64,000 nucleotides of DNA from Thermodesulfovibrionia bacterium (lineage in GTDB: Bacteria; Nitrospirota; Thermodesulfovibrionia; UBA6902). The position numbers and the translations under genes were made by a program. The stretch lies in NCBI GenBank assembly GCA_963699585.1, contig CAVOUK010000002.1, positions 264,811 to 328,810 on the forward strand. The letters are read 5' to 3'. Positions within the stretch are counted from its first letter, which is position 1. Each line of letters opens with the position of its first letter. This document shows, piece after piece, positions 1-64,000 of the stretch. Below the pieces are notes generated by a model, which did not search any database, was not told the DNA's origin, and worked only from the letters and a program-made list of their open reading frames with translations.

Positions 1-177
1 GATGTCTTCAATGTCATCAGCCTGAAAAAGTATCCGTATATCGCAAACAGCGATTTCCACAAGCCGAGACATCTTTATTCCTGGAAGACGCTTCTGAATT
101 GTGAAAAGGATACAAATTCCATAAAGCAGTGCATAAAACATAACAAAGGTGTCGCATTGACACTCTTCAGAAATTAG
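1..177 (+). CDS. 3' end of a PHP-domain-like metal-dependent phosphoesterase gene (partial)
   Basis: Frame 1 is open from the window edge to TAG 175-177. The tail ...YIANSDFHKPRHLYSWKTLL... resembles the C-terminal His motif region of PHP-family proteins. Confidence 0.4.
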   Translation, partial: DVFNVISLKKYPYIANSDFHKPRHLYSWKTLLNCEKDTNSIKQCIKHNKGVALTLFRN

Positions 178-186
178 GAGGTCAAC

Positions 187-1379
187 ATGATTTTATTTTG
201 GATATTTGCAGGTATTACCTGTTAGGAATAATCGGATATCTGCTTCAAATAATTGCTGTGCGGTCATATACAGCCCCCCAACTCCGGGGAAGGCATACGC
301 CTTCCCCGATCTTTTTCGCCTGTTTCAATCCTTAAACCTCTCAAAGGTCTTGATGACGGTCTGTTCGACAATCTCGAAAGCTTCTGCAATCTCGATTATC
401 CTCAATACGAGATTATCTTTGCGCTTCAGAACCAGAATGATCCGGCCTATAAGGTGGTAAAAAAGATAAAAGAGAAATATCCTTCACATGACATAACAAT
501 TGTCGTTGAATATTGTGATGAGGGACTGAACCCCAAGGTCAACAATCTGATCCCTGCATACAAAAGGGCCAAATATGATCTTATATTGATCAGCGACAGT
601 AATGTCCGTGTGGAAAAAAATTATCTGACTGACATTTCACGGCACATGGATGATCGCACTGTGGGACTTGTCAGCAATATGATCAGGGGCGTAAGCGGTC
701 GGTCCCTCGGCGCGGTTATGGAAAATCTCCATCTGAACTCCTTTATCGTGGGAAGCGTCTGCCTTCTGGATAAGTATCTTAAGATGCCTTGTGTAGTGGG
801 CAAGTCAATGCTGATGAGAAAAAGCGATCTTGACGCTATAGGGGGTCTCATTGCTGTAAAGGATTTTCTTGCCGAAGACTACATCATCGGCGAAAGAATT
901 CACCGGCTCGGCAAGAGAGTGGTCCTTTCAAGCCATCTTATCAATAACGTCAATGAATACTGGAATCGGAAAAATTTCTAAACCGGCATACAAGATGGGG
1001 GAAGCTGAGATGGAAGATCGGCGGCGCAAAGTATGTATCTGAACTATTCGGCAATGCCGTATTTATGTCCTTCGTACCACTCTTTATACTGCCGTTTTCA
1101 AAAATGTGTTTATTTGGCTGCGACTGTAAGCTCCCTGAAAATAGTCGATGATTTCTACATGGGTAAAATGATGAAAGCTGATATGCATCCTGCCTGTATT
1201 TGCTTGTTCCGCTGAAGGACCTTATTATCGGCTTTGTATGGTTTGTGCCGATCCTCAGCGATACCGTCTCATGGAGAGGCAACAGATATATTATCGGCAA
1301 AGATTCATTGCTCTCACCATATCCTGAGACAGGTCTGCGGCTGTGGAAGCCTGGGGATCGTAACAGCTATCAGGACTAA
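187..1379 (+). pseudogene. GT2 glycosyltransferase, ceramide-glucosyltransferase/HpnI-like, reading frame broken about 5 times
   Basis: AGGAGG sits 5 nt before ATG 187 (MILFWIFAGI, a TM helix). The core ORF 253-981 has PVSILKPLKGLD...QYEIIFALQ...SDSNV GT2 motifs. The continuation RHTRWGKLRW... and the C-terminus PLKDLIIGFVWFVPILSDTVSWRGNRYIIG lie in other frames. Frame changes are near 220, 275, 960, 1110 and 1197. Confidence 0.6.
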
Positions 1380-1435
1380 ATTGGCGTGGTCAAAATCATT
1401 ATGAAGGAGGACTGCAATGTATCCTTTACAACCAT

Positions 1436-1618
1436 GTGACACAAATAAGTTTATCCAATAATTATCATTGTCCTTTTATAGATGAGGGGAAAAATATTTG
1501 TTCGGCCTCATTGTCATCCATTATTGTCGGATCGCAAATCAGACGTACGCTCTGCTCCAGTGAGAATTATGACAATTGCCCGATTTTTCTGGCAAAGATA
1601 CTGAGAAGGGCAGGATAA
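1436..1618 (+). CDS. small 4-Cys protein, paralog of 2532-2738
   Basis: 60 aa with pattern C-x9-C-x17-C-x7-C (HCPFIDEGKNIC...LCSSENYDNCPIF). AAGGAGG at 1404-1410 precedes an out-of-frame ATG at 1417, so the true 5' end may be frameshifted. Confidence 0.5.
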   Translation: MTQISLSNNYHCPFIDEGKNICSASLSSIIVGSQIRRTLCSSENYDNCPIFLAKILRRAG

Positions 1619-1803
1619 GGTATATTCCCTGAAGTACATAGAAAATTAACGTTACGGATAATTCACCGGACTTTCATGATACTTTAACCATCCTGTATGT
1701 ATCATATTTTGTAATAGGCAAAAATTGCTATTGATTAGGGTGGCACATCATGAAATCTGATCAACATAAACATTCTCAATCCTCAATATAAAAGGAGTTT
1801 CAT

Positions 1804-2382
1804 ATGACCAATGAGCATGACATAGGCAAGACAGGCATTTCGGTAAGAGAAGGGGTAGTAAGTAGTTTAAAGGGCATTAATGTAATTGAGGCAGAAATAG
1901 TCAATCTTGTGAAGGACACGGTTTCCAGCACTCTTAAGGCGACAAACTCTGTGGCGAATGAAACCGTTAATGTTACAAAGGATGTTTTAAGGGGAGCCAT
2001 CCAGGCAACTGAAGAGGTAGGAACAGGCCTGATGACGAGCACAAAATACGTGGCGAAAGGGGTTATTCTTGGAGTCAATGAAGTCGGCGGAGATGTAATC
2101 ACAGCAGCCGTTCAGATTGCAAAGACCGCTGTACATGGTGCTTCAGAGGTTGGAGCCGATATTGCACTCGTGGCGAGGAGGGCTGCCGAGGGAGTAATAG
2201 AGGCAACCAGAGAGATAGGCGGCAATGCGGAAGAAACGGCAAAAGCGACGGTAACCGGTGCGATTGAGGCAGCTGGCGCCATCAGCAATACGGCTGTGAA
2301 AACCGTAAAAGAGATGCTCATAGGAGTGGCCGAAGGAGTTAAGGAAGTTGCAGGGACTGCCCTGCCGAAGTCAGGCGGTTAA
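1804..2382 (+). CDS. 22-residue-repeat protein (Ala/Gly/Val/Thr-rich, about 8 repeats), copy A
   Basis: AAAGGAG RBS. 192 aa. Repeats register as TKDVLRGAIQATEEVGTGLMTS / TKYVAKGVILGVNEVGGDVITA / AVQIAKTAVHGASEVGADIALV / ARRAAEGVIEATREIGGNAEET and so on. No signal peptide or TM segment. Clearly paralogous to 14049-14726. Confidence 0.8.
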   Translation: MTNEHDIGKTGISVREGVVSSLKGINVIEAEIVNLVKDTVSSTLKATNSVANETVNVTKDVLRGAIQATEEVGTGLMTSTKYVAKGVILGVNEVGGDVITAAVQIAKTAVHGASEVGADIALVARRAAEGVIEATREIGGNAEETAKATVTGAIEAAGAISNTAVKTVKEMLIGVAEGVKEVAGTALPKSGG

Positions 2383-2473
2383 CCCGGTAATGGTATCAGG
2401 CTATGCACCCGACAAGCTTCTTTTTATAATGCAATAATAGCGGTGCGTGCCTATGTTAAATTATCTTAACCGC

Positions 2474-2484
2474 CATGTAACGCT
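2474..2484 (+). promoter_or_regulatory. CATGTAACGCT motif upstream of the 4-Cys gene, shared with the 14805-14815 site
   Basis: The 11-mer is identical, on the coding strand, to the site upstream of the copy-B repeat-protein gene. A TATAAT-like box follows at about 2497. Confidence 0.25.
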
Positions 2485-2531
2485 CATTTAACAGTCATTC
2501 TTTTATAATATATGCTTAGGAGGTAATAGAA

Positions 2532-2738
2532 ATGAAAACAAGAGACTATAGCATTTGTCCGCATCTCAAAGGCAGCACCGAGGGGAGCATATGCGGGGTC
2601 GTTAACAGTCTTATCAAGGATATGGAAGGCTTTACGGTCAAACTGTGCATGAGCAGGCGCCATGAGGCGTGTTCCATGTATAAACGGTCCTTACAGAACA
2701 TGATTGAGTGCGGCTGTTATTCGATCAGCATGCAGTAG
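2532..2738 (+). CDS. small 4-Cys protein, paralog of 1436-1618
   Basis: TAGGAGG RBS. C-x11-C-x17-C-x7-C ([14 protein letters not shown]...[13 protein letters not shown]), the same C-x17-C-x7-C spacing as the other copy. Confidence 0.6.
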
Positions 2739-2747
2739 CCGGGAGAA

Positions 2748-3191
2748 TTGATTATGGAGAAGAAGAGAGTCCTTTTCGTATGTATCCATAACAGCGCGCG
2801 CAGCCAGATGGCTGAGGCATTGTTAAACACCCTGGGAGCTGACAGGTTCGAGGCTGAGAGCGCAGGGCTTGAACCTGGCGCACTGAATCCCCTTGCCGTG
2901 GAGGCAATGAAGGAAATCGGGCTTGATATATCGGCAAATCAAACCAAAGGAGTTTTTGACTTCGTAAAACAGGGAAAGTTGTTCAATTATGTCATCACCG
3001 TATGCGATGAAACAAGCGGCAGCAGATGCCCGGTTTTTCCCGGCTATACAAAGAGACTGCACTGGAGCTTTCCCGACCCTTCAGCGCTGAAAGGAACACA
3101 TGAAGAAAAACTGCAGGAGACAAGGAAGATACGGGATGCAATCAAGATAAAGATAGAAACATGGATCAAGGAAACCGGTGAATCAGCATAA
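2748..3191 (+). CDS. arsC: arsenate reductase, thioredoxin-coupled LMW-PTP family
   Basis: [17 protein letters not shown]-loop (CX5R) plus the downstream Cys pair [18 protein letters not shown]. Confidence 0.8.
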
Positions 3192-3299
3192 ATTGAATCC
3201 TGAGAGACTTGCCGTTATACCCCCAAGCAGCAGCAATGTTACAAAAAATTTAATATTCTGTTCATCATTGTTTAACATTAATGGCATATTATTAAGAAT

Positions 3300-3599
3300 A
3301 TGAAAACAGATACTGTTATGGCTGACAAAGCAAAAGTACAGTGTCCAGTCTGTTCTTCTGATGCATCATACAAATACGGCAGGATTAAGACAGGAAAGCA
3401 ACGTTACATGTGTCTTATGTGTAGCTCACAATTCACCCCCGACGGAAAGAAGTCGTTGGTTAAGGGAAAACCGGCATGTCCTGAATGCGGGAAACCGATG
3501 AATGTATATAAGCTGGAGGGCGACGTCATCAGGTTCAGATGTTCGGGATATCCGATATGCAAAACTTTTAAGAAATTTAAACTCAAGGAGGATGCATGA
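3300..3599 (+). CDS. double zinc-ribbon protein (IS1 InsA-like CxxC...CxxC followed by a topoisomerase-type C4 finger)
   Basis: CPVCSS...GKQRYMCLMCSSQF and CPECGKPMNVYKLEGDVIRFRCSGYPICKTF. The stop overlaps the next start (ATGA at 3596). Confidence 0.55.
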   Translation: MKTDTVMADKAKVQCPVCSSDASYKYGRIKTGKQRYMCLMCSSQFTPDGKKSLVKGKPACPECGKPMNVYKLEGDVIRFRCSGYPICKTFKKFKLKEDA

Positions 3600-3967
3600 G
3601 CTATTACTTGCATAATATTCCGGGAAGGCTCAGGGTAAAGAGCCCGCTTCTGAAAAGAAACGATGCTGCTGCAGACGAACTCAAGATGGCGCTCAGTGCG
3701 ATCCAGGGGATTGCCGCAGTTGACTTCAACCCGATGACAGGGAGTCTCCTGATCAACTATAACCACCGGACAACGAAACACGAGGATATAATCAGTCTGC
3801 TTGAGCGCAAAGGGTATTTTGACCGGAAGAAGGCTGTGTCGAACGATAGTTACTTTCATAATGCCGCAGAAAAGACAGGCCGTGTTATAGGTAAGGCAGC
3901 CCTTGGTATGGCTTTAGAAAAGGCATTTGAAGGCTCCGCGCTTTCACTCATCGGTCTGCTAATCTAA
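3596..3967 (+). CDS. HMA-like 'GRxRxK' small protein a, with hydrophobic C-terminus
   Basis: HNIPGRLRVKSPLLK...IQGIAAVDFNPMTGSLLINYN. There is no CxxC metal site. The C-terminus reads GKAALGMALEKAFEGSALSLIGLLI. Confidence 0.65.
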   Translation: MSYYLHNIPGRLRVKSPLLKRNDAAADELKMALSAIQGIAAVDFNPMTGSLLINYNHRTTKHEDIISLLERKGYFDRKKAVSNDSYFHNAAEKTGRVIGKAALGMALEKAFEGSALSLIGLLI

Positions 3968-4049
3968 TTTGCACTTAAGCTCCCCTGCCCTTCCATAAGG
4001 TGCAGATCTTCATTATATCCCCACATATTTCCTTTTAGAGATAATAAAG

Positions 4050-4922
4050 TCATACCTTATGTGAGAGTTTGGCGTTGAACTCCGATGCATCTTCGTATAA
4101 TTCAACGTAGACGTCTGAAAAACCGAACTGGTCTCTCAGACGTTGTTTCATCGTCCTGATCTTTTCCCTGCCGTATACAGAGCCGTTCGTCCTTATCCTG
4201 ACAGCCATGATTATCCGTTCGGGGGATAGTCCCCATATATGCAAATCCTTGATTGTTTGAATGTCATGAAAGTGACCATTCAGATAGCGTTTGACTTCAT
4301 CGATATCGACCGCTCCAGGATTCCCCTCCATGAGTATGTGAACGCTCTCTTTGATAAGAAAATAGGTCGGATAGGCAGCCAGCAATCCTATGATCACTCC
4401 TGCGAGTGGATCGATGAAGTAAAGGTGAGTATATCTTATCATGAGAGATGAAATTATGACGCCCACAGAGCCAAGGGTGTCATTCAGTATTAGGAGCCGT
4501 GCCCCCTTGATATTCATATCCCCGGCGTGCTTATGAAGCCGTATTAATCCGAAAGCATTCACCATGAGCCCTATCAGAGCGATGAACAGGACCTTATCAG
4601 CCTCAAGAGCTTCAGGATGTATTATCTTATGGTATGCATCAATCAGGACATAGAAAAGCAGGAATCCGACGAGCATCCCGTTGAACAGGCCCGACAGGAC
4701 TTTCGCACGCTCATAACCAAAGGTCTTATCCTTGCTCGGGAGCCTTTGCGCAAGCCTCCCCACGTACAAGGCAATGAACTGTCCGGAAATATTGATAGCC
4801 ATAAACGATGCGTCTGTAACAAGGGCAAGGCTGCGGTAATAAAACCCGCCGAGGAGTTCTACGAAGAAGTAAATGATGGTGAAAAAAAGGACTATCTTCT
4901 GGTCATTATTGCTCATGATCAA
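4050..4922 (-). CDS. cation diffusion facilitator (CDF) family transporter with non-canonical transport-site residues
   Basis: 290 aa with six TM segments, ...FGYERAKVL..., DTLGSVGVI, and a C-terminal LHIWGLSPE domain. TM2 and TM5 site residues read F..N / L..D instead of H..D / H..D. Confidence 0.8.
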   Translation of the reverse strand: MIMSNNDQKIVLFFTIIYFFVELLGGFYYRSLALVTDASFMAINISGQFIALYVGRLAQRLPSKDKTFGYERAKVLSGLFNGMLVGFLLFYVLIDAYHKIIHPEALEADKVLFIALIGLMVNAFGLIRLHKHAGDMNIKGARLLILNDTLGSVGVIISSLMIRYTHLYFIDPLAGVIIGLLAAYPTYFLIKESVHILMEGNPGAVDIDEVKRYLNGHFHDIQTIKDLHIWGLSPERIIMAVRIRTNGSVYGREKIRTMKQRLRDQFGFSDVYVELYEDASEFNAKLSHKV

Positions 4923-5099
4923 TTCCGGGTGATTCGCTACATTCGCGGACTCGATTCATCTTAACATATCAATTTCGCTGTTCCCACGTATTCCTTCATT
5001 ACTTGCCTATAAGGTAATGATTGGCATAGTTCGCCGGATGGTTGAAGATTATGAAGGCATAAAACAGCAGAGGACAGGGGCCTTTAAGGAGGGGGGAGC

Positions 5100-5862
5100 T
5101 TATTTCCTGAACGCGTATTTCGGATTGGACGGGTCAAAGTCGGTATCGGTGAGGCCGGCGTTCAGTTGCAGGGACTCATATCCATATCTCTCAATAAGTC
5201 TGTCACTCCAGTCGAAGAGACTCACTTTAACGGGCAAATCGGTTTCAATATCAATATTTAATATTGACCGGTAACAGTAATACCCTTTTGCCACGGACGA
5301 AGGGAAGATGAATTCCACCTTTCTGGTCTTGCGGCCATATACCATTTCCTCGCCCCTGTCGATGACATCAATCTCTTTGTTTTTCATCCCGGTCCTGATT
5401 TCCCGTCCGATGAGTTGAACGAGGTGTTCAATGCCGGCCTCTGTTATCGGATGACGGCTTCCCTTCATGATCAGGGGGCCTGCCGGATCGAGATCCAGGT
5501 TTATCAGATCCTGCAAGTCCGCACTCGCGCACCTTCACAAGATTGTTATTGCCGCCGTCAACATAAATGGCCTCTCTTCCGTAAGAGGGTTCTTTGATCC
5601 ATTTCATGTAAACCTTAAAAGGTTTCATAAATTTCAGATAGATCGTTTCTTCTTCGTTGAGAGCTTCTCCTATTCTCTCCTGCTTATGGAAAATGGCCGC
5701 GTAACTATTCACTGAGGACAACGTCTGTTCCGCCCGCATGGTCCATTCTTCCGGGCTGAAATTTTCCTGTCCAAACACCCTGGAGCAGGTAATCAACAGG
5801 AACGCAAGATGTATAGAGCATTCCGTAGGTATACGACGTCTGTGCAAATCCATTTTTTTCAT
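5100..5862 (-). CDS. DUF1571-like (LolA-fold) secreted protein, frameshifted near 5520
   Basis: GGAGGA RBS before ATG 5862 (MKKMDLHRRR... signal-like). YLKFMKPFKVYMKWIKEPSYGREAIYVDGGNNNLVKV lies in ORF 5428-5895. The continuation is in ORF 5100-5516. Confidence 0.6.
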
Positions 5863-5891
5863 GTCAGTCCTCCGCGATGAACAACTATTGT

Positions 5892-5960
5892 CCACAGATT
5901 ACGCAGATTAAATAAAACAATCTAAAAAATCTGTGTTCATCTGTGTAATCTGTGGATGAA
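5892..5960. repeat. CCACAGATTAC...AATCTGTGGATGAA inverted-repeat element, copy 1
   Basis: Arms are CCACAGATTACGCAGAT (5892-5908) and ATCTGTGTAATCTGTGG (5940-5956). The right end AATCTGTGGATGAA is identical to 57942-57955. Confidence 0.7.
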
Positions 5961-6089
5961 TTTATTTCAATTCTTCTCGGTGCATTACATAGAACATTAA
6001 TTTTACTATCGACAGCATTGCTTTATTATGAAGATTCAATGAAAAGATTGTTAAATTATTAGTGTGCTAATAGCTTGATTTCAGTATTT

Positions 6090-6146
6090 GTCATTTCCGC
6101 TTGTCGGGAATCCTTCTCCAGGAAGACTCCGGACAAGCCCTTTCAC
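6090..6146. repeat. REP/MITE-like palindromic element (GTCATTCC...CCGGACAAGCC family), degenerate copy
   Basis: GTCATTTCCGCTTGTCGGGAATCC...ACTCCGGACAAGCCC. GCTTGTCGGGA pairs with TCCGGACAAGC. Confidence 0.6.
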
Positions 6147-6239
6147 GCTTTAACCGAGATTTCATTTTGCTGTCATCAAAAGGTAACCATCTTTTTTATA
6201 TACTGGTCTTGCAGGTAAAAATTTTATCAGGAGGTTGTT

Positions 6240-6635
6240 ATGCAAGATATTATGAGACAAGGAGTAAAGAGTATGCTTTTTGAGAAAAGGAGGACCATAC
6301 TGCAAAGTGCAAAAGACGGTATGAAGACGATGATTTCGGGAGAAGTAAAAGCGATTCTCGGCCCCGGATTTGATCAGGGTGATATGTCGACGATTTATCA
6401 GATCGAGCATATGCAAAGCAAACAATTCGGCAAACAGATTGATCTCATCAGATCAATCGATATGGCATTGAAAAAGCTCAACGACGGTACGTATAACATT
6501 TGTGAAGAGTGTGATGATGAAATCGGAGAGGAACGGCTGAGGGCGGTTCCTTTTGCGCGCTACTGCAGGAACTGCCAGGAGAAATATGAGATACTGACAT
6601 GTATGGCATCGCCATCCAGGCGAGTCGAATTTTAA
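6240..6635 (+). CDS. DksA/TraR-family C4 zinc-finger protein
   Basis: AGGAGG RBS. C-terminal CEECDDEIGEERLRAVPFARYCRNCQ. Confidence 0.8.
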   Translation: MQDIMRQGVKSMLFEKRRTILQSAKDGMKTMISGEVKAILGPGFDQGDMSTIYQIEHMQSKQFGKQIDLIRSIDMALKKLNDGTYNICEECDDEIGEERLRAVPFARYCRNCQEKYEILTCMASPSRRVEF

Positions 6636-6650
6636 TTAATAGTGAGAAAC

Positions 6651-6709
6651 GAATAATGAACAATTAAGGAATCTACCATTAATTACTCATTATTAATTGT
6701 TAGTGAAGG
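6651..6709. repeat. AATAATGA / CTCATTATTAATTGTT inverted-repeat element, copy 1
   Basis: The 16-mer CTCATTATTAATTGTT at 6686-6701 is identical to 60855-60870. The partner arm is GAATAATGAACAATTAAGG at 6651-6669. Confidence 0.55.
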
Positions 6710-6891
6710 AAGGTGCGCTTTGGAGCAGCATAGCATGATGGAGCATCCAGCCTATGAACTTGTACGAAAGCAGAGGAAAGGCAGAAGGGCATGATTTTGT
6801 CGACTTGCTTGAAGAAATAAGGATTATATTCGAGCCGGGCGGCGGAGACGAAGAATAAGACTGGTAATCAGATCAGGATATACTAAATCAT

Positions 6892-7878
6892 TCACTGGTA
6901 TGAAAACACGTTCGTCAGATCTAATAAGTCATCAACAGTAGCAGGATATTCAGGATCGAAGGACGATATGCCAACACTCATAGACAATTTATAGTCAAGA
7001 CTGTTTTTTAAGTTGTAAGTTTCAAAGTTTTTTTGTAATCGAGCTGAAATTGTTTCAACGTAATCTTCGGAAGTTTCTATTGGAAATACTACGAACTCAT
7101 CCCCTCCTATGCGTGCAATAATATCGGACTCACGATAAGTATTTTTTAAAATTCTGGCAACCTCAATTAATGCCCGGTCTCCTTCTTTATGACCGTACTT
7201 ATCATTAATTTTCTTAAAATTATCTATGTCTGCATAAAGTAAAAAGAGTTTCTTGTTTTGACGTTTAGCAAGTTTTAATTGATGTTCCATCAAGTTGAAG
7301 AACCCTCTTCGGTTACACAAACCTGTGAGGTCATCGGCATATGACAGTCTAAGAAGCTCATTTTCCATATTCTTAAGATTACCGATCGCCTTGGAAATAA
7401 TGGTAACAGCTACTGTTTTGCCTTCCTTGTTTTTAACAGGGCTATATGTTTGAAGAAAATATTTACCATCCATGATACTTTTATATTCATACTGAGAAGA
7501 CTCTCCAGTTTCAAATACCCTGTCGACTTTCTCACTAAATAACTCTGATTCCAATTGAGAATGGAAATCGCTAAATGGGCGGCCTTCATATTGGACATTT
7601 GGTAGACCGATCCTTGATAAATGCTTTTTGTTTATAAAGAGATATTTGTAATTTCTATCTACTAAATATATAGAGTCATCTGTTGAATCAACTAAAGAAC
7701 GATATGTACTTTCAGTCTCCTTTCGCTCATAGATATTCTTTTCTAAACTTTTTGTATAAACTAATATGAAGCCAAGAATGATAGAGGTTATTAAGGCAGT
7801 AACCCCGCCTACAATTAAATGTTCATAATTAAAATACGGGATTTCAGGATGCAAGCCGGGCGCTTCAGCGAAAGCCAC
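6892..7878 (-). CDS. membrane-anchored PAS-GGDEF diguanylate cyclase
   Basis: N-terminal TM helix, a PAS-like segment, then ...DDLTGLCNRRGF... and RIGGDEFVVF. Confidence 0.85.
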   Translation of the reverse strand: MAFAEAPGLHPEIPYFNYEHLIVGGVTALITSIILGFILVYTKSLEKNIYERKETESTYRSLVDSTDDSIYLVDRNYKYLFINKKHLSRIGLPNVQYEGRPFSDFHSQLESELFSEKVDRVFETGESSQYEYKSIMDGKYFLQTYSPVKNKEGKTVAVTIISKAIGNLKNMENELLRLSYADDLTGLCNRRGFFNLMEHQLKLAKRQNKKLFLLYADIDNFKKINDKYGHKEGDRALIEVARILKNTYRESDIIARIGGDEFVVFPIETSEDYVETISARLQKNFETYNLKNSLDYKLSMSVGISSFDPEYPATVDDLLDLTNVFSYQ

Positions 7879-7915
7879 ATTCTCACGAGTGATGGGAGAT
7901 AGATCCCATTGTTTT

Positions 7916-8467
7916 CTATATTTGTATGAACTTTAATGCCGCGCCGATAAGTGCGGCCTGTTCTTTGCTCATCTCGCCCAAACTGTCACGACGTTCCGTC
8001 ATGCGCCGGAAGCGAGTGAAGTCTGTCGGCAAACCTTCGGTGTCCACAAGATAAGCAATTTTCTGGATGATCACCCTGATGTCTTCCGGATGTTTTATCC
8101 GGCCTTTTATCTTGGGGAAATATTTCATTCTCATCCGGCCTCTGGAGCTGTCGAATTCGATATCTGTCACCCGGTGCATCGCGAGAATAACGTAATCACC
8201 GAGCGATTGCCAGAAGATCTCATCGTGATATTTCCAGGACGGGAGGTAAAAGCGCAATAAGGCAGGCTGTTTTTTCCCGCTTGGCGAGATGCTCTTATAA
8301 AGAACGACGGGGAAATTATCTGCCTCTTGATCATCGATCTTTTCGAGCTTTTCAAATAAATTGATTCTTTGCTGCTTACGATAAAGTTTATCGATCTGAT
8401 CTAAAACGCCGCCCTGTCCAATGCCGTCCTGAACTTTCTTGAGTACCGTTGTTATGGTGTTTGTCAT
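7916..8467 (-). CDS. hypothetical protein (183 aa, no family recognised)
   Basis: Long ORF in the same orientation and closely spaced between corA and the GGDEF gene. I see no recognisable motifs. Confidence 0.5.
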   Translation of the reverse strand: MTNTITTVLKKVQDGIGQGGVLDQIDKLYRKQQRINLFEKLEKIDDQEADNFPVVLYKSISPSGKKQPALLRFYLPSWKYHDEIFWQSLGDYVILAMHRVTDIEFDSSRGRMRMKYFPKIKGRIKHPEDIRVIIQKIAYLVDTEGLPTDFTRFRRMTERRDSLGEMSKEQAALIGAALKFIQI

Positions 8468-8516
8468 TGTTCGACTCCTTAATATTATTCCTAACTGAAG
8501 AAATCCGCTTATCCCC

Positions 8517-9495
8517 CTATATCCAACTCAATCGCCTGAAAATAAAAAACATGCACAGCACCTGCAGTATCGAAGCGGCCATGATGACAATAAAGGTCGT
8601 ATAGGTACCGAGGAACATCCATGGGTTATCTACCCCGCCGGGCAAGATGAACATTCATACCGTAAAGGGTCCCTATAAGGGTCACGGGGATGGAGAAGGT
8701 AAACAGGAGCGTCAGGACGGTAAGTATCTTGTTGGTCCTGTCGGAGCTTATGATCACGTCTGTCTCCTTGTAGATATCGAGTGTTTCCCTGCATTCTTCA
8801 AGTGTGGTCCAGACCTTGTCTATGTAATCAGCAAGGTCGCTGAAATAGTCCCCCATGTCCTCACCGGTAAAACGCTTTATTTTTTTTTCAAGCTCATAGA
8901 TGACCCGCTTAAGCGGGAAAACCGTTCGTCTGAAATTGGCGATATTATGGCGCAGGCCCGTCACCTCTCTGACCGCGCTGACATGCTCATCAAAGACCGC
9001 TTCTTCAATATCTCCAATCGTGCTAAGTATCTTTGAAGCCATGACAAGCAGGTTCTCGGACAGACTGTAAATAATCTCATAAAGCAGACTTGCAGGCGAT
9101 GACAAACCGTCAGCAAGCTGAGTCTTCCCGTTCCGTGACGTATCAGGGCGGTTGCCTTTACAGTACAAATTAAAGAGATTTTGCAGCGGCTTCAGCTCTC
9201 CGTTATGCACGGTCACAAGAAAATCCTTTCCCACGAAGACCGAGAGCTGTGTGGGGATGGAATATTTCTTTTCCTTAACGTAACGGGGGAAATGCAGAAT
9301 GATGAAGAGATAGTCATGATATTCATCGATCTTCGGGATCTGGTTTTTTGAAAGACAATCCTCAAGATTGAGGTCATTGAATGGGTGGATCGTTTTCAGG
9401 GAATTTACAAGCTCGGTTTCAGGAGCATCTATATTGATCCAGGTGAAATGACCGGCGTCAACTCTGTATGTAGCAAGAAGCTCGCTTTTGATCAT
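8517..9495 (-). CDS. corA: CorA-family Mg2+/Co2+ channel, frameshifted near 8640
   Basis: ORF 8626-9495 ends ...TLIGTLYGMNV. The expected continuation LPGGVDNPWMFLGTYTTFIVIMAASILQVLCMFFIFRRLSWI* is in the -1 frame and ends at 8517. The start overlaps the metK-like stop (ATGA). Confidence 0.8.
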
Positions 9496-10700
9496 TGTGC
9501 ATCATCCCTGAGCTCCGCAGCCTTATCCGTCAGCTCCCAGGGTAGTCCTATATCCATTCTGCCCACGTGCCCATAGGCGCTGAGTTTTCTGTAGAATCCT
9601 CCCTTAATAGTAGATGGAAGGTATCTGAGGTTAAACCGTTTGAGAATCCCTGCGAGACGAAAATCAAAATGTCTCCCGATGAGTTCGGCGATCTTATCAT
9701 CCGGTATCCTGCCGGTGCCGAAGGTCTCGACCTGAATGCTGACCGGTCGTGCATGTCCTATCGAATAGCTGAGCTGAACCTCACATTCATGAGCAAGTCC
9801 GGCTGCTACTGCATTTTTGGCCGCATATCGCGCTGCGTATGCGCCTACCCGGTCGATCCTCACAGGGTCCTTTCCGCTGAGAGCGGCGCCGCTGTGGCGT
9901 GAATATTCTCCATAGGTGTCTATGGCGTTTTTTCGCCCGGTGAGTCCGGAATGGACAGAAGGCCCGCCGACGATGAAGGGACCGTCAGGATTAATGAAAA
10001 TCCCTGTCCTCTCATCAGGCCTTATTTCTTCATCCTGGAATGCCGGGGTGATTATGTTGTCAATAATGTCGTCCCGTAGCTGTTGAAGATCAGGCCCTCC
10101 TTTGGCAACCGGCTTAAGCTGGGATGCTATGACCGTAACGCTGTGGATCCTGCGCGGCCTGTTGTCCACATATTCAACACCGACCTGTGTCTTGCCGTCA
10201 GGCATGAGGTATGGGAGAATTTTCTGAATTCTCACCGACGACAGCTTTCTTGAAAGCTTATGCGCAAGCCATAACGGAAGCGGCATAAATGAGGCTGTCT
10301 GATTGCATGCATAACCGAAGAGCGTCACCTGGTTTCTGACCGGGATGCGCTCCATCTCCTCATCGGAGAGTTTCCGCTCGTCGAAATTACGCTCATTGTT
10401 CAGCGGTAGTTCTTTAAGGCTTGTAATGATGCTGCATGTCTTGCTGTTGAAATCCTTCTGATCGTATCCTATCTGGTTGATAACATTGCGCGCTACGTTT
10501 GAGAAGTCTACATATGCGGCTGATGAAAACCTGGCAGCGATAAAAAGTATGGCTGTCGAGACAGCGCATTCTGCTATGACCGATGAAAAAGGGTCCTGCT
10601 GGAGAAAATGATCGACGATCGCATCGCTGATCTGATCGCACAGCTTATCAGGATGCCCTTCTGTAACCGACTCTGAGGAAAAAATGAAGTCCTTTTTCAT
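9492..10700 (-). CDS. divergent S-adenosylmethionine synthetase (MetK)-like protein
   Basis: SESVTEGHPDKLCDQISD, LMPDGKTQV, GLTGRK, DTYG...SGKDP.RIDR and AYAARY are all present. GAGDQG, GGEI and GGP.GD.G are replaced (see finding). Confidence 0.8.
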   Translation of the reverse strand: MKKDFIFSSESVTEGHPDKLCDQISDAIVDHFLQQDPFSSVIAECAVSTAILFIAARFSSAAYVDFSNVARNVINQIGYDQKDFNSKTCSIITSLKELPLNNERNFDERKLSDEEMERIPVRNQVTLFGYACNQTASFMPLPLWLAHKLSRKLSSVRIQKILPYLMPDGKTQVGVEYVDNRPRRIHSVTVIASQLKPVAKGGPDLQQLRDDIIDNIITPAFQDEEIRPDERTGIFINPDGPFIVGGPSVHSGLTGRKNAIDTYGEYSRHSGAALSGKDPVRIDRVGAYAARYAAKNAVAAGLAHECEVQLSYSIGHARPVSIQVETFGTGRIPDDKIAELIGRHFDFRLAGILKRFNLRYLPSTIKGGFYRKLSAYGHVGRMDIGLPWELTDKAAELRDDAQ

Positions 10701-13482
10701 GCCACTGCCTCCTTTGCGCTTTCATGCTGACATTGTTGATGTTACCGGCTTCAGTGTCCTTGAGCAGCATCTTTTGCGGTCTCTTCGTGGCCTCGTTAAT
10801 AAGGAGAGGCGTTACTGCTGTGCCTCCGACCACAAGCCAGTCGGCAAGACCAAGAGGCGTGAGACCAAGCAGGTTTCGCAGGCCGGGCACAACCATTGCC
10901 AGTCCCTGTAATCCTGCAGAGCCTGCAAGCGCGGCGTCGAGATAACGGTTCGGCGGTAGGGGCGTACGCCGTTCGCCCTTACTTTGTCATATATGCTGTG
11001 CTTTTCAGAACGGCAGCTTAAGGCATGGAGTATCTGTCCGAAGGTTAGGCTCATAAATGCCATAGTGCCTGCCTGTGCTCCCATGCCATATCTCATGATC
11101 CCGTAGCCGTAGGCCCCCAATGAGCCTGCTGAGAGCATCGCTGACTTCAAAGGCGATCCGTTTGAAGTCATCCTTCCTGACAATCGGCTCATCAGGATTT
11201 CTCGGAGGCATGCTGAGCACATCAGGTTCAGGCGGTTCAAGCGCAAGCGCCAGTCCCGGCGCTATGTCCGAGATGAGGTTGATCCAGAGGAGCTGCATGG
11301 CAGTAAGGGGCTGTCCCATACCGGTTGATATGGCCCCGAACATGACCATGATCTCGCTCAGGTTCGTTGCAAGGAGAAAGTGGACCGATTTACGGATATT
11401 GTTATAGATCGTTCTTCCCTGACTGATTGCAATTATCATAGTCTCGAGGTTGTCGTCTTCGATAACGACATCCGCAACTTCACGTGCCACATCCGTGCCG
11501 GTGTGCCCCATCGCAATACCGATGTCAGCTGCCTTAAGCGCCGGCCCGTCATTGATCCCGTCCCCTGTCATTGCCACAACCCTTCCTGAGGACTGAAGCG
11601 ACTGGACGATCTGGAGCTTATTGGCAGGGCTAACGCGCGCAAATACATGCACCTTTTCAGCCAGCGCCTTCAAGACATCCGGATCGAGGCTGTTCAGGTG
11701 TGTTGAGTCGAGTATTTCGAGCTGCCCGTCTTTGCTGAGGTTCAGTTCTTTGCCGATGGAGTAAGCGGTCGGTCCCTGGTCTCCGGTGATCATGACTGTA
11801 TCAATTCCCGCAACATGATACATGCCTATAAGTTCCTTTACACCGTTTCTTACAGGGTCCATCATTCCGGAAAGACCGAGCCAGACAAAATGCATGGTAT
11901 CGAGTGAGTTATCAGAGGTATCCGGCGTGTCTGACAATTCATTCAATTCATCGGAATATGCATAGGCAAATCCAAGCACCCGTAAGGCTTCTCCGGCCAT
12001 ACGCTCATTTTCGATCTGTATTGCTTCCCTGCTTTCCGCCGTGAGAGGGAGTTTTTGACCGTCCTGCATGTGCCATATACAGATCGACAGGACATCCTCA
12101 GGACTGCCTTTTAAAGCGAATATGGCTGCCCTGCGGTCGTGTGAGGCATTAGGATTAATATCGTGAACAGTTAACATAATATTGCTGTTTTCAGACCTGT
12201 GTCGTATCGTCCTGAGAGGGAATTTGTTCCGGAGTTCAGGCACGTGAACACCCGTGCTTATCGCCACCTGAAGAAGGGCATTCTCGGTTGACGAGCCTCG
12301 GAGTAATAATTCTCCGTTTTCGCTGGAGACGTCGCTTTCATTGCAGAGACATGAAATATGAATGAGTTTCAGCAGTTCATCGCACTCATATGGGTTAATA
12401 TCAGAGGCATCGTTTCGGAATCTCCCTTCAGAGACCTTTAGCCTCTTCATCCCGACGAACATGGAGATAACAGTCATTTTGTTCAGGGTAATGGTCCCGG
12501 TCTTGTCAAGACAGATGGTCTGCACCGAACCGAGAGTTTCTACTGCGTCAAGGTGACGGATAAGTACGTTGTGTTTTCTCATGTTCCTGATGCCGAGCGC
12601 CAGTGTTGTGGTAGCTACCATCGGCAACCCCTCGGGTACTGCGGCAACAGCAAGAGCTATAGAGGTCTTCAGCATCTGGAGAAAGCCATAGCCTCTCAGC
12701 AGTCCTATCAGAAAGACGAGACCACACACGGCTCCGCTTATATAAACAAGCTGAGTGCCCATTTTGTCAAGCTGCCGTTCCATCGGTGTTTCAGGAGGAC
12801 GCGCGGTTCCTACGAGCGTCTGTATTTTGCCGATCTCCGTAAATTTACCGGTTGACGTTACAACTGCAAGTCCCTGTCCCCCGGTCACGAGCGTGCCCAT
12901 ATAGACCATATTCGTCCTGTCCGCAAGCGGGATATCACCTTCAGTAAGCGTCTGAGAGCTTTTTATGACCGGCATGCTCTCACCGGTAAGCGCTGATTCA
13001 TCAACGCTCAGATGATGAGATTCGATCAGCCGCGCGTCCGCTGCTATGTAACTTCCCGGTTTCAGGAGAAGAATATCACCGGGAACTATACTCTCGGCAG
13101 ATAAATTATTAAGCACTCCGTCTCTTATGCATAAAGCAGACGGCCTCACAAGATTTTTTAGAGAATGGATGGTCTTTTCCGCCTGTGTCTCCGTTGTATA
13201 GCCTATGACCCCGTTAATGACGACCACTCCGGCAATCACGACCGCATCGGCGATGCCTCCCGTTGCTATGGAGACTGCTGCCGCAACGCCAAGAAGGGCG
13301 ACAGGAAGGGATTTAAACTGGTCAAAAAAAATGCTGAGTCCGGAACGGGGGACGGATTCGGGGAGCAGATTTGGCCCGAATTTCTTTAATCGCTCAGACG
13401 CGGTGTTTCCTGAAAGCCCCGCTGCCGGCAGCACACCCGCAGAATCAAGCGCTTCACCGGCGCTTTTCAGATGCCATTGCAC
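10648..13482 (-). CDS. P2-type (SERCA/PacL-like, Ca2+-type) cation-transporting P-type ATPase, C-terminal part frameshifted twice
   Basis: LTGES, VPEGLP, ICLDKTGTIT, KGSPE, MMDPVR, MITGD and MTGDGINDGPALKAADIGIAMG are present. The C-terminal TM region continues in ORFs 10812-11246 and 10648-10896, with shifts near 11135 and near 10970. Confidence 0.85.
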
Positions 13483-13880
13483 CTGAGGCTGGTCTTCAGC
13501 ATGGATGACGCTCTTGCGGACCTGGCGACGGCTCTTATTGAGTTTCCTGTCTGGCTCAGTATGACTTCCTGCTGATCTAATGACCGATGTAGATCAGGCT
13601 GCCGGGTTTTTGTTGTGAGCGAGGTACTCTCGGGCGTATGATTATTGCCGTTATATTCTTTTACCGCGGCCTCAATGACCCTGCTTATTATTTCAGCGGT
13701 ATTGCCTGAGTTGAAATTGACAATAACGCTTCCGGTCAGGACATTTGCGGAAAAGCCTGTTATGCCAGGATGAAGACTCAGCGCCTCTTCAATTTTTATC
13801 CTGAGCGGATCTGTTCTGTAAAGCCCTTCAACTTTTAACCGTACCCGGCCTTTTACTGAATTGTGAACGGTATGAACCAC
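13467..13880 (-). CDS. HMA-like 'GRxRxK' small protein b (may originally be an N-terminal domain of the ATPase)
   Basis: VKGRVRLKVEGLYRTDPLRIKIEEALSLHPGITGFSANVLTGSVIVNFN. It overlaps the GTG start of the ATPase. The ATPase frame is open for another roughly 40 codons upstream. Confidence 0.65.
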   Translation of the reverse strand: MVHTVHNSVKGRVRLKVEGLYRTDPLRIKIEEALSLHPGITGFSANVLTGSVIVNFNSGNTAEIISRVIEAAVKEYNGNNHTPESTSLTTKTRQPDLHRSLDQQEVILSQTGNSIRAVARSARASSMLKTSLRCNGI

Positions 13881-13908
13881 ACTATTTATCCTGGAAAAAT
13901 TATTTGGA

Positions 13909-14026
13909 CGCAGATGAACGCTGATAACTGCCGATACAACAAAACGTTATAGTTATTTTATCCTTCACCTTTCCGGTGAAGGATAAATTTATTTTAACTT
14001 CTAAAAAGATCCGCGTTAATCTGCGG
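13909..14026. repeat. degenerate member of the CGCAGAT/ATCTGCG inverted-repeat family flanking a hairpin
   Basis: GACGCAGATGAACG (13908-13921) against CGTTAATCTGCGG (14014-14026). It encloses the perfect hairpin at 13958-13986. Confidence 0.4.
13958..13986. terminator. perfect 12-bp stem / 5-nt loop hairpin between the copy-B repeat-protein gene and the ATPase operon
   Basis: TTATCCTTCACC-tttcc-GGTGAAGGATAA. The U-tract is better on the + strand, while both neighbouring genes are on the - strand, so its function is uncertain. Confidence 0.4.
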
Positions 14027-14048
14027 CTAACTGCCGTTTTTAGATTTA

Positions 14049-14726
14049 TTAACCCCGTTTGCTACTTGTCTTGGTTTTAACCTCCACAGGGGCGGCCTTC
14101 TTTGTGGTTGCGGCTGTTTCAGTCCGTCGCGGTTTTGGGAGCGCAACGTTTGCAACATCCTTAACTCCCTCAACCACGCCTACAAGCATATCCCTGACAG
14201 ATTGTACTGCAGTGGTACCTATTGTGCCTGCTGCTTCCATAGCGCCGTTTACCGCCGATATCGCGACATCACCCGCATTGCCGCCGACTTCCTTGCTTGC
14301 TTCGATTACGCCGTCAACTGCCCTCCGAGCAACAAGGGCCACATCTGCGCCTATATCTGCGGCCCCCTTTACAGCGCCTTTTACTGTCTGACTGGAAACG
14401 GTAATTATGTCTCCTCCGACGTCACTTACGCCCATGACTATTCCCTTTGCAACGCTTTTGGTGCTCAGGATGAGCCCTGTGCCAACTTCTTCAGTTGCCT
14501 GAATAGCGCCCTTTACAACATCTCTTGTGATGTTGACGCTCTCTGTTGCTACCTCACCCGTTGCGCGGAGCGCATTGGATACAGTGCTCCGAACAAGCGT
14601 TACGATCTCAGCCTCGATCTCATTGATCCCTTTAAGGCTGCTGATGACGCCGTCTTTGACAGTGGAACCAGCCCTGCCGATACCTTCCTGAAAACCCTCT
14701 CCGCTCATCACTTGCTCATTCGTCAT
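14049..14726 (-). CDS. 22-residue-repeat protein, copy B (with Lys/Thr-rich C-terminal tail)
   Basis: GGAGG RBS. 225 aa. Same repeat register as copy A (TRDVVKGAIQATEEVGTGLILS / TKSVAKGIVMGVSDVGGDIITV / ...). Roughly 60% identical to copy A by eye. Confidence 0.8.
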   Translation of the reverse strand: MTNEQVMSGEGFQEGIGRAGSTVKDGVISSLKGINEIEAEIVTLVRSTVSNALRATGEVATESVNITRDVVKGAIQATEEVGTGLILSTKSVAKGIVMGVSDVGGDIITVSSQTVKGAVKGAADIGADVALVARRAVDGVIEASKEVGGNAGDVAISAVNGAMEAAGTIGTTAVQSVRDMLVGVVEGVKDVANVALPKPRRTETAATTKKAAPVEVKTKTSSKRG

Positions 14727-14804
14727 AATAGACCTCCTTTTTTCGGTTTGAAATAAATGTAGCGCTTGTGTAAATGAAATTGTTTAGTAATATGATAAAG
14801 AAAC

Positions 14805-14815
14805 AGCGTTACATG
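14805..14815 (-). promoter_or_regulatory. CATGTAACGCT motif upstream of the copy-B repeat-protein gene
   Basis: The reverse complement of AGCGTTACATG reads CATGTAACGCT on the coding strand, about 80-90 nt upstream of ATG 14726. A TATCATATT -10-like box follows; the same 9-mer lies upstream of copy A at about 1697-1705. Confidence 0.25.
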
Positions 14816-14846
14816 AGCGCGACATCCGGGTTAAATTATTATTAAA

Positions 14847-15326
14847 TCATTCCGGCTGCTTATTGTCAGAATTCGATTTAAGGAAAATATTAAGGGCATA
14901 CCATCCGGCTGCGTACCAGGGGATTGCAGCGACATTCCCCCTCCATACCTGGTATATGCCTGCACCAATGAGCGCAAGAACCGCAGCCCCGCCGACATCC
15001 AGTTCGTTCCCTGTAATATCACGTATGGCGACGTTTGCTTCCTTGAATGCATCGTTGACCCTCCGGTGGAGATGTGTACGGGTGTACCGGGGGCCTGCAA
15101 ATGTTAGAAGCTTATTTGTTTTTATCGTTTCAACAATGCTGACGGGATCATGTGAATGATGGATCAATATGCTGCCCGTAAGCTCGCTGATCTCAACTTT
15201 ATTTACTCCTTCAATGCCGGATATCTCATTTAAAAGAAGAGTAAGAAAGTTTATGTCCTTTCTTTTTGAAGGGACCTTGATCCTGATTCGTGAACCTGTT
15301 TGATGGCTGACAAAGGCAACCGGCAT
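14847..15326 (-). CDS. HMA-like 'GRxRxK' small protein c, with C-terminal transmembrane region
   Basis: MPVAFVSHQTGSRIRIKVPSKRKD...EISELTGSILIHH. The C-terminus DVGGAAVLALIGAGIYQVW...IPWYAAGWYALNIFL suggests two TM segments. The ATG lies 1 nt after the upstream stop. Confidence 0.65.
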   Translation of the reverse strand: MPVAFVSHQTGSRIRIKVPSKRKDINFLTLLLNEISGIEGVNKVEISELTGSILIHHSHDPVSIVETIKTNKLLTFAGPRYTRTHLHRRVNDAFKEANVAIRDITGNELDVGGAAVLALIGAGIYQVWRGNVAAIPWYAAGWYALNIFLKSNSDNKQPE

Positions 15327-15327
15327 G

Positions 15328-15618
15328 TCATGCCCCCGCTTCTCCCTCAGGAGCTGGGGCATGCGCAGTTTCGTTATGCGCTTCAGCCATTTCAGCTTTG
15401 GCCTCCGCGACGACATCTTCAGCGACTTCACTCAGCTCAGCAAAAGTCTCTTTCCCCTTCTCATAAAGTACAAGACCGCCCTTGATGGCTGATTTGAGCA
15501 GAGGCTTTGCCACTCCTGCCAGTGCAGGGAGCACTACCGGAGCTAATATCGCACCGCCGATACCGATTGCGAGACCTGTCAACAAATTGCCTTTTAAACC
15601 ATTATCGAATAATCCCAT
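15328..15618 (-). CDS. DUF5132-like small membrane protein
   Basis: GGAGG RBS before ATG 15618. MGLFDNGLKGNLLTGLAIGIGGAILAPVVLPALAGVAKPLLKSAIKGGLVLYEKGKETFAELSEVAEDVVAEAKAEM matches my recollection of the DUF5132 pattern. Confidence 0.5.
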   Translation of the reverse strand: MGLFDNGLKGNLLTGLAIGIGGAILAPVVLPALAGVAKPLLKSAIKGGLVLYEKGKETFAELSEVAEDVVAEAKAEMAEAHNETAHAPAPEGEAGA

Positions 15619-15798
15619 AACGCCTCCAATTGTTCTTGTGTATTGATAGCATGAGTTTAACACCGTCAAAACAGCGTGTCCATGGGATCTTTCATTACCT
15701 GCCTACTTTTCACTGAAATGTAATACTACTGTTATAACGGTGTAACAATAAACTTGCTAACGTATTGATAACGCACAAATATCAGGAGGTGGATAATT

Positions 15799-16063
15799 AT
15801 GATTTTTTACACCGTCAAACATCACATACGTGGAAGAATTAGAGTACAAATACCTCTGATTAAAACGATGACTCTGACAGAACTGAAAGCCCTGGCGGAG
15901 AAAATATTTGCTGAACGACCGGCCTGAAGGCATAAAATACATCAGGGCAAACCCGCTGACCGGCAGCGTCACCATAACGTATGATCCGTCCACGATAGAT
16001 ATTAAAGCATATATAAGAGACCTGGCATCGAGCGAAGAAATACAGCGTCTCACTCTGCAGTAG
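15799..16063 (+). CDS. HMA-like 'GRxRxK' small protein d, frameshifted near 15920
   Basis: AGGAGG RBS. MIFYTVKHHIRGRIRVQIPLIK...AEKIFAE, then a +1 frame gives PEGIKYIRANPLTGSVTITYDPSTIDIKAYIRDL...*. It is not in the ORF track because both halves are under 60 aa. Confidence 0.55.
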
Positions 16064-16381
16064 AGCAAAAATAGGTCGTATTAAAAAAGACGGAAGTCTG
16101 TTCATTGCGGATGCATACGTATAATTTCATCTGAAATTAATATGATTTTAATATTGTTTTAATATTCTTCTGATATCTTAATATCAAGAACATCTTATCC
16201 GAACGCTAGATAATAGAGTCTGTTTATAAGGTTGGATATTAAAAGCATGTAATAGTGAACCGTTAATCTTTTTATTAAGAAAGATTCTGATACCCAAACA
16301 TCGGACACAGGCAAGCCGGAAGGACAGACAGAATACTTTAATAAGAATAAACCACATAAAACATTAATAAGTTCAGGAGGC

Positions 16382-16660
16382 ATGACAATGATTATTGATA
16401 TGAGAGAAATCCCTTACAAAGAAGCCTTTGTGCAACTGAGAGATGCAATGAATGCGAATGAAAGTTCTGAAGAAGTGATCGTTTTTGTCGACTCACACGA
16501 ACATGAAAAGAGCATGGCAATCACAGGTTTCGCTGAGATTCTGTTAGGGTGTAAAACCGCTGTCAGTGAAGCAGGCGGATTTTACATGATCAGGATAATC
16601 TGGGAAGGCCCGTCCAATATAGGCAGGGAATCTCAGATTAATACTGAAATTGGCGCATAA
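16382..16660 (+). CDS. small TusA/SirA-like-fold protein lacking the catalytic Cys (tentative)
   Basis: AGGAGG RBS. IDMREIPYKEAFVQLRDAM...EEVIVFVDSHEHEKSMAITGFAE resembles the TusA layout, with CPxP replaced by IPYK. Confidence 0.35.
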   Translation: MTMIIDMREIPYKEAFVQLRDAMNANESSEEVIVFVDSHEHEKSMAITGFAEILLGCKTAVSEAGGFYMIRIIWEGPSNIGRESQINTEIGA

Positions 16661-16997
16661 AAGACATTGTCCATGAAATGTGGACCAGGATACGATATTT
16701 TTCATCATAATTTAACATACGCTTAATATTACTGTAACGTTGCCGGTGTTATTGTAAACCATGATTTTGCTTGTCCTTATTTTCTCGATTTGCATAATCA
16801 CTTTTATAATACTTTTCAGCGCCAGGCCGAATCTTTTTGTTTTCTGGCTGATAGAAAATGTTTTTGGAAAAATGAAAATCTCAGAGGGCACGGAAAAAGA
16901 TACCGATAAAAAGGAGGGACAGAATATGTAACTGTATCACTGAATTTTATATTGCGGTTGTAACCATTAACGAAGTAAACAAGAATAAGGAGACAAT

Positions 16998-18009
16998 ATG
17001 AAAACGATTTTGAAATTAACATTGATTGCTTTATTGATTTTGTCATTTGCGCAAGTGCATGCGGCCGAGATGTTAAACGGCGCAGGAGCGACGTTTCCCT
17101 ATCCCGTGTACTCTGCATGGGCTTTTGACTATAACAAAGTGACAGGAGTGCAGTTAAATTATCAGTCCATCGGCTCTGGAGGCGGGGTAAAACAGATTTC
17201 TGCACGCACCGTTGATTTTGGGGCATCCGATGCTCCAATGACATCGGAAGAGCTTCAGAAGGACAGTTTATTGCAGTTCCCGGCGGTAATCGGAGGAGTG
17301 GTCCCGGTTGCGACATCTCGAAAACGTTGCGCCAGGACAGCTCAAGCTTGATTCCGATACGCTCTGCAAGATATTTCTGGGCGACATCAAATCCTGGGAT
17401 GATCCTCAGATAACTGCGATGAACAAAGGGCTCTCTCTGCCTAAAGGTGATATAGTTGTCGTGTATCGCTCTGATGGTTCGGGGACAACCGCTATATTTA
17501 CAGATTACCTCAGCAGTGTCTGTCCTGCGTGGAAAGAGAAGGTCGGAGCCGGGAAAGCAGTGAAGTTCCCGGTCGGCATCGGCGGCAAGGGAAATGAAGG
17601 CGTGGCAAATTACGTCAAACAGTCAGCCAACTCGATCGGGTATGTTGAGTTCGCCTATGCAAAACAGAACAATCTTGATTTTACTCAGCTCAAGAATGCT
17701 GCGGGCCAATTTATTACTCCGAGCTTCGAGAGTTTTGAGGATGCTGCTGCGACAGGTGATTTCGACCCCAAGAAGGATTTTTATCTTTGGCTGAATAACA
17801 CCCCCGGCAAAAATTCCTGGCCGATTGCCGGCGCAACATTCATCCTCCTTGCAAAGGAAAAGACCGATTCCAACAAGAACGTGGTCAAATTCTTCGACTG
17901 GGCTTTCAAAAACGGTGACAGTAAAGCGAAAGAACTGATTTATGTCCCGTTGCCGAATTCTCTGAAAGAGAAGATCAGGACATACTGGAAAGCAAATGGC
18001 ATTCAGTAG
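16998..18009 (+). CDS. pstS: phosphate ABC transporter substrate-binding protein PstS, frameshifted near 17310
   Basis: Signal peptide plus [16 protein letters not shown]...SIGSGGG in ORF 16998-17351. The rest (GQLKLD...YRSDGSGTT...) is in ORF 17308-18009. Confidence 0.85.
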
Positions 18010-18020
18010 ACAATAGTTTC

Positions 18021-18058
18021 AGAGAGGGGCAGGTCTGGTGCCTGCCTCTCTTTTTTTT
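18021..18058 (+). terminator. intrinsic terminator/attenuator between pstS and pstC
   Basis: AGAGAGGGGCAGG-tctggtg-CCTGCCTCTCT followed by T8. Confidence 0.8.
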
Positions 18059-18080
18059 CAGTCATGAAAGGTTATTCCAA

Positions 18081-19022
18081 GTGCCGACAACTACAAAAAA
18101 AAATTATGTTGATACAATATTTTCGTTTATTACCGCGGTTTCTTCTATTTCCGTCATCATACTGATCATCGGGATTATTTATGTTCTTATTTCTGAGTCT
18201 TCTCTTGCAATAGGGAAATTCGGTATCTGGGGCTTTCTTACATCAACAGATTGGAACCCGGTCAGGGAATCGTTTGGGGCGCTCACGAATATATACGGGA
18301 CGATTCTTACGACTTTCCTTTCTTTAATGTTTGCCATACCCGTTGCCATAGGGATTGCGATATTTGTCACAGAAATAGCGCCGAATTTTTTAAAAGGGCC
18401 TGTCGGAGCCGCCATTGAACTTCTCGCTGCGATCCCGAGCATTATTTACGGCATGTGGGGGCTCTTCACCCTTACGCCGATAATGAGCAGACATATAGAA
18501 CCGTTTCTCAAAACGATATTTGCGGATGTTCCGTTTGTAGGCATCCTTTTTCAGGGGACGCCTATGGGAATAGATATCCTGACGGCAAGTGTCATCCTCA
18601 GCATAATGATCATCCCCTTTACCGCAAGCATATCCAGAGATGCTTTTAATCTCACTCCTGCTGTAGTGAAGGAATCAGCGTACTCAATTGGGGCCACAAA
18701 ATGGGAGGTCGTCAAGGATGTCGTTATTCCTTATTCAAAGCTCGGTGTGTTTGGTGGAATAATCCTCTCCCTCGGAAGGGCCCTCGGAGAGACTATGGCT
18801 GTGGCATTTGTCCTGGGAAACAACCACAGGATAACAACTTCTCTCTTCGATGCGGCTGCAACGATTACAGTCACCCTCGCCAACGAGTTTGCGGAGGCGG
18901 ACAAGGACATCTATCTTTCATCACTGTTCTATCTCGCGCTTGTTCTGTTTGTGATGAGTTTTATCACTCTTGCAATAGCGAAATTCTTTCTCCTCAAGGC
19001 AGAGAGGAAATATTCACGATGA
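18081..19022 (+). CDS. pstC: phosphate ABC transporter permease PstC
   Basis: 313 aa polytopic permease with the EAA-like region LGRALGETMAV. pst operon context. Confidence 0.9.
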   Translation: MPTTTKKNYVDTIFSFITAVSSISVIILIIGIIYVLISESSLAIGKFGIWGFLTSTDWNPVRESFGALTNIYGTILTTFLSLMFAIPVAIGIAIFVTEIAPNFLKGPVGAAIELLAAIPSIIYGMWGLFTLTPIMSRHIEPFLKTIFADVPFVGILFQGTPMGIDILTASVILSIMIIPFTASISRDAFNLTPAVVKESAYSIGATKWEVVKDVVIPYSKLGVFGGIILSLGRALGETMAVAFVLGNNHRITTSLFDAAATITVTLANEFAEADKDIYLSSLFYLALVLFVMSFITLAIAKFFLLKAERKYSR

Positions 19023-19858
19023 CAAGAGAGCGGCAGAGGAAAATAGGAGGATTTATCGCCCTTTCTTTCAGCACGTTCGCAGCATTTCTGGGACTTTTCT
19101 CGCTCGTATTCATACTCGGCGACGTGCTCATACACGGGATAAAGGCGTTGAATCTGAGTCTCTTTACCAATGATCCCGCGCCTCTGGGGGTTACGGGAGG
19201 GGGGCTGAGGCATGCCTTTGTCGGCCAGTTGATGATAACAGCATGTGCAACATTGATTGGCGTGCCTGTCGGTGTGCTCGGAGGCACTTTCCTTGCAGAA
19301 TATGCGAGGGGAACAAGGATAGCGCGGCTTATCAGCATCCTCTCGGATATCATGGTCAGTGTCCCCTCCATCGTAATAGGTACTTTTGTATATGCGGTAC
19401 TTGTCACGCCGCTCGGTCATTTTAGCGGCTGGGCAGGAGCAGTTGCGCTTTCGATCATTATGATCCCGGTAGTGCTCAGGACTACGGAAGACATGCTTTC
19501 TCTTGTCCCCTGGACCTTGAGAGAGGCTGCATTCGCGCTCGGCGCCCCATATTATAAAGTCATTACTCAGGTGGTCTACCGTGGAGCTGCCACCGGAATA
19601 CTGACCGGCATTTTGCTTTCGATAGCAAGAGTAGCCGGAGAGACCGCTCCACTACTGTTTACTTCATTCAACAATTCCTTTTTCTCTATGGATATGCAGA
19701 ATCCGGTTGCTTCGTTAACCGTCACCATATTCCAATACGCAATGGGGCCTTATGATATCTGGCATGAACAGGCCTGGGCTGCATCGTTTGTGATCACGAT
19801 ATTCATACTGGTCCTTACAATAGCTGGAAGACTCATTATCAAATGGAGGTACAAATAG
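19019..19858 (+). CDS. pstA: phosphate ABC transporter permease PstA
   Basis: ATG 19019 overlaps the pstC stop (ATGA). [11 protein letters not shown]...[15 protein letters not shown]. The upstream part of ORF 18701-19858 is read-through inside pstC. Confidence 0.9.
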
Positions 19859-20622
19859 TGGCGAACAGTATTGAACTTGAGGTCAAAGGCCTTGACTTCC
19901 ATTATTCGGGAAATGTTCATGCCCTCAAAAAGATAAATCTGCCTGTTCACAAAAACATGGTCACGTCATTAATTGGACCGTCAGGCTGCGGAAAGACCAC
20001 CCTGCTCAGGTGTTTCAACAGAATGCATGACCTTTATCCAGGGAATAGTTACAATGGGGAGATACTTTTTCAGGGCGGGAATATACTCTCAAAAGGCACA
20101 GACCTCATCAACCTGAGAAGCAGGATCGGAATGGTCTTCCAGAAACCGACGCCCTTCCCCATGAGCATATTTGACAATATCGCTTACGGATTGAAACTGA
20201 ACGGCGTCAGCAAGAGGTCCGACATTTCCGAACAGGTTGAACGGGCGCTTGTGCATTCAGTGCTTTGGGATGAAGTGAAGGACAAACTTAATACAAGCGC
20301 GTATGAGCTTTCCGGCGGGCAGCAGCAGCGACTTGTCATTGCGAGGGCACTGGCGGTGGACCCGCAGGTGCTGCTTTTTGACGAGCCGACGTCCGCCCTT
20401 GATCCCATATCTACGGCCAAGATAGAAGAGCTTACCGCGATACTGAAGAAGGATGTCACTATTGTTATCGTGACTCACAATATGCAGCAGGCTGCGCGGA
20501 TATCCGACTGGACCGGATTCATGATGCTCGGTGAGTTAATTGAATTCGACATGACTCAAAAAATATTCACCGCACCTTCGGAAAAACTGACCGAAGACTA
20601 TGTCACGGGGAGGTTTGGATAA
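19843..20622 (+). CDS. pstB: phosphate ABC transporter ATP-binding protein PstB
   Basis: [29 protein letters not shown]. Confidence 0.95.
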
Positions 20623-21287
20623 TGAGTGTTTTCGATGAAGAATTGCAACAATTAAAAGACAAGATCCTGAAAATGGGCGCTTTGGTAGAGGATGCTATCA
20701 AGAGTTCCATACATGCCCTTGTGGAAAGGGACAATACGTTAGCCGGCAGAGTGATCGAGAATGACCGTGTTATAAATACACTTGATGTGGAGATCGACGA
20801 AGATTCCATCCGGCTCATAGCCTTGAAACAGCCGATGGCGATTGACCTCCGGTTTATCACAACTGCAATGAAGATAACCACTGATCTTGAAAGAATGGGA
20901 GACCTTGCCGTCAACATCGCGGAACGGGCGCTGGAGCTGAACGAGGAACCTGTTTTGAAGCCTTACATAGATATCCCCAAAATGAGAGAAATCGCCCAGG
21001 GGATGACACGGGATGCACTCGATGCCTTTGTAAGAAAAGACAAGAAGCTTGCAACAGACGTGATCATGAGAGACGATGAGGTGGACGACCTCAAACATGA
21101 AGTCTTAAAGGAACTGGCTTTTTTCATGGCCCAGGACCCTGCCACAGTTTCGAGGGCTATGAAGGTCAGTTTTGTGGCGCAGTACCTTGAACGTATCGCC
21201 GACCATGCAACCAATATAGCGGAGATGGTGATTTACCTTGTTGAAGGAAAGATAATCAGGCATACTGTTCCGCCTGCCGGGAAGTGA
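20622..21287 (+). CDS. phoU: phosphate uptake regulator PhoU
   Basis: Two PhoU repeats (DLERMGDLAVNIAE / YLERIADHATNIAE). ATGA overlap with pstB. Confidence 0.9.
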   Translation: MSVFDEELQQLKDKILKMGALVEDAIKSSIHALVERDNTLAGRVIENDRVINTLDVEIDEDSIRLIALKQPMAIDLRFITTAMKITTDLERMGDLAVNIAERALELNEEPVLKPYIDIPKMREIAQGMTRDALDAFVRKDKKLATDVIMRDDEVDDLKHEVLKELAFFMAQDPATVSRAMKVSFVAQYLERIADHATNIAEMVIYLVEGKIIRHTVPPAGK

Positions 21288-21293
21288 GTTTTC

Positions 21294-21683
21294 ATGAACG
21301 GGAAACCATGCCCCAAGAGAGGCTTTGACAGGATTTGGTCTGCATTTTTCTATTCGCTTAATGGGTTGCGTTCTGCCATTCAGAACGAAGCTGCATTCCG
21401 GCAGGAGATAATATTATTTGCTGTCCTGTCAGTTATTTTGTTTCTTTTGCCGCTATCAACTGCATTCAAATGCCTGCTGTTTTTTGCCAACACAATAGTC
21501 CTCGTTGTTGAACTGATAAATTCTTCCCTTGAGTCCATTGTGGATATGATATCCCCCGAGTATCATGTGCTTGCCAGGCAGGCAAAAGATTTAGGCAGCG
21601 CCGCTGTATTAATCAGCCTGATTTTAGCGATCGTGTTATGGGCAAGCGCGATATTCTTTATTCTTCATGGCGGCAACGCGTAA
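21294..21683 (+). CDS. dgkA: diacylglycerol kinase (DgkA family)
   Basis: 129 aa, 3 TM segments, NEAAFRQE...VELINSSLESIVD motif. Confidence 0.8.
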   Translation: MNGKPCPKRGFDRIWSAFFYSLNGLRSAIQNEAAFRQEIILFAVLSVILFLLPLSTAFKCLLFFANTIVLVVELINSSLESIVDMISPEYHVLARQAKDLGSAAVLISLILAIVLWASAIFFILHGGNA

Positions 21684-21723
21684 CCAATTATCGTAGCGTT
21701 TCTAACAGGTGAGGAAATTATAA

Positions 21724-21797
21724 TCGGGGCGAGAGGATTCGAACCTCCGACATCCTGCTCCCAAAGCAGGCGCGCTACCAGGCTGCGCTACGCCCCG
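21724..21797 (-). tRNA. tRNA-Pro (anticodon UGG)
   Basis: Hand-folded cloverleaf: acceptor CGGGGCG/CGCCCCG, D arm GCGC-AGCCTGGTA-GCGC, anticodon arm CCTGC-TTTGGGA-GCAGG, T arm GGAGG-TTCGAAT-CCTCT, discriminator A. No encoded CCA. Confidence 0.9.
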
Positions 21798-21851
21798 AGC
21801 TTTTTAGGTTATAAGATATAATGCGAAAAATCAAATCCGGATATGTCCTGG

Positions 21852-22058
21852 TTACCAGATTAGAGAGATCAAAGAATCGATATCAGTCTGAATACGGTTA
21901 AGTTTGCACCAGAGGACCATACAATCCTCAGAACGATAGCAGTAACCGTCCTTTATCACCACATGAACATTCACATCCGTTTTTTCACGGTAAGGGCAGG
22001 GAATGTGGAGCTTTCCCGTCTCAACAGCAAACTGCTTTTTCATGAACGGGTCTTTCAT
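21852..22058 (-). CDS. hypothetical small Cys-containing protein
   Basis: 68-aa ORF downstream of dnaG on the same strand. No family recognised. Confidence 0.3.
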   Translation of the reverse strand: MKDPFMKKQFAVETGKLHIPCPYREKTDVNVHVVIKDGYCYRSEDCMVLWCKLNRIQTDIDSLISLIW

Positions 22059-22094
22059 AGTATTAGTTTATTTCTATTTGAGCAGCTTTGCAAC

Positions 22095-22122
22095 GTAGGG
22101 GCAATTCATGAATTGCCCCTAC
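22095..22122. repeat. GTAGGGGCA...TGCCCCTAC palindrome overlapping the dnaG stop codon
   Basis: GTAGGGGCAATTCATGAATTGCCCCTAC is a perfect palindrome. The dnaG stop (22106-22108) sits at its centre. A related copy lies at 55445-55471. Confidence 0.7.
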
Positions 22123-23801
22123 CTCTCAGAATACGTTGCTGTTCCGCCTGGAGCGATTTTAAAAGGTTAAAATCTTTTTTTGCCTCCGCTTCTCTGGTTT
22201 TTCCCTGAAGCTCCTGCAATAATATCTTTCTCTTGTTTCCCTTCATCCTGTTAATGCAATCCTCAAGGGCCTTTTCAGGATTCTCAAAATCTTCCCTGAG
22301 AGACACCTCGGTAAGGAAGTCTTTTTCCTCGCCCTCAGACCGGGAGAGAAGTTCATTGAAATCAGTCAGGCCTGCTTTGACCTTTTTGAAGACCGATTTT
22401 GTTGTTGGGTGTTTGAAATCTTCTTCAGAAAAAGTATCGGCAATTTCTCCGGACCTCTCAGGCAACTGCAGAAGCAGTTTGAATATATATATTTCATCAA
22501 GGGACTTTGGTCTTGACGGGGCCTTCGAAACAGCTTTGGTCTCCTGACTTTTGTTATTTTTCTTCAGTTTCTTGAGCTCCTCGATAATGAAGAATTCATT
22601 GATCCTGAGTTTTTCTGAAAGGGTTTTCACATAGTTCCCCTGCAATACCCTGTCGGATATCCTGGAAATTGTCTGAATTGCTTCATGCGCTATTGAACGT
22701 CTGTCACCTTTCAGCAGCATGTAGAAATCAATTATTGACAGAGGGTGCTGGAGCAGTTCCTGAAACGCTTCCCTGCCGTTCTTTCTTAAAAAGCTGTCAG
22801 GGTCTTCCCTGTCCGGGAGGGCGAGTATCTTTCACATTGAGGCCGCTTTCAAAAAGTATATTGGCAGCATTTTTGACGGCTTTTCTGCCGGCATCATCGC
22901 TATCAAAGACAAGGATGACATCTTCAACAAATCTTTTTATTAATTTTCCGTGTTCCTGAGTAAATGCAGTGCCCAGCGGTGCAACAGAGTTTGTAAAGCC
23001 ATGAATGTGAGAAGTGATAACGTCAAGATATCCTTCCATAAATAATGCACATCCTGTCTCTTTTACCGAATCCTTTGCCCTCTGGAGTCCATAAAGTATC
23101 ATCCGCTTGTTGAAGATGATCGTCTCAGGTGAATTCAGATACTTCGGTTCATCTCCATTGATAGCCCTTCCGCCAAAGGCGATCACATCGCCTTTGAGAT
23201 CATAAATGGGAAACATTATACGGTCCCTGAAAGTATCATAAACACCCTTGGTCCCCTGCGTGGCAAGCCCTGCTTTTTTAGCAACTTCTGTTTTATACCC
23301 TTTGCCTGCAAGATGATTCAGCAGTGCATTCCATGTTTTGGGCGCATAACCAAGGCAAAAGAGTTTCTGTGCTTTAATATCTATTCCGCGCTCGATCAGA
23401 TACCGGTTCGCTTTTTCATTCTTTGCAAGGTGCTGCTGAAAAAATGACACTGCATCTTTATGGATGTTCAGCAGTATTTCCTTTTCACCGGTTTTGACAG
23501 CATCCTTCTGAGAAGATTTTATTGTAACACCTGCTTTTTTGGCGAGGATATTGACCGCTTCAGGAAAAGAAACATTTTCATATTTAACAAGAAAGGAAAA
23601 GATGTCCCCGCCGCTGTTGCAGCCGAAACAGTGGTATATCTGTTTTGACGGGCTTACGGTAAAAGAAGGCGTTTTTTCCGTATGGAAAGGGCAGAGGCCT
23701 TTCCAGTTCTGGCCCGCATGTTTCAGATTCACATATTCGGATATAAGATCAACAATATCCAGCCTGTTTTTTATCTCTTCGAGGACACTGTCGGAAGGCA
23801 T
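22106..23801 (-). CDS. dnaG: DNA primase DnaG, frameshifted near 22845
   Basis: Zinc finger CPFHTEKTPSFTV...YHCFGCNSGGD, TOPRIM EGYLDVI...VLVFDSDDAG. The C-terminal helicase-interaction part is in ORF 22106-22720. Confidence 0.9.
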
Positions 23802-23813
23802 GATTTAATGATA

Positions 23814-23834
23814 CAGGATGCAGGATGCAGGATA
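23814..23834. repeat. heptamer microsatellite (CAGGATG)x3, 13 nt upstream of the dnaG start
   Basis: CAGGATG CAGGATG CAGGATA, read directly. Confidence 0.7.
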
Positions 23835-24087
23835 CAAGACCTTTGAAAAGCGTGGCTAAATTGGGTGCTTTATCTATCTTGACTTGCACCAGGTATATTC
23901 GAAAATATATATTAATGATAATTAACAAAAATCAATTTCACCTGAAATCTTGACAGTCAATAAATTAGCGGTATAATTATTAAAATAGACAATCAGACTC
24001 TGACCTTTTCAGAAAAACCGTCACAGAGGACCTTATAGCAGGTTCTTGATGCGCCTGGATTTTTCCGGAAGCGCAAAAGGAGACATT

Positions 24088-25419
24088 ATGAGAGCTTCAA
24101 CAATCATTATGCGGGGATTGGCATGGATGATCATCGCCATGCTCGTTATACCTCCCGGAATACCTGCGCAGGATTCCGGGCAACCGGAGCAAAACGACAG
24201 GTTCAGGAAAGAAGAATTGGCGCAGATGCTTGCTCCGATCGCCTTATATCCCGATTCTCTGATAGCCCAGATACTGATGGCATCGACCTATCCGCTTGAG
24301 GTGGTCGAGGCTGAACGCTGGTTGAATCAGAACAAGAACCTCAAAGACGATGCACTGAACGATGCACTGCAGGAAAAGACCTGGGACCCAAGTGTTAAAT
24401 CACTCTGCCATTTCCCGGACGTTCTCTTTGCCATGAGCGACAAACTCGACCAGACGGAGAAATTGGGCGATGCCTTCATAAGCCAGAAGGATGAGGTTAT
24501 GGACACCATACAGGAATTACGCCGGAAGGCCGAGGACCAGGGGAACCTCAAGACGACCAAAGAACAGCAAGTCATAGTCGAGCAGGAAGTAATCAGGATC
24601 GAACCGGCTGACCCGGAGGTTGTCTATGTGCCGGTGTACGATCCTTTCTATGTATACGGCCCGTGGTGGTACCCTGCGTATCCCCCTTATTACTGGTACT
24701 ATCCGCCAGGTTTTGTTGTCACCAGCGGTGTTATCTGGTTTGGCCCCAGAGTATCTATCGGAATCGGCTTTTTCCCATGGGTCTGGTTCGACTGGCCTTT
24801 CCATCGCATCGATATAGACATCCATAAAACGAGTCGATTCCACAGGTTCGACCACAGGAGGGATTTCGACAGGCATGTCTGGGAACATAACCCGTCCCAC
24901 AGGAGAGGAGTTGCCTACAGAGACAGGACAACGAGTCAGCGCTTCGGATCGAGACGGTCACAGGCGTCACCAGCGAGTCCGGAAACGCGCGGTTATTCAG
25001 GCAGGCGCTTTGAAAGACAGGAGGGGCGGCCATCTCAGGGTCCCGTTGAACGCCAGGAAAGAATAGTAGTGCCGCAGGAAAGAAAAGAACCCGCAGGATC
25101 ACGGGGCACTGTCGAACGCCGGGAAGGCGCCGGCACACCAAGAGTTAGTCCCGGGAGGGAAAGGATTCATGTCCCCGCAGACCGTGATACTCCCTTCAGG
25201 GGAATCGGCGAAGGCAATTTTGAGCGCAAAGCAAGCGAACGTGGAGGCGTAAGCAGGCAAAGCGGAGAGGTAATCCGTCGGGGTGAAGGCGCAAGCCGTA
25301 AGGGCGGAGGCATATCCCCGCAGGGGAGTGGCGCAGAGCGTAAAAGCGGAGATTCAGACCGTCCTGGCAAGAAAGATACACGGAGGCGGAAGAGGACCCC
25401 GGAGGTAGGGAGACACTGA
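24088..25419 (+). CDS. DUF3300-family secreted protein with Arg/Gly/Glu-rich tail
   Basis: AAAGGAG RBS, signal peptide, LAPIALYPDSLIAQILMASTYPLEVVEAERW. Confidence 0.8.
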   Translation: MRASTIIMRGLAWMIIAMLVIPPGIPAQDSGQPEQNDRFRKEELAQMLAPIALYPDSLIAQILMASTYPLEVVEAERWLNQNKNLKDDALNDALQEKTWDPSVKSLCHFPDVLFAMSDKLDQTEKLGDAFISQKDEVMDTIQELRRKAEDQGNLKTTKEQQVIVEQEVIRIEPADPEVVYVPVYDPFYVYGPWWYPAYPPYYWYYPPGFVVTSGVIWFGPRVSIGIGFFPWVWFDWPFHRIDIDIHKTSRFHRFDHRRDFDRHVWEHNPSHRRGVAYRDRTTSQRFGSRRSQASPASPETRGYSGRRFERQEGRPSQGPVERQERIVVPQERKEPAGSRGTVERREGAGTPRVSPGRERIHVPADRDTPFRGIGEGNFERKASERGGVSRQSGEVIRRGEGASRKGGGISPQGSGAERKSGDSDRPGKKDTRRRKRTPEVGRH

Positions 25420-25450
25420 GACGTGATGATATATGCACAAGGGAGGAAAA

Positions 25451-26431
25451 ATGAATATAGTTGCATTGCATAAAAAGGATGGAAAGGTCTGGTTGACTAT
25501 ACCGGCCTGTGTTGTCGCAGTTGCCGTGCTCTTGCTCGGGGCGTTTTCAGCTTCGCTTGCCGCAGGCACGCCGCAGAAGAGCTTTCCCTCGCCTGAAGAG
25601 GCGGTGAGTTCGCTTGTCGCTGCGGTAAGGGCGGATGATATTAAAGAAATGCGTGTCATATTAGGCCCCGGAAGCGAAGCATTGATCTCGTCCGGCGATG
25701 ATGTATCAGACAGGGCAGGACGTGAAAAATTCTTCAAGGCCTATGACCAGTTGAACAGGCTTGAACAGGCATCTGCCGACAAGATGGTCCTCCATATCGG
25801 CGCCGACGACTGGCCCATGCCGGTCCCGATCGTAAAAAAGGGCACAACATGGCTTTTTGACATAGATAAAGGCAAAAAGGAGATCCTGAACCGGAGAATA
25901 GGCAGAAATGAACTGCATGTTATAGAGGTGCTTGACGCCTATGTTGATGCACAGCATGAATACGCCAGCAAGGATTGCGGAGGCAGCGGCAAGGTCGAAT
26001 TTGCCCAAAAATTTATCAGCGCCGAAGGGAAGCATGACGGGCTGTATTGGGAAGCAAAAGAGGGCGAAGCAGAGAGTCCTCTCGGGCCATTGATTGCGCA
26101 GGCGTCAAAAGAAGGATACAGCAAGGACAGCAGCCTTTCTCCTTTTCACGGGTATTACTTCAAAATCCTCAAGGGCCAGGGGAAGCATGCCGAAGGAGGG
26201 CAGTACAACTATGTCGTTAAGGGGAAGATGATCCTCGGCTTCGCACTCGTTGCCTATCCTGCGGAATACGGGAATTCCGGTGTCATGACCTTCATGGTGA
26301 ACCAGGAAGGGACCATTTACCAAAAAAATCTCGGCAGGGATACGAAGCGGAAAGCAGAGGCGATGAAGGTTTTCGATCCAGACAAGACCTGGCAAAGAGT
26401 CAAGGAGACATTGCTGCAGCAAGACAAATAA
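25451..26431 (+). CDS. DUF2950-family secreted protein
   Basis: GGGAGG RBS. GYYFKILKGQGKHAEGG...GFALVAYPAEYGNSGVMTFMVNQEGTIYQKNLG. This is the known pairing with DUF3300. Confidence 0.8.
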   Translation: MNIVALHKKDGKVWLTIPACVVAVAVLLLGAFSASLAAGTPQKSFPSPEEAVSSLVAAVRADDIKEMRVILGPGSEALISSGDDVSDRAGREKFFKAYDQLNRLEQASADKMVLHIGADDWPMPVPIVKKGTTWLFDIDKGKKEILNRRIGRNELHVIEVLDAYVDAQHEYASKDCGGSGKVEFAQKFISAEGKHDGLYWEAKEGEAESPLGPLIAQASKEGYSKDSSLSPFHGYYFKILKGQGKHAEGGQYNYVVKGKMILGFALVAYPAEYGNSGVMTFMVNQEGTIYQKNLGRDTKRKAEAMKVFDPDKTWQRVKETLLQQDK

Positions 26432-26502
26432 CCGGCTTTTCGTTAAATAAATCGTCTGCCCTCTATATGGGTGCTTCTCAATTATCTTGAGGCACCTGAG
26501 GG

Positions 26503-28689
26503 TTATTTTTCCCGTATTCGCAATTTAAGCTCTGTGGAATCATTACAAGAATGTGATATATACTCATCGGCAAAACCGGGGCAGCCCCATATCCACCAGA
26601 TATTCCCGGAAGGAACATAATCCGTACATACCTTGATACCACTGACATAATAATCACCCCATGACATAAATGGTATTTTCGCTCCAGGCTTCTTCGGGCC
26701 ATTAATGCGGTCGTCATGACCGATGATATTAGGTCCGCAGTCATCCCATGTTTCGATATTTTGTGCATTGAACTCGATAACACTATTGGTATCAGGGTCG
26801 ATAACTACCATCATGTTTCCACCATAGGAGGTCCCTGGATAGCCTTCATTCCAGTTACCGCTATATACATCGTATTCCCCTTGCTTGTAATAACTGAGCG
26901 GTCCTTCCCACCACATAAAACCATCTTCAGAAGTTCGTTCGCTACCATAATACCATGAGTAGTAGGTATACGCATATTTCGATAGAATGATTTCCCCCCA
27001 GTAGGTCTTGGGAGATGCTGAACGGCACCACGTCTTTACTTCCTGGGAAGTCTTTGGCGGATTTTGGTTGTTAGGGTCCGGACTGGTTCCCGGAGCAAGG
27101 ATTTCGCACAGAGGGGGTTCTCCGACAAAGAATCTGGCTGCAAGTTCTTCACAGATCTGACAATCCAGCCCCTGAGATGGGTTGCTCGTTGACCGGCATC
27201 CCTGACGGTAGTCGTTTACTATCGAGGGATCGTCACAATACAGCTCTGCATGGCACATGTTAAAATATCTAATCTGGCGTACTCCAAAAAAGAGGCGATT
27301 GTCCGGCTGTACACCACCAGTATCTGCGGGATCGCCAGGTGCATAGCGCGCAGGATCTATGTAACTCGAAGTTCGATTATACTCGTCGTTGGGTTTGATC
27401 GAGAAAAGATCCAATCGCGTGTCGCGGCTCTTTGATGTGTAACCCTCGGCAAGATAAGTATCGTAAGGATCCTTATCTGCGGCCAATCTAAATATTGTAG
27501 AGAGCTTCATTAACTCACGACTGGCCTCCTGGATTTTTACCTCACACTCATAACGCGGGGGGCCGCATTGACCAAGTACTTCAAGCGCATAGTTGGCTGC
27601 AACACTAGGACTCAGGTTCAGACCGATATGCATCGCCAGGTTGGTCGCAAGGTTACCCCAGCAAATGGGTGCGAGCTCACCAGGATTTTGCCGAAACGGC
27701 GTCAGCTGCGATAAGCTCTCTGCCATGCAGCCGTCAAGTATCTGTTTTTGATCGGAGGAGTTAAGAAGATTTTCCAGGTACATATCACCCCACCCAGGCG
27801 ACAAGATCACTGGGTCGTATGAAAGCCAATCAACCTCCGGCTCGTAGTAGCACATGGCATCGTCTTTAGCGGATGGTTGCATACCCCATATATTTTCCAC
27901 TGTACTTTTCCAGCCATGGATCAACCCGCTGACCGCTCCGACAACTGTTCCGTGGGCTATCCCGCCGAGGATTAACTTACCCAAGACATTGACGTTACCT
28001 GTAGTCGGGAAATCGTCTACCTCCGGTCCGCCCCATCGATGCCACATGTGTCCCATCGACCACTGGTCCTGAAGGTAGTGCTGGGCAATGCTCTCGTAGG
28101 TCAATGCCTCCGCCCGGCACTCCTCATAATAGCTCCTGTATTCCGATAGAGCTCCAGCATCGGACAGCTTGTCGTACAGATCATTGCTGAGATATAAGAC
28201 CGCCTGCGCAATATTGTGATATTGGGTGTAGTTTGTTTTTAACTGTGGCGGGAAGTGATTGGAGTTCAGCGCCCCCATGAAGTGTAAGAACGAATGGCAC
28301 TCCTTGGCGTCCCAATTGAGATATGGCGGACAATTTTTGTTCTGATTAATGTAATCCTCCATGCTATGTGAGAAGTCCGGCAGCTCTGAAAACTGGGCCG
28401 GACAGAAGGTCCGGGTCATAAGAGTACCATATTTATCATAATATTCAGCCGGAGTGTTGAAATCCTGAACCGTTCCGCAGACCTCATTAGATGTGCCCGG
28501 AGGATCGCTCAGAAATGTGAACGCGTCTGCAGCAGTAAACGCCTGTGAGGTCAGAGAGAGATGTTCTCCGTCAAATCGTTGGTCCCCATTGTTATCTACA
28601 GAGGGGTCTGCCAGAGACGACTCCCACGCGCCGGCAGTTGTCGTCATCGAAAGCAAAACGATTATGAGTATAGTCAGATGTATTTTCAC
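26503..28689 (-). CDS. large secreted Cys/Trp-rich protein with an N-terminal zinc phospholipase C / P1-nuclease-like signature (tentative)
   Basis: The signal peptide ...TTTAGA|WESS would leave Trp as mature residue 1. GEHLSLTSQA and HYLQDQWSMGH have the same spacing as HYLGDxxxPMH of PLC-family enzymes. Confidence 0.4.
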   Translation of the reverse strand: MKIHLTILIIVLLSMTTTAGAWESSLADPSVDNNGDQRFDGEHLSLTSQAFTAADAFTFLSDPPGTSNEVCGTVQDFNTPAEYYDKYGTLMTRTFCPAQFSELPDFSHSMEDYINQNKNCPPYLNWDAKECHSFLHFMGALNSNHFPPQLKTNYTQYHNIAQAVLYLSNDLYDKLSDAGALSEYRSYYEECRAEALTYESIAQHYLQDQWSMGHMWHRWGGPEVDDFPTTGNVNVLGKLILGGIAHGTVVGAVSGLIHGWKSTVENIWGMQPSAKDDAMCYYEPEVDWLSYDPVILSPGWGDMYLENLLNSSDQKQILDGCMAESLSQLTPFRQNPGELAPICWGNLATNLAMHIGLNLSPSVAANYALEVLGQCGPPRYECEVKIQEASRELMKLSTIFRLAADKDPYDTYLAEGYTSKSRDTRLDLFSIKPNDEYNRTSSYIDPARYAPGDPADTGGVQPDNRLFFGVRQIRYFNMCHAELYCDDPSIVNDYRQGCRSTSNPSQGLDCQICEELAARFFVGEPPLCEILAPGTSPDPNNQNPPKTSQEVKTWCRSASPKTYWGEIILSKYAYTYYSWYYGSERTSEDGFMWWEGPLSYYKQGEYDVYSGNWNEGYPGTSYGGNMMVVIDPDTNSVIEFNAQNIETWDDCGPNIIGHDDRINGPKKPGAKIPFMSWGDYYVSGIKVCTDYVPSGNIWWIWGCPGFADEYISHSCNDSTELKLRIREK

Positions 28690-28703
28690 TTGTCTCCAGC
28701 CTC

Positions 28704-30032
28704 CTAAAGGTTAGGCATACAGCTGCCGTCATAAACGAAAACCTTCAAAAACGCATCTTGCTCACTGGATCCACTTTGGAGTTCCTGTGTGAGTTGGTCG
28801 CCGCAGGCCCGCATGCAACAACCATCTTTTGGCACCGCGCTGGTGCAGACATGTACCTCGGTCGCGAAGCAGTCCTTCAGCGCGATTTGATTATTCATAC
28901 AAGCGAGCACTGATTCGATGCAATCAGCCAGGTCGGTGACCGGGTTCTTCAGATTCGGGTCATAGCTTATGGCCATTGTTGGTGCAACAAGGAATCCATT
29001 CTTTTTAAAATTCGCCGTTACAGACTGTGCCCTGTTCATCGTAACAAGGCATGTCCCGGTGCCCGGACATCCTTTCAAGGACCATCCAGCAAAATCATAC
29101 CCTGCTAAAGGTTCCGCCGTAAGCGTCACCTGCACATTAGGGGCGTACTTCTCCGCACAGTCCGTGCCGCAGTTTATCCCGGAAGGCCCGCTCGTTACTT
29201 TCCCTGATCCCTTTATCTTTGTCTTAAGATAAAATGCTTTGAAAGTCGCTTTGCATTTTTTAGACTTGTTCACAGTTACCTCACAGGTGGGACCGGTGGT
29301 ACAACTGCCGCATCCGGTCCATTTATAAAATGATGAGTGCCTGTCATCAGGGACCGGGGTTGCAGTAAGCACTACGGTTGTGTTGTACTCATACTTCGTC
29401 GCACAGAGATTGCTTCCGTCACCACACTCTATTCCTGTCCGGTCGCTCGAGACTTTTCCGGTTCCTGTCCCGGACAGCTTCACCTTTAAATTATATGACT
29501 TTGGTTTGAATGTGGCAGTGCAGGTCTTTTCTCCATTGACATTTACTTTTGAGGAAGTTTTACTTCCAGCACAGTCGCCTGACCAGCCTCCGAATTCGGA
29601 ATTCGCATCAGGCTTCTCGGTTAAGGTTACCATTATTGCTTTTGCATATTTTTCTGTGCAATCACTGCCGCAGTTAATCCCCTTGGGAGCACTGCTTAGC
29701 GTGCCTCCTCCATTGCCGTCCTTGACTATAGTCAGCTTGTACGGAGAACAATCAAGGTCTGCTGTATCAGTTTTTCCATCACAATCATTGTCAAGGGCGT
29801 CGTTGCAGGTCTGTTCCGGTGTTTCCAGCGGTAAACCGGGAGTACAACCACAAGGCCCCTTGGCTCCGGGATAGATATTCCTGTTATTATCGTCACAATC
29901 AACAGTCCCGCAATCACCGCCTTGTATGTTATATCCATCCTTGTCTTTGTCAGTACATGCGGCATTAATGACAACAGGGATGCAAATTATGAGAATTGTG
30001 TTTAATAATATAAAAAGTCTGTTCCTGTTCAT
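28704..30032 (-). CDS. secreted protein: N-terminal DCD/DNDCDG metal-binding-like motifs plus 4 divergent InlB-B-type repeats
   Basis: Signal peptide from M at 30032. The unit G.G.V.S.P.GI.CG.DC...Y......VTLTA.P...S.F.GWSG.C is repeated four times. Confidence 0.65.
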   Translation of the reverse strand: MNRNRLFILLNTILIICIPVVINAACTDKDKDGYNIQGGDCGTVDCDDNNRNIYPGAKGPCGCTPGLPLETPEQTCNDALDNDCDGKTDTADLDCSPYKLTIVKDGNGGGTLSSAPKGINCGSDCTEKYAKAIMVTLTEKPDANSEFGGWSGDCAGSKTSSKVNVNGEKTCTATFKPKSYNLKVKLSGTGTGKVSSDRTGIECGDGSNLCATKYEYNTTVVLTATPVPDDRHSSFYKWTGCGSCTTGPTCEVTVNKSKKCKATFKAFYLKTKIKGSGKVTSGPSGINCGTDCAEKYAPNVQVTLTAEPLAGYDFAGWSLKGCPGTGTCLVTMNRAQSVTANFKKNGFLVAPTMAISYDPNLKNPVTDLADCIESVLACMNNQIALKDCFATEVHVCTSAVPKDGCCMRACGDQLTQELQSGSSEQDAFLKVFVYDGSCMPNL

Positions 30033-30223
30033 GTTATTAACCACTTCTTTATAGACACACAGACTAAATGTCTGCGGATACAAACTTATTCAAATGAACT
30101 TCTGGTTCGTGAAATGGTATGTGCAGATATTTATCTCTATAACATGAAAAATCGAAAGTGTCAATAAATAAACAGCAATCTGCCTTTGACAAACATGATG
30201 ATCTCAAAATGGTATAATCCTTC

Positions 30224-31495
30224 ATGCGATTTATTGCCGACCTTCACATCCATTCAAAATATTCACGGGCAACCAGCAAAGACATGTCACCGGAAAGTAT
30301 CTGGAAATGGGCGCAGCTCAAGGGCATTACAGTAATCGGCACAGGAGATTTCACCCATCCGAAATGGCTTAATGAGCTGAAGGAAAAGCTCGATCCGGCA
30401 GGCAATGGATTGTTCAGACTGAAAAAGGAATTTCTCTCGGATGACATTCCTGATTCCTGCAAAGCAGACGTCTATTTTCTCCTCTCTGCAGAGATAAGCT
30501 GTATATACAGTAAGAACGGAAAAACACGCAAGATACATTCCATAATCTTTGCTCCGGATTTTTCCGATGCCGCAACGATAAATTCAGCCTTGTCAAAAAT
30601 CGGCAACCTTCACTCTGACGGAAGACCGATATTGGGGCTTGACGCAAAGAAACTTCTGGGAATCGTACTGGACTCCTCTCCTGATGCCATGCTCGTCCCC
30701 GCTCATGCATGGACCCCGCATTTCTCGGTCTTTGGCGCAGTGTCGGGCTTCGATTCACTTGATGAATGTTTTGAAGAACTGACGCCGCACATCTACGCTA
30801 TTGAAACAGGGCTCTCATCAGATCCGGCAATGAACTGGCGCCTTTCGGCCCTCGACAGGATAACTCTTATATCCAATTCCGACGCCCATTCTCCGGCAAA
30901 GATAGGACGGGAGGCGAATATCTTTGATACTGAAATTTCGTATAACCCCATTATGGATGCATTGAAAACAAAAAAAGGTTTTCGCGGGACCATCGAGTTC
31001 TTTCCCGAGGAAGGGAAATACCATCATGACGGGCACAGACAATGTGCAGTAAGCCTTACACCGAAAGAGACCATAAAACATGGCTACCTCTGTCCGGTAT
31101 GCGGTAAAAAAGTTACGGTGGGCGTAATGCACAGGGTTGAAAAACTTGCAGACAGAAAAGAAGGCTTTAAACCCAAAGGCGCTCCAGCCTTTCATTCAAT
31201 AATTCCCCTTCAGGAAATTATCGCCGAAACTATTAAGGTAGGCGTAAGCAGTAAGGCAGTAAATACTGTATATCAAAAACTGCTTCATGAGCTTGGGAAC
31301 GAATTCAGCATTCTCATGGATACGCCTCTCGCAGATATCGAAAAAGCAGGTTCTCCCCTTCTCAGTCACGCAATATCACAAATGCGTAAAGGGAACGTTA
31401 ATATTGCACCGGGATTTGACGGAGAGTTCGGAAAAATAAATATACACGAAGCGGTTGGAAGTAAAAAGCGCAAAGGGCAGAAGATGCTGTTTTAA
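30224..31495 (+). CDS. endonuclease Q-like PHP-domain protein
   Basis: MRFIADLHIHSKYSRATSKDM...GITVIGTGDFTHPKW N-terminus, plus the internal Zn finger CPVCGKKVTVGVMHR. Confidence 0.6.
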   Translation: MRFIADLHIHSKYSRATSKDMSPESIWKWAQLKGITVIGTGDFTHPKWLNELKEKLDPAGNGLFRLKKEFLSDDIPDSCKADVYFLLSAEISCIYSKNGKTRKIHSIIFAPDFSDAATINSALSKIGNLHSDGRPILGLDAKKLLGIVLDSSPDAMLVPAHAWTPHFSVFGAVSGFDSLDECFEELTPHIYAIETGLSSDPAMNWRLSALDRITLISNSDAHSPAKIGREANIFDTEISYNPIMDALKTKKGFRGTIEFFPEEGKYHHDGHRQCAVSLTPKETIKHGYLCPVCGKKVTVGVMHRVEKLADRKEGFKPKGAPAFHSIIPLQEIIAETIKVGVSSKAVNTVYQKLLHELGNEFSILMDTPLADIEKAGSPLLSHAISQMRKGNVNIAPGFDGEFGKINIHEAVGSKKRKGQKMLF

Positions 31496-31551
31496 GCAGA
31501 TGAATAAACCAGTTTTGATAAAATGTGTCTTGTATCAGGAAATCATCCTGA

Positions 31552-31992
31552 ATGATAAAAAAGGATGACACCATAGCCATTATCGCACCAATGCTACAGG
31601 ATATCACTACAGGCAATGCAAAAAAAGACGGCACAGAGTTCAGCTTCTGGTTTGTAGGCCAGATAGAAAAGTGGTGCAAAGAAAAAGATATGCCCTTTGA
31701 TGCGAAGCGGTATGGTCTTCGAAACACCGGGGACATAGAAATTAAGTGGGGGATATACAAAAAAGGCGAGTTGCGGAATGTATGGGCGTCAAGTTCCGAA
31801 AAAACAGCCATGAGCATACTTGTCAGGGGTGATTTTACTTTCATATTTCGTAACATCGCCAATCATGAAGAGCAAAAAGAAGTCAGGCTTTTAAATGAAG
31901 GTGATTACGTGATCTGGCGTGAAGACGTTGAGCACACATGGAGAATGGACGAGGATTCAGAAATATTAACTTTGAGATGGTCCACAAAGTAA
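31552..31992 (+). CDS. hypothetical protein (possible cupin fold)
   Basis: 146-aa ORF. GDYVIWREDVEHTW is a beta-rich pattern. No firm family assignment. Confidence 0.4.
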   Translation: MIKKDDTIAIIAPMLQDITTGNAKKDGTEFSFWFVGQIEKWCKEKDMPFDAKRYGLRNTGDIEIKWGIYKKGELRNVWASSSEKTAMSILVRGDFTFIFRNIANHEEQKEVRLLNEGDYVIWREDVEHTWRMDEDSEILTLRWSTK

Positions 31993-32020
31993 ATATGCAG
32001 GAGGTCGGACACCAAATCGA

Positions 32021-32479
32021 CTAAGCGTTCTTCAAATCCGATGTACAATGCCCGCAGCGCACAGCCTTGATGGGAATTGTGGAGAAGCAGTACGGACAAT
32101 CTTTTGTTGTCGGATCAGCAGACGCAGCTTCTTCTTTTCTTTCAAGCTTATTGATGCCTTTGATCAAAATAAATACCGAGAAGGCAACTATTATAAAGCT
32201 GATAACTGAATTTATGAACAGGCCGTAATTCAAAGTCACTGCACCGGCTGTCTTGGCGTCAGCAATAGAAATATAAGGTCCTGCGGCTTTGCTCCCCTGT
32301 TTAATGACAATAAAAAGGTTTGAGAAATCAACGTTGCCCAGGATCAAACCTATTGGCGGCATTATTACATCAGAGACAAGCGAGTTGACTATTGAACCGA
32401 ATGCAGCGCCGATTATAATACCTACGGCCATATCAACTACATTGCCGCGCATCGCAAATTCTTTGAATTCTTTAAACAT
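32021..32479 (-). CDS. mscL: large-conductance mechanosensitive channel MscL with C-terminal CxxC...CxxC extension
   Basis: [39 protein letters not shown]. Tail [20 protein letters not shown]. Confidence 0.9.
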
Positions 32480-32525
32480 TTTTTCTCCTCCTTTTAACAG
32501 GGTAAGATAACATTTTTGGGGAAAG

Positions 32526-34349
32526 TTATCCCTGGATGCAGTTAAAGTGCCTGATATTGCCGTCGTAATCGCCTGATATAACTTCAATGACGCCGTTATT
32601 CATGATCAAAAATGGTGAACTGTGGCTTTGCATCCTGATTTCATTGAGAAAATCTTTTTCAAGGAAAACAAGTTTGTTGAGGTCAATGGAGGATTTGTCC
32701 CCGTCAGGCAATTCTGCAGCATATGTTTTTATCCGGCCATCCTCCTGTCCGACAAAAAGATAAAAAGTATTTTTATACCGTGCAACAGACGGAGTGGAAA
32801 AACCCTTGACCTTTATATTGTCGAACACCCCTGCAATCGGTTCCCACACAGGCAGGCCCTTTATTATTTCTTTAATTTTATACGCATAAATTTTCCCGTC
32901 ATCGGCGCCTGTGATAAGCTCCCATCTGCCGTCATTATCAATATCAAAAACAGCAGGCGTGCTGTGATATATCTTCCTCAAACCTTTAAAAAATTTCTTT
33001 TCCTCCCGCCATAAAGGAATATCCTCCGAGCCTTTGTTAATGAAGGCCTTTATGTCGCCGCTGCTTTCTCCGGTAATAAGGATATCCCTGCCCTGCCAGA
33101 CGGCAAAGACTCCGCGTGAAAATCCCGAAACCTTAATATTGTCAAGATATCCTTTTCTCTCTATCCAGGGCAGTCCCCCGGGTTCATTTCTAAATTCATA
33201 ACGCCTTAATCTGCCATCCATATTTCCGACAACCATACAAAGCCTCTTTTCAACAAAAGACATTGTCGGGGCGCAGGCAGGACCTGCAAATATCCTGTTG
33301 TTGAATAATTCCTGGTTTTTCCCCCAGACGGTGAAATCTTTTTTCTTGTTTTCATAATATGTAAGGACGCCGTCTCCGTCGGCCAGTACAAGGTCGAAAC
33401 GGTCCTTGTCGAGAAGGTTGGTAAAGGCCGGAGATAAAAACCGCTTTGCGGACAGATCAGCCGTTATATTCTTTGCTGAAATCTTATTATTCCCTTTTTC
33501 CAATTCAAACATGTAAAGCCTTCCCAATGCAGTTCCTATTGTCAGAATAACTTTGTCTTTCAATTGTAACGCAGAAGGAACAGCATACTTATCAAATGAC
33601 TTTTTAAGCAGAATAGACTTGTCACGTACAAACCTGATGTTCCTGCCGGTCGAAATATTTTTAAAAAAGAATATCTCCCCTTCGGAGTTGCCTGCTATTA
33701 TGTCGGGGGACCCGTCAAAATTGTAATCAACTATTGTTACGGCTGCGTCATTTCCGATTTTTATATCCGTCCCCTCAATCTTCACCCATTTTGGAGCATC
33801 CATTGGACCGGCATTCTTAAAAAACAAAAGCCTTCCCGAATCAGATGAAAAACCGCCGGTGCCGACAACAATTTCCACCTTTCCGTCCCCGTCAATATCA
33901 CCAACCGCAGGGTCCGAAAATGCGCCTGTGCCGATGCCGTCGAAATATCCTTCTACAGGCTTCCAGTAACGTATTTGGGCATCTCCCGAATTCCGGTATA
34001 AATAAAGCAACCCGTTTTTGCCGCCAACTATCATATCTGTCAGGCCGTCGCTGTTCATATCAAAAAACGCGGGCTTGATAAAAGGCATAACCTTCATACC
34101 GCTTATATTGAAATTTGTGTCCGTATTTTCCTCGCAGCGCATCGTATATGTTTTGCCGGCCTTTTGATCTTTATTTATTTCTTCTTTTATTATTTCTTGT
34201 TTTTCAGATGGTTCTGTCTTTTTTTCAACTTCTATTTTCTTTTCAACAGGAATTGAAACCGTGGGTTTTTCTTTTGGTGCGGCGCAGGAGACAGTAAAGA
34301 CAGCGGTGAGTAAAAAGATGAAATGCTTATATTCTGAAATTTTCAACAT
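32526..34349 (-). CDS. FG-GAP/VCBS-repeat lipoprotein
   Basis: Lipobox ...FTVSC. Repeated DxNxDGxxD(l/i)vvG motifs ([43 protein letters not shown]). Confidence 0.75.
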
Positions 34350-34444
34350 GTCAATAAATATATACGGCAGAAGCTGAAATTTTCTTCAACTTCTGCCGTT
34401 ATATCCGTCAATTAAAATTTACAAAACATCTTTATAGTATACGC

Positions 34445-35705
34445 TTAATCCATAATTACAACAAAGTGTACCCTTCTGTTGGTCTTTGCCTCTGTCGAGT
34501 TTTTGTTCTTTGGTGTGGGTATTTCAGGCATGGCCAACCTGGTCTCTCCATATGCGATTGTAGTCAGTCTCTCCGAAGATATGCCGCCTTCTTTCATCAG
34601 ATACTCCTTAACGGCATTTGCTCTTCTCTCGCTCAATCTGAGGTTGTAATCATCCTGACCATGTGCACATGTATGCCCTTCTATACGGACTTTGATACCG
34701 GGATTTTCTTTCATGGACTGCATATTCTTTTTCAGTATTCCCGTGGCTTCTTCTGTCAGGGTTGCCTTATCAAAGTCGAAATGAAGATCTTCAAGAACAA
34801 TAACTTTTTCGACTTTTGCAGCAGGGACAGGCGGACATCCTGTAGAATCTACAGCAACGCCTTTTGGCGTATCAGGACATTTATCGAGATAGTCAGGCAC
34901 CCCGTCTCCATCGCTGTCAAGCGGACAACCTGTTTTGTCTACAGCAACACCCTTTGGCGTATCAGGACATTTATCGAGATAGTCAGGCACCCCGTCTCCA
35001 TCGCTGTCAAGCGGACAACCTTTGCTGTCTACAGCAACACCTTTGGGTGTATCAGGACATTTATCCATATCATCATAAACGCCGTCTCCGTCACTGTCTG
35101 CAGGCTTTACAGGTTCAGGCGCTTTTGGCTGAGGAGCAGGTTCAGGCGCCGGAGCAGCCTTTTTCTCACCGCCGAATAGGTATGTAAGCCCTACCGTATA
35201 AATTATAATTATAATTTGGATCATCTGTAATTATTTGCCTGATGTCACCGCGAACAGCTAAGTTCTCTGTAACAAAATACTTGACGCCGGCCCCGAAATT
35301 CAATAAAGGGTCTGAACCTTTGTTATCAATATCGCCTCTAATGCTGATTGCACCTACACCGGCAGCAACATAGGGTACCAGCTTTTTATCAGGCATAAAA
35401 TGATATAAGGCATCCAGCCTGTAAAGATATGCCTCTACATTTTCTCCGTCAGAAGAATCTGCATTTGAATCTGTATTAACATAATTAAAGTTGCCCTCAA
35501 CCCCCCAGTTCTCAGTGAAATTGTAGCCCAATCCTAATCCATATGTTATGTCATCATCAATATGCTGACCTCCCTGAAAAACATAACCTCCGATGTTGGG
35601 ATTCAGTGAAACGGACCCTTCTCTTATCTGACTCATTCCATTTCCCGGTGAAAAAACTAATATGCATACAACTAATAAAACAGCAAGCCATGTAATACTT
35701 TTCAT
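34445..35705 (-). CDS. OmpA-family outer-membrane protein (beta-barrel + 3 TSP3-type Ca-binding repeats + OmpA C-terminal domain), frameshifted near 35200
   Basis: The barrel is in ORF 35166-35705. DSDGDGVPDYLDKCPDTPKGVAVD x3 and ...RIEGHTCAHGQDDYNLRLSERRANAV are in ORF 34445-35224. Confidence 0.85.
34856..35110. repeat. three tandem 90-nt repeats inside the ompA-like gene
   Basis: GGCGTATCAGGACATTTATCGAGATAGTCAGGCACCCCGTCTCCATCGCTGTCAAGCGGACAACC recurs at a 90-nt period (34866, 34956, and 35046 diverged). Confidence 0.8.
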
Positions 35706-35814
35706 TCTGATTTCCTCCTTTCTATTGTTTTATGTGTAACTAACAAGTTGTGAATTTATAACACATTTGAATCAATAGTACAAAAAATCGATAAAAAAAT
35801 ATAGTAATCTATAA

Positions 35815-36574
35815 TTATTTCCCGAATACTTTTTTCAGGAGGTCTGTCACCCTCGCACCCGGATCGGTCCTTATCTTCTTTTCTTCCTGGGCAACCATAT
35901 AAAAAAGGCCGTCCAGAGCTTTATTGGTCACATAGGTGTCAACATCGAGAGATTCTGCTTTCATAAAAGGTATAGATGTATATTTTCCCATCATTTCCTT
36001 GTAACTGCGGGTAACTCCAACCTCGTCCGTGCTCGATGAAATGGCGGGTTTAAAGTCGCTGAAAAGTTTATCATATGTTTTTGACTTAAAAAAATCAGTT
36101 GCCGCTGTGTTACCGCCATTAAGGATCTTTTTAGCATCTTCAATAGACATTCCTTTTACCGAATCGACAAAATAATCTGCTGCTTTAGGAGCAGCCTTTT
36201 CTGCTGCACGGTTCATGCTCAGTATGAAGTCATCCACCGGTTTCTCATATCCAATCTTCCTTAAAACATCTGCAACCTTCTGGATCTTCTCAGGCATGAG
36301 AATCTTTATGGCATTATTGCCAAAATAACCATCAGTTTTTGAGACCTCTTTTACAGCGTTTGTCAGTTCCTATCGAAAGGGCCTCTTTAAGCCCTGATAT
36401 AACTGTGCTGTCGTCAAGCTCCTGTTTTGACGACAAAGACGGGATTTTTTTAAGCATGTCATCCAGAAAACCGGCATACGAAAAAGAAACCATAAAAAAC
36501 AAAACAGACAGAACTGTAATAAAGGACCTTTTCAGTGCGGCCTCCTCAATGTAATGTCGTATTAATTTCTTCAA
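35815..36574 (-). CDS. DUF4197-family protein, frameshifted near 36340
   Basis: GLKEALSIGTDK... in ORF 36332-36574. ...SMNRAAEKAAPKAADYF...YVTNKALDGLFYMVAQEEKKIRTDPGARVTDLLKKVFGK in ORF 35815-36297. Confidence 0.7.
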
Positions 36575-36757
36575 ACTATCTGTATTTAATTAATTATTTA
36601 AGATCAATGCTTGACACTCTAATATATATATCATGAAAAAAAACGTTTGTCAAAATTATTTTAGTAACTTCATAATTTATTGAAAGTTGTTTTAACCTGT
36701 TGAGAATCGGGACTCAATCGATGATAACTGTGATATAGTAAAATTAATATTTATACA

Positions 36758-37513
36758 ATGAATCCTCTCGATGTTTATAAAAAACTGCCTAAAAAGAACT
36801 GCGGTAAATGCTCTGCAGGGACCTGTATGGCCTTCGCAGTGCAATTACTGAGAAGGCTCGTTCCGATCTCCGAGTGTGTTGAGCTGGATGAACAGGGACA
36901 AAAAGAGATTGAATCCATGATATCGGGGCCCGGTGACTGGAAGGAACGCCGTGTACAGGAATTGTTAAAGGAGATATCCGGATCGGATCTCTCCGCCATA
37001 GCAGAGGGCCTGGGCGCTGCTGCAAAAGACGATACTATCAAACTTCGGTATCTGGGAAAAGATATCACCGTTACACATTCAGGATTTGGCGAGACAATGG
37101 ATATATTTGATCAGCTTCTCATTCTGATGTATATAAAAACTGCAGGCAATAAGCCTCTTACAGGCAGCTGGGTTGCCTTCAGGGATCTAAAAGACGGCTT
37201 GATCCGCTCGGAGAGTTTTCACGAAGCCTGTGAGTTGACTCTTGCGCGTATGTTCGGCAAAGATCAGGACAGCTTTCTTAAAAAGATGCTTGAACTCGGC
37301 AGTGCAGAGGTAAAAGGTTTTTCAGCAAAACACAGTCTGATAATACATCCCCTTCCAAAAATCCCTTTTCTCGTCCTTCTATGGCCCGGAGATGAGGAGT
37401 TCGACTCTGACTGCAGGATACTCTTTGATTCAACGGTCACAGGGTATATTGATGTCGAAGCATTACTTTATCTCGGCATGGCAGTAGTTCGGCAATTAGC
37501 AGCAACTCACTGA
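36758..37513 (+). CDS. DUF3786-like protein with N-terminal C-x2-C-x4-C-x16-C [4Fe-4S]-type motif
   Basis: LPKKNCGKCSAGTCMAFAVQLLRRLVPISEC matches the corrinoid Fe-S protein / RnfB N-terminal cluster spacing. Confidence 0.6.
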   Translation: MNPLDVYKKLPKKNCGKCSAGTCMAFAVQLLRRLVPISECVELDEQGQKEIESMISGPGDWKERRVQELLKEISGSDLSAIAEGLGAAAKDDTIKLRYLGKDITVTHSGFGETMDIFDQLLILMYIKTAGNKPLTGSWVAFRDLKDGLIRSESFHEACELTLARMFGKDQDSFLKKMLELGSAEVKGFSAKHSLIIHPLPKIPFLVLLWPGDEEFDSDCRILFDSTVTGYIDVEALLYLGMAVVRQLAATH

Positions 37514-37576
37514 ATTTATTGTGAAGATCAGCTTTGCAGGATAAGTCCGGGCAACACGAGAAAATAAGTTGCGATA

Positions 37577-40500
37577 TTACAGTACCACGTCTAACGTCAT
37601 CTTCTTTCCCTCGTCCTTTTCTTTTCTCAATACTTCAACTTTAACTGTCTCGCCTGTTTTTTTATACAGGAGATAAATCTTGATATCATCTATGCTCTTC
37701 ATTTCTTTTCCGTCAAGCGAGAGTATGATGTCGCCGGTCTTGACGCCGGCCTTTTCGGAAACGCTGTTTTCAGAAAAGCCGTTTATCCTGAGCCCTTCTT
37801 TTTCATCTGATAATAAGACCATGAGTTTTGGCGAGGTTATGCCTTCAACCGACTTCGGGAAAATGACATAGTCAGCAATTCCTTTCTCAACTTCCGCATC
37901 TATCAATACTATCGCATAATCTTTCCCGTTACGTCTGAAAGTCCTCCTGGGTATACCTGAACCATATTCAATGTGTCCCATGCCGGCCAGAACGACTATC
38001 TGATAATCAGGATTTTTCATGAGGAACTCATCAATGGACCGTGACATCGTTTCATCCCACAGCAACTGGGATTGATGGAAGAAATCAAAATTCTTTTCCA
38101 CGGAATTTTTATGTTGATCGAAGACCTTCTTCAGCCTGTCCCGATAATCATTATCAGAAAAATCCATATCCGGCGGGATCTCGTTTTTTTCTTCATTCGA
38201 TAGTGAATCAAGCCCTTCGTGTGACACCTTCTCTATGATCTCGCGCTTCAGGTTCAATGCGACTACAGGTACTTTTTCTTTTTTGGCGAAATCAAGTATC
38301 GGTTTGTACAGATGATAGTCATAGCCCCATCTCTTGAAATATTCCGACTTTTTCAGAAAAGCCGCTTCATCCATCTCTCCTGATGTGAAGCTGTCAAGGG
38401 TCTCCTGAAACGGCCTTTGAAACATTTCCATCCCGATCGCAATTTTTTTGTTCTTTCTGTATATCCCCCTGATGACATCAAGCTGGACCGCGTGGTGTGC
38501 AAACAAATCGTGCGCCTCACCGACGTATACAATCTTTTTATCTCCTATGCTGTCAATGATTTCCGACAGCCTTTTGATTGTGGAAATATCCACTGCCGGC
38601 GCGTCTTCCTGCAGGTCCATAATTATTCCCCTCCCGGTGTGCTCAATTTTTTTGACAACGTTCCTGCCGTTTTCAAACAGCAGCCTGCTGTACTTCCCGT
38701 AATGGGCTATTTTCCCTGACGCGGCGTCCACTTCCATCTTTGATTTCCCGTTAATTATCCCGATGACCTTTTGGGGGTTCAAAGGGTTTTCTTTCACGAT
38801 AAAAGAAAAACCCGGACCTTCAGAAGGGACCTTTCCAAAAATTCTGCCTGTCAGCGGGTTATCCGGACCAAAAATGATAAGTGAAGACAACTTGATGTCA
38901 GAGTTTTTAATATCTCCTTCATCCATTTTCACCGGTTTATTGCTTTCGAATTCCTCTATGATGCTGCTGTAAATTTGCGCATTTTCCCGCGGCACGGCGA
39001 TGAGGAGACATTTATCGCCCAGAAGCCGGGCAATCACAGGGGCGAATTCTTGAGGGTCAAGCTCACGGGCGACATCATAATCCTCGTCAAAGACCACCCT
39101 GTCCGGTCTTTCCGGAAAGGAAAATTCAAAGCTGTTCTTTTCCTTATCAACAGCGAGAGATTCAGTTACAACCTCATTATTGATATATACGTTCATGGGG
39201 AGGGTCAATCGGTAAATTTTCCCCTTTTGAGTGACCGTGAAATTCAGTTTATAGCCGTTCCCGTTCTGGTCCACGTTCAGATCGTCAATACTGATTACAG
39301 GCAATCCTGTTCCATCTACCCATTGCTCGAAGAACCACGAAAGGTCCTGACCATAAAACATTTCAAACGACGCCTTCAGATCGTGCCATGAAGCCCTCCG
39401 GAAAGGGTCCTTTTTCACAACATCCGTAAGGGCGTCAAAAAACGCTTTTTCTCCGCCCATCTTCTTCAGCATGTGGAAAACCATGGCAGTCTTGCCGTAG
39501 CCGGTTGCCCGTGTTGAAGAATCAACCCGGCCCCTGAAGTCTTTCAATGGAAATTCGTTTTCTGCCGTAACATAGCTTTTGTAGTCGGTCAAAATCTGTT
39601 TCCTGTACTCCCATCCCTTATTTTTCTGCTCCTCGTAGAGGTGGTCCGCGAGATAGGTGGTCAATCCTTCCGCCCAGTTGCCTTTTTCATAATCAATGTA
39701 CACATAATTGCCGAACCACTGGTGCAGGATTTCGTGACCGAGGGATGTCTCAACAATAAAAGGAAGCCGTACAATTGTGTTTCCAAGGAGCGTAAAGGTT
39801 GGAAACGAATAGCCCGTAGGGAGAAAATTTTCAGCAACGGAGAACCTTTTGTAGGGGAATTTACCCAGGAGGCCTTCATACAACTGAAGATATTTTTTAG
39901 TAAACTCAATATACGGACCTGCAAGATTTGCATCCTCAGTGAAGAAATAGGCAAAGACTTCAACGTCGTTGTATGTCACTTTCTTAACACTGTATTTATC
40001 TGATGCTATAAAATTTATACTGTCCAGCGGATGCGGGAAATCAAAATAAAATTCTGTTGTATCGTCCTTCTTGATCTTTTTAATTCCCTCTGCCTCTGAA
40101 ACAGCCTCATATCCCTTTGGAAGTGTTGCCTTCAGGCTGAAATAATGTAATCCTTCTACTTGAGGGTACCATGCATTCGTGAGAGAAACACCTCTTGAAT
40201 CTATGACATTGCCTCCTGTTCCAGTGTTTTCACGGGGTCCCCGGTTATCCCTGAAATATGCCTTGTAACTTATCTCCAATGTCCCATTCCTGTCAGGGAC
40301 TATTCTTAAGGTCCTGTCATCCTCATTGAAAGCAATCGGGTTGTCATCAAGTTTTATATAATTAATTACAAGAGTTTCATCCCCCGCCAATAACAGTTCT
40401 TTTCCAGCGTCAGCATCAATTCTGGCAATACCTGTTATCTCAGAGGTTGAAACATTAATAGAGACATCCAGATTATATTTCGTTGCAGAAAAGGCCGTGA

Positions 40501-40582
40501 TGCCTGAAGGAAAGAAACTAAAGGCAATTAAAATGAATATTGTTTTTTGTAATAATTTCATTTCGTAAAGGTGTGATGCCAA
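37577..40582 (-). CDS. multidomain secreted protein: M1-family zinc peptidase + ChaN/Tiki-like domain + C-terminal PDZ
   Basis: GHEILHQWFGNYV...NWAEGLTTY (HExxH...E). KIVYVGEAHDLFAHHAVQLDVI...IAIGMEMFQ is ChaN-like. C-terminal GVKTGDIILSLDGKEM is PDZ. The start may be MKLLQK at 40561. Confidence 0.7.
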   Translation of the reverse strand: MASHLYEMKLLQKTIFILIAFSFFPSGITAFSATKYNLDVSINVSTSEITGIARIDADAGKELLLAGDETLVINYIKLDDNPIAFNEDDRTLRIVPDRNGTLEISYKAYFRDNRGPRENTGTGGNVIDSRGVSLTNAWYPQVEGLHYFSLKATLPKGYEAVSEAEGIKKIKKDDTTEFYFDFPHPLDSINFIASDKYSVKKVTYNDVEVFAYFFTEDANLAGPYIEFTKKYLQLYEGLLGKFPYKRFSVAENFLPTGYSFPTFTLLGNTIVRLPFIVETSLGHEILHQWFGNYVYIDYEKGNWAEGLTTYLADHLYEEQKNKGWEYRKQILTDYKSYVTAENEFPLKDFRGRVDSSTRATGYGKTAMVFHMLKKMGGEKAFFDALTDVVKKDPFRRASWHDLKASFEMFYGQDLSWFFEQWVDGTGLPVISIDDLNVDQNGNGYKLNFTVTQKGKIYRLTLPMNVYINNEVVTESLAVDKEKNSFEFSFPERPDRVVFDEDYDVARELDPQEFAPVIARLLGDKCLLIAVPRENAQIYSSIIEEFESNKPVKMDEGDIKNSDIKLSSLIIFGPDNPLTGRIFGKVPSEGPGFSFIVKENPLNPQKVIGIINGKSKMEVDAASGKIAHYGKYSRLLFENGRNVVKKIEHTGRGIIMDLQEDAPAVDISTIKRLSEIIDSIGDKKIVYVGEAHDLFAHHAVQLDVIRGIYRKNKKIAIGMEMFQRPFQETLDSFTSGEMDEAAFLKKSEYFKRWGYDYHLYKPILDFAKKEKVPVVALNLKREIIEKVSHEGLDSLSNEEKNEIPPDMDFSDNDYRDRLKKVFDQHKNSVEKNFDFFHQSQLLWDETMSRSIDEFLMKNPDYQIVVLAGMGHIEYGSGIPRRTFRRNGKDYAIVLIDAEVEKGIADYVIFPKSVEGITSPKLMVLLSDEKEGLRINGFSENSVSEKAGVKTGDIILSLDGKEMKSIDDIKIYLLYKKTGETVKVEVLRKEKDEGKKMTLDVVL

Positions 40583-40672
40583 ACGGACTATAAAACTTTA
40601 TTTGAGTATATCAGAATTGGTTTATCATATACAGGTGCTTGTCCAATTAATTTTATTATATGATAGTACGTA

Positions 40673-41164
40673 ATGAATGAAGATTGGAAGGCTAAAAACA
40701 ATTTTATCATAGGCATCATCTCTGACACTCACGGGCTCTTACGCCCGGAAGCTATTGAAGCGATGCAGGGTTCGGATATGATAATTCATGCAGGTGATAT
40801 CGGGAAAGAACTTGTCCTTGACAGGCTCAGATCTGTAGCTCCGGTTGTTGCTGTAAGGGGAAACACGGACAGCGAAGGCTGGGCGTATAAATTACGCAAG
40901 ACAGAAATCCTGGAACTTCACAAAACCATAATTTACGTAACTCATGACATTAATTCTCTGGACCTTGATCCTTCTGCATCTCATATCCATGTTGTTATCA
41001 GCGGGCACACGCACAGACCCTCTATCGGCAGGCACAACAGTGTGCTATATATCAATCCCGGCAGCGCCGGTCCCCGAAGGTTCACCCTGCCTGTGTCTGC
41101 AGCGTTGCTGAACATCAGGGGAATATCTCTTGATGCAAAAATAATAACGCTCATAAAGAAATAA
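40673..41164 (+). CDS. YfcE/MJ0936-family metallophosphoesterase
   Basis: IGIISDTHG, HAGDIG, VRGNTD, ISGHTHRP. Confidence 0.8.
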   Translation: MNEDWKAKNNFIIGIISDTHGLLRPEAIEAMQGSDMIIHAGDIGKELVLDRLRSVAPVVAVRGNTDSEGWAYKLRKTEILELHKTIIYVTHDINSLDLDPSASHIHVVISGHTHRPSIGRHNSVLYINPGSAGPRRFTLPVSAALLNIRGISLDAKIITLIKK

Positions 41165-41248
41165 TTTTACATATAAAACTATTTCTTTATCTTTTCATCC
41201 AGGATGTCTCTTGTTTTTTTCAGCAACTGGTTTGGTAAAAGCGGCGAA

Positions 41249-41280
41249 TAAAGGCAGGGCCATTGCTGGTCCTGCCTTTA
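41249..41280. terminator. bidirectional hairpin between convergent genes
   Basis: TAAAGGCAGG-gccattgctggt-CCTGCCTTTA with A/T flanks. Confidence 0.55.
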
Positions 41281-41318
41281 TTACAATTTAAGCTATAGCT
41301 TATTGGTTATCCCGGTTG

Positions 41319-42296
41319 TCATTCATGGATGCCTGAATGATGACCTCTTTCACTGTCATCAGGAATGCCGTCTCTGTTATGATCATGCTCGTCGATATCA
41401 AGGGTCCCATCGTTATTGTTATCGTCGTCCTGATAATCTTTGATACCGTCATTGTCGTCATCATCGTCACAGTCATCAGGGATTCCATCCTGGTCGGAAT
41501 CATTCTCATCCTGGTCGATGATACTGTCGCCGTCCCGATTTTCATCCTGACTGTCTTCTATGCCGTCGTTATCATCGTCAGGATCATCGGCATCCGCAAT
41601 GCTGTCATCGTCTGAGTCTGTGTCACCGTCCCAGTCGAGAATCCCGTCGGCATCGTCGTTTAAGTCAACTTTGTCGCTTAAGCTGTCGTTATCGTCATCA
41701 GGGTCAATCACATTAGGTTTGTTGTCATCATCGATATCCATATCATCGTCCTGATCGAGGATGCCATTACCGTCTTCATCGTCATCCTGGCTGTCTTCAA
41801 TGCCGTCGTTGTCGTCGTCGTTGTCATCCAGGTCGGATATACCATCATCGTCATTATCAACCTCTGACAGCGGGTTAATCTTTGGCTTTGCGAGCTTACT
41901 ACTAACTGTGATAAAACCCAGATCGATTGCCTGCAACCCTGCAGTCACTGTAAACTGGCTGGTTTTGCTAAGACCTGAAGCGTCCGCTGCGAACCTTGTT
42001 ACCGTCTTTGCCTTAAGCGTGCCATTTGCCTTCACTTTCTGAAATACTATCATCACTCGCCGGTCCTCAGGCACCTCCAGGCTGTAGTTGCCAATATATT
42101 TACCATTTACTCTTTTTATTACAGTCACAGGAACGGCAACGGAAGATCCGTCAGTAGCGATAGCTGTTGCTAAAATACGCTTATCAAAAGACCTGGTTCT
42201 TCCCTTGATCTCTCTTGCCTGGCCGACAGTAGCAATAATAAAAACACTGATTATTGCGAGCACTGCAAATTTTACAAACTTATTACCTTTCATCAT
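41319..42296 (-). CDS. secreted protein with extremely Asp-rich TSP3-like C-terminal half
   Basis: Signal peptide, then a beta-rich N-terminal domain of about 135 aa, then about 190 aa of DDDNDGIEDSQDDDEDGNGILDQDDD-type repeats. Confidence 0.7.
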   Translation of the reverse strand: MMKGNKFVKFAVLAIISVFIIATVGQAREIKGRTRSFDKRILATAIATDGSSVAVPVTVIKRVNGKYIGNYSLEVPEDRRVMIVFQKVKANGTLKAKTVTRFAADASGLSKTSQFTVTAGLQAIDLGFITVSSKLAKPKINPLSEVDNDDDGISDLDDNDDDNDGIEDSQDDDEDGNGILDQDDDMDIDDDNKPNVIDPDDDNDSLSDKVDLNDDADGILDWDGDTDSDDDSIADADDPDDDNDGIEDSQDENRDGDSIIDQDENDSDQDGIPDDCDDDDDNDGIKDYQDDDNNNDGTLDIDEHDHNRDGIPDDSERGHHSGIHE

Positions 42297-42554
42297 TTGT
42301 GACCTCCTTTTCTGCTAAAGATCACCCCGTCGATATTTCATAACAACAGGGTTTATTACTGCGGTTAATTATCAGCTTATAATAAGAAGTGTATACTAAA
42401 ACGAGGGTTTGTCAATAGGTGTGTAATAAACTATTTTAGACATAATATATGAACCTGTCTAACTTATAAATGGTCCTGTGAGATTGCAAAATTATCAAGG
42501 CTTGTTACACTTATAAATAAAGGAACAGCCCTGCCCTGCAATTTCAGTTTGAAT

Positions 42555-43258
42555 TTAATAAGTTGCTTTAATTTCAGCTTCTACTAATTCTTTTAATTGA
42601 TCGTAGCCAAAGCTTGGAAGCGGCTTCCCATTTACAAAAAATTCAGGTGTCTGCCTGACATTGAGGGTGTCAGCATCTGCAAGGTCCTGCTCAATATGTT
42701 TAGCAATTTCAGGATCATTCATATCATTTCTGATTTGTTCAATATTCAGTCCTGCCTCAGGAAGAAATTGCCATATTAATTCAGGCTGGGGATTATGATG
42801 GCTTGCCCATTATGTTGACTATTAAACATGACCTCCAAAGTTTCCCGATACTTTCCCTGTTTCCTCGCCGCTTCAAGTATCTTAACAAAATAATCTGAGC
42901 CCGGATGAAAAGGGGCGTATCTGACAACAAGCTTCATTTTGCCCTGGTTTGCAGCCATCAGGTTTTTAACTAAAGGATAAAAATCTCTGCAGGTTTCACA
43001 CGCAGGGTCAAAAAATTCTACGATATAAACTTTTGCGTCATCACTGCCAAGCGTCAGTGAATAATCTCTGACAAACGTTGAAGCGTTTTCTCTGGCCATA
43101 AAGCTTAGTTTTGTTGATTGCCGGCTTTTGTAGAAATAGCTGCCAAGCACAAACACGATTACCAGGAAGACCGATGCAATTAAAACTATATTTTGTTTTT
43201 TCATTGTTTTCTGTTTTTCAATTGTCTTCTGCTTCTTTATTGTTTTTTGCTTTTTCAT
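42555..43258 (-). CDS. DsbA-family thiol:disulfide oxidoreductase, frameshifted near 42800
   Basis: FFDPACETCRDFYP active site. The C-terminus ...QTPEFFVNGKPLPSFGYDQLKELVEAEIKATY* is in another frame. N-terminal KKQKTI x3 comes from 18-nt repeats. Confidence 0.75.
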
Positions 43259-43704
43259 TCAGAAAGCCTCCTCTTTAACATAAATAATAGTACTACAATG
43301 GCTGAAAATGACATTAACGATAGCATAGGAATTGTGAAAATGCCAAACAGGTTGATGTAGTCCTCTGTGCATGAAACACCTTTACTGCAGGGTTGTATGC
43401 TTTCAGGGATAATCCCGGTATAAAGAAGGTTATGATAAAGTGCGATAAACCATCCTGCCAAAGCTAATGGAAGGGCAAACTTAACAACGCTTTTATCAAA
43501 GGAAAAGAGCCCCATTGATAAAATCAAAACTAAGGGGAACAAACAAATTCTCTGATACCAGCACAAAACACAGGGAGCAAATTTCATTATTTCGCTAAAA
43601 AACAGACTCCCCAGTGAAGAGGTACTGGCTATCAGCCAGCATAGAAAAAGAATAGTCCAGTTTGAATTGGACGTTTGATCTGAATGAGGCATATTTTTAT
43701 TCAC
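43255..43704 (-). CDS. DsbB/BdbC-family disulfide bond formation protein
   Basis: APCVLCWYQRI and a second Cys pair CSKGVSC. 4 TM segments. ATGA overlap with the dsbA-like gene. Confidence 0.8.
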   Translation of the reverse strand: MNKNMPHSDQTSNSNWTILFLCWLIASTSSLGSLFFSEIMKFAPCVLCWYQRICLFPLVLILSMGLFSFDKSVVKFALPLALAGWFIALYHNLLYTGIIPESIQPCSKGVSCTEDYINLFGIFTIPMLSLMSFSAIVVLLFMLKRRLSE

Positions 43705-43810
43705 CCTAATTGCTTAACTCTTTTAAATGCATTCATGAAGACCAATGTTACAAACTGATTTAAGACAGGTCCCGGACAAGCCGAAATGACAAAATGGCAG
43801 GTTATAAGTT

Positions 43811-44767
43811 TTAATTTCTGCTGAATCTTCTAAACCCTGAACAGGGAATTATCTTGATCTTCCCCTTCTTTTGCACTGCATCGAGTATCAGATTCATCCC
43901 GACATTATCGCTTGAGATATGGCCGGCTATCACTACGTTCATATGGCGTTTTTCAGCCTCTTTTCTGTGCTCCTCACTGAGATGCATTCCCACTATCGTA
44001 TTCACTCCCGAGTTAGCAAGGCTCTCAAATATATCTTTTGCACCTTCGGTACCGCCGGTCATGTCAACAAAGATCCTGCCGGCGCTTCTTTCTTTGGAGC
44101 CAAGGAGGATCCTGGGGCCTGTATTATTCTTTTGGGCCTCCCGATATTCCGGGATTTCCTTCACAATCTTAACAACATCATTAAGTGTATCCGGCTTCTT
44201 CCTGTCAAAATTTTTCTGAAGGTAACTCACTACCATATTGTCTGCCGGGGTATGCACGCACATGAAAGGTATATCAAGAAGTCGGGCCGCATCAACCGCG
44301 CGGGCATGATTAGCAGGCGAAAGCCTTCTTTCGACCTCCCTGATCCTGCCTTCAAGCAGACCCTCTGCGATGTTAATAGGGACACCGAACTTACTAAGTA
44401 TGTCCGCCTGCATATGCATGACCTCGTAAAAATTGGCAAAGGCCCTTCCTGACGGATGATGCGAGATGATCAGGTCAATTTTGGTCCCTTTTGAGGAAAG
44501 CCTGTCGGCAAGAAGTATTTCCGCAACATCCATATCAATACCCACAAGCGCTGTGCTGATCTCCTCTTTGCCTGTACCGTGCAGTATTCTCGTATCAGCA
44601 TAAGGATTGGTAAGAGTTTCTTTATCAAAAAACTCCCTTTCCTCTTCCTTCATTTCTCTATGTGTCTTTTTCTGCTTTTCGAGGGATTTCAGCACCTTTT
44701 TTTTGCCTCTTGGGTCAGCATCAATCCCCGTGGCAACTAATGTTTCGTATATCTTCTTAAGCTGCAC
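43811..44767 (-). CDS. NIF3-like (dinuclear metal centre) family protein (tentative)
   Basis: DLIISHHP and ...NVVIAGHISSD motifs, 318 aa. Confidence 0.45.
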   Translation of the reverse strand: MQLKKIYETLVATGIDADPRGKKKVLKSLEKQKKTHREMKEEEREFFDKETLTNPYADTRILHGTGKEEISTALVGIDMDVAEILLADRLSSKGTKIDLIISHHPSGRAFANFYEVMHMQADILSKFGVPINIAEGLLEGRIREVERRLSPANHARAVDAARLLDIPFMCVHTPADNMVVSYLQKNFDRKKPDTLNDVVKIVKEIPEYREAQKNNTGPRILLGSKERSAGRIFVDMTGGTEGAKDIFESLANSGVNTIVGMHLSEEHRKEAEKRHMNVVIAGHISSDNVGMNLILDAVQKKGKIKIIPCSGFRRFSRN

Positions 44768-45215
44768 CTGTAGCCTCCAGCATCTCCTTCACAAGATTAC
44801 TTACAAGCTTGCCGTCAGCCAGTCCTTTTGTCTTTGCCATCACAGCTTTCATCACCTTGCCCATCTCCTTTGGCCCGGCCGCGCCGGTTTCACTGATAAT
44901 CTCTTTGACTAATTTTCTGATTTCATCTTCACCAGGCGGCTGGGGCAAATAACCCTGCATTATCGAGAGTTCTTCTTTCTCTTTTTCTGCAAGGTCCATC
45001 CTGCCGGCCTTTGAAAATTGTTCTATTGATTCATTGGCCCGTTTGACGAATGATCTGAAAACCGCAAATATTTCATCATCTGAAAGAAGTGAGCCTTTTT
45101 CTATCTCCCGGTTTTTTACAGCCGCCTTGATCATCCTCAATATGGAGACCCTGCTCTTGTCTCCGGACCTTAGGGCATCCTTGTAATCATCAGATAATTT
45201 TTCAGAGAATTGCAC
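44757..45215 (-). CDS. GatB/YqeY-domain protein
   Basis: DALRSGDKSRVSILRMIKAAVKNREIE...GPKEMGKVMKAVMAK. Confidence 0.85.
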   Translation of the reverse strand: MQFSEKLSDDYKDALRSGDKSRVSILRMIKAAVKNREIEKGSLLSDDEIFAVFRSFVKRANESIEQFSKAGRMDLAEKEKEELSIMQGYLPQPPGEDEIRKLVKEIISETGAAGPKEMGKVMKAVMAKTKGLADGKLVSNLVKEMLEATGAA

Positions 45216-45217
45216 TG

Positions 45218-45418
45218 CTACCTCGAATAAGGCGTTTTAAATCTTTTTACGGCCTTTTTTCTGGCGGCTATCGCTTTCTTTTTCTTTTTTACGCTTGGCT
45301 TATCGTAATGTTCTCTTCTCTTGATCTCGGAGAGGATCCCTTCTCTTTCGCACTGTTTCTTGAACTTGCGAAGAGCATTCTCAAAAGACTCGTTGTCTCC
45401 AATTCTTACATATGGCAT
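45218..45418 (-). CDS. rpsU: 30S ribosomal protein S21
   Basis: [33 protein letters not shown]. Confidence 0.95.
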
Positions 45419-45505
45419 TCAGATCACCTCCCTTTTGACAATAGTAAGGATAATATACATTTTATCAATGAGTTAAAGCAAGGGGCACACTTGGGTTGGC
45501 TGGAA

Positions 45506-45856
45506 TTATTTTACAATCCCATTCTTTTCATCAACTTTAATAATGATAGGAGAATGATCCTTTATCTCATCCTCCGGGTAATATCCGTATGAAAATATTA
45601 TAATTATATCACCCATGGCCCCTTTTCTTGCCGTGGGACCATTAAGACAAACAATCCCTGAATTTCGCCCCCCCGGAATAACATATGTTTCAAATCTCTC
45701 GCCATTGTTTAAATTACTGACACTGACCTGCTCATACGGTTTTATTTTTGCAGCAGCAAGCAGCGCCTCATCAATAGTCAGGCTGCCCTCATAAGCAAGA
45801 TTGGAATCTGTTACCGTAGCCCTGTGTATTTTGGCTCTAAGCATACACCTTAGCAT
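45506..45856 (-). CDS. panD: aspartate 1-decarboxylase
   Basis: MLRAKIHRATVT...YEGSLTID...NGERFETYVI. Confidence 0.95.
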   Translation of the reverse strand: MLRCMLRAKIHRATVTDSNLAYEGSLTIDEALLAAAKIKPYEQVSVSNLNNGERFETYVIPGGRNSGIVCLNGPTARKGAMGDIIIIFSYGYYPEDEIKDHSPIIIKVDEKNGIVK

Positions 45857-45905
45857 AAGGCCCCCGACAAATGAAGTGTGAAAGAAGCAAAGTTGCTGAG
45901 TTTTT

Positions 45906-45933
45906 GCTGACTGCTGACTGCTGACTGCTGACT
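45906..45933. repeat. heptamer microsatellite (GCTGACT)x4 between gatC and panD
   Basis: Read directly. The reverse complement AGTCAGC matches 6/7 with the AGTCAGT array at 50366-50397. Confidence 0.8.
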
Positions 45934-45941
45934 CTTTTCTG

Positions 45942-46214
45942 TCATTCTATTATCTTTGGTACTCTGTAGAAACTTCCGTCTCTTTCGGGTGCATTCTGCA
46001 TTGCCTTATCCTCAGGAAGGGATGCGGTCGTGTTATCTTCCCTGAAAACATTTCTTAAGGGAAGTATGTGGGCCGTAGGTTCAACGTTCGTTGTATCCAG
46101 TTCATTCAACTGGTCCATATAATTAATTATTTTGTCAACCTGTCCTGGGAAAAGCCCTTTTTCACTTTCGGTAAGTTTTAGCCTTGCGAGCAGGACCACA
46201 TGCTCAAGCTCCAT
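45942..46214 (-). CDS. gatC: Asp/Glu-tRNA amidotransferase subunit C
   Basis: VVLLARLKLTESEK...LDTTNVEPTAHILPLRNVFRED. Confidence 0.9.
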   Translation of the reverse strand: MELEHVVLLARLKLTESEKGLFPGQVDKIINYMDQLNELDTTNVEPTAHILPLRNVFREDNTTASLPEDKAMQNAPERDGSFYRVPKIIE

Positions 46215-48322
46215 TAAATCCTCTCCAGATTGGCGAATTTCAGGGAAAGTCTCTTGATGCCGACAGAGGGGAAATTCACCATGACCTTTACATCATCAGT
46301 TTCTCCATAACTGTCCCTGACAACTCCTATACCCCATTTAGGGTGTTTGACCCTTGCCCCGGTTGTAAATGGAGATTTACTCATGATCGACACCGGCATT
46401 CTTACTGTAGATGAAGAAATTGCGGCTGCCCTCGGTCTTTTTTCAATACACTGATAGCAGGCCGCAGGGATCTCTGAAAGAAATCTCGATGGCTGTTGAT
46501 CCTGGACCGATGTGTACAACCTTCTCTTTTTGGCGCCTGTGAGAATAAGCATATCCTGTGCCCTTGTCACGCCGACATAAAACAGCCTTCTTTCCTCGGC
46601 AAGTTCCTCAAGGTCATTTATAGCATGGAAATGTGGTACAAGCCCGTCTTCAAAACCCGCTATGAATACAACAGGAAACTCAAGGCCTTTGGCATTGTGA
46701 AGGGTCATAAGTGAAACCGCGTCATCATCGTGAGATTCATCCATACAGCTGTAAAGCGAAGAAATATCAATGAAAGAATTGATATCCTTGCCTTCAGCAA
46801 AGCTTATAAGTTCCTCTATATGTTCCGCTTTTTCCTCACCTATCCACTTCAGGTAACCGGTTTTCTTGCATACCAGCTTTATCAACTCAGGCAAGGCGTC
46901 TTGCCTATGAGAGATCAGCTCATCAATAACAGTCACAAAGCCGCTGATTTTATCCTTAAGGGCCGTTGTATAAGAATTGCTTTTTAGAATATGCTTCATT
47001 GTACTGTAAAGACTTTCTTCTCTTTTTCTGGCTTCGTTCTCTACTCTTGTAACAGTTGCAACACCTATCTGTCTTGCGGGACAATTTACAATTCTTTTGA
47101 GGCTTACAGAATCATCCGGATTCGCAATAACTTTTATATAGGAGATGATGTCTTTTACCTCTCTCCTTTGAAAAAAACTAATCCCTCCGAATATGCGGTA
47201 TGGCTGCCCATTTTCCCTTAAAGCTTCTTCCATTGCCCTCGACTGCTGGTTCACTCTGTAAAGTACGGCAATGTCCTTATTTGAATATTTCCCCTTAAGG
47301 TATAACTCCTTTATTAAACGTGCTATATACCTGGCCTCTTCAAGTTCATTGCCTGCAATACAGTAATATACTTTCTCGCCATCTCCTCTTTCTGTCCAGA
47401 GCTTTTTAGGCACCCTTGCAGGATTTTGTGCAATAACACTCCCGGCGATATTCAATATATTCCGGGTTGACCTGTAATTCTGTTCGAGCTTTATTATTTT
47501 TACTTTCAAAAATTCCTTTTTAAAAGTATGAATATTTTTTACCTCTGCGCCCCTGAACTTGTAGATACTTTGATCGTCATCTCCAACAGCACAAATGTTT
47601 TTATGTTTTGAAGCAAGGAGCTTTGCAAACCTGTACTGAGAATGGTTTGTATCCTGAAACTCGTCAATCATTATGTGTAAAAATTCATTCTGATATTTCT
47701 TCAGGACAGCCGGGTGCTTATCAAAAAGCTTAACACAGTACATTATCAGATCATCAAAATCAAGGGCATTATTTTTCTTAAGTTCATCCTGGTATCTGAC
47801 ATAAACTCTTGCAAACTTTTCATCAAAACCATAACTGTCTTCATTTGCAAGCAGTTCCGCGGGACCAACGAGAGATGCCTTCAGTGAAGATATCTTCGAT
47901 AAAATGCCTTTATAAAGCGCTTCATGGACTTTAAATTCTTTTAAAATGGACCGGACGATGTTACCGGAATCATCATTATCATAAATGCAGAAATCTTTCC
48001 GGAACCCAAGATGTTCGATCTCTTTCCGCAATATCCTGGCCGACAGGGAATGGAATGTCCCAACCCATAAATCCTTGCTGCACTTCTTTGTAAGGCTCTC
48101 TATCCTTTCCCTCATTTCATCTGCTGCTTTATTGGTAAATGTCATTGCAAGAATCGAAGCATTCGGGACCTTGTGTGCAGTGTTCAGATATGCAAAGCGG
48201 TGCGTAATGACCTTTGTCTTGCCGCTTCCCGCCCCTGCAAGGACCAATAGAGGTCCGCTGTTATGCAATACAGCTTCTTTTTGCTGGACATTAAGATCGT
48301 TCAATAAAGCGTGCTTTGTCAT
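46214..48322 (-). CDS. pcrA: ATP-dependent DNA helicase PcrA/UvrD
   Basis: AGAGSGKT, TFTNKAA, DEFQDTN, YRS, TLHNAKGLEF, VGVTRA. Confidence 0.9.
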   Translation of the reverse strand: MTKHALLNDLNVQQKEAVLHNSGPLLVLAGAGSGKTKVITHRFAYLNTAHKVPNASILAMTFTNKAADEMRERIESLTKKCSKDLWVGTFHSLSARILRKEIEHLGFRKDFCIYDNDDSGNIVRSILKEFKVHEALYKGILSKISSLKASLVGPAELLANEDSYGFDEKFARVYVRYQDELKKNNALDFDDLIMYCVKLFDKHPAVLKKYQNEFLHIMIDEFQDTNHSQYRFAKLLASKHKNICAVGDDDQSIYKFRGAEVKNIHTFKKEFLKVKIIKLEQNYRSTRNILNIAGSVIAQNPARVPKKLWTERGDGEKVYYCIAGNELEEARYIARLIKELYLKGKYSNKDIAVLYRVNQQSRAMEEALRENGQPYRIFGGISFFQRREVKDIISYIKVIANPDDSVSLKRIVNCPARQIGVATVTRVENEARKREESLYSTMKHILKSNSYTTALKDKISGFVTVIDELISHRQDALPELIKLVCKKTGYLKWIGEEKAEHIEELISFAEGKDINSFIDISSLYSCMDESHDDDAVSLMTLHNAKGLEFPVVFIAGFEDGLVPHFHAINDLEELAEERRLFYVGVTRAQDMLILTGAKKRRLYTSVQDQQPSRFLSEIPAACYQCIEKRPRAAAISSSTVRMPVSIMSKSPFTTGARVKHPKWGIGVVRDSYGETDDVKVMVNFPSVGIKRLSLKFANLERI

Positions 48323-48527
48323 GCGACCCCCTGTGGTAAATTTCCTGATAAACTACTATATGGAAGCTACACCTACCAATTAAGATGTTTTATTATATCA
48401 GATGTGATCGAAAATTGTTACCTGTTTATGAGGGAATTGGTAAAATTTATAATGTGTTGTCAACGGAGAACGGAAGCCGGAATGACAGAGTTCAAGTAAT
48501 TGCTTGCCGGTCAATATTTAACGCTAT

Positions 48528-50360
48528 TTACTCAACCGTTACACTCTTTGCGAGATTTCTTGGCTGATCAACATTACATTTCCTAAGCACAGCTATATGG
48601 TACGCCAGTAAATGAAGCGGGATGGAAAAAATAATTGGCGTAAGATAGTAGTTTGTTTTTGGCATAGACAGTATATGCGACGTGCGTGAAAGGACTTTTG
48701 TGTTGCCTTCTGTTGCAACCGCAATAACCTTCCCGCCCCTGCTTTTTACCTCTTCCATATTTGAAAGTATCTTTTCCAGTACATTATCATCCGGCGCCAG
48801 TGCCAGCACAGGCATTTCATTATCAATAAGCGCTATCGGTCCGTGTTTCATCTCGCCTGCCGGATATCCTTCTGCATGAATGTATGATATTTCTTTTAAT
48901 TTCAGTGCGCCTTCAAGAGCAATAGGGTAATTTATTCCTCTGCCTAGATAGAGAAAATCCCTGACACGATAAAACTGTTTTGCTATTTTTAATACGGCAT
49001 TGTTCAAAAGCAGGGACTTCTCAACCTTTTCAGGAAGCTGGAGAAGTTCGTTAAACAGATCTCTTATTTCATCAGGACCGATCTTGCCCTTTGCCTTTGC
49101 AAGCGCAATTGAGAAGAGGTAAAGCCCTGTTAGCTGGGTGGTAAAAGCCTTTGTTGAGGCAACACCTATTTCGGGTCCTGAGTGAGTATAAAATACACTG
49201 TCGGCTTCCCTGGCTGATGTGCTGCCAACCACATTGCAGATGCTGAGGACCTTTGCACCCAGCTTCTGAGATTCCTTCTGGGCTGCAAGCGTATCCGCGG
49301 TTTCTCCCGATTGGGTGATAACAATCACTAAACTGCCTTTGGGGATAAGCGGCTTCCTGTATCTGAATTCTGAAGCAATATCAACCTCACACGGCACTCT
49401 TGCCATCTCTTCGATCATGTATTTCCCAACGAGCGCTGCATGCCAGGAAGTGCCGCAGGCAACAAGGAATATTTTGTTCATTTTTTTCAGATCACTTTCT
49501 CTCATTGAAAACTCTTCAAGGTTCACCTCGGCCTTTTCAAGAGAGAATCTTCCCCTTATTGTATCTGCAATCGCCCTGGGCTGTTCATGTATCTCTTTGA
49601 GCATAAAATGCCTGTAACCGCTTTTTTCAGCCATAGTCGAAGTCCAGTCAATCCTTGTAATTTCTTTTTTTAACGGCTTACTGTTATTTATACTGGAAAT
49701 TGAAACCCCTTTATGGGTAATTGAGGCCATCTCGCCATTATCAAGAATTATCACGTCTTTCGTGTATTTAAGAAACGCCGGGATATCCGAAGCAATAAAA
49801 AATTCTCCGTCACCAATTCCGAGTACAAGAGGACTGTCCTTTTTTATAGCAAGAATTTTCTCCGGCTCTTTCTCATTGATAATTCCGATCGCATAAGCGC
49901 CTTCCACATGCTTCAAAGCCTCCCGTGTTGCAGTCTCAAAATCAAGTCCCTTTTGTGAATAGCGGTGGATAAGATGACAAATAACTTCAGTATCGGTATC
50001 AGATGTAAAAACGTGTCCCTTTTTCTTCAGCTCTTCCTTCAGCTCAAAATAGTTCTCAATAATTCCGTTATGTACTAAAACTATTCCTCCGGCCCTGTGA
50101 GGATGTGCATTTTCTTCAGAAGGCCTGCCATGTGTGGCCCACCTGGTATGTCCCAATCCTGCAATGCTTTTAAGTTTTTCTCCCTTTATGAAAGCTTCCA
50201 GATCTTTTATCTTCCCGGCACAGCGTCTGACCTCTATCCTGTTATCTTTAAAAAATGCTATACCGGCAGAATCATATCCCCTGTATTCCAGACGCTTCAG
50301 CCCGTTAATTAATACCGGGATAGCGTTTCTTTTCCCTATGTAACCTATTATTCCGCACAT
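48528..50360 (-). CDS. glmS: glutamine-fructose-6-phosphate aminotransferase
   Basis: MCGIIGYIG..., two SIS domains, C-terminal ...AKSVTVE. Confidence 0.95.
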   Translation of the reverse strand: MCGIIGYIGKRNAIPVLINGLKRLEYRGYDSAGIAFFKDNRIEVRRCAGKIKDLEAFIKGEKLKSIAGLGHTRWATHGRPSEENAHPHRAGGIVLVHNGIIENYFELKEELKKKGHVFTSDTDTEVICHLIHRYSQKGLDFETATREALKHVEGAYAIGIINEKEPEKILAIKKDSPLVLGIGDGEFFIASDIPAFLKYTKDVIILDNGEMASITHKGVSISSINNSKPLKKEITRIDWTSTMAEKSGYRHFMLKEIHEQPRAIADTIRGRFSLEKAEVNLEEFSMRESDLKKMNKIFLVACGTSWHAALVGKYMIEEMARVPCEVDIASEFRYRKPLIPKGSLVIVITQSGETADTLAAQKESQKLGAKVLSICNVVGSTSAREADSVFYTHSGPEIGVASTKAFTTQLTGLYLFSIALAKAKGKIGPDEIRDLFNELLQLPEKVEKSLLLNNAVLKIAKQFYRVRDFLYLGRGINYPIALEGALKLKEISYIHAEGYPAGEMKHGPIALIDNEMPVLALAPDDNVLEKILSNMEEVKSRGGKVIAVATEGNTKVLSRTSHILSMPKTNYYLTPIIFSIPLHLLAYHIAVLRKCNVDQPRNLAKSVTVE

Positions 50361-50365
50361 ATAAA

Positions 50366-50397
50366 AGTAGTCAGTAGTCAGTAGTCAGTAGTCAGTC
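50366..50397. repeat. heptamer microsatellite (AGTCAGT) about x4.5, starting 6 nt upstream of the glmS start
   Basis: AGTAGTCAGTAGTCAGTAGTCAGTAGTCAGTCG, read directly. It lies where an SD would be expected, and I see no obvious SD. Confidence 0.8.
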
Positions 50398-50437
50398 GAA
50401 AAAGCAATAAACTTTTCTCCCTGCTACTATCTTCTAA

Positions 50438-51844
50438 TTACTTTTTCCCTCCTTTCACTTCCGCACTTCTGCTCTTCTGCACTTCTCTCCTTCTTTTCAC
50501 CCAGTTCTCAAGGTTTTGCTGTTTTACCCTGCTTATCGCAAGAGAGCCGGCAGGGACATCTTTTGTTACTGTAGCGCCGGCTGCAACATACGACCCCTTG
50601 CCGATTTTAACAGGAGCGACAAGCTGGGAATCACTTCCGATAAAAACGTCTGACTCAATTGTTGTCTGAAACTTGTTCTTCCCATCATAGTTACAGGTTA
50701 TTGTGCCTGCACCGATATTCACATCTTTTCCAATAACAGCATCACCGATATATGATAAATGAGACGCCTTTGTGCCGTTGCCAATGCTGGATTTTTTAGT
50801 TTCAACAAAGTTCCCTATCTTAACATTACGGCCTATTATGCTGTGGGGCCTCAGATGCGCAAACGGTCCGATTACAGCTCCGTACCCGACCCTGCTTTTC
50901 TCTATCATAGTGTTATCTTTAACAATAACGCCGTCTCCAATGATACTGTTATTTATTCTGGATCCGGGGGATATAATGCAGTTATTGCCGATTTTAGTCA
51001 GTCCTTCAAGATATGTATTTGGATAAATGATCGTGTCTTTGCCGACTGATACCGACGGATGCACAAAAGATGTATTCGGGTCCACGAAGGTAACGCCTCT
51101 GTCCATCAATTTTGCTATTGTTCTCCTTCTGATAATATCCGAAATCTCATACAATTCCCTTCTGTTATTTACACCCCTGATATCCTCTGAAGGACAAATA
51201 TATGCATTAAGTCTCTTGCCTTCTCTGGAAACAATGCCGATGATGTCTGTCAGATAATATTCGCCCGAAGCACGGTTCTTTTTGATTTTATCAAGATAAT
51301 TCAGGGCCTCAGTTCCCAGGATATAAACACCGCTGTTCAATTCCTTAAACTTATTCTTTTCTTCAGCTGTCGCATGTTTATCCTCGACGATCCCCCTGAC
51401 TTTTCCTTTTTCATCACGCAGGACCCTTCCATAACCCGGCATTGAGTCATCTGTGAATGAAAGGAAAGAGACAATGTTCTTATCTTTCTTATGTTTTTCA
51501 ATAAGCATATTAAGTGTCTTTGTTGTAATAAGAGGACAATCGCCGTTAAGGACCAGGACTACTCCCTTTTTTAATTCTTTTCTGGCAGTTGCAAGCGCAT
51601 CACCTGTACCCAGAAGTTTTTTCTGTATAACAAAAGACAGCTGGTCTTCAGCCGCTAACCGTTTTTTAACTGCATCTGCGCCATTGCCGATAACAACAAT
51701 GATCTTTTGAGGTTTCAATGATTTTACAGCATCAACGGCATACTGCAGCATGGGTCTGCCCAAAACTTCATGAAGAACTTTGGGAATGTTGGAATTCATC
51801 CTCTTTCCAAGGCCTGCAGCAAGAATAACAACAGATAAATTCAT
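50438..51844 (-). CDS. glmU: bifunctional UDP-GlcNAc pyrophosphorylase / GlcN-1-P acetyltransferase
   Basis: VVILAAGLGKRM from M at 51844. Left-handed beta-helix hexapeptide repeats in the C-terminal half. Confidence 0.9.
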   Translation of the reverse strand: MNLSVVILAAGLGKRMNSNIPKVLHEVLGRPMLQYAVDAVKSLKPQKIIVVIGNGADAVKKRLAAEDQLSFVIQKKLLGTGDALATARKELKKGVVLVLNGDCPLITTKTLNMLIEKHKKDKNIVSFLSFTDDSMPGYGRVLRDEKGKVRGIVEDKHATAEEKNKFKELNSGVYILGTEALNYLDKIKKNRASGEYYLTDIIGIVSREGKRLNAYICPSEDIRGVNNRRELYEISDIIRRRTIAKLMDRGVTFVDPNTSFVHPSVSVGKDTIIYPNTYLEGLTKIGNNCIISPGSRINNSIIGDGVIVKDNTMIEKSRVGYGAVIGPFAHLRPHSIIGRNVKIGNFVETKKSSIGNGTKASHLSYIGDAVIGKDVNIGAGTITCNYDGKNKFQTTIESDVFIGSDSQLVAPVKIGKGSYVAAGATVTKDVPAGSLAISRVKQQNLENWVKRRREVQKSRSAEVKGGKK

Positions 51845-51879
51845 TTTGTATGATAATCCTTTCAACGATATGATTGCAA

Positions 51880-52983
51880 TTATAACTGCATATATTCCTT
51901 CAAAAGTGCAGGATACATGGAAGGATTGAATAAAATATTTGTCATAAAATAACATTCATGCGTGCAGTAACAATCTTTGTCCTTAATGGAACGCAGATAT
52001 TTTTGCGCCTTATCGTTTTTTAATATTTTTACCAGGTCATAATTATTATACCTCACATTGCCCATCCCCATAGTAAAAGATTCGCAGGGATAAACTTCTC
52101 CTGTCTCCGTCAGAACAAGGTTTAATCTGCCGGCATAACACGGGATGAGCTGCTTTTTCTGTTTCAGCGTATTATAAATCATCCTGCGCTGCAATATGTC
52201 CTGGGCCGCCTTGAGTTTTGCGCCATTAAAATTATATATCCCGGATATTTTCTGTTTTAAATTTGACGCCAGCCTGTCAATGGTTTTATGATACTTTTCG
52301 CTGTCAATATCTTTCAGCTCCTTATCCGAAACTGTTCCCCTGATCAGAGATACCGTGTGGGTCCGGATCCCTTCCAGTCCATTAACAAAATCTATAAGTT
52401 CATCCATATAATCCTGATTTACGGAACTGAACACAGTATTTATTCCGAGATCAAAATGCGGATATTTATCAAGTAATGGCCTTAGCGTCCTGTAAGTCTG
52501 AATGGTTTTTTGAAAGCTCCCTTTCATGCCCCTGATAGAGTCATGCAGATCTTGCAATCCCTCAAGAGAAAGCTTTACTACAATGGTGCTTTTCCTGCAA
52601 TAATCCAGGATCTCCTCAATTTTCTCTTTTATAACATCGGTAAGAAGTCCGTTTGTGGGAAAGAGTATTATGGCAGGCCTGTTTCTTTCATAAAATATCT
52701 TTGTTATCTCAACTATATCGCTTCTCAAAAATATTTCGCCTCCGGAAAATGCAAGCCAAAGCAGTTTTCCGAGCGAAGAAGATATTTTTTCTATCTCATC
52801 AAGTGATAGTTCAGTGTCGCCATTATCCCGGGCAGAAGGAGAGATGGCCTCCCTGTCTCCAGAAAGATAGAAGCAGAAAGGGCATCTCAGATTACACCTT
52901 CTGGTAAGAAAAAAGGTGAGCTGAATGGGATTACTTTTCCAGAATACTGAATCTATATGACGAAAAGGAGAATACATAATCAA
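51880..52983 (-). CDS. radical SAM protein with SPASM-like Cys-rich C-terminus
   Basis: LTRRCNLRCPFCF (CxxxCxxC). C-terminal CYAG...PCE...CYCTHEC. Confidence 0.75.
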   Translation of the reverse strand: MIMYSPFRHIDSVFWKSNPIQLTFFLTRRCNLRCPFCFYLSGDREAISPSARDNGDTELSLDEIEKISSSLGKLLWLAFSGGEIFLRSDIVEITKIFYERNRPAIILFPTNGLLTDVIKEKIEEILDYCRKSTIVVKLSLEGLQDLHDSIRGMKGSFQKTIQTYRTLRPLLDKYPHFDLGINTVFSSVNQDYMDELIDFVNGLEGIRTHTVSLIRGTVSDKELKDIDSEKYHKTIDRLASNLKQKISGIYNFNGAKLKAAQDILQRRMIYNTLKQKKQLIPCYAGRLNLVLTETGEVYPCESFTMGMGNVRYNNYDLVKILKNDKAQKYLRSIKDKDCYCTHECYFMTNILFNPSMYPALLKEYMQL

Positions 52984-53018
52984 AATTTAATAACTATAAT
53001 ATCCGCAGGTTTCACAGA

Positions 53019-54072
53019 TTATCCATTGCTTTCTTTACTAAGGAACATGTGCTTCAATCTGCGGATTAAAGAAAAATATTCCATCACTCCGGCAATCGTT
53101 CCCGATCCGACAGGAAGAGGATAAAGCATTGTATAAAACAAAAATGCCTGCACACCAAACAGGACCCCTTTTGTTTCATGGAATGTCTTCAACAATCGCC
53201 TGCTTATAAATATATTTAGTATAAGGATAAACTGAAAGAAATACATGATTATCGGTTTTCGAACAATAATCCAGAGAATTACACTGATCATACCTAAAAA
53301 ACAACAAACAACATTCGTCTTTAATTCTGTTGAAGCTGAACCGGAGTCGGTCAACAGATCTTTGTTCCTGAGCGAATACATAACCCAGTACTTCGTTTTC
53401 CTGAAAGCGTTGCGCATTGATTTCAAAAAGGTAAAGTTAAATATATGCTGGACCTGTATTTCCGGATTTACAACAAGTTTAAAACCTGATCTTTTCAAAC
53501 GATGAGTAAATTCAACGTCTTCTATGATCGGCAAAAAGTCTTCCGGAAACCCTTCACTCTCTTTAAATGCCTCTGCACTGATGATCATTGCATGGGCAGC
53601 AATATAATCAGGATTAACGGTCCTTGTTTCAGAATAATTTACAAATACTGACTGAAAGATACTGAAAAAACCTTTGTCATAAGGTAGTTTGGTATATGTG
53701 CCGCCGATAACGACCCCATCCTGCTTCCCACTGACAATGGTGGGGTCGATGGAGTAATGACAGAATGGTCCTGTTCACAATCGACAGCGTATCTCTCTGG
53801 AGGAGACAGTCGGCATCTATGAAGAAGATGAACTCTCCGCCGCTGTCTTTCCCGCCGGTATTCCTTGCCTTTGAAGTCCCCGCATGATTTTCGAGGCAGA
53901 TCAATTTACAGGGGTACTGTTTTATAATTTCAACCGAATGGTCTTCAGACTTATCGTCAACCACAATAACTTCATAGTTGCCGTATTGTGAATCAAAGGC
54001 GGCCTCCAGACATTTACCGATCGTAGCCGCATTGTTGTAGTTAGGGATAACAACAGATATACGTTTTTCCAT
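53019..54072 (-). CDS. GT2-family glycosyltransferase with C-terminal membrane region, frameshifted near 53772
   Basis: ISVVIPNYNNA...VIVVDDKSED...FIDADC in ORF 53677-54072. The continuation GPFCHYSIDP...EDVEFTHRLKRSGFK... is in the frame of ORF 53019-53588. Confidence 0.75.
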
Positions 54073-54185
54073 ATCAATCGTTTATTATAATATATACAAT
54101 GCAGGGATTATGGCGGGCAGATAAAATTGACAAATTATTTGTATAATTCTAAATTATAAACAAAATCCAAATTTTCGAGGTATAA

Positions 54186-55448
54186 ATGCTACAGGGAATA
54201 GAACAACTGTCACCTACTACAAAAAAACTGACAATTAACATCCCTTCTGATGTTATTAAATCTGAAACAAACGCTGTTTACAATAAAATCAGGGCTACAT
54301 CTAAAATACCCGGCTTCAGGCCCGGTAAGGCCCCGCAGGCGATCCTCGAAAATAAGTACAGTAAAAACGTTGAAGCCGAAGTGATAGAAAAAATCATTCC
54401 GGAGTTTTACATGAAAGCGATCAAAGAAGCAGATATTGAGCCTGTCAGCTATCCTCATATAGATGATAAAATAGAATTAGTGCCCGGCCAGCCCCTTTCC
54501 TTTACTGTTACCATTGAGGTAAAACCCGAAATAGGAGAGCTGAAATATCAGGGTATTGCACTTAATGAAAAAACTTTTACTGTCGAAAATGATGAAGTAG
54601 AAAAAACACTGCATTTAATGCAGGAAAGCAAGGCATTATATTCGGTTACTGAAGATGCTCTGAAAGAAGATGACATGGCCATTATCAATACTGACGCATA
54701 TATTGCGGACAACTTAAATGAAGAATTATCTTATAAGGATTATCCTTTAGTTCTTAATCCTGAATCAATGCCAAAAGAGTTCATTGACGCCTTAATAGGG
54801 AAGAAAAAAGGTGAGTCTGCCGAAGTAAAGTTAAATTTTGAAAATGATCATCCAAATAAAACAATAGCCGGAAAGGAAGTGTTGTTTAAAGTGCACATAA
54901 CGGAAGCAAAGAAAAAGAACATACCTCCATTAGATGACGATTTTGCAAAAGAAGCTAACTGCGGCACTATTGAAGAGCTTAAAAATAAAATAAAAGACAA
55001 TCTCAGCAAAATGAAAAAAATTCAGATAAATCTTGAATATAAAAAAGATATCCTGAATGAGCTTATCAAGGCGCATACCTTTGATGTTCCTAATTCCATG
55101 GTAGAGGGAGAGATTGATTCCCTGATATTTAAAGCGAAACAGGATGCCGAAAAGAAGGGTGGACCCCTTAAGGCTGACGAAGAATTAAAAAGAGAGTATG
55201 AAACGACTGCAAGAGACAATGTTAAAAGCGTACTTCTTCTGGAAGCCATAGGTAAAAAGGAAAAAATCGAAGCAACTGAAGATGATATTAAAAAAGCGAT
55301 TAATGAGACAGCCGTCCGGAACAACCTTAAACCCGAAGAAGTCACAAAGCTGTACTCTGCAAGAGAAGGTTCCATAGAAGCGCTTAAGAGCAGGTTATTT
55401 GCTGACAAAGTTCTTGATTTCATATTAGAGAAAGCGACCATACAGTAG
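54186..55448 (+). CDS. tig: trigger factor
   Basis: IPGFRPGKAPQAILE signature, 420 aa, upstream of clpP-clpX. Confidence 0.9.
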   Translation: MLQGIEQLSPTTKKLTINIPSDVIKSETNAVYNKIRATSKIPGFRPGKAPQAILENKYSKNVEAEVIEKIIPEFYMKAIKEADIEPVSYPHIDDKIELVPGQPLSFTVTIEVKPEIGELKYQGIALNEKTFTVENDEVEKTLHLMQESKALYSVTEDALKEDDMAIINTDAYIADNLNEELSYKDYPLVLNPESMPKEFIDALIGKKKGESAEVKLNFENDHPNKTIAGKEVLFKVHITEAKKKNIPPLDDDFAKEANCGTIEELKNKIKDNLSKMKKIQINLEYKKDILNELIKAHTFDVPNSMVEGEIDSLIFKAKQDAEKKGGPLKADEELKREYETTARDNVKSVLLLEAIGKKEKIEATEDDIKKAINETAVRNNLKPEEVTKLYSAREGSIEALKSRLFADKVLDFILEKATIQ

Positions 55449-55471
55449 GGCATATTGCAATATGCCCCTAC
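55445..55471. repeat. GTAGGG(G)CA...TGCCCCTAC palindrome overlapping the tig stop codon
   Basis: GTAGGGCATATTGCAATATGCCCCTAC. The tig TAG (55446-55448) lies in the left arm. It is related to 22095-22122. Confidence 0.65.
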
Positions 55472-55492
55472 ATTAATTAAAAAGGAGAGGAT

Positions 55493-56194
55493 ATGAGTTT
55501 AATACCCATTGTAATTGAACAAACCGGAAGGTCGGAGAGGGCCTATGATATATATTCCAGGCTGCTGAAAGACAGGATCGTATTTATCGGCAGCGCTATA
55601 GATGACATAGTCTCAAATACCGTTATTGCCCAGTTGCTATTTCTTCAGACCGAAGACCACGAAAAAGATATCAATATATATATAAACTCCCCGGGTGGCG
55701 TTGTTTCTTCAGGGCTGGCCATATACGATACCATGCAGTATATCAAACCTGATATTGCAGCTTATTGCATCGGGCAGGCTGCCAGTATGGGAGCGCTACT
55801 GCTGACCGCTGCCACCAAAGGGAAAAGATTTGTCCTTCCTAATTCCCGTATAATGATCCACCAACCCATCGGAGGATTCCATGGTCAGGCAACAGATGTG
55901 GAGATTCATGCCAGGGAAATGCTGAGGATGAAAGATACTCTCAATAAAATTCTTGCAAAACATACCGGCCAGTCCCTTGAAAAAATACAGATCGACACTG
56001 AAAGGGACTATTTCATGTCTTCTCATGAGGCAAAAGAGTACGGACTCGTTGATGAAGTAATAGAGACTTTAAAAAAACAGGGAATGAGTTCTAGTTTTAA
56101 TCGGATTCGAAGCTCGGGAATTATCGGAAGATTCGGACAAGCCGGAATGACTCCGGGAATGACGACAAGAATATTTAAAACGGAGTCATTATGA
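55493..56194 (+). CDS. clpP: ATP-dependent Clp protease proteolytic subunit, with a C-terminal extension of about 35 aa read through a repeat element
   Basis: [14 protein letters not shown]...[11 protein letters not shown]...MIHQP. Normal ClpP homology ends around ...GLVDEVIE at about 56070-56090. Confidence 0.9.
56116..56163. repeat. REP/MITE-like element fragment (…TTCGGACAAGCCGGAATGAC…GGGAATGAC) inside the clpP 3' end
   Basis: It shares CGGACAAGCCGGAATGAC with the right arm of the 62640-62697 copy, allowing a 1-nt difference, and with 43769-43790 in a more degenerate form. Confidence 0.6.
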
Positions 56195-57435
56195 AAGAGA
56201 ATAAAACAAACAACAATAACATAATCCTCAAATGTTCTTTCTGCGGGAAAAGCCAGAAAGAGGTCAGAAAACTTATAGCAGGACCGACAGTATATATTTG
56301 TAACGAGTGCATAGCCCTGTGTAACGATATAATGGCCGAGGAGCTTGACGCTTCCTTTGATATCAACATCACGCAGAAACTTCCAAAACCAAAAGAGATA
56401 AAGAGCTTTCTGAACGATTATATAATAGAACAGAATCGAGCCAAGAAAATCCTCTCGGTTGCTGTACACAACCATTACAAACGGATATACAGTCCCAAGC
56501 AATCCGAGATTGAATTGCAAAAAAGCAATATCCTTCTCATAGGCCCTACAGGTACAGGCAAAACTATTCTGGCCCAAACGCTTGCAAAATTCCTTGATGT
56601 TCCTTTTACAATTGCAGACGCCACAACGCTTACAGAAGCAGGATATGTGGGTGAAGACGTAGAGAATATCATACTCAAACTTATACAGGCCGCGGATTAT
56701 GATGTGGAAAAAGCCCAGAGAGGCATCGTATATATCGACGAGATTGACAAAATAAGCCGGAAGACAGAGAACGTCTCAATAACAAGAGATGTATCAGGAG
56801 AAGGGGTCCAGCAGGCGCTACTGAAAATTATAGAGGGGACCATTGCAAACGTTCCGCCCCAGGGCGGGAGAAAACATCCCCAGCAGGAATTTATCCAGGT
56901 AAATACCGCCAACATTTTATTTATTTGCGGCGGGGCCTTTGTGGGCATTGAGAAAACAATAGAGGAAAGGATCGGCAGGAAAGTGGTCGGATTCGGCGCT
57001 GAACAAAAACATATACATGGGCATAAAACAAACGATATTCTGAAGCTGATACAACCTCAGGACCTGATAAAATACGGCCTTATCCCTGAATTTGTGGGAA
57101 GACTCCCTGTTATAGCGACACTGGAGGAGCTGAGTGAAACAGCGCTTATCAGAATACTTACGGAGCCAAAAAATGCGATCATCAAGCAGTATCAGAAGCT
57201 GCTTTCTTTTGACGGTGTAAAACTGAAATTTACCGACACCGCTTTAACAGCCATTGCCAAAGAAGCCATCAAGCGCAAGACTGGTGCTCGGGGGCTCCGA
57301 GCCATTCTCGAAGACGTCATGCTTGACTTAATGTATGAAATACCGTCACAGAGCAATGTCAAGGAATGCCTGATCACAGAAGAAGTCATTACCAAACGGG
57401 AAAAGCCGCTTCTTATCTACGAAGAATCGGCGTAA
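56191..57435 (+). CDS. clpX: ATP-dependent Clp protease ATP-binding subunit ClpX
   Basis: Zinc finger CSFCGK...CNECI, Walker [18 protein letters not shown]. Confidence 0.95.
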
Positions 57436-57867
57436 TTATTTCTTTCCCCTCATCAACCCATGTACAATCAGCGTCCTGAATTTCTCGCGCAGGTCCTCAT
57501 CCTTAAGGTTCTTGAGCGTATTTTCCAGATATATCAGATCATCTTCGCTCAATTTAACATCCCCGGACGCATGTGTTTCTTTTGTATTTTCAGGAAGCTT
57601 GCCGAGTTTGAATCGTACCTCGACTACATTATACGATTTAAGTTTTGTCACAATTTCTTCTTTGAAGAAACTTAAATGATGCAGCCATTGAGGTGTATCA
57701 ACAATAAGGGTAAGGACTTTACCTTTTATTATGTCGGGAAAAGTGTGTGAAGCAACGGTTTGTCCCGCGATATTCCCCCATTGATTTTGTAGGGAGTTAA
57801 GAACTACACCGCCTTCGAGTCCATGATCTTTAACAAATGTCTTGAGGATATTATGAAGAGACTGCAT
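57436..57867 (-). CDS. DUF721 (DciA-like) protein
   Basis: W..IAG..VASHTFP..IKGKVLTLIVDTPQWLHHLSF pattern. The start is probably MQSL at 57867, because the repeat element begins at 57879. Confidence 0.6.
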   Translation of the reverse strand: MQSLHNILKTFVKDHGLEGGVVLNSLQNQWGNIAGQTVASHTFPDIIKGKVLTLIVDTPQWLHHLSFFKEEIVTKLKSYNVVEVRFKLGKLPENTKETHASGDVKLSEDDLIYLENTLKNLKDEDLREKFRTLIVHGLMRGKK

Positions 57868-57878
57868 AAAAATTTTTT

Positions 57879-57955
57879 CCACAGATTACACAGATGCGCA
57901 CAGATTTTTCAAGCTCCAAGCTTAATCTGAGTAATCTGCGAAATCTGTGGATGAA
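57879..57955. repeat. CCACAGATTAC...AATCTGTGGATGAA inverted-repeat element, copy 2
   Basis: CCACAGATTACACAGATGCGCACAGATT ... AATCTGAGTAATCTGCGAAATCTGTGGATGAA. Confidence 0.7.
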
Positions 57956-57969
57956 CCTTGTGGGGTTTC

Positions 57970-58158
57970 TTAAACTGCTTTTTTAACTTTACCTGACCGG
58001 AGACATCTGGTACAGACATACGATCTTCTTATGCCATGCGCGGTTTGCATCTTAACCTTCTGCAGGTTTGGCATAAATACACGTTTTGTTTTATTGTTAG
58101 CATGACTTACAATATTGCCGGATACCTTCTTCTTCCCACAAACTGAACATACTGCCAT
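57970..58158 (-). CDS. rpmB: 50S ribosomal protein L28
   Basis: [30 protein letters not shown]. Confidence 0.9.
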
Positions 58159-58428
58159 TGTTTAACCACCTCCCGTGAAACTTGATCGTCCCATTCATGA
58201 TTGTCAGGCTTGCCCGGACAATCTATGAATGTCGTTCGTTATGAATAATCCGATTTGACCGGCTTAATTCAGAACCGGCTTTAATTGCTTTAAAAAGAGA
58301 AGTTATGATAACATTAAACCTGAAAAACTTACAACCCAATTTAACCCAAGGCGATTTTACGACTGAAAAAAATATATTTGTGTTTTAAGGGTTGATATTA
58401 TCAACATTTTTGAGGAAAAATAACCGGA

Positions 58429-60741
58429 ATGAGAATATATGAACTGTCAAAGAAACTAAATGTCACCAACAAGGAGATCATTGCCAGGCTGGCAGGAATG
58501 AGCATAGAGGTTAAGTCCCATATGGCTAATATTGATGATGATATTGCCGAAAAACTGACAAGTATATTTTTAAAACCGGAAAAACCAACGATTGAGGAAA
58601 AACCTGCAGTAAAAAAGCCAAAAGACCGTACAGCAATAGAACCTCGGTCTGAAAAAGCAGTTAAGCCCTCTGCTGAAGCAAAAATAACAGAGGTTGAAGA
58701 ACCCTCTCAAAAAGAGCCTGTCGTATTACCCAAAAGTGTAGAAACGCCGGTAATAGAAACGGATGAAATTATTCTCCCTGACAGATTTAAAAAAGAAATA
58801 GACCAAACGAAGATATCTAAATTCAAGGCCAAACCCGGAATGCAGAGGGCGTTTGATTCAATAAGGCGGGTCGATGTAACGAAAAAAGCCCAGGACTTCA
58901 GGTCCCATTTCAAAAAACATGATAAAAGACCGTTTGCACAGAAAATTGAATCGACTCCTCCACCTCTGACTACCCAGCCCAGGAAGCGCGTTCTTAAATT
59001 CCAGGAAGGTTCGACTGTAAAGGAATTTGCAGAACTCATTGGACAGAAAGTAAATGAGGTCATCAAAAAATTCATGGAGCTTGGTTATATGACAACCATT
59101 AATCAGCCTCTGGACGCAGATGCAGCCCAGATTGTAGCAGAAACCTTTGGATTAAAACTTGAACTGACAAATATCGAGAGTGAAGAAACTATGCTTGAAG
59201 AAGCAGCGGTTGAAGAATCGTCCCTTAGCCCCCGCCCTCCGATTGTTACCATTATGGGGCATGTGGACCATGGGAAAACCACCCTGCTTGATGCGATCAG
59301 GCAAACAAAGGTTACCGAGACAGAGGCAGGAGGGATAACGCAGCATATTGGCGCATATAAAGTAAAATTGAAAGACAAGGAGATAACTTTCCTTGACACC
59401 CCGGGCCATGAAGCATTTACAATGATGAGGGCCAGAGGCGCAAAGGTAACCGATATCGTAGTTCTTGTTGTTGCCGCTGACGACAGTGTCATGCCACAGA
59501 CTATTGAAGCAATTGACCATGCCAAAGCTGCAAACGTGCCTATCATTGTTGCAATAAATAAAATTGACAAACCCGATGCAAATATTACAAGGGTCAAGAA
59601 TGAGCTGGCCCAGCACGGCATTGTTTCTGAAGAATGGGGCGGGCAGAATATATTTGTTGAGGTCTCTGCAAAAGAAAGAACAGGGATTGAAAAACTGCTC
59701 GTAATGATTCTGCTTCAGGCAGAGGTGATGGAACTGAAAGCAAACTATACCAGGCTTGCAAAGGGGACCATTGTTGAGGCCAAACTCGACAAAGGCAGGG
59801 GGCCGATCGGTACGGTCCTTGTAAATGCAGGAGAGCTTAAGGTCGGGGATTCATTTCTTGTAGGCACCGTTGCCGGCAGGGTAAGGGCCCTTATTGACGA
59901 TACCGGCAGGAAGATTGAAAAAGCAGGGCCTTCAACACCTGTAGAGGTTATCGGCTTTCCTGATGTCCCTCAGGCAGGCGATATCTTTATTGTCATGGAA
60001 GACGAGAGAAAAGCAAGACAGATAGCGATGAACAGGCTCCAGAAACAAAGAACTACTACCGCTGCAAAAATGAAAAAACTAACGCTGGATCAACTTTATG
60101 AAAAAGTAAAACAGGGCGAAGTTCGGGACCTTAACATTATTTTAAAAGCAGATGTTCAAGGCTCTGCAGAAGCAGTTAAAGATGCCCTTTCCAATATTAC
60201 TCATCCGGAGGTTAAAGTAAATGTAATTCACGCAAGCACGGGGGGTATAAATGAATCTGATGTCATGCTCGCAACTGCATCAAATGCAATTATCATCGGA
60301 TTTAACATACGTCCTGACGCAAAAGCTTCTGCACTTATAGAAAAAGAAGGCGTTGACATCAGGCTTTACAATATAATTTACGAAGCGATAGATGATGTCA
60401 AGAAGGCGCTTGAAGGTCTTCTGGCCCCAACAATTACAGAAAAAATTCTTGGCAGGGCAGAAGTAAGAAACCTGTTTCATATATCACGTATCGGGACAAT
60501 TGCCGGCTGCTATGTAACCGACGGTAAGATCTTAAGGACCAGTACCGGTCTCAGGGTAATAAGGGACAATGTCGTTATTTATGAAAGCAGGATATCTTCC
60601 CTGAAAAGATTCAAGGAAGATGTGAAAGAAGCGCTAACAGGTTTTGAGTGCGGGATCATGGTGGAGAACTTTAATGACCTCAAGGTCGGCGATATACTTG
60701 AGAATTATGTCAAGGAAGAAGTCGCCGCAAAGTTTGAATAG
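58429..60741 (+). CDS. infB: translation initiation factor IF-2
   Basis: [12 protein letters not shown]-domain, G-domain [12 protein letters not shown] / DTPGH / NKID, 770 aa. Confidence 0.95.
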
Positions 60742-60807
60742 GACCTTTTACAAAAAATCCCTGACTCTTCACAAAGACAATGCTGAAAATTAATCAAGAA
60801 TTATCAA

Positions 60808-60877
60808 GTAATAATGAGTAATTATGAGGAGAAATTTCCTTTAATTGATCATTGCTCATTATTAATTGTTCATTGGA
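60808..60877. repeat. AATAATGAG / CTCATTATTAATTGTT inverted-repeat element, copy 2
   Basis: GTAATAATGAGTAATTATGAGG ... ATTGCTCATTATTAATTGTTCATTGG. Confidence 0.55.
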
Positions 60878-60878
60878 T

Positions 60879-61160
60879 ATGATCGTCGGTCTCCTTACTC
60901 TGGATTTACATATATCTGAATCACATTCGTTAAAGGAAAAACGGTTTGTCATCAAAAGCCTGATCGACAGAATAAAGAACAAATTCAACGTCTCAGCAGC
61001 CGAAGTTGACGCCAACGACCTCTGGCAGAGAAGCATTATCGGAATAGCTTATGTCTCAAATGAAACAGTAATGATAAACAAGGTATTTGAGCAGATTAAA
61101 AACCTGGTTGTCAGCATCCATTCGGTGGAATTGATCAATGCCAACATGGAGCTGTTATAA
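60879..61160 (+). CDS. DUF503 (YlxP-like) protein
   Basis: MIVGLLTLDLHISESHSLKEKRFVIKSLIDRIKNKFNVS. Typical position between infB and rbfA. Confidence 0.8.
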   Translation: MIVGLLTLDLHISESHSLKEKRFVIKSLIDRIKNKFNVSAAEVDANDLWQRSIIGIAYVSNETVMINKVFEQIKNLVVSIHSVELINANMELL

Positions 61161-61265
61161 TAAATCAAAAACAATAAATCAAAAATAAAAATTTCGGTAG
61201 ATTTTTCAAAATAACATTCCTTATTTTTGAACTTTTAATTTTAATCCTTGATTTTTGGAGAGACC

Positions 61266-61643
61266 ATGCACCCATACAAACGTTCGGCAAGGGTCAGTGA
61301 TTTGATAAGAGAAGAAATCGCTGACATTATTTTAAACAAGATCAAACATAAGACCCTTGGCTTCATAACAGTGACCGGAGCAAAAGTAAGCGATGACTTG
61401 AGGAATGCTACTGTATATCTGAGTGTTCTCAAACAGGAAGATGCGGACAAGACGATACGTAAACTCAGTGAATCATCCTCATTTATAAAAGGAGAACTGG
61501 GCAGAAGACTAAAAATGAAATTCGTCCCGTCTCTTACTTTCAAAATTGACGAATCAATTCAATATGGGATGAAAATCGACAAACTGCTTAATGAAATCAA
61601 CTCGGAAAGGAGCACACTTGACGAAGACGAAGATCTCCTCTAA
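61266..61643 (+). CDS. rbfA: ribosome-binding factor A
   Basis: RSARVSDLIREEIADII...ITVTGAKVSDDLRNATVY. Confidence 0.9.
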   Translation: MHPYKRSARVSDLIREEIADIILNKIKHKTLGFITVTGAKVSDDLRNATVYLSVLKQEDADKTIRKLSESSSFIKGELGRRLKMKFVPSLTFKIDESIQYGMKIDKLLNEINSERSTLDEDEDLL

Positions 61644-62607
61644 ACTGCTCAACGTTATCAGGCAGAATAAATCTTTTTTAATTGTTTGCCATATTAACCC
61701 GGAAGGTGATGCAATAGGCTCAATATCAGCGCTTGCACTTGGACTGAAAAATATGGGGAAGAAGGATATCTGTGTCCTAAGCAAAGACGGAGTACCTGAA
61801 ATCCTGAGATTCCTGCCTTCATCGGGACTGATAAAACAAAAAGCGCCAAAAAAGGAATTTGATGTCTTATGCATCGTAGACTGCAATACACTGGAAAGGA
61901 CCGGCTTTAAGGAATTAAAAGCTAAACACACTGTTATTATCGATCACCATATCCGGCCTGATGATGCTGATAAATCCGAACTGTACAGGAAATTGTCAGC
62001 AAGCGTAATTGATCCCGGAGCCGCTGCAGCAGGGATACTCATTTATAAGCTTTTGTGTGCGCTCAAGATATCCATTGATAAAAACATTGCCGCAAATTTA
62101 TACACGGCATTACTTGTAGACACCGGAGGGTTCAGATATTCCAACACCTCGCCTGAAGCCTTAAAGATAGCGTGTCATCTCATTCAGGCCGGCGCAAGAC
62201 CCTGGAATATAGCAAAAGAATTATACGAAAGCATCCCTTTCAAATCAATGAAGCTTTTGGGCCTTTCACTCGCTACTATTGATAAAAAAGACGGCATAGC
62301 ATGGATAACCGCTACTGCGGACATGTTCAAAAAGACAGACACAACCTACGAGGATTCTGAAGATTTTGTCGATTTTCCCAGAAAGGTCAGGAATATCGAG
62401 GTGGCTGTTTTTTTCAGGGAAGATGATAAAAATGTATTCAAGCTCAGCCTCCGTTCAAAAGGCAGAGTTAATGTCGAGAAGATCGCAAAAAGTTTCGGCG
62501 GAGGAGGACATTTTGCCGCTGCAGGATGTAAGATAAAGGGAACACTGCCGGAAGTACAAGAAAAAGTATTCGCAGAAGTAAGGAAAGCTATAAAGTATGC
62601 GAAATGA
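61591..62607 (+). CDS. DHH/DHHA1 phosphoesterase (NrnA-like oligoribonuclease / pAp phosphatase)
   Basis: CHINPEGDAIGS, IIDHH, GGGGHFAAAG. The start is either ATG 61591 or TTG 61618. Confidence 0.8.
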   Translation: MKSTRKGAHLTKTKISSKLLNVIRQNKSFLIVCHINPEGDAIGSISALALGLKNMGKKDICVLSKDGVPEILRFLPSSGLIKQKAPKKEFDVLCIVDCNTLERTGFKELKAKHTVIIDHHIRPDDADKSELYRKLSASVIDPGAAAAGILIYKLLCALKISIDKNIAANLYTALLVDTGGFRYSNTSPEALKIACHLIQAGARPWNIAKELYESIPFKSMKLLGLSLATIDKKDGIAWITATADMFKKTDTTYEDSEDFVDFPRKVRNIEVAVFFREDDKNVFKLSLRSKGRVNVEKIAKSFGGGGHFAAAGCKIKGTLPEVQEKVFAEVRKAIKYAK

Positions 62608-62639
62608 ACTACCCCAATAAAATAGAAGCTATGAATTTG

Positions 62640-62697
62640 TCATTCCCGCATAGTCGGGAATCTTCTTTAATACAAATTCCGGTCAAGCCGGAATGAC
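62640..62697. repeat. complete REP/MITE-like palindromic element (GTCATTCC...GGAATGAC)
   Basis: GTCATTCCCGCATAGTCGGGAATC-ttctttaatacaa-ATTCCGGTCAAGCCGGAATGAC, with terminal 8-nt inverted repeats. Confidence 0.7.
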
Positions 62698-62729
62698 ATT
62701 TTCTGGTCAATGACTTATTTAATTACCTC

Positions 62730-63623
62730 ATGGACCTTATAATCGCCCTCAACAAACCCAAAGATATAACATCCCAGGAAGCGGTAACACGAGTAAAAAG
62801 GATACTGAAAATCAAAAAAGCAGGACACACCGGTACCCTGGACCCGATGGCAACGGGACTTCTGCTTGTCTGTATAAACAGGGCAACACGGCTTGCTTCA
62901 TATTTTTCCAATCTCGACAAAGAATACAAGGCGTTAATGAAACTCGGTGAGACTACCGACACACAAGATGCATATGGCAAGATTATCTCAAAGGCCGATA
63001 CGTTTGAATTTGACAGGTTAGCGATAGAAGAGGCTTTAAAATCATTTAGGGGGGGGATACTCCAGATGCCACCGATGTATTCTGCACTAAAACACGAGGG
63101 GCAGCCACTTTATAAATTGGCAAGAAAAGGTATTGAAGTTGAAAGAAAGCCAAGAGAAGTAACCATTCATAATATTGACCTGCTGAATATCGATTTCCCA
63201 TACGTAAAATTCCATGTTGTCTGCTCTAAAGGAACTTATATAAGGACACTGTGCGATGATATAGGCAAGAAACTCAGAATCGGAGCGCATCTTTTTGAAC
63301 TTGAACGCACTGCTATAGGACCATTCCGCATTGAAGACAGTTTGTCCTTTGATGAATTGAAAAACGTGGATATAAACGAAGCCGGCATTAAAGGTATATA
63401 TACAATGGATAAGGCGCTGTCGTGGATGCCTGAATTTAAGATAGACCGTGTGACGGCAAAGGCAGTCAAACATGGAAATCCGATCAGGATTATAACTCTT
63501 CCTGATACTTACAAAAAAGCGGAAGGCATAAGAATAAAATCGCCTGACGGCGAATTGCTTGCGATCGGCAGTTTATCTTCTGAGAAGAACTCAATTAAAA
63601 TGGATGTAGTGCTTGTAACATAA
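62730..63623 (+). CDS. truB: tRNA pseudouridine-55 synthase
   Basis: KAGHTGTLDPMATGLL, PPMYSALK, C-terminal PUA-like region. Confidence 0.9.
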   Translation: MDLIIALNKPKDITSQEAVTRVKRILKIKKAGHTGTLDPMATGLLLVCINRATRLASYFSNLDKEYKALMKLGETTDTQDAYGKIISKADTFEFDRLAIEEALKSFRGGILQMPPMYSALKHEGQPLYKLARKGIEVERKPREVTIHNIDLLNIDFPYVKFHVVCSKGTYIRTLCDDIGKKLRIGAHLFELERTAIGPFRIEDSLSFDELKNVDINEAGIKGIYTMDKALSWMPEFKIDRVTAKAVKHGNPIRIITLPDTYKKAEGIRIKSPDGELLAIGSLSSEKNSIKMDVVLVT

Positions 63624-63632
63624 AAAGCAAAA

Positions 63633-63923
63633 ATGAGAAAGTCTGCTTCCATAACAAAAAACGAATTGATCCTGAAAATAAAAGTTTTGCCTCGCTCATC
63701 ACGGGCAGGCATCGTCGGACAATTCGGCGATGCATTAAAGGTCAAGCTCACCTCTCCGCCTGTTGAAGGAAAGGCAAACAAGGAGCTTGTTGAAATGCTG
63801 GCAAAAGAATTCGGTGTGCCAAAAAAAAATATAGAAATAATCTCGGGACTAAGTTCCAGAAACAAGATCGTAAGACTTTACGGGGTGAAGGGTTTTCAAG
63901 AAACCCAAAAGCATCACGAGTAA
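63633..63923 (+). CDS. DUF167 (YggU-like) protein
   Basis: LKIKVLPRSSRAGIVGQFGDALKVKLTSPPVEGKANKELVEMLAK. Confidence 0.8.
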   Translation: MRKSASITKNELILKIKVLPRSSRAGIVGQFGDALKVKLTSPPVEGKANKELVEMLAKEFGVPKKNIEIISGLSSRNKIVRLYGVKGFQETQKHHE

Positions 63924-63931
63924 TATCTGAT

Positions 63932-64000
63932 TCAAGCGCTTCTTTTATTTTTCTTATGGCTGTACATTAACTGGTCCGCCTCAGCCAGCATTTCATCAAC
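63932..64000 (-). CDS. 3' end of a GGDEF-domain gene (partial)
   Basis: The minus strand reads VDEMLAEADQLMYSHKKNKRSA*, the typical C-terminal helix (ADxAMYxAK) of diguanylate cyclases. Confidence 0.5.
   Translation of the reverse strand, partial: VDEMLAEADQLMYSHKKNKRSA

Follow-up and report, generated by a model that had tools for sequence, protein, structure and literature searches.

The genes that surround a 22-residue helical-repeat protein (REP) on this contig belong to a genuine gene cluster that is widely conserved in anaerobic Nitrospirota-type bacteria and has not been described until now; the member genes are co-localised far beyond chance. The cluster has the near-fixed order DUF5132, a CoBaHMA protein with a transmembrane hairpin (HMA-c), REP, a CoBaHMA-fused P2A-type ATPase and MetK, and judging by its promoter motifs it is apparently switched on with the adjoining phosphate-starvation genes. 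We propose, with about an even chance of being right, that it exports Ca2+ (and perhaps Mn2+) as part of the Pho regulon and is controlled through its CoBaHMA domains. Table 1 lists the features in the window, by which we mean the whole 64,000-nucleotide stretch analysed.

A search of 185,579 species-level genomes found REP loci in 198. Most of the 198 are Thermodesulfovibrionia or other members of the Nitrospirota; Desulfobacterota-type MAGs and others are scattered among the rest. The earlier note had asked whether the genes of the island co-occur across genomes, and they do: among 82 REP loci, the ATPase is present in 70, DUF5132 in 68 and MetK in 62. In the subset of long loci (n=42, each >=15 kb) MetK is found in all 42, DUF5132 in 40, HMA-c in 39 and the Zn-ribbon gene in 33. 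Gene order was scored in the loci that extend far enough and is fixed in nearly all of them; the REP-to-pump gap has a median of 6 bp (67 relatives), and pump and MetK most commonly share an ATGA overlap (~20 of 61 loci; median gap 14 bp). CorA, CDF, ArsC, DUF1571, GGDEF and DksA genes, each in 2-12 of the 82 loci, are variable accessories outside the core. The island boundaries drawn in the earlier note are specific to the window; the two REP genes there are indeed inverted, but the bracket that they form is not conserved: just 5 or so of the 82 loci have a second copy nearby. Two satellite units each add a CoBaHMA gene, which in one of them leads into pstSCAB-phoU and in the other follows a c4 mini-protein and the Zn-ribbon gene.

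Table 1. Features of the cluster and its surroundings in the window
Feature	Position	Strand	Evidence and remarks
c4a, 60-aa four-Cys mini-protein, subfamily CPY..C..C..ENYDNCPIFLAK	1436-1618	+	ORF
RepA, second REP copy	1804-2382	+	lag-22 z = 10; 63% identical to RepB
Pho-box-like array, c4b promoter	2464-2496	+	TTAACC/GTAACG/TTAACA; TRF period 11; PWM 20.7; lies right before a TATAAT
c4b, 68-aa four-Cys mini-protein	2532-2738	+	ORF
LMW phosphatase / ArsC-type arsenate reductase	2748-3191	+	Pfam LMWPc 2.1e-15; 12/82 loci
Pho-box-like array, Zn-ribbon promoter	3238-3280	+	four hexamers; PWM 22.8; 19 bp from start
Double Zn-ribbon protein	3300-3599	+	IS1/IS1595-like N-terminal Zn-binding domain; 44/82 loci
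HMA-a, CoBaHMA	3596-3967	+	Pfam HMA_2, 57.7 bits (cut-off 30)
Atypical CDF transporter	4050-4922	-	Pfam Cation_efflux + ZT_dimer
DUF1571 protein	5100-5895	-	split by window-specific +1 indel near 5505
DksA/TraR C4 zinc-finger protein	6240-6635	+	Pfam
PAS-GGDEF diguanylate cyclase	6892-7878	-	2/82 loci
183-aa basic protein	7916-8467	-	closes pump operon in window
CorA Mg2+ channel	8517-9495	-	Pfam 2.3e-47; GMN motif; +1 indel at 8647; 10/82 loci
MetK (SAM synthetase)	9492-10700	-	TIGR01034, 380 bits (cut-off 309)
CoBaHMA-fused P2A-type ATPase, including "HMA-b" (13467-13880)	10648-13880	-	window copy broken by indels
Spacer RepB/pump	13890-14045	-	~156 bp, window-specific; perfect 13-bp-stem hairpin at 13957-13987
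RepB, core REP gene	14049-14726	-	lag-22 z = 11
Pho-box-like site, RepB	14804-14836	-	PWM 12.5; 77 bp 5' of ATG; layout as c4b promoter
HMA-c, CoBaHMA	14847-15326	-	HMA_2, 53.5 bits, profile positions 10-141
DUF5132 protein, 96 aa	15328-15621	-	Pfam DUF5132, 49.3 bits (cut-off 25)
Pho-box array, divergent control region	15709-15750	+	KTHAYA 18/18; PWM 22.6; faces HMA-d and pst
HMA-d, standalone soluble CoBaHMA	15799-16063	+	split by +1 indel at 15914; leads into pst operon
Pho-box-like array, 92-aa ORF	16126-16168	+	TTAATAT x3, 11-bp period; PWM 29.2
92-aa acidic protein	16382-16660	+	between HMA-d and pstS
Pho box, pstS	16701-16743	+	PWM 32.6
pstS-pstC-pstA-pstB-phoU	16998-21287	+	ORFs; homologs adjoin cluster in 24/42 long loci

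The observations of the earlier note are partly confirmed and its interpretation is partly supported. The genes that it listed are present as ORFs where it placed them, and Pfam supports its assignments of the CDF, CorA, P2-type ATPase, DksA/TraR, PAS-GGDEF, double Zn-ribbon, DUF5132 and MetK proteins. The couplings also stand as described, with ATGA overlaps joining the Zn-ribbon gene to HMA-a (translational coupling) and MetK to CorA, and the HMA-c start lying 1 nt past the DUF5132 stop. The proteins that it had called HMA-like, after their GRxRxK motif, carry the published CoBaHMA domain (Pfam HMA_2); the profile matches HMA-a, HMA-b, HMA-c and the intact ortholog of HMA-d in locus L003 (44.7 bits). 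The motif itself, ascribed to all four, is counted as literal in three; HMA-c reads SRIRIK and HMA-d GRIRVQ. The CoBaHMA proteins are strongly basic (pI 9.6-10.3), and two end in hydrophobic sequence, a segment at residues 105-123 in the tail of HMA-a and a hairpin in HMA-c. The DUF5132 product, identical to a database protein, is acidic (pI 4.9), with a Gly-rich hydrophobic N-terminus followed by a long acidic helix; its AF2 model is a single long helix (pLDDT 77).

REP is an acidic protein (pI 5.2-5.7) of eight 22-residue helical repeats, with 293 family representatives at E <= 1e-10. The periodicity that the earlier note had seen in both copies is clear when scored against shuffles (lag-22 z = 10 to 11). 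The AF2 model of RepB is an all-alpha solenoid (pLDDT 70), and a structure search with REP matched only designed helical repeats and found no natural structural relative. The prediction for REP is a soluble, amphipathic helical solenoid, not an apolar one. In one locus (L083) a CoBaHMA-TM protein of the HMA-c type and REP are fused as a single ORF.

The pump was described in the earlier note as a P2-type ATPase whose start is overlapped by HMA-b, an arrangement that does not hold up: in more than 60 relatives its orthologs are one ORF of ~1020-1070 aa carrying HMA_2 and ATPase domains, with HMA-b at the N-terminus, and the window copy is split because of extra bases at 13590 and ~13628, with further single-base indels at ~10967 and ~11146. 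Many such indels, all specific to the window, occur in it; pstS and pstC/A carry frameshifts, and because even dnaG and pstS are split the indels are probably assembly errors. The nearest solved structures to the pump are LMCA1 and SPCA1. Among NCBIfam models it fits that of the PMR1-type Ca-ATPase best, against which full-length orthologs score 620 bits where the curated cut-off is 798; they pass no NCBIfam equivalog cut-off. The residues of SERCA site II are matched (PEGL in TM4, N/E in TM5 and N-x-x-S-D in TM6), whereas site-I E908 is replaced by Q. Given the sub-cut-off scores and this substitution, the ion could be Ca2+, Mn2+ or another. We infer that the pump exports Ca2+, possibly also Mn2+, from the cytoplasm. 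The claim of an undescribed cation-handling system built on a P2-type pump finds support in the site-II residues and the co-occurring accessory proteins. The CDF transporter is indeed atypical: its transport site reads F/N/L/D instead of the usual H/D/H/D, and this is conserved across 9 loci. The likeness to ferrosome (fez) loci falls away, since those have a P1B-6 pump and the pump here is P2A, leaving the analogy with no basis in homology.

The connection to phosphate, which the earlier note had drawn from the adjacent pst operon, goes beyond adjacency. We scored upstream regions with a PWM trained on pstS promoters only, taking as positive those above the 95th percentile of shuffles, and counted KTHAYA x3 arrays separately. 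The window holds 12 such arrays against 3.3 expected, 10 of them intergenic within the island (pstS promoter included), and the 82 loci together hold 297 against 39 in shuffles. PWM-positive regions lie upstream of HMA-d in all homologs (100%, 23/23), of c4 in 75% (n=44), of the Zn-ribbon gene in 67% and of REP in 46% (n=85), while operon-internal genes (HMAc, HMAb, MetK, CorA, CDF, PstC/B, PhoU) reach only 0-14%. Pho-box arrays at HMA-d, c4, the Zn-ribbon gene and about half of the REP-pump units are new in this analysis. Directly upstream of DUF5132, correctly oriented Pho-type sites occur in just 10%; with these so few and about half of the REP promoters lacking a site, the case for Pho control is weaker for the pump than for the satellites. 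In the window, the DksA/TraR gene has a site (PWM 15.5) that recurs in 4/4 homologs, RepA has a weak one (PWM 9.8), and DUF1571 has a KTHAYA array at 6027-6054, yet a PWM score of merely 8.0. The neighbours agree: pstSCAB-phoU, PsiE, PhoH, OlsB/OlsA-like and alkaline phosphatase genes accompany the cluster, with at least one Pho marker (Pst/PhoU, PsiE, PhoH, OlsB/A) in 31 of the 42 long loci, across several phyla; in locus L002 alkaline phosphatase and metallophosphoesterase genes directly adjoin it.

Under the Pho-regulon export reading, phosphate limitation would lead PhoB to bind the 11-bp-periodic GTAACA-type Pho boxes and induce the satellite units and the REP-pump-MetK unit alongside pst. 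The pump would be co-transcribed with REP and MetK, with the translationally coupled pair of DUF5132 and membrane-anchored CoBaHMA upstream. The CoBaHMA domains (pI about 10) may use their basic face to dock on acidic partners such as the helix of DUF5132, the solenoid of REP or anionic lipids, singly or together, which would assemble a membrane complex and gate the pump; this docking model is drawn solely from charge complementarity and two gene fusions (CoBaHMA-pump and CoBaHMA-TM-REP). The pump would then hold free divalent cations low as the polyphosphate, phospholipid and nucleotide cation buffers are run down or remodelled, assisted in some genomes by CorA and the atypical CDF transporter. 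MetK may have a part in this, and the export reading offers no convincing account of its invariance in the cluster.

A compartment or coat role, as the earlier note had imagined, is possible. The corresponding explanation, which we regard as doubtful, has Ca2+ (plus Mg, Zn or Mn through CorA and CDF) loaded into an acidocalcisome-like compartment or granule of, for example, amorphous Ca-carbonate or Ca-polyphosphate, with the hairpin-anchored CoBaHMA protein and DUF5132 marking the boundary and REP as scaffold or coat. A Ca-ATPase with CDF and CorA beside phosphate genes resembles the acidocalcisome inventory. Microcystis forms intracellular CaCO3, for which ccyA is the cyanobacterial marker gene, and carbonates have been reported inside cells of magnetotactic Nitrospirota. 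In Microcystis, genes of the CoBaHMA and DUF5132 families sit on either side of ccyA and a Ca2+/H+ exchanger gene, and their expression follows that of ccyA (r = 0.94-0.97; bioRxiv 10.1101/2024.07.07.602159). The combination of DUF5132, CoBaHMA-TM, CoBaHMA and Ca-transporter genes is thereby common to both neighbourhoods. This link, which the earlier note had missed, is the strongest outside evidence that the cluster has to do with Ca, under the export reading too. REP occupies the position that calcyanin has in the ccyA neighbourhood and is repetitive and Gly/Ala/Val-rich, and the L083 fusion would tether it to a membrane. Against storage, no calcyanin or GlyZip-like sequence is found anywhere within the window, REP is predicted not to be apolar, and genes for membrane remodelling, shell proteins or polyP kinase do not recur among the neighbours; moreover, Pho boxes imply induction by starvation whereas storage granules form at phosphate surplus, and inclusions have not been linked to any of these taxa, most of which are uncultured.

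It is rather unlikely that the pump, CDF and CorA serve to export Ca2+, Mn2+, Zn2+ or Mg2+ as cofactors for periplasmic PhoX/PhoD/PhoA-type phosphatases during phosphate starvation. Pho phosphatases are known to depend on metals, the pump is nearest to PMR1/SPCA-type pumps, which supply the eukaryotic secretory pathway in a like role, and the Pho-box promoters and Pho-regulon neighbours, including the L002 phosphatase genes, would fit. Phosphatase genes are not recurrent neighbours, however, and four CoBaHMA proteins, DUF5132, REP and MetK would be left unexplained. We find it similarly improbable that the DUF5132-to-MetK operon is a constitutive cation-efflux operon that carries the cell's metK and merely sits beside pst, with only the satellites Pho-regulated. 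MetK passes its equivalog cut-off and looks catalytically normal, and if it is the genome's sole copy, operon expression must be constitutive; the scarcity of Pho-type sites before DUF5132 and a sigma-70-like promoter there (15682-15654, minus strand) point the same way. This is countered by the sites upstream of nearly half of the REP genes, the window included, by the Pho genes in most long loci, and by MetK identities of 70-78% even across MAGs labelled as other phyla, which fit a MetK lineage that is specific to the cluster and moves together with the pump. An accidental island with paralogs duplicated in assembly, for which the richness in indels might speak, we reject as extremely improbable, since the REP copies at 63% identity are diverged paralogs, c4a and c4b are distinct subfamilies, and the same gene order is repeated in dozens of independent assemblies.

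Among the small proteins, the 183-aa basic protein has no match in Pfam or NCBIfam and has homologs in 5 loci, in one of them next to a solitary REP gene. The 92-aa acidic protein, of no known family, has homologs solely in the loci most closely related to the window, L003 and L007. The c4a mini-protein, likewise with no Pfam or NCBIfam match, has homologs in 20-24 related loci, where its Cys spacing is kept.

The earlier note had read 1417-16063 as a candidate cation-handling or compartment-like island bracketed by two inverted genes for a 22-mer-repeat protein (here REP, with the copies RepA and RepB). The best-supported interpretation of our analysis is that the cluster is a Pho-regulon module for the export of divalent cations. 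Our ORF map and the profile searches of the window bore out the gene list of that note, and the translational couplings that it named are present in the ORF map. One of these couplings, between the CoBaHMA (Pfam HMA_2) protein HMA-b and the ATPase, is re-read here as a broken fusion: a single ORF of 1020-1070 aa encodes HMA-b together with the ATPase at over 60 related loci, and HMA-b does not stand as a separate gene. The layout is summarized in the table.

Features of the window and their coordinates (c4a and c4b, four-Cys mini-proteins; ZnRib, double Zn-ribbon protein; HMA-a to HMA-d, CoBaHMA proteins)
Feature	Position	Strand	Remarks
Glyco_transf_21-type glycosyltransferase	253-981		Island flank; homologs in 10/82 loci
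Other end of island		+	Order c4a, RepA, c4b, ArsC-type LMW phosphatase, ZnRib, HMA-a
RepA	1804-2382	+
CDF	4050-4922		Between the island's two ends
DUF1571, DksA/TraR, PAS-GGDEF			Between the island's two ends
Pump-side genes	15621 down to 7916	-	DUF5132, HMA-c, RepB, HMA-b + P2-type ATPase, MetK, CorA, 183-aa protein
183-aa protein	~7916	-	End of minus-strand group; family not recognised
CorA		-	Pump-side group; GMN motif present
Insert between RepB and pump gene	13890-14045		~156 bp
Hairpin in insert	13957-13987		Perfect 13-bp stem, then A/T-rich sequence
RepB	14049-14726	-
RepB Pho-type site	14804-14836
HMA-d	15799-16063		Divergent from DUF5132-side genes; then 92-aa ORF, pstSCAB-phoU
TTAATAT x3 array	16137-16168		Before 92-aa ORF
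92-aa acidic protein	16382-16660		Between HMA-d and pstS; no recognised family; homologs in closest relatives only
dgkA	21294-21683		Island flank, right behind phoU
dnaG (primase)	22106-23801		Split
DUF3300 + DUF2950 pair	24046-26431		Very strong Pfam matches; no connection with the cluster
1001-aa protein	37577-40582		Peptidase_M1 + ChaN/Tiki haem-binding + PDZ; architecture uncommon

Genomes, one per species, were scanned with a degenerate REP pattern, which gave 198 REP loci, 80 of them kept, and the window proteins were mapped onto REP loci by tblastn. Co-localisation was strikingly conserved, with the recurring order [hma<] DUF5132> hma> REP> hma-ATPase> MetK> [CorA / CDF / ArsC>] [hma< ZnRib< c4<]; the divergent hma gene is often adjoined by pstSCAB-phoU. 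Chance juxtaposition or an assembly artefact is excluded as the origin of the cluster. A framing pair of inverted REP genes is not a conserved feature of the mapped loci. Within the long-locus set (n = 42), defined by the presence of both REP and the pump and by at least 15 kb of sequence, MetK occurs in every locus, DUF5132 in 40, HMA-c in 39, ZnRib in 33 and c4 in about 21, with CDF and ArsC in 9 each and CorA in 6. The gap between REP and the pump gene has a median of 6 bp, and the pump and MetK genes overlap by ATGA in about 20 loci. The loci belong chiefly to Nitrospirota (Thermodesulfovibrionia, Dissulfurispiraceae, Ca. Sulfobium and Ca. Manganitrophus), and some of the MAGs that carry them are labelled Desulfobacterota, Deferrimicrobium, Acidoferrales or Planctomycetota. 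The closest relatives of the window, at 87-95% identity, are Thermodesulfovibrionia-type MAGs; such relatives, at 92-95% identity, put its organism in that group. A 139-aa coiled, Lys-rich protein that is not in the window and has no Pfam match (L078:8315-8734) has homologs near the cluster in 11 loci.

Single-base indels interrupt several genes of the window. Relative to related loci, extra bases at 13590 and ~13628 break the CoBaHMA-pump ORF, and comparison with the two closest relatives places further indels in CorA (8647), the pump (10967 and 11146), HMA-d (15914), DUF1571 (5505) and pstS (17314). At least eight genes are broken by indels outside homopolymers, including the essential or near-essential dnaG, pstS and pstC/A, and neither of the two closest relatives is broken at any compared site. 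With essential genes affected and the relatives whole, the indels are far more probably assembly errors than signs of decay or pseudogenisation. The possibility that the paralogous copies are themselves assembly duplications was not borne out: RepA and RepB share 63% identity, and c4a and c4b are members of two separate conserved subfamilies. The insert that separates RepB from the pump gene is missing in L003, L004 and L007 and is unique to the window; it could act as an attenuator that separates expression of the pump from that of REP, or be a small element inserted there.

The intact pump ORF carries HMA_2 at residues 5-78, followed by a complete P2 ATPase with P-type core motifs, the Cation_ATPase_N/C domains of P2 pumps, DKTGT and PEGL. 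Its closest solved structures are LMCA1 (Listeria lmo0841) and SPCA1, and among NCBIfam models the PMR1-type Ca-ATPase fits best. Full-length orthologs score 604-620 bits against the PMR1-type cut-off of 798 and 537-545 bits against the SERCA-type cut-off of 703; since the pump falls below all curated equivalog cut-offs, it represents a related but distinct P2 clade. The description of the protein as a P2 pump with Ca-site residues held for site II (E309, N796 and D800 in SERCA numbering) and only partly for site I, where the alignment with SERCA2 keeps E771 and replaces E908 with Q; the TM5 N/E and TM6 N-x-x-S-D of SERCA are kept. The pump shares the P2A domain set, PEGL and the site-II residues with LMCA1, SPCA1/PMR1 and SERCA, but unlike them it has an N-terminal CoBaHMA domain joined by a basic linker of ~60 aa and is encoded within a dedicated accessory operon. 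The substrate is most likely Ca2+, and Mn2+ is possible. A search for Mn, Mg and SAM riboswitches, as a possible clue to the ion, found none. The analogy drawn in the earlier note to ferrosome (fez) clusters was not supported, the pump being P2A and not P1B-6, with far lower scores for heavy-metal P1B models; the likeness goes no further than a general plan in which small membrane proteins accompany a P-type pump.

CoBaHMA first came to notice at the N-terminus of some calcyanins (PMC8890360). Profile searches assigned the four proteins that had been described as GRxRxK HMA-like to this domain above the HMA_2 (PF19991) gathering score of 30 bits: HMA-a scored 57.7, HMA-b 34.2 and HMA-c 53.5, and in L003, a related locus, the intact HMA-d ortholog scored 44.7 and the pump N-terminus 33.8. 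All four contain H-x3-5-(G/S)R-x-R-x-(K/Q) and lack a CxxC metal site, as read from their sequences, and HMA-c ends in a hydrophobic hairpin. The DUF5132 protein (PF17195, 49.3 bits against a cut-off of 25) has a hydrophobic stretch at ORF residues 24-62, or about residues 8-46 of the 96-aa product, and is modelled by AF2 as a long helix (pLDDT 77). The pair DUF5132 and CoBaHMA-hairpin, with genes 1 nt apart, opens the window cluster. The CoBaHMA proteins are basic (pI 9.6-10.3), and the DUF5132 long helix (4.9) and REP (5.2-5.7) are acidic. Gaschignard et al. (Proteins 92:776, 2024) reportedly found CoBaHMA standing alone or fused to proteins of membrane transport or lipid metabolism, and are said to have proposed that its basic surface binds anionic partners. 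That work reportedly treats the domain family and its architectures and apparently does not cover the multi-gene cluster, the REP and MetK partners or the Pho setting.

The 22-residue periodicity that had been noticed in RepA and RepB is clear (lag-22 z = 10 and 11). AF2 predicts REP to be an all-alpha solenoid in which each 22-mer forms one helix (pLDDT 70), and the protein is mildly acidic and without a transmembrane segment. Profile searches (PDB, Pfam and NCBIfam) and fold searches for natural relatives gave only de novo designed helical repeats. A full HMMER search of 1.84 billion proteins identified 293 REP representatives at E <= 1e-10, so that REP is a small but real family that has no Pfam or NCBIfam model. 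A word-indexed search with 10 matches had suggested an ultra-rare family, which the genome scan and the full HMMER search revealed as an index artefact; two of those 10 relatives lie on long contigs with the same neighbours. We dropped the candidate assignments of REP as a beta-solenoid, an apolipoprotein/LEA-like protein or a calsequestrin-like Ca buffer, given the helix-turn solenoid model and a pI of only 5.2-5.7. In a cluster variant from a short-read assembly (L083:1150-2430), CoBaHMA, a TM segment and REP are fused in a single ORF. REP is also joined to a MucR/Ros DNA-binding domain in P0001 and to a weak receiver-like (REC) domain in P0340; in P0254 it seems to be joined to the pump N-terminus, which may be a frameshift artefact. 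Solitary REP paralogs occur apart from the pump cluster in L037, L043, L045, L046, L063, L067 and L072 (most at ~position 10000). DUF3562, which 23 cluster loci contain as well, recurs as their neighbour, and so do a YtaF/MntP-like membrane protein, a radical-SAM-like protein of B12 type and a homolog of the 183-aa protein.

MetK matches TIGR01034 with 380 bits against a cut-off of 309, and its best 120 database matches are all cluster-type Nitrospirota sequences. Its identity across taxa is suggestive, but not decisive, of a cluster-specific lineage; whatever role MetK may have, its invariance is the cluster's least explained feature. Proteins 100% identical to the window's MetK and DUF5132 are present in the protein database (P0011 and P0134). 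The CDF protein has the Pfam Cation_efflux domain with its H/D-x3-D site residues changed to F/N in TM2 and L/D in TM5, and this non-canonical site is strictly conserved in nine loci (the window and eight others), a pattern that suggests a subfamily with a non-Zn substrate or a non-transport role.

The link to phosphate that the earlier note had suspected was strengthened by a pstS-type Pho-box pattern shared among cluster promoters and by Pho-regulon neighbours. Tandem Repeats Finder (TRF) detected 11-bp-period repeats in three intergenic regions, which are direct repeats of GTAACA/TTAACA-like hexamers; in the c4b promoter they occupy the -35 position ahead of TATAAT. Their layout is that of Pho boxes, and the degenerate hexamer that describes them, KTHAYA, also accommodates the E. 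coli half-site GTCATA. An initial scan with a TTAACA consensus could not tell signal from shuffles, and a KTHAYA array scan and a matrix trained on pstS promoters were used instead. Three-hexamer arrays numbered 12 in the 64-kb window versus 3.3 in shuffles, 10 of the 12 being intergenic within 2.4-16.8 kb and including the pstS promoter, and 297 over 82 loci versus 39 in shuffles. The weight matrix was trained on 18 pstS promoters only, with the 95th percentile of composition-matched shuffles as the threshold. Upstream regions exceeded it for HMA-d in 100% (n = 23), c4 in 75% (n = 44), ZnRib in 67% (n = 48), REP in 46% (n = 85) and DksA in 4/4, compared with 10% for DUF5132 (n = 62) and 0-14% for operon-internal genes. 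In the window the match is strong for HMA-d, c4b, ZnRib and the 92-aa ORF, whose array (score 29.2) is among the strongest of Pho type in the window, and moderate for RepB (12.5), the site of which nearly copies the layout of the c4b promoter, and DksA (15.5). At least one Pho marker is present in 31 of the 42 long loci. Recurrent neighbours absent from the window are PsiE, PhoH, OlsB-/OlsA-like ornithine-lipid genes and DUF3562, and two loci (L001 and L002) additionally carry PHO4/PhoU_div, a phosphate porin and alkaline phosphatase. We know of no Pho regulon for which a Ca-type P2A pump with CoBaHMA, DUF5132, REP and MetK partners has been listed.

We propose that the export module is controlled by PhoB and would keep free Ca2+, Mg2+ or Mn2+ in check during the drawdown or remodelling of polyphosphate and phospholipids. 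CoBaHMA domains would control the pump by docking onto an acidic partner, be it DUF5132, REP or anionic lipids. There are three rival readings. The first, a possible inclusion or organelle system as suggested in the earlier note, is better motivated now by a parallel with Microcystis aeruginosa PCC 7806, where the neighbourhood of ccyA is a candidate set of genes for amorphous CaCO3 inside the cell (Bruley et al., bioRxiv 10.1101/2024.07.07.602159; Benzerara et al. 2022, PMC8890360). Directly upstream of ccyA lie two DUF5132 genes, a gene for CoBaHMA with a helical hairpin and another CoBaHMA gene, and a Ca2+/H+ exchanger gene lies directly downstream; the DUF5132, CoBaHMA-hairpin and exchanger transcripts follow ccyA with r = 0.94-0.97 (bioRxiv 10.1101/2024.07.07.602159). 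Both systems combine, in one cluster, DUF5132 (TM plus long helix), CoBaHMA with a C-terminal hairpin, a further CoBaHMA and a Ca2+ transporter. They differ in that REP takes the position of calcyanin, an ATP-driven P2A pump with fused CoBaHMA stands in place of the exchanger, MetK is invariant, Pho boxes and a Pho-regulon neighbourhood are present, and the hosts are anaerobic Nitrospirota and Desulfobacterota. No long Gly/small-x3 zipper of the calcyanin (GlyZip) kind was found in any frame of the 64-kb window, and the REP repeat is a 22-residue amphipathic unit, not GlyZip.

By analogy, the cluster could build or service a hitherto unrecognised, phosphate-controlled intracellular cation store in these anaerobes, a reading that we consider improbable. 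Such a store might take the form of a carbonate or polyphosphate inclusion of Ca(-Mg/Mn), likened to cyanobacterial CaCO3 granules or acidocalcisomes, which the CoBaHMA-gated pump would load, hairpin-anchored CoBaHMA and DUF5132 would bound and REP would scaffold. If so, bacterial Ca-biomineral compartments would have CoBaHMA and DUF5132 in common as an ancestral toolkit, calcyanin and REP would be its partners in particular lineages, and controlled Ca biomineralisation or storage would reach widespread subsurface anaerobes. The second rival is that the module supplies metal to secreted Pho enzymes, and the third is a constitutive housekeeping operon that merely adjoins pst. Export of divalent cations under Pho control is the reading that we prefer.

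Each of the ingredients (domain families, pump class, Pho regulon) was already known. Our literature searches (DUF5132, DUF3562, CoBaHMA, and the Pho regulon with Ca-ATPase), which extended to sources other than the CoBaHMA family paper, found neither the cluster nor REP described, nor any CoBaHMA pump linked to Pho. CoBaHMA and DUF5132 have so far been uncharacterised families beside a marker gene of cyanobacterial intracellular CaCO3; the cluster ties them to an identifiable Ca-type pump in a fixed operon partnership across roughly 200 non-cyanobacterial species, with CoBaHMA physically fused to the pump and once to REP, and with a recognisable candidate regulator (Pho) over the cluster. This offers a testable hypothesis for CoBaHMA, the gating of a P2A pump via an acidic partner, and defines REP as a new family of helical-repeat proteins. 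It would also extend the Pho regulon of a little-studied phylum by an export arm for divalent cations, a point of relevance to bacterial Ca2+ handling and biomineralisation. Lipid-related genes lie at the island flanks: dgkA and the Glyco_transf_21-type gene, together with the olsB/olsA-like genes of relatives, hint that phosphate-sparing remodelling of membrane lipids is encoded beside the cluster.

Follow-up and report, generated by a model that had tools for sequence, protein, structure and literature searches.

Two open reading frames in a 64,000-nucleotide stretch of a Thermodesulfovibrionia genome (the window) raise a simple question: what might a protein do that consists almost entirely of 22-residue repeats of small residues, and of which the genome carries two copies? 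The initial annotation, made from the letters alone, took the two for paralogues of a family it did not recognise and suggested that they coat or scaffold the surface of a membrane or granule.

Two paralogous repeat proteins

Both reading frames are present where the annotation had placed them (Table 1), and they are as similar as it had judged by eye: BLASTP aligns protein A and protein B with 120 of 199 identities (60%, E 2e-80) and one gap, at the N-terminal end. Its division of each protein into six clean and two degenerate units requires amendment. The 22-residue unit stands, but there are eight in-phase units per protein, without indels, and units 1 and 2 differ from the others solely by a missing Gly turn. 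Measured against 500 shuffles, the BLOSUM autocorrelation reaches z = 10.1 for A and 11.1 for B at a lag of 22 residues, 6.5 and 7.2 at lag 44, and 4.3 and 4.6 at lag 11. The composition is rich in Val, Ala, Gly and Thr, and A contains one Tyr, one Pro and neither Cys, Trp nor Phe, in line with the scarcity of aromatics, Pro and Cys already remarked upon. Also in agreement with the first description, neither protein has a transmembrane (TM) segment or a signal peptide (maximum 19-residue Kyte–Doolittle mean 1.37), both genes follow strong SD sequences (AAGGAG before A, AGGAGG before B), and copy B ends in a Lys/Thr tail (PRRTETAATTKKAAPVEVKTKTSSKRG, net charge +6). Net charge is −5 for A and −1 for B.

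Differences between A and B fall at 0.20, 0.19 and 0.65 for codon positions 1, 2 and 3, with 76 codons differing by synonymous changes only and 63 by nonsynonymous ones. Because of this codon-position divergence and synonymous excess we regard both as real coding sequences rather than low-complexity reading frames: A and B are true paralogous genes under purifying selection. The two lie in the same 16-kb island, B as a member of an operon and A as a divergent solo paralogue. The best identity of A among the homologues fetched is 72%, against 60% to B, and B has a 92% ortholog in the Thermodesulfovibrionia MAG DeMMO3_26 (locus L047); the exact sequences of A and B are absent from a collection of 15 billion proteins. 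Promoter and terminator scans returned numbers of sites not far above the shuffled expectation.

Table 1. Genes of the island and the adjoining phosphate-uptake operon, in window coordinates.
Feature	Coordinates	Strand	Evidence and remarks
Small four-Cys protein	1436–1618	+	Next gene upstream of A; in one cluster with ORFs of 14 loci
Repeat protein A, 192 aa	1804–2382	+	Divergent solo paralogue; eight 22-residue units, residues 14–189
Second small four-Cys protein	2532–2738	+	Next gene downstream of A; in one cluster with ORFs of 14 loci
Zinc-ribbon protein (3300–3599) and small CoBaHMA protein (3596–3967)	3300–3967	+	Zn_ribbon Pfam families; HMA_2, E 1.8e-15
Cation diffusion facilitator (CDF) transporter	4050–4922	−	Pfam Cation_efflux, E 1.3e-39; ZT_dimer
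CorA-like divalent-cation channel	8626–9495	−	Pfam CorA, E 2.3e-47; last operon gene in this lineage
MetK, full-length S-adenosylmethionine synthetase	9492–10700	−	Ortholog at locus L004 has all three S-AdoMet_synt domains
CoBaHMA-fused P2A-type Ca2+/Mn2+ ATPase	10780–13880	−	Pfam E1-E2_ATPase, Cation_ATPase_N/C, HMA_2; ORFs 13467–13880, 11005–13482 and 10812–11246
Repeat protein B, 225 aa	14049–14726	−	Canonical operon member; eight units, residues 23–198, and basic Lys/Thr tail
CoBaHMA (HMA_2) protein with C-terminal membrane hairpin	14847–15431	−	Pfam PF19991, E 3.5e-14, profile positions 10–141 of 154
DUF5132 protein, operon gene 1	15328–15669	−	Pfam PF17195, E 5e-13
Fourth CoBaHMA-like gene, small, frameshift-split	15799–16063	+	Divergent from the operon, toward pstS
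pstS-pstC-pstA-pstB-phoU phosphate uptake operon	16998–21287	+	Divergent from the repeat-protein operon; ORF list and translations

Periodicity and predicted fold

An amphipathic helix with 3.67 residues per turn had been anticipated, and the hydrophobicity power spectrum over the 176-residue repeat region is indeed dominated by one peak, at 98 degrees per residue; in A and B alike its power is 24–26, the next peak reaching 6–8. The mean hydrophobic moment per helix is moderate (0.27–0.56). Helicity, likewise expected, is found throughout both AlphaFold2 models, and together with the coherent 3.67-residue periodicity it is robust. On the tertiary fold, by contrast, the models disagree, and it is not robust. 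That of A is compact, with eight helices of 18–22 residues joined by Gly turns of 3–4 residues (pLDDT 76.9, pTM 0.74); that of B has four helices of ∼44 residues in a different topology, at low confidence (pLDDT 46.8, pTM 0.27). Since the model of B failed to reproduce the compact fold, we do not rely on a solenoid. The disagreement is compatible with a coil-to-helix or bundle-opening transition on reversible surface binding, though it does not count as evidence for one.

Searched against the PDB with Foldseek, the model of A best matches DHR4 (5cwb; TM 0.78, rmsd 2.9 Å, 197 columns, 20% identity). Designed helical repeats were the sole matches there, with no natural solenoid family among them, and BFVD returned none.

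An undescribed family

The impression that the family was unfamiliar proved right: with A and B as queries, no family of Pfam, NCBIfam, PADLOC or PHROGs scored above threshold, and the PDB likewise offered no match (best E in a sequence-profile search 0.13; alpha-synuclein 0.89). No Perilipin, Apolipoprotein, Synuclein or LEA family appeared in Pfam at E ≤ 1. Weak sub-threshold Pfam matches to Senescence (E 0.017) and Phasin_2 (E 0.17) were called compositional, as were weak ones to tape-measure families (PHROG E 7.5e-4 to 5.6e-3, 15–18 bits; Pfam Tape_meas_lam_C E 0.14). A literature search by conserved peptide strings, sequence motifs and domain names found no paper describing the repeat family.

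Its extent emerged from an exhaustive profile search and a genome scan, both of which were needed: a word-indexed homologue search reached ∼10 members even with a 19-sequence profile. The exhaustive search returned 699 cluster representatives at E ≤ 1e-3, of which 324 reach E ≤ 1e-10, and the scan of GTDB species genomes 239 loci, with several paralogues per genome. Most loci are in Nitrospirota (Thermodesulfovibrionales); others are in Desulfobacterota, anammox Brocadiales, Binatia and Acidobacteriota, and the hosts of the best 80 of the 239 loci are all uncultured and known as MAGs. Identity across phyla is 60–72%. A and B belong to a conserved and undescribed family that has neither a Pfam nor an NCBIfam model.

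The family unit combines an apolar face of small residues (Ala, Val, Thr, Gly) with conserved Gly positions and Glu-[Val/Ile]-Gly turns. The number of repeats is constant at eight, internal indels are rare and every repeat is conserved in its own right. In divergent members the glycines (1.59 bits) and the apolar face (2.02 bits) are most conserved, against 2.57 bits for the polar face. Position 14 of the unit is Glu or Asp in 76% and position 18 Asp, Glu or Asn in 61%; the small-xxx-small positions (7 and 11) fall within helices.

A conserved cation-pump operon

It had been predicted that homologues would adjoin the same kind of transporter elsewhere, and they do: a P-type ATPase gene lies directly downstream in 57 of the 73 loci with enough flank. 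Upstream are DUF5132 (57 of 68 loci) and, directly adjacent, the HMA_2 hairpin gene (56 of 68); in 49 of 62, from several phyla, the gene after the ATPase is MetK. The order DUF5132 – CoBaHMA (HMA_2) membrane hairpin – repeat protein – CoBaHMA-fused P2A-type Ca2+/Mn2+ ATPase – MetK is fixed in ∼80% of loci with sufficient flank and is shared by Nitrospirota, Desulfobacterota, Brocadiales, Binatia and Acidoferrales; at locus L081 it is backed by independent gene calls and Pfam matches. The initial annotation had missed this operon context. About 20% of family copies, A among them, are solo.

The window ATPase is split by frameshifts, the changes of frame being seen by tblastn. Its intact ortholog of 1041 aa (L004) is closest in the PDB to SPCA1 (5e-146), followed by LMCA1 of Listeria (8e-137) and SERCA (2e-120). 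The ATPase carries an N-terminal HMA_2 domain, VPEGLP (the PEGLP of M4) and LWINLISD (the Asn/Asp of Ca site II in M6); judged by these features the pump is of the P2A type, for Ca2+ and/or Mn2+. The DUF5132 protein consists of an N-terminal hydrophobic helix and a soluble helix. Its true start is likely MGLFDNG, at about 15618, and the 96-aa form has a 100% identity match in the protein collection. The CoBaHMA hairpin protein, with the motif H-x4-R-I-R-I-K, likely starts at MPVAF (15326), overlapping the DUF5132 stop. At the other end of the operon the MetK gene overlaps the start of the CorA-like gene; CorA occupies the operon end in 6 loci, and a CDF transporter is there instead in ∼10 others.

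The CoBaHMA domain resembles HMA but is marked by a His in strand beta0, by basic residues conserved in beta1/beta2 and by the lack of a CxxC metal site. HMA_2 and CoBaHMA are equivalent (bioRxiv 10.1101/2024.07.07.602159). PF19991 matches in the window at E 1.8e-15, 2.9e-8 and 3.5e-14, and the motifs HNIPGRLRVK, HNSVKGRVRLK, HQTGSRIRIK and HHIRGRIRVQ place the window proteins in this family. The fourth such gene, whose translation (MIFYTVKHHIRGRIRVQIP...LTGSVTITYDPS) contains the CoBaHMA motif, has an equivalent small HMA_2 gene upstream in many loci. The Zn-ribbon gene recurs in 44 of 80 loci, mostly beside an HMA_2 gene, and makes with it a conserved pair of the island; the CDF transporter gene is found in 10 of 80. 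Both four-Cys proteins were without a match in the Pfam scan. Several pst/phoU ORFs of the window are split, and ORFs that cluster with them occur in ∼24 of 80 loci.

Fusion proteins

Several family members are fused to other domains. P0023 joins an HMA_2-hairpin to the repeat, its N-terminal part aligning to the CoBaHMA hairpin protein (E 1e-9). In P0001 and P0160 the repeat domain stands in place of the MucR N-terminal region, with ROS/MucR C-terminal (E 4.8e-24 in P0001), and the gene adjoins DUF5132; P0083 joins a receiver domain to the repeat. As domain arrangements, these fusions point to physical or functional coupling and to self-association. P0023 is one example and may be a read-through gene call. 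An apparent fusion of the repeat to the ATPase N-terminus, P0012, was rejected as frameshift read-through and counts solely as evidence of gene adjacency.

Possible roles of the repeat protein

Our tentative proposal is that the family is a cytoplasmic, reversibly surface-binding scaffold of the operon's cation-pump membrane module. The repeat protein would be a soluble, abundant subunit of a membrane-associated cation-handling module, alongside the DUF5132 single-pass protein, the CoBaHMA/HMA_2 membrane-hairpin protein and the CoBaHMA-fused P2A-type Ca2+/Mn2+ ATPase. In solution it would form a helical bundle or repeat. It could then dock reversibly, by way of an apolar face that stays in phase at 11/3 and, for many members, of basic tails as well, onto the cytoplasmic face of a membrane patch or compartment bearing the operon partners. 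Exchangeable apolipoproteins and perilipins work by such reversible surface docking. Once docked, it might, as a scaffold or coat, organise or regulate the pumping of Ca2+/Mn2+, a role positionally analogous to that of calcyanin in cyanobacteria. In favour of the proposal we count the fixed synteny, the periodicity without a TM segment, the helicity, the fusions and the parallel with Microcystis; the moderate hydrophobic moments, the solo copies and the discordant models weigh against it. The genes, the repeat architecture and its periodicity, the family, the operon, the pump type and the CoBaHMA signature are shown by the data, whereas localisation, binding partners and physiological role, a membrane or granule coat included, are inferred.

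A different reading, possible although on balance doubtful, is that the protein is a rigid, globular alpha-solenoid adaptor that never spreads on lipid or granule and acts as a stoichiometric regulatory subunit, its target being the ATPase, through the CoBaHMA domain of that pump, and/or the proteins DUF5132 and HMA_2. Identity of 60–72%, a fixed repeat number and per-repeat conservation are no less suited to a specific protein–protein adaptor than to a generic surface coat; the scarcity of internal indels fits an adaptor as well, and small residues at positions 7 and 11 inside helices are what tight helix packing would lead one to expect. The eight-helix model of A and its designed best matches fit too. 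However, the model of B is of low confidence and differs in topology, and matches to idealised designed repeats alone carry little information. The strong SD sequences, the separate upstream region and the several paralogues per genome suggest an abundance above what a regulatory subunit needs, and basic disordered tails, which are frequent in the family, also speak against a rigid adaptor.

A third reading, which we think improbable, turns on the company the gene keeps. Calcyanin (CcyA) occurs in cyanobacteria and Methylococcaceae with intracellular amorphous CaCO3, and its presence correlates with the inclusions. The operon might specify a system so far unrecognised, either a compartment in which the cell sequesters cations or one for mineral inclusions, the repeat protein being a convergent, non-homologous counterpart of calcyanin in an operon that builds or services an inclusion or compartment of Ca (or Mn) carbonate or phosphate; regularly spaced Glu-x-Gly-x-Asp/Asn turns would bind cations, or template or stabilise the mineral or its envelope. 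The partner set is that of the ccyA neighbourhood (DUF5132, CoBaHMA, CoBaHMA-hairpin and a Ca transporter), the architecture of P0023 is analogous to W-type calcyanin, the prevalence of acidic residues at position 14 and of acidic residues or Asn at position 18 suits cation binding, and genes for phosphate uptake lie beside the operon at L081 and in ∼24 of 80 loci. Moreover, magnetotactic Thermodesulfovibrionales make intracellular Ca carbonates whose genetics are unknown (PMC12710302). Set against this, hhalign gives no homology to calcyanin, the repeat is unlike GlyZip (a 22-residue period, no Gly-Pro, much more polar), and the host lineages found here are without any reported inclusion. Plain Ca2+ efflux explains a P2A pump equally well, and the net charges of A and B are far from those of typical acidic mineral-binding proteins.

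The MucR and receiver fusions, with the Lys/Ala/Pro-rich tails of B and other members, would suit a nucleoid-associated or transcription-regulatory protein in which the repeat serves for oligomerisation or sensing and the basic tails bind DNA. We consider this very unlikely: neither A nor B has a DNA-binding domain, and A lacks a basic tail, the prevailing context is a membrane-transport operon, and in the fusions it is the MucR part that supplies DNA binding, the MucR fusion itself adjoining DUF5132. That A and B are a compositional artefact – spurious reading frames in repetitive Ala/Gly/Val-coding DNA, or a tape-measure-like phage fragment, as the weak tape-measure matches alone might hint – is refuted by the excess of third-position divergence, hundreds of conserved homologues in fixed synteny, an SD site on both genes and surroundings of chromosomal housekeeping genes free of phage genes.

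Implications

The family is common in environmentally important anaerobes, among them sulfate and iron reducers and anammox bacteria. Its strict linkage to CoBaHMA, DUF5132 and a Ca2+/Mn2+ pump constitutes an independent and far larger comparative data set, one that bears on a question to which studies of cyanobacterial calcification have led: the role of CoBaHMA and DUF5132 proteins and of their Gly-rich helical partners. Should the module scaffold a cation-storage compartment, genetically controlled Ca handling or biomineralisation would reach new phyla; should the repeat protein merely regulate the pump, bacterial P2A ATPases would gain an accessory subunit of a new type. If it were a calcyanin counterpart, it would offer the first genetic handle on intracellular carbonate formation beyond cyanobacteria and Methylococcaceae, for instance in Thermodesulfovibrionales, and many anaerobic Nitrospirota, Desulfobacterota and anammox bacteria would possess a mineral system, based on a carbonate or phosphate of Ca or Mn.

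Comparison with known systems

Phasins resemble the repeat proteins in being small, helical, amphipathic and abundant proteins of granule surfaces, with the weak Pfam match noted above. Membership of Phasin_2 (PF09361) was rejected: the match scores 12.6 bits against a cut-off of 24.9, and the conserved neighbours include no PHA synthase or depolymerase genes. To DHR4 and alpha-solenoids the likeness is that the model of A superposes and that the helix-turn units are of similar length; it is, however, structural only, to an idealised design, and is not reproduced with B.

Apolipoproteins, perilipins, alpha-synuclein and LEA_4 proteins share with the family a periodicity of exactly 11n, a hydrophobic phase of 11/3 that stays coherent for ∼176 residues, and a weakly hydrophobic Ala/Val/Thr/Gly face with Lys/Glu flanks, without TM segment or signal peptide. 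The repeat family differs in having conserved Gly turns every 22 residues, in being bacterial and operon-linked to a cation pump, and in its lack of Pfam membership. Furthermore, whereas LEA, perilipin and apolipoprotein arrays are loosely constrained and variable, here the number of repeats is fixed and each is conserved.

The closest parallel in gene neighbourhood is calcyanin. The ccyA gene of Microcystis has as neighbours DUF5132, a Ca2+/H+ exchanger and a pair of CoBaHMA genes, one of them with a helical hairpin, and the genes are co-expressed (bioRxiv 10.1101/2024.07.07.602159). Calcyanin contains three largely apolar GlyZip motifs of ∼50 residues, with Gly-x3-Gly and a central Gly-Pro, and its W-type is a CoBaHMA domain joined to a Gly-rich helical-hairpin repeat (PMC8890360). 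Homology was rejected: hhalign of the family alignment against five Methylococcaceae calcyanins (sequences from Table S2 of bioRxiv 10.64898/2025.12.07.689555) gave a probability of 0.4% and E 0.16. The two nonetheless have alike neighbours – DUF5132, CoBaHMA/HMA_2 proteins including one with a hairpin, and a Ca2+ transporter – and each is a helical repeat protein rich in Gly, Ala and Val, poor in aromatics and without further known relatives. They differ in the repeat, here eight amphipathic 22-residue units of 3.67-residue periodicity with no Pro; in the transporter, a P2A ATPase here and a CAX antiporter beside ccyA; and in their hosts, which for the repeat family are anaerobic Nitrospirota, Desulfobacterota and Brocadiales.

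A family of 22-residue repeat proteins

The two repeat proteins, A and B, lie where the initial annotation had placed them, each behind a strong Shine-Dalgarno site (AAGGAG for A, AGGAGG for B), and are paralogous along their whole length; the identity of roughly 60% estimated by eye is returned by BLASTP as 60% (E 2e-80). As had been read from the sequence, aromatics, Pro and Cys are nearly absent and no TM-like segment is found, the composition being rich in Val, Ala, Gly and Thr. The 22-residue unit also stands, whereas the count of six clean plus two degenerate units gives way to eight in-phase units in each protein with zero indels (residues 14-189 in A, 23-198 in B). Autocorrelation (BLOSUM62, against 500 shuffles) gives z = 10.1 for A and 11.1 for B at lag 22, 6.5 and 7.2 at lag 44, and 4.3 and 4.6 at lag 11. 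Divergence between A and B amounts to 0.65 at the third codon position and 0.20 and 0.19 at the other two: because it is concentrated at third positions, A and B are genuine coding genes under purifying selection. The long opposite-strand ORFs that overlie them are by-products, and it is unlikely that the repeat ORFs are themselves an artefact.

The first reading did not recognise the family, and Pfam and NCBIfam scans of A and B likewise gave nothing above threshold, with no match in PADLOC. PHROGs returned only weak tape-measure matches (15-18 bits), and a profile search against all PDB sequences had a best E of 0.13. A word-indexed protein search yielded ~10 relatives, as against 699 proteins at E <= 1e-3 (324 at E <= 1e-10, 76 at E <= 1e-30) in an exhaustive profile search of 1.84 billion cluster representatives, and 239 repeat-gene loci confirmed in a scan of one genome per GTDB species; the family seems under-called or under-indexed in protein databases. 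A collection of 15 billion proteins has neither A nor B as an exact sequence, although it does contain MetK and DUF5132 from their 929,946-nt contig.

Nitrospirota or Thermodesulfovibrionales labels apply to ~59 of the best 80 of the 239 loci (L001-L080); other labels are Geobacteraceae, Syntrophorhabdaceae and other Desulfobacterota, three anammox Brocadiales, one Binatia and one Acidoferrales. In several genomes the gene is present in three or four copies. An ortholog 92% identical to B comes from a Thermodesulfovibrionia MAG (L047), by which the window is assigned to that lineage; the closest relative of A among the homologues compared stands at 72%. Judged by sequence, A is a divergent paralogue. 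The repeat region of 73 close homologues is essentially gap-free, each of the eight units having its own conserved sequence, and the pooled unit reads [A/V/T]-K-x-[T/V/A]-V-x-G-[A/V]-[I/V/L]-x-[G/A]-x-x-E-[V/I]-G-x-[D/E/N]-h-h-x-h. Among 64 divergent members that share 30-63% identity with A, internal indels are few and short, and conservation is greatest at the Gly positions (1.59 bits), followed by the apolar face (2.02 bits) and the polar face (2.57 bits).

Predicted structure

The hydrophobicity power spectrum, computed over the entire repeat region, has a single dominant peak at 98 degrees per residue, in agreement with the 3.67 residues per turn at which the initial annotation had proposed to look; hydrophobic moments per helix are moderate (0.27-0.56). 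AlphaFold2 predicts A (from 8 sequences) as eight helices, each 18-22 residues long, with turns of 3-4 residues at Gly positions between them (pLDDT 76.9, pTM 0.74), and B (from 11 sequences) as four ~44-residue helices at low confidence (pLDDT 46.8, pTM 0.27). Both models are helical, which together with the 98-degree peak upholds the expectation of amphipathic helices; helicity and amphipathicity are robust, and the tertiary arrangement, on which the two models disagree, is not. Foldseek of model A against the PDB finds its best matches among de novo designed helical repeat proteins (DHR4 at the top, TM 0.78), with no match in BFVD. We do not treat the solenoid fold predicted for A as established. 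The modelled behaviour of A and B is compatible with a putative switching protein, which would pass between a bundle and extended helices.

A conserved operon

Features of the window in and around the island
Feature	Position	Strand	Remarks
GT21 glycosyltransferase	253-981		window start
Small four-Cys protein	1436-1618		flanks A; C-P-x7-11-C ... C-x7-8-C
Repeat protein A	1804-2382	plus	192 aa
Small four-Cys protein	2532-2738		flanks A; same pattern
Zn-ribbon protein and small CoBaHMA protein	3300-3967		Zn-ribbon overlaps CoBaHMA start
183-aa protein	7916-8467		no Pfam match
CorA	8626-9495	minus	B operon, gene 6 (last)
MetK	9492-10700	minus	B operon, gene 5; full-length S-adenosylmethionine synthetase
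HMA_2 domain + P-type ATPase	10780-13880	minus	B operon, gene 4
Inverted repeat	13957-13987		B-ATPase gap
Repeat protein B	14049-14726	minus	B operon, gene 3; 225 aa
HMA_2 membrane-hairpin protein	14847-15431	minus	B operon, gene 2
DUF5132	15328-15669	minus	B operon, gene 1
pstSCAB-phoU	15799-21287		beside operon

Window proteins were compared with six-frame ORFs of the best 80 loci, and counts include only loci with sufficient flank. The HMA_2 hairpin gene lies immediately 5' of the repeat gene in 56/68 loci and DUF5132 upstream in 57/68. The initial annotation had expected homologues beside similar transporter genes elsewhere, and the ATPase does lie directly 3' in 57 of 73 loci; MetK follows it in 49/62, the Brocadiales, Binatia and Acidoferrales included. 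The order is kept in different phyla, stop and start codons often overlapping, and is seen again at a further locus (L081) by independent gene calls with precomputed Pfam matches. Loci outside this order are solo paralogues, A among them. No methyltransferase to account for MetK was found in the operon.

An intact ATPase ortholog (1041 aa) bears the HMA_2 domain at its N-terminus and is most similar to SPCA1 (5e-146), Listeria LMCA1 (8e-137) and SERCA (2e-120), while the window ATPase has PEGLP in M4 and LWINLISD in M6; by these similarities and motifs the operon ATPase is a P2A-type Ca2+, possibly Mn2+, pump. All HMA_2 proteins have an H-x3-4-(G)R-h-R-h-K motif and lack CxxC.

In the window the ATPase gene is interrupted by a frameshift near 13640 and two compensating frameshifts (~11240 to 10990), and other genes are split into overlapping ORFs (5100-5895, 15799-16063, 16998-18009, 18081-19858). 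This looks like long-read indel error, which these sequences do not distinguish from gene decay. The gap between B and the ATPase gene, 168 nt here and merely 7-50 nt in most other loci, holds a perfect 13-bp inverted repeat (TTTATCCTTCACC ... GGTGAAGGATAAA); the inverted repeat may serve as an attenuator inside the operon, holding levels of the repeat protein above those of the pump. In 19 loci (including L045, L048, L050, L064, L066, L075 and L081) MetK or the CDF gene is followed by a DUF3562 protein of 81-86 aa, and EAL or GGDEF-EAL proteins occur within 10 kb in 25.

The surrounding island

A is a solo copy inside the same 16-kb island as the B operon, bracketed by two small four-Cys genes and followed downstream by an LMW phosphatase, the Zn-ribbon/HMA_2 pair and a CDF transporter; elsewhere the window is ordinary chromosomal sequence, with genes for DnaG, UvrD, GlmS and IF-2 among others. 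Each four-Cys protein clusters with ORFs of 14 other loci; neither has a match in Pfam. The Zn-ribbon protein resembles InsA, IS1595 and topoisomerase-type ribbons, and its gene is present in 44 of the best 80 loci, usually with an HMA_2 gene as neighbour and in convergent orientation to the main operon. The 183-aa protein recurs near the island in five loci (L008, L020, L030, L031, L034).

In the window, and likewise in ~24 of the best 80 loci, the operon has phosphate-uptake genes next to it. The pstSCAB-phoU genes are usually divergent from the operon and often headed by a small CoBaHMA gene and a ~68-aa Cys-rich gene; the neighbours at L081 are PHO4, PhoU_div, a PhoBR-like pair, a Porin_O_P phosphate porin and PstSCA. 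In about a dozen Nitrospirota loci (L005, L017, L018, L020, L023, L026, L029, L040, L043 and L079 among them) genes for an Acetyltransf_5 (OlsB-like N-acyltransferase) and a PlsC-type acyltransferase lie downstream of MetK, and a GT21 glycosyltransferase ends the island. The OlsB-like, PlsC-type and GT21 genes suggest phosphorus-free lipid synthesis, and the gene content, phosphate uptake included, hints at a phosphate-stress island.

Fusions and proposed role

Several homologues carry the repeat domain fused to others. P0023 joins it to an HMA_2-hairpin protein, and the N-terminal part of P0023 aligns to the HMA_2-hairpin protein of the window (E 1e-9); this is a single case for which a read-through gene call is possible. 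P0001 and P0160 have a C-terminal ROS/MucR DNA-binding domain, with a DUF5132 gene adjoining that of P0160; P0083 has a receiver-like domain at its N-terminus and P0031 a DUF2934 domain. Many members bear basic, low-complexity tails at either end; the initial annotation had seen a Lys/Thr-rich tail in copy B. From the fusions the repeat domain is suggested to be a self-associating or partner-binding module coupled to CoBaHMA and DUF5132 proteins. At two further loci (L082, 9079-13746, and L083) a MucR-fused repeat gene, a DUF5132 gene and a gene for a 183-aa membrane protein lie between two identical genes (242 aa, 3939 nt apart), an arrangement that might represent a small circular element or else a tandem duplication; the MucR fusion is also found on six further contigs of 2-5 kb.

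The best-supported reading, tentative as it is, makes the amphipathic-repeat protein a membrane-face scaffold or regulator of Ca2+/Mn2+ transport: an abundant cytoplasmic protein would assemble on the cytoplasmic face of the membrane, where DUF5132, the CoBaHMA hairpin proteins and the CoBaHMA-ATPase would sit, and there scaffold or regulate transport. Its main rival, a rigid globular adaptor with stoichiometric, putative binding to these same partners, we consider rather unlikely. That the protein acts, by analogy with calcyanin, in a compartment for mineral or storage is possible but unlikely; of all the readings this one would, if true, be the most interesting. A role on DNA, which the MucR fusions might bring to mind, is very unlikely.

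Comparison with calcyanin

The CoBaHMA domain, Pfam HMA_2, was first described in calcyanin, which marks intracellular amorphous CaCO3 formation in cyanobacteria (PMC8890360; bioRxiv 10.1101/2024.07.07.602159). In Microcystis the neighbours of the calcyanin gene, ccyA, are two DUF5132 genes and genes for a CoBaHMA protein, a CoBaHMA protein with a helical hairpin (DUF454-like) and a Ca2+/H+ exchanger; for several of these, co-expression with ccyA is reported (bioRxiv 10.1101/2024.07.07.602159). The window operon has the same partner set, with the repeat protein in calcyanin's place. Homology was nonetheless rejected: an alignment of five Methylococcaceae calcyanins, from a supplementary table, gave an hhalign probability of 0.4% against the family profile. 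Calcyanin has three apolar ~50-residue motifs with Gly at each fourth residue and a central Gly-Pro, whereas the repeat family has eight amphipathic 22-residue units without Pro. Given this hhalign result and the different kind of repeat, the link to calcyanin is one of context and general design, not of family membership.

Follow-up and report, generated by a model that had tools for sequence, protein, structure and literature searches.

The locus described here raises the question of whether a gene that resembles metK and lies directly behind a P-type ATPase gene encodes a SAM synthetase or a protein with a different function. Few known enzymes are as highly conserved as MetK, whose fold is associated with one reaction only. 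In the window, the whole 64,000-nt stretch of Thermodesulfovibrionia bacterium DNA that was analyzed, a preliminary description had noticed a MetK-like gene wedged between a P-type ATPase and CorA, with the methionine-binding residues replaced, and had inferred a neofunctionalised paralog rather than the housekeeping enzyme, possibly an adenosyl or triphosphate-handling enzyme for another substrate or a Mg/K-binding module without catalytic activity.

Fold and phylogenetic placement of the MetK-like gene

The MetK-like ORF (9492..10700, minus strand) is intact and encodes 402 amino acids; a Shine-Dalgarno sequence AGGAGG, read from the sequence (10708..10713, minus strand), is located 7 nt 5' of its ATG at 10700. 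The product contains all three MetK Pfam domains (PF00438, PF02772 and PF02773), and its AF2 model (pLDDT 92.1) is matched by Foldseek to 7R3B with TM scores of 0.89/0.96 and an rmsd of 1.4 A, which establishes the MAT fold and agrees with the 402-aa MetK scaffold described before. The ORF scores 380.2 bits with TIGR01034, above the curated cut-off of 309.4. The TIGR01034 scores are bimodal, with true metK genes at ~596-601 bits versus 372-389 bits for the pump-linked clade, to which the ORF belongs. Hundreds of clade entries are labeled methionine adenosyltransferase in public sources.

Canonical MetK/MAT proteins (EC 2.5.1.6; TIGR01034), for which we take E. coli 1FUG/1P7L/7LL3, L. plantarum 7R3B and human MAT2A as the canonical structures, share with the MetK-like protein a three-domain MAT fold and 40-49% sequence identity. 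However, the MetK-like gene does not branch within the canonical clade but belongs to a separate, deep sister clade (SH-aLRT 99 for this clade and 98 for canonical MetK). It carries the signature of that clade, C43, H238 and R269 together with S258 and R/H55 in E. coli numbering, as C45, H250, R281, S270 and R57. This placement rules out a recent lineage-specific duplicate; thus, of the proposed neofunctionalised paralog, the neofunctionalised MetK relative remains and the recent paralogue does not. The pump-linked MetK-like clade is ancient and multi-phylum, and it is apparently undescribed so far; a keyword search of the literature on MetK paralogues and residues returned nothing relevant.

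Retained and replaced active-site residues

Residues are numbered after E. coli MetK, whose sequence is identical to PDB 7LL3_A, and were compared using a HMMER pairwise alignment to 7R3B and MAFFT alignments with 120 and 335 sequences. The Mg2+, K+ and triphosphate ligands H14, D16, K17, E42, R244, K245, K265 and D271 are all present in the MetK-like protein and are invariant in its homologues. The ribose and adenine contacts D163, K165 and F230 are kept as well, and 53 columns, including all phosphate and metal ligands, are common to canonical MetK and the clade. Some divergent clade members have Q, T, V or S in place of K165, and L, V, S or G in place of F230; therefore adenosine binding is not universal in the clade, and what all its members have in common could be a binding function instead of a catalytic one.

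In contrast, the methionine ligands E55, Q98, I102, D238 and K269 read R, L/E, N, H and R (for the roles of these residues and of H14, F230 and D163, see PMC3853416, PMC1282579, PMC6850014). The amino-group ligand E55 (PMC3853416, PMC6850014) is replaced by R57 (codon 10530..10532, minus strand), and this position is R in 119 of the 120 close homologues; among the 117 distant ones, 112 have either R or H there. D238, a ligand of both the ribose O3' and the methionine amino group, corresponds to H250 (9951..9953, minus strand), where GGPMGD has become GGPSVH; histidine at this position is clade-defining, being found in 120/120 close and 116/117 distant homologues. The methionine-carboxylate ligand K269 (PMC3853416) is replaced by R281 (9858..9860, minus strand), and R is found here in 120/120 and 113/117 homologues, respectively. 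R122-N123-Q124-V125 (10326..10337, minus strand) take the place of G117-D118-Q119-G120 of GAGDQG, with N at position 118 in 118 of the 120 close homologues and N or H in 101 of the 117 distant ones. The canonical signature motifs GAGDQG and GGGAFSGKD accordingly read PVRNQV and HSGAALSGKD.

The gating loop is also rebuilt (residues 98-121, KELP...FDERKLSDEEMERIP; 10338..10409, minus strand). It is 5-10 residues longer than that of MetK, contains no conserved counterparts of Q98, S99 and I102, and is represented across the clade by a longer conserved segment, KELP...FDERxLSxEEIxxIP. An unbiased list of altered columns that are invariant in canonical MetK comprises A40, G54, E55, Q98, S99, I102, V106, G115, G117, D118, G120, H189, D238, G253, G258, G260, K269, V270 and S273.

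As judged from the alignments, the residues that hold methionine have given way to a set that is fixed and more basic (R57, H250, R281 and R122-N123). The changes of E55 to R, D238 to H and the GAGDQG aspartate D118 to N (now N123), which the preliminary description had read from an alignment by eye, are confirmed, and its statement that all methionine-holding residues differ withstands a proper alignment to MetK, where no equivalents of E55, Q98 and D238 are conserved. Its change of Q98 to E is supported as a replacement only, since the register is ambiguous and the counterpart is L in the HMMER and 120-sequence MAFFT alignments versus E in the 335-sequence one. Likewise, its list of retained motifs is correct for the metal and triphosphate ligands, but SGKDP.RIDR is not wholly retained, as K269 lies inside it and is R281 here. 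The losses of I102, S99 and K269 had not been described before.

Human MAT1A provides a precedent for a MAT fold that acts on triphosphate only: the D258G and K289N variants, equivalent to D238 and K269, lose SAM synthesis and keep tripolyphosphatase (phosphatase) activity (PMC6850014). The substituted positions correspond to H250 and R281. However, each of these variants carries one loss-of-function mutation in a genuine SAM synthetase, whereas the remodelling in the clade is co-ordinated and conserved.

Genomic coupling to a P-type ATPase and the phosphate neighbourhood

The MetK-like gene is located immediately 3' of, and on the same strand as, a gene for a CoBaHMA-fused P2-type (Ca-pump-like) ATPase identified by Pfam and NCBIfam (10648..13880, minus strand). 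In this assembly the ATPase is distributed over four ORFs (13467-13880, 11005-13482, 10812-11246 and 10648-10896), and indels are seen against two relatives (loci L006 and L007); the dN/dS of its main piece is 0.13-0.14. Among 201 Nitrospirota genomes, the ATPase orthologue and the MetK-like gene were found together in 32 of 32 cases. In every relative locus with upstream DNA available, the ATPase precedes the MetK-like gene on the same strand, and the two genes overlap by 4 bp (ATGA) in at least 31 loci; the pair is co-inherited and in most cases translationally coupled. The pairing extends to divergent clade members and was found in Cyanobacteria, anammox Planctomycetota, Thermodesulfobacteriota and Alphaproteobacteria; three members (P0122, P0135 and P0149) lie on contigs of insufficient length to show the context. 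Thus, unlike canonical MetK, the MetK-like gene is always encoded behind a P2-type ATPase. A sister pump cluster with 45% identity in genome G098 lacks a MetK-like gene, so the pump can exist without the MetK-like protein. The C-terminal tails of the pumps are variable (36-67 aa); no conserved docking motif was found in them, and the tail was rejected as a docking peptide. The observed linkage is genomic coupling only, from which a physical or functional interaction is inferred.

The second neighbor is a CorA-family gene (8626..9495, minus strand), whose start does overlap the MetK-like stop (ATGA) as described previously, and which is truncated in the assembly by a 1-nt insertion near 8647. 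CorA is found 3' of the MetK-like gene in only 11-13 of 80 loci and was rejected as a conserved partner; of the two flanking genes singled out before, only the ATPase is conserved. The overlap reported with the ATPase 3' end, ~50 nt, is present in the assembly, where it is produced by a 7-nt deletion together with further frame breaks; relatives have the 4-nt ATGA.

Upstream of the ATPase, the operon includes a 225-aa protein with 22-residue repeats and no Pfam match (14049..14726, minus strand), which is an operon member in 52 of 80 loci, and, by conserved synteny, a CoBaHMA (Pfam HMA_2) protein (14847..15431, minus strand) and the first gene, encoding a small DUF5132 protein (15328..15669, minus strand). 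CoBaHMA/HMA_2 and DUF5132 genes beside cation transporters also characterize the ccyA (calcyanin) neighbourhood of iACC-forming cyanobacteria (bioRxiv 10.1101/2024.07.07.602159; PMC8890360), although neither a MetK-like gene nor a P2 ATPase pairing is reported there, and calcyanin is absent from the operon in the window.

The pstS, pstC, pstA, pstB and phoU genes (16998..21287, plus strand; pstS is split by a frame break) are located 1.3 kb from the operon start. Of 45 well-flanked relative loci, 20 have pst genes at a distance of no more than 10 kb, and 26 are close to pst, olsBA-like or phoH genes; common descent of the Nitrospirota loci may make the link to pst look stronger than it is. The divergent promoter region contains three TGTWAY hexamers with 11-bp spacing (15719..15746, no strand assigned), a putative Pho-box-like element that accounts for the only two exact matches to the phased pattern in the 64 kb. 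Overall, the Pho-box pattern is no more frequent than expected by chance, and pstS has no clean match. No riboswitch or other RNA element for the operon was found in positions 1-24000.

Possible functions of the MetK-like protein

The explanation that we favor, with a probability of about 0.6, is that the protein is not a SAM synthetase but an active enzyme coupled to the pump and acting on ATP or tri/polyphosphate; its chemistry is inferred, and no biochemical data are available. A decaying duplicate under relaxed selection, or substitutions that are artefacts of assembly errors, might be suspected from the frame breaks in the neighboring ATPase, CorA and pstS genes of the same assembly. Nevertheless, the MetK-like ORF is free of indels relative to close relatives, its dN/dS of 0.053-0.054 indicates strong purifying selection, and identical substitutions occur in hundreds of independent assemblies, the pattern being fixed in more than 250 homologues (119-120 of 120 close ones and, largely, 117 more distant ones); this reading is effectively refuted. 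It is also very unlikely that the protein is a second, specialised SAM synthetase isozyme for local SAM supply, as the TIGR01034 score above the cut-off and the public annotation might imply, when all five methionine ligands are replaced, SAM synthesis is lost in the equivalent human mutants (PMC6850014), and the protein is placed outside the canonical clade. Furthermore, a canonical or archaeal-type MAT co-exists with the MetK-like gene wherever the assembly is good. The source genome carries a canonical metK with 600 bits on TIGR01034 (versus 380 for the MetK-like ORF), which answers the earlier call for a search for a second metK and bears out the view that this gene is not the housekeeping one; a complete Manganitrophus chromosome carries a canonical metK as well. 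In the Nitrospirota genus g73, which has the MetK-like gene and no bacterial metK, the housekeeping enzyme is an archaeal-type MAT (PF01941), another SAM synthetase family that is unrelated in sequence at the level seen and is not pump-linked. As a candidate member of the island, the archaeal MAT was rejected: in genome G179 it is found outside, behind a two-component system and by housekeeping genes. Four genomes at first appeared to have the MetK-like protein as their sole MAT, and in two of them an archaeal-type MAT was found. The other two are G127 (89% complete) and G193; the latter, estimated to be 100% complete but in 300 contigs, speaks for an isozyme, yet the missing MAT in both most likely reflects assembly gaps. 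In well-assembled genomes the MetK-like protein is never the sole MAT.

Two further alternatives assign the retained residues different roles. As a new adenosyltransferase, the protein would let a different and probably anionic nucleophile, either an oxyanion or a thiol/thioether acid, attack C5' of ATP, yielding a novel adenosyl compound and PPPi. H14, the catalytic acid for C5'-O5' cleavage (PMC3853416), is kept together with D163, K165 and F230 throughout the subfamily of the window, the pocket gains approximately four positive charges through E55R, G117R/K, D118N and D238H, and H250 could serve as a general base; however, several sister subclades have lost K165 and F230 yet keep the pump coupling, and the operon has no conserved genes that could belong to an acceptor pathway. 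On sequence evidence alone, we consider this chemistry improbable but not excluded. The obligate and often translational coupling to the pump across phyla, which persists where adenosine-site residues decay in divergent subclades, would also suit a non-catalytic regulatory or sensor subunit, with ATP, PPPi, Mg2+ or K+ as ligands of a MetK-fold module that gates the P-type ATPase. Pseudoenzymes usually lose catalytic and metal ligands, whereas here no exchange of these ligands is seen in over 250 sequences with identities as low as 43%; in addition, the dN/dS of the MetK-like gene is below that of the pump, and no docking motif is conserved at the pump C-terminus. On sequence evidence alone, a sensor role also appears unlikely but is not excluded.

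According to the favored explanation of a phosphate-handling enzyme, the MetK-like protein would still be an active Mg/K-dependent enzyme. It would bind either ATP or free tri/polyphosphate, whose triphosphate it would cleave or hydrolyse, and the site vacated by methionine would be taken by water or an anionic co-substrate. Together with the pump it would form a cation/phosphate-handling module, in which the MetK-like protein may turn over tri/polyphosphate and the pump may move the released Ca2+ or Mg2+. We counted against this explanation the variation of K165 and F230 in divergent members, the G098 pump without a MetK-like gene, the possible inflation of the pst link by ancestry and the frame-broken state of the pump in the assembly.

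The database name methionine adenosyltransferase is probably wrong for this gene, since it belongs to a sister family with a rebuilt methionine pocket, a preserved metal/triphosphate pocket and a pump-linked locus. Metabolic reconstructions that count clade proteins as SAM synthetases are, in turn, probably wrong. It can be speculated, although we regard the full proposal as doubtful, that the MAT-fold enzyme and the Ca2+-type P-type ATPase are the two parts of a machine not known before. At the membrane, its soluble partner would make or break inorganic tri/polyphosphate or adenosylate an oxyanion in place of methionine, and with the CoBaHMA, DUF5132 and repeat proteins the pair would operate a system for the storage or release of Ca/Mg-(poly)phosphate that is controlled by phosphate starvation and is present in many anaerobes and in some phototrophic bacteria. 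With the triphosphate/metal pocket kept and the methionine site replaced, the clade would provide the MetK fold with a second function, the first known in nature, and a soluble enzyme-like partner obligately encoded with a P-type ATPase would represent a new type of pump accessory. The MetK-like gene offers a way into an otherwise uncharacterised cation/phosphate system, in which genes for CoBaHMA, DUF5132 and repeat proteins are found near pst genes.

Fold and active site of the MetK-like protein

The MetK-like gene (9492-10700, minus strand) encodes a 402-aa protein and carries a Shine-Dalgarno sequence, AGGAGG, 7 nt 5' of its ATG. The preliminary description assigned the product to the MetK scaffold, correctly so, because domains, scores and model superposition match MetK. 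The protein contains all three MetK Pfam domains, scores 380 bits against TIGR01034 (cut-off 309) and is 40-49% identical to MetKs in the PDB. Its confident AlphaFold2 model (pLDDT 92.1, pTM 0.91), built on 76 members of its clade, superposes on 7R3B, the L. plantarum MetK with bound AMPPNP, methionine and SAM, with TM scores of 0.89/0.96 and an rmsd of 1.4 Å.

We aligned the protein with E. coli MetK (reference sequence checked as identical to 7LL3_A), the canonical MetK of the same genome and 120 close homologues. Residues H14, D16, K17, E42, D163, K165, F230, R244, K245, K265 and D271 (E. coli numbering) are kept. Three substitutions first read by eye were borne out: E55 is replaced by R57 of the protein itself (119 of 120 homologues), D238 by H250 (all 120), and G117-D118-Q-G120 by R-N-Q-V, with the asparagine present in 118. 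The protein further carries T43 to C, I56 to F, R229 to P and G258 to S, for which fixation among the homologues was not counted. Of the motifs listed as retained, the ATP, triphosphate and metal residues stand, but K269 in the SGKDP.RIDR motif has become R281, again in all 120 homologues. The gating loop holding Q98, S99 and I102 is swapped for a longer conserved segment, KELP...FDERxLSxEEIxxIP; Q98 is indeed replaced, but its reported change to E is not secure, as the opposing residue is L or E in an ambiguous, alignment-dependent register. The replacement loop (residues 98-121, window 10338-10409; conserved motif FDERxLSxEEIxxIP) is predicted by AlphaFold2 to be partly helical; it could serve as a lid or a partner-binding surface.

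In canonical MetK, E55 and D238 bind the amino group of methionine, Q98 and K269 bind its carboxylate and I102 contacts its side chain; the ribose ligands are D163 and D238, F230 forms a stack with the adenine, and H14 is the catalytic acid (PMC3853416; PMC1282579; PMC6850014). Given these roles, the protein has lost all five methionine ligands and keeps intact the half of the site that handles nucleotide, triphosphate and metal. When 67 canonical sequences were compared in an unbiased way with 92 non-redundant clade members, 19 canonical-invariant columns proved to be altered in the clade, all around positions 54-55, 98-120, 238, 253-260 and 269-273, and 53 columns conserved in both groups, including every phosphate and metal ligand.

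Phylogeny, distribution and the housekeeping SAM synthetase

Together, a profile search and a search covering 1.8 billion cluster representatives recovered a broad MetK-like set that shares C43, H238 and R269, and usually S258, R/H55 and N/H118. In another 117 members, 43-75% identical to the query, H14, D16, K17, D163, R244, K245, K265 and D271 are invariant; H238 occurs in 116, R269 in 113 and K165 in 98, and position 230 is F, L, V, I or Y. The preliminary description had inferred a paralogue distinct from the housekeeping enzyme and named a phylogeny and a second metK as checks; both agree with it. In the maximum-likelihood tree the MetK-like set forms one clade (SH-aLRT 99) apart from all canonical MetKs (98), with the window's subfamily as a tight, short-branched subclade (96), and the same genome has a canonical metK (C2:149275-150396, 600 bits) with all motifs intact.

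Matches in 201 Nitrospirota genomes were bimodal: the paralogue, at 580-910 bits, was found in 32 genomes, and canonical MetK, at 357 bits or less, in nearly all. A complete Manganitrophus chromosome has both genes (596 and 389 bits), and one genome (G155) has two complete pairs of ATPase and MetK-like genes, on G155:C19 and G155:C2. Four genomes showed the paralogue alone, two of which, both of genus g73, possess an archaeal-type MAT outside the island. This MAT (PF01941, about 538 bits; G179:C46:3575-4762 in locus L093, and G151:C70:5491-6675) is the apparent housekeeping SAM synthetase of g73, a Nitrospirota genus without bacterial metK.

The MetK-like gene is under strong constraint and is not a decaying copy: compared with its two closest relatives, dN/dS is 0.053-0.054 at dS 0.5-0.75, tighter than in the adjacent pump (0.13-0.14) or CorA (0.14). 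Human mutant proteins carrying D258G or K289N, at the positions of D238 and K269, no longer make SAM but retain phosphatase activity (PMC6850014). The MetK-like protein is distinct from the housekeeping SAM synthetase, and a specialised SAM synthetase is an unlikely reading of it.

Genomic context and phosphate-related neighbours

Gene neighbourhoods were compared in 80 loci, 70-95% identical, from phyla labelled in the records as Nitrospirota (58), Thermodesulfobacteriota, anammox Planctomycetota, Binatota, Myxococcota (MAGs), Deferrimicrobiota and Pseudomonadota. In every locus with upstream DNA, the gene immediately before it on the same strand encodes a P2-type ATPase of 1000-1090 aa whose N-terminus carries a CoBaHMA (HMA_2) domain, with an exact 4-bp overlap in at least 31 loci. 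The usual order is DUF5132, a CoBaHMA protein, a 22-residue-repeat protein, the ATPase and the MetK-like gene; the downstream gene varies (CorA in 11-13 loci, CDF in 10-15, otherwise DUF3562 or another CoBaHMA). Such an ATPase also overlaps the genes of divergent clade members lacking K165 and F230, of a cyanobacterial homologue (CP003590.1, complete chromosome, 73% identity) and of a homologue in a Geminicoccaceae MAG. The 32 Nitrospirota genomes with the MetK-like gene are also precisely those with an ATPase orthologue (at least 1113 bits), and the two genes lie at adjacent coordinates. No published description of this pairing was found in the literature searched. A sister cluster in genome G098 (locus L092, G098:C19, 7097-11665), whose CoBaHMA-ATPase is 45% identical, has the pump, CoBaHMA, repeat and DUF5132 genes and lacks the MetK-like gene; a convergent Zn-ribbon and CoBaHMA pair occupies the place where it would follow.

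In the window, a perfect hairpin with a 13-bp stem (13957-13987) separates the repeat-protein gene from the start of the ATPase and may act within the operon as an attenuator or a processing site. CorA is followed by a 183-aa protein without a Pfam match (7916-8467), a homologue of which (family f28) also follows CorA in locus L007. Compared with two close relatives, the ATPase has four single-base indels and lies in four ORF pieces (10648-13880), CorA is truncated by a 1-nt insertion (8626-9495), and 7 nt are deleted immediately upstream of the MetK-like ATG; the MetK-like gene itself has no indels in this comparison. The pstS gene is likewise split in two (16998-18009). The frame breaks are most likely long-read assembly errors and suggest assembly-wide indels rather than targeted pseudogenisation; the in-frame part of the pump is still under purifying selection.

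The pstS-pstC-pstA-pstB-phoU genes (16998-21287) lie 1.3 kb from the start of the MetK-like operon. Of 45 relative loci with 15 kb of sequence or more, 20 carry pst genes no farther than 10 kb from the MetK-like gene, and in 26 there are pst, OlsB/OlsA-like acyltransferase or PhoH-like genes. The divergent promoter that separates the DUF5132 gene from a plus-strand HMA-like gene contains three TGTWAY hexamers with 11-bp phasing (15719-15746), and a weaker phased series, TTTAAC/CTTAAT/TGTAAC, lies upstream of pstS (about 16700-16745); judged from their sequence alone, both are possible PhoB-type sites, not validated as Pho boxes. A pair of OlsB-like (Acetyltransf_5) and PlsC-type acyltransferase genes recurs downstream of the MetK-like gene (L003, L008, L011, L020, L038 and other loci), as do methylglyoxal-synthase-like and LMW phosphatase/ArsC-like genes in the same set. 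Since the ornithine lipids made by OlsB/OlsA-type enzymes contain no phosphate, and methylglyoxal synthase is responsive to low phosphate levels, the OlsB-like/PlsC and methylglyoxal-synthase-like neighbours would fit a phosphate-limitation theme.

Possible role of the MetK-like protein

The MetK-like protein is a conserved, constrained, pump-coupled protein of the MAT fold with an intact Mg/K/triphosphate site and a remodelled, more basic second-substrate pocket. Beside the retained nucleotide site and the altered pocket, a new adenosyltransferase remains a rival reading; beside the pairing with the pump, so does a non-catalytic sensor subunit, to be set against the conservation of every phosphate and metal ligand. 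We infer instead an active enzyme whose substrate would be ATP or tri/polyphosphate, and in whose pocket an anion or water would stand in for methionine. Such an enzyme and the pump may act together in a phosphate-linked cation module.

Follow-up and report, generated by a model that had tools for sequence, protein, structure and literature searches.

Four cysteine-free CoBaHMA units and a P2A-type ATPase in a conserved gene cluster of a Thermodesulfovibrionia bacterium

CoBaHMA domains in described systems and at this locus

Benzerara et al. (2022, PMC8890360) were the first to describe the CoBaHMA domain, at the N-terminus of W-type calcyanins, and Gaschignard et al. (2024, Proteins 92:776; cited in 10.1101/2024.07.07.602159) later described it as a broad family of bacteria. 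In Microcystis aeruginosa PCC 7806, two DUF5132 genes, a CoBaHMA-DUF454-Cter hairpin gene and a CoBaHMA gene flank ccyA and cax; one of the DUF5132 genes is co-expressed with ccyA, as are the hairpin gene and the Ca2+/H+ exchanger (10.1101/2024.07.07.602159). Here we analyze a 64,000-nucleotide stretch of a Thermodesulfovibrionia genome assembly (the window), in which a preliminary description had reported four proteins (a to d) with an HMA-like domain lacking CxxC, in an arrangement not known to be characterized. The family was already named in 2022 and 2024 as CoBaHMA (Pfam PF19991), with a function that is only putative. For the operon we found no description in the literature searched; it belongs to a cluster of genes shared by at least 80 anaerobic bacterial species (Table 1).

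Table 1. Features of the CoBaHMA locus in window coordinates
Feature	Coordinates	Strand	Description
cys60	1436..1618		First gene of the accessory block
p192	1804..2382	+	Second p226 paralogue, accessory block
cys68	2532..2738		Accessory block
ArsC-like	2748..3191		Accessory block
Double zinc-ribbon protein	3300..3599	+	99 aa; overlaps start of a; Pfam Zn_ribbon matches
CoBaHMA paralogue a	3596..3967	+	123-aa stand-alone protein; HMA_2-scored frame identical
CDF transporter	4050..4922	-	Pfam Cation_efflux; cluster-associated, atypical transport site
Second 16-nt motif copy	4994..5009	-	Precedes CDF gene; 1 mismatch
metK	9492..10700	-	SAM synthetase; immediately downstream of ATPase
Full CoBaHMA-P2A-type ATPase gene	10648..13880	-	Broken by linker indel and -1/+1 pair
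Basic stretch KSRRQVRKSVIHAED	13492..13536	-	Directly before ATPase core; upstream of mechanical ORF start (GTG 13482)
CoBaHMA unit b	13632..13880	-	Residues 1-83, N-terminal domain of the ATPase, no separate gene; HMA_2-scored frame 13467-13880
p226	14049..14726	-	225-aa helical-repeat protein, basic disordered tail; between c and ATPase
CoBaHMA paralogue c	14847..15326	-	159 aa, true start ATG 15326; N-terminal CoBaHMA, C-terminal two-helix hairpin; HMA_2-scored frame 14847-15431
DUF5132 protein	15328..15618	-	96 aa from ATG 15618; PF17195 at 49.3 bits; first operon gene
16-nt cis-element TAGGCAGGTAATGAAA	15690..15705	-	About 75-90 nt upstream of DUF5132 start codon
CoBaHMA paralogue d	15799..16063	+	~87-aa stand-alone protein, divergent from operon; frame-split

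Family, fold and descent of the four units

Scanning all six frames of the entire window with four profiles built from relatives located exactly four units with a CxxC-less HMA-like domain, and all four score above the 30-bit gathering cut-off of Pfam HMA_2 (PF19991), with 57.7 bits for a, 34.2 for b, 53.5 for c (profile positions 10-141 of 154) and 39.7 for d joined across its frameshift; the four copies therefore exist where they had first been placed. The profile originally proposed as a check, PF00403, gives 24.0, 15.4, 13.6 and 14.6 bits, all below its cut-off of 24.8. The shared GRxRxK ... TGS motif is genuine, and the His/Arg signature H-x-x-(P)-G-R-x-R-x-K ... N-x-x-T-G-S is kept in every one of the four groups of orthologues; the conserved His of b lies one residue farther from G-R than in a, c and d, and across 59 c homologues of about 160 aa residues H8, R13 and R15 are invariant. 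In the AlphaFold2 (AF2) model of c the elements run β0-β1-α1-β2-β3-α2 at a domain pLDDT of 85-90, and the PDB entries that match it best are HMA domains (such as ATP7B, CCS, MerP, Atx1 and YajR-YAM), none of them at a Foldseek E value of 0.001 or below. Together with the absence of any cysteine from a, b, c and d, these results uphold the HMA fold without CxxC that had been proposed, and the four units are CoBaHMA domains, with an HMA/ferredoxin-like fold, an extra N-terminal β0 carrying a conserved His, and conserved Arg/Lys on β1, and lacking metal-binding cysteines.

Could the units nevertheless be classical metallochaperone-type HMA proteins that use non-cysteine ligands, such as the conserved His, and hand metal to the ATPase or the CDF transporter? 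The fold match, the weak PF00403 matches, the His in β0 and the nearby metal transporters (CDF, CorA) and small Cys-rich proteins are consistent with such a role, but there is no CxxC or cysteine, every PF00403 score is below the cut-off, just one potential ligand is conserved, and the conserved Arg and Lys repel cations; we regard it as highly improbable. Every class is in fact basic, with a net charge of +3 to +4 and a pI of 9.3-9.9 over about 60 residues, the third basic residue of the other classes being replaced by Q or E in class d.

The four copies share only 19-35% pairwise identity, and each is 66-89% identical to its syntenic orthologue in independent assemblies (89% for a and its 123-aa orthologue in the related locus L001). 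Because each copy has its own orthologues in other genomes, the copies are not assembly duplicates, and by sequence comparison a, b, c and d are ancient paralogues of the CoBaHMA domain. That they might be artefacts, whether collapsed or duplicated assembly repeats or decaying, functionless pseudogenes, draws on the many frameshifts in this assembly, those in the b/ATPase gene and in d included. At least seven occur in about 20 kb relative to three intact relatives, and DnaG is 334 aa in the window vs 561 aa in its cluster; such a density suggests that the indels are probably assembly errors rather than real pseudogenization. The b split and the d break are single-base indels peculiar to this assembly, and a similarly split ATPase occurs in other long-contig 'MFD' MAGs. 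The frameshift earlier suspected in d near 15920 is confirmed as one extra base somewhere in 15913-15925 relative to L003, L004 and L005; the profiles recover d in two complementary pieces, 15772-15924 for profile positions 1-32 and 15887-16060 for positions 32-65, and in L001 it is intact as a single 93-aa frame. Apart from the indels the genes are not otherwise decayed (960 ATPase residues, for instance, align at 84% identity), and this, with the low mutual identity of the copies and their syntenic orthologues, leaves an artefactual origin scarcely credible.

The ATPase operon and its neighbors

Three of the four units are stand-alone proteins, as claimed at first, whereas the fourth, b, is a domain of the ATPase. 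With the 1061-aa L001 ATPase, which carries HMA_2 at its N-terminus, as the tblastn query, residues 1-83 match in frame -3 and the alignment resumes in frame -2 by about 13593, solid from about 13570. The 137-aa ORF 'b' is genuine over these 83 residues only and beyond them is out-of-frame read-through after an indel in the linker at about 13590-13632; the two members of the -1/+1 pair lie near 10968 and near 11135. At 71 related loci a single reading frame encodes both HMA_2 and the ATPase (fused proteins of ~1020-1090 aa; 60 of the frames exceed 900 aa), which answers the earlier call to look for such fusions and bears out the suggestion that b is a detached N-terminal domain. This extension of P2-type ATPases, which the preliminary description mentioned for some cyanobacteria, is found here in Nitrospirota and Desulfobacterota. 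In the 60 full-length fused frames the linker spans ~40-100 residues (median 66), and the basic stretch before the ATPase core, with the consensus SRRK(L/V)R(K/R)x(V/I)xxAE(D/E)Q, is present in nearly all of 30 linkers among these ATPases.

The ATPase matches Pfam Cation_ATPase_N/C and E1-E2_ATPase, and its closest PDB relatives are SPCA1, LMCA1 and SERCA. It retains the Ca-site residues E309, N768, E771, N796 and D800, with changes T799S and E908Q; since these SERCA-type residues are kept, Ca2+ (or Mn2+) is probably the ion that it exports from the cytoplasm. Its scores fall below the NCBIfam equivalog cut-offs (620 vs 798 bits for the PMR1 type and 545 vs 703 for the SERCA type), and because of this and E908Q we infer, rather than assign, its ion specificity.

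The operon runs from DUF5132 through c, p226 and the CoBaHMA-ATPase to metK. Among the 80 best of 209 matching species (Nitrospirota, Desulfobacterota and NC10), DUF5132 lies directly upstream of c in 79 loci, the ATPase is present in 73, p226 in 70 and metK, in the same position, in 66. DUF5132 has a single clear TM helix and, after it, a long helix (KD 2.23 for residues 10-38), and its gene stops 1 nt before the start of c. In c, AF2 places the hairpin helices at 111-128 and 137-153, with the conserved sequence GNELD...PWYAAxWYALNIFLKS. Membrane anchors had been claimed for both a and c; a membrane-associating tail is credible only for c among the copies, and there at a borderline hydropathy (KD19 maximum 1.59), whereas the C-terminus of a is amphipathic rather than clearly transmembrane and, being less hydrophobic (KD maximum 1.31), makes no convincing anchor. 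No hydrophobic segment occurs in d. The p226 protein has no Pfam or NCBIfam family match, and its AF2 model (seven helices, mean pLDDT 79, pTM 0.67) resembles only designed helical repeats; p192 is about 60% identical to the L001 p226 orthologue (tblastn) and 63% to p226 of the window (alignment).

Around the operon lie copies d and a, small Cys-rich proteins, CorA and the CDF transporter, whose site A has F/N and L/D in place of H/D and H/D. The zinc-ribbon gene is a conserved partner of the a class, adjoining a in 40 of the 80 loci; counted by class, a-class units stand beside a zinc-ribbon gene in 34 loci and d-class units occur in 37. The 16-nt element upstream of DUF5132 is followed by a σ70-like -35/-10 pair and has no Rfam match; allowing up to two substitutions, it occurs 73 times in the 80 loci, 63 of them at a median of 85 nt upstream of DUF5132, where its core TAATGAAA appears in operon-sense orientation only.

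That this motif is common to the operon and the CDF gene would also suit a cluster whose products make or serve a compartment for cation storage or minerals inside the cell, like the amorphous Ca-carbonate inclusions of cyanobacteria, with the ATPase and CDF loading it, DUF5132, the c hairpin and p226 shaping or coating its boundary, and CoBaHMA targeting the proteins. DUF5132, CoBaHMA-hairpin and CoBaHMA proteins and a Ca2+ transporter also surround the iACC marker ccyA in Microcystis, many calcyanins begin with a CoBaHMA domain, and intracellular carbonates are reported in some Nitrospirota (PMC12710302). We nonetheless find this doubtful: a non-rigorous check identified in the window no calcyanin-like (GlyZip)3 protein, such as partners the domain in the known family, p226 is charged and soluble-looking rather than membrane-shaping, the organisms are uncultured MAGs, and Ca2+ export by a P2A pump of the cytoplasmic membrane is a simpler reading.

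Proposed role and comparison with known systems

The role of CoBaHMA here is most likely regulatory or targeting, the domains acting as basic-patch modules that recognize an anionic partner and control a Ca2+-type pump; taken jointly, the reading that old CoBaHMA paralogues with a basic face regulate or position such a pump has, in our estimate, a probability of about 55%. The pump would export Ca2+ (or Mn2+) from the cytoplasm, and the CoBaHMA domains, not binding metal through cysteines, would engage an anionic partner with their conserved basic face, acidic membrane lipids being the most plausible candidate, and would in this way regulate or position the pump. An anionic-lipid and regulatory idea is credited to Gaschignard et al. 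2024 by the authors of 10.64898/2025.12.07.689555. By analogy with soluble HMA chaperones and the HMA domains of P1B ATPases, free and membrane-tethered paralogues would either rival or assist the N-terminal domain of the pump itself, and DUF5132 and p226 would be a small membrane partner and a soluble partner, respectively. A simple model of pump regulation does not account for the conserved metK or for the atypical CDF.

The separate conservation of each paralogue class, which suggests distinct roles, could also be expected if the stand-alone a, c and d were not lipid binders but docking partners of the pump, like CopZ/Atx1 with CopA/Ccc2. They would then pair with the CoBaHMA or A/N domains of the ATPase, their basic face contacting an acidic protein surface, and switch the pump on or off or deliver something to it. 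Free HMA-fold proteins do stand beside an ATPase with the same N-terminal fold in most of the 80 loci, and the fold is a known protein-protein module (plant iHMA-effector complexes are among the fold matches). All four classes are basic, however, and pairing of like with like would be electrostatically unfavorable unless anions bridge the surfaces, so that we consider docking possible but unlikely and favor regulation or positioning of the pump through an anionic partner.

The genomic logic is that of P1B ATPases and their chaperones CopZ/Atx1 and MerP (PF00403), in which a free small domain protein of the same fold is found beside a P-type ATPase bearing that domain at its N-terminus. The window units differ from these classical systems in their lack of CxxC or any cysteine and in their basic surface, and the ATPase is of the P2A type (PEGLP, Cation_ATPase_N/C) rather than P1B (CPx). 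With human SPCA1 (7yag), Listeria LMCA1 (6zhf) and SERCA (1iwo) it shares DKTGT, TGES, PEGLP and the ten-TM Cation_ATPase_N/C architecture, to which it adds ~140 N-terminal residues of CoBaHMA and linker, along with T799S and E908Q. The YAM domain of E. coli YajR (4q2m) is likewise a cysteine-less HMA fold attached to a membrane transporter and presumed to be regulatory, but it is C-terminal on an MFS transporter and has neither β0 nor the His/Arg signature. The Microcystis ccyA region resembles the locus in its building blocks and their architecture: its DUF5132 has a TM helix and a long helix, its CoBaHMA-hairpin protein is built like c and its monodomain CoBaHMA like a or d, and a Ca2+ transporter is adjacent. 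In that region the transporter is a Ca2+/H+ exchanger; in the window it is a P-type ATPase that carries a CoBaHMA domain of its own. The window lacks ccyA, and p226 and metK are absent from the ccyA region. The known CoBaHMA family shares with the window units the HMA/ferredoxin-like core, the β0 with its His, the basic β1 residues and the lack of CxxC, and it too includes monodomain proteins as well as fusions to membrane proteins; what distinguishes the present locus is four separately conserved classes in one operon that includes a P2A-type ATPase, and its occurrence in Nitrospirota and Desulfobacterota instead of cyanobacteria.

Four CoBaHMA units without cysteines

The preliminary description recognized four HMA-like units without CxxC in the window, here called copies a, b, c and d, of which b is the N-terminal domain of the ATPase. 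Profile searches agree with it on the kind of domain and on the number. The Pfam family HMA_2 (PF19991), to which CoBaHMA corresponds, scores 57.7, 34.2, 53.5 and 39.7 bits on a, b, c and d, respectively, above its gathering score of 30 bits in every case, copy d having been scored after joining across its frameshift. The classical HMA family (PF00403) reaches 24.0, 15.4, 13.6 and 14.6 bits, leaving every copy under the 24.8-bit cut-off, and CxxC is absent, there being no cysteine at all in a, c and d or in the 83-residue b domain. A six-frame scan of the window with domain profiles from relatives matched exactly four places, copy d appearing as two complementary halves (profile positions 1-32 and 32-65).

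The fold was modeled for copy c alone among the four. The AF2 model, built with 33 homologues, has the arrangement β0(3-9)-β1(13-17)-α1(25-36)-β2(41-47)-β3(52-57)-α2(61-70) at a pLDDT of 85-90, followed by three further helices, the last two of which form a hairpin. Its top Foldseek matches in the PDB are the HMA domains of ATP7B, CCS, MerP, Atx1, ZntA, CzcP and YajR-YAM, with probabilities of 0.97-1.0 and TM-scores on the target of 0.5-0.66, but with E-values of only ~1e-2. Residues H8, R13 and R15 are invariant across the 33 c-family sequences, and the β0 histidine is kept in classes a, c and d, the orthologue groups of those copies, and lies one residue earlier in class b. The G-R-x-R-x-K strand is conserved, class d having Q or E at the third basic position, and all classes are basic (net charge +3 to +4, pI 9.3-9.9). 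The name CoBaHMA abbreviates Conserved Basic residues HMA; the domain came to light at the N terminus of W-type calcyanins, and its hallmarks are a core of the HMA/ferredoxin-like type, an additional strand β0 that bears a conserved His, conserved residues of basic character and the absence of CxxC (PMC8890360). Because all of these defining features that we tested are present, the four units are CoBaHMA/HMA_2 members; because they lack CxxC and stay below the PF00403 cut-off, they are not classical HMA metal binders. Metal binding of a non-canonical kind by these domains is made very unlikely by the same lack of cysteine and the same sub-threshold scores.

A 2024 paper (Gaschignard et al.) is cited in 10.1101/2024.07.07.602159 and 10.64898/2025.12.07.689555 as having widened CoBaHMA to a bacterial family. 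A profile made from the three window domains that are in frame hit 3,739 cluster representatives (E <= 1e-3) in a set of 1.84 billion proteins, and the lengths of the matches fit monodomain (~123 aa), hairpin (~160 aa), tandem and ATPase fusion (800-1100 aa) forms. The window copies are only 19-35% identical pairwise, and each has its own orthologues, which led us to reject a recent duplication or collapsed repeat; the copies do not collapse into one, as the preliminary description had allowed they might, and an artefact of this sort is extremely improbable. Class d is a small CoBaHMA encoded divergently upstream of the operon in 37 loci, often with a small Cys-rich protein adjoining, and class a adjoins a Zn-ribbon gene in 34.

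A conserved operon and its CoBaHMA-ATPase fusion

Copy c has about 60 homologues of ~160 aa, mostly from Nitrospirota MAGs. Its alignment, scanned against one genome per species, matched 209 species, from which the best 80 loci were taken; these belong to Thermodesulfovibrionia and other Nitrospirota, Syntrophia, Syntrophorhabdia, Syntrophobacteria, Geobacteraceae, Desulfobulbaceae and NC10. Families were counted by running iterated profiles, started from the window proteins, over the stop-to-stop ORFs of the 80 loci (see the table). Among these best 80 loci, the order DUF5132, c, p226 (a 225-aa helical-repeat protein), CoBaHMA-ATPase and metK is almost invariant across at least three phyla, family absences coincide mostly with contig ends, and there are ~247 CoBaHMA ORFs, roughly three per locus. 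A magnetosome, ferrosome or island context was considered and rejected because the window otherwise holds ordinary chromosomal genes (IF-2, GlmS, UvrD, pst operon) and the ATPase is of type P2A, not P1B. The plasmid collection held no relative of c.

The fusion of copy b to the ATPase was traced through the neighbors of copy c. A word-indexed search with copy b matched only itself, since half of the 137-aa ORF is read in the wrong frame. In Nitrospiraceae SURF_66 (L001 and L005), which has the closest c homologue on a long contig, DUF5132 is followed by an HMA_2 protein of 159 aa, a 226-aa protein, a 1061-aa protein and metK, and the 1061-aa protein of L001 consists of HMA_2, Cation_ATPase_N, E1-E2_ATPase, Hydrolase and Cation_ATPase_C. 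By tblastn, residues 1-83 of this ATPase match window frame -3 (13880-13632), and the remainder, resuming by ~13593, lies in frame -2 at 84% identity, with one frame change in the linker. This switch marks the last 54 residues of the 137-aa "protein b" as out-of-frame read-through. CoBaHMA domain and ATPase share one reading frame in 71 loci (among the best 80 of 209 species), so the earlier suggestion that b is the detached N-terminal domain of the ATPase holds as regards the N-terminal domain and its fusion in related genomes, and fails as regards the detachment, which we read as an indel. A further reason for taking the fused reading as the real one is that the linker motif lies upstream of the mechanical ATPase ORF start (GTG 13482). 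In 60 full-length fusions, the linker between CoBaHMA and the core is R/S/K-rich and spans 41-98 residues (median 66); a basic stretch at its end, SRRK(L/V)R(K/R)x(V/I)xxAE(D/E)Q, is a candidate regulatory or lipid-binding helix.

Similar frame breaks occur elsewhere in the window. A -1/+1 pair (~10968 and ~11135) garbles ~57 ATPase codons, and DUF1571, CorA and PstS are also affected within ~20 kb that is syntenic with three independent relatives. The frameshift that the preliminary description had placed in copy d near 15920 is borne out: compared with L003, L004 and L005, the window has a base too many somewhere in 15913-15925, and the L001 orthologue is a single 93-aa frame (MISYTVKHHIPGRIRVHIP...NPLTGSITIMYDP...). 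Split ATPases likewise occur in other long-contig "MFD" MAGs. We read the indels as assembly errors, not biology, because they are frequent and the relatives are intact rather than from their sequence context; a homopolymer origin was rejected, the contexts not being long homopolymers. The apparent "detached domain" and "missed ORF" probably trace to assembly indels, and gene calls over the whole window are best treated as error-prone. The ATPase frame also extends 53 nt into metK before its stop, compared with an overlap of 4 nt in L001, and this may reflect a further indel or a stop codon lost in the assembly.

The ATPase has P2 architecture, and among solved structures it is closest to human SPCA1, Listeria LMCA1 and SERCA. 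PMR1-type and SERCA-type Ca2+ models rank first in NCBIfam, both below their equivalog cut-offs (620 versus 798.3 and 545 versus 703.4, respectively). Aligned to SERCA2, the protein keeps PEGLP (E309), N768 and E771 in TM5, and N796 and D800 in TM6, with the substitutions T799S and E908Q. Since SERCA-type site residues are kept and Ca2+ relatives and models are the closest, its substrate is most likely Ca2+, perhaps Mn2+.

Partner genes and the upstream element

DUF5132 has one strong TM helix (KD 2.23), and its stop codon lies 1 nt before the start of c. For p226, AF2 predicts a seven-helix repeat (pTM 0.67), a charged helical repeat and not an apolar glycine zipper. The fold search with p226 matched only de novo designed helical repeats and gave no natural homologue. 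In some p226 homologues, a DNA-binding zinc-finger domain of the MucR/Ros type is fused at the C terminus, and a single homologue matches CsbD below threshold (34.4 bits versus the 40-bit cut-off). The paralogue p192, in the accessory block, is ~60% identical to p226; both are predicted to be seven-helix repeats, both have a basic tail and neither is assigned to a family in Pfam or NCBIfam.

Several other genes accompany the operon. The CDF has F/N in TM2 and L/D in TM5, versus H/D and H/D in ZnT1-type CDFs, and the residues DASFMAIN and L(L/I)xND are kept in four other loci carrying this CDF; given that conservation, the cluster-associated CDF is, by its residues, an atypical subfamily. The two small Cys proteins (60 and 68 aa) each contain four or more spaced cysteines in a CP...C...C...CP-like arrangement; neither matches Pfam or NCBIfam, and their relatives often stand beside CoBaHMA d or a. 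Near the operon, ArsC-like genes turn up again in 13 loci and CorA genes in 10.

A 16-nt element, TAGGYARGTAATGAAA, is found at a median of 85 nt upstream of DUF5132. Allowing up to two substitutions over 1.24 Mb of loci, 63 of its 73 matches sit upstream of DUF5132, and the core TAATGAAA occurs at that position only in operon-sense orientation. The element is followed directly by a σ70-like -35 and, ~17 nt later, by a -10; elsewhere among the loci, matches to it also lie ahead of p226 paralogues and of one CDF. A search for riboswitches or known RNAs upstream of the operon gave no Rfam match at the gathering threshold or at E <= 1, and with a -35/-10 pair adjoining, a DNA site reads better than an RNA element. 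The layout resembles that of an activator site more than that of an RNA element, and an activator with a small regulon probably binds here.

Features of the window, with the number of the best 80 loci that carry the family
Feature	Position	Strand	Loci	Remark
Copy a	3596-3967	+		ORF list; class consensus H-x-x-P-G-R-L-R-I-K ... T-G-S-L-L-V-N-Y
Copy b ORF	13467-13880	-		ORF list; class consensus H-x-x-V-K-G-R-A-R-Y-K-V ... L-T-G-x-V-L-V
Copy c ORF	14847-15431, internal ATG 15326	-		ORF list; class consensus S-H-x-T-x-G-R-x-R-x-K-I-P-S-K ... N-P-L-T-G-S
Copy d, two short ORFs in different frames	15799-15927 and 15908-16063	+		ORF list; class consensus H-H-V-P-G-R-I-R-I-E-V-P ... N-P-L-T-G-S
DUF5132			79/80	
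p226	14049-14726	-	70/80	
ATPase			73/80	
metK (SAM synthetase)	9492-10700	-	66/80	directly downstream of ATPase; several phyla
Zn-ribbon protein			40/80	
p192	1804-2382	+		
CDF	4050-4922	-		
Small Cys protein, 60 aa	1436-1618	+	28/80	relatives in same neighborhood
Small Cys protein, 68 aa	2532-2738	+	17/80	relatives in same neighborhood
ArsC-type low-molecular-weight phosphatase	2748-3191	+		between accessory block and main operon
DksA/TraR zinc-finger protein	6240-6635	+		between accessory block and main operon
PAS-GGDEF protein	6892-7878	-		between accessory block and main operon
CorA	8626-9495	-		between accessory block and main operon
16-nt element	15690-15705	-		upstream of DUF5132 operon
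16-nt element, one mismatch	4994-5009	-		upstream of CDF gene
Basic stretch at linker end	~13492-13536	-		in most of the linkers listed, among 60 full-length fusions
ATPase/metK overlap	10648-10700	-		
Single-base frameshifts versus three intact relatives	~5512, ~8645, ~10968, ~11135, ~13600, ~15920, ~17310			DUF1571, CorA, ATPase (three sites), CoBaHMA d, PstS
dnaG	22797-23801	-		truncated: 334 aa versus 561 aa in its 90% cluster

A putative cation-handling system and its possible cyanobacterial counterpart

These comparisons establish to which fold family the units belong, that Cys ligands are missing and that the basic signature is conserved, as well as the P2A ATPase fusion, the tight operon and the phyletic spread. 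Beyond them, we propose that the pump would export Ca2+ or Mn2+ and that the CoBaHMA domains would bind an anionic partner, for which acidic lipids are the published suggestion: a regulatory role of CoBaHMA via anionic lipids is reported as a hypothesis in 10.64898/2025.12.07.689555. Such binding might let the domains regulate or position the pump, and, on the model of HMA chaperones and P1B ATPases, free and tethered paralogues could share one target. Alternatively, the domains could dock directly onto protein with no lipids involved, which we think somewhat unlikely.

The locus puts CoBaHMA in a different and very regular setting, with four separately conserved paralogues around or fused to a Ca2+-type ATPase. 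To our knowledge, the sole biological link of the CoBaHMA family so far is cyanobacterial intracellular calcium-carbonate formation. The domain family is already known; in the searchable literature we found no description of a regular operon that groups four classes of paralogue around a CoBaHMA-P2A ATPase, of its spread in anaerobic Nitrospirota and Desulfobacterota, or of its cis-motif. We speculate, at a probability of about 15%, that the operon, together with the free CoBaHMAs, the atypical CDF, the Cys-rich proteins and the cis-motif, represents a new and widespread Ca2+/divalent-cation sequestration system (209 species matching c; anaerobic Nitrospirota, Desulfobacterota and NC10), with an evolutionary core common to the cyanobacterial carbonate neighborhood and with CoBaHMA as its membrane-targeting or regulatory currency. 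If this were true, mineral or cation-storage bodies inside the cells of these lineages could depend on such a system. Comprising a pump with an N-terminal domain of its own, three relatives that are free and two small partner proteins, the set is compact and testable, and the role of a cysteine-less basic HMA domain can be addressed with it.

The window comes from a MAG of an uncultured bacterium, with MAGs of Thermodesulfovibrionia and Nitrospiraceae as its closest relatives, and no locus protein had a Pfam or NCBIfam match pointing to the calcyanin (GlyZip)3. In Microcystis, ccyA has as neighbors two DUF5132 genes, one gene for a CoBaHMA-hairpin protein, one for a CoBaHMA protein and one for a Ca2+/H+ exchanger (10.1101/2024.07.07.602159); of these, the exchanger, the CoBaHMA-hairpin gene and one of the DUF5132 genes are co-expressed with it. 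Both observations favor the alternative that the window locus serves a cation-storage or mineral compartment, which we nevertheless consider unlikely. The locus can be used to ask whether the ccyA-adjacent module of DUF5132, CoBaHMA and Ca2+ transporter is a general bacterial calcium-handling device.
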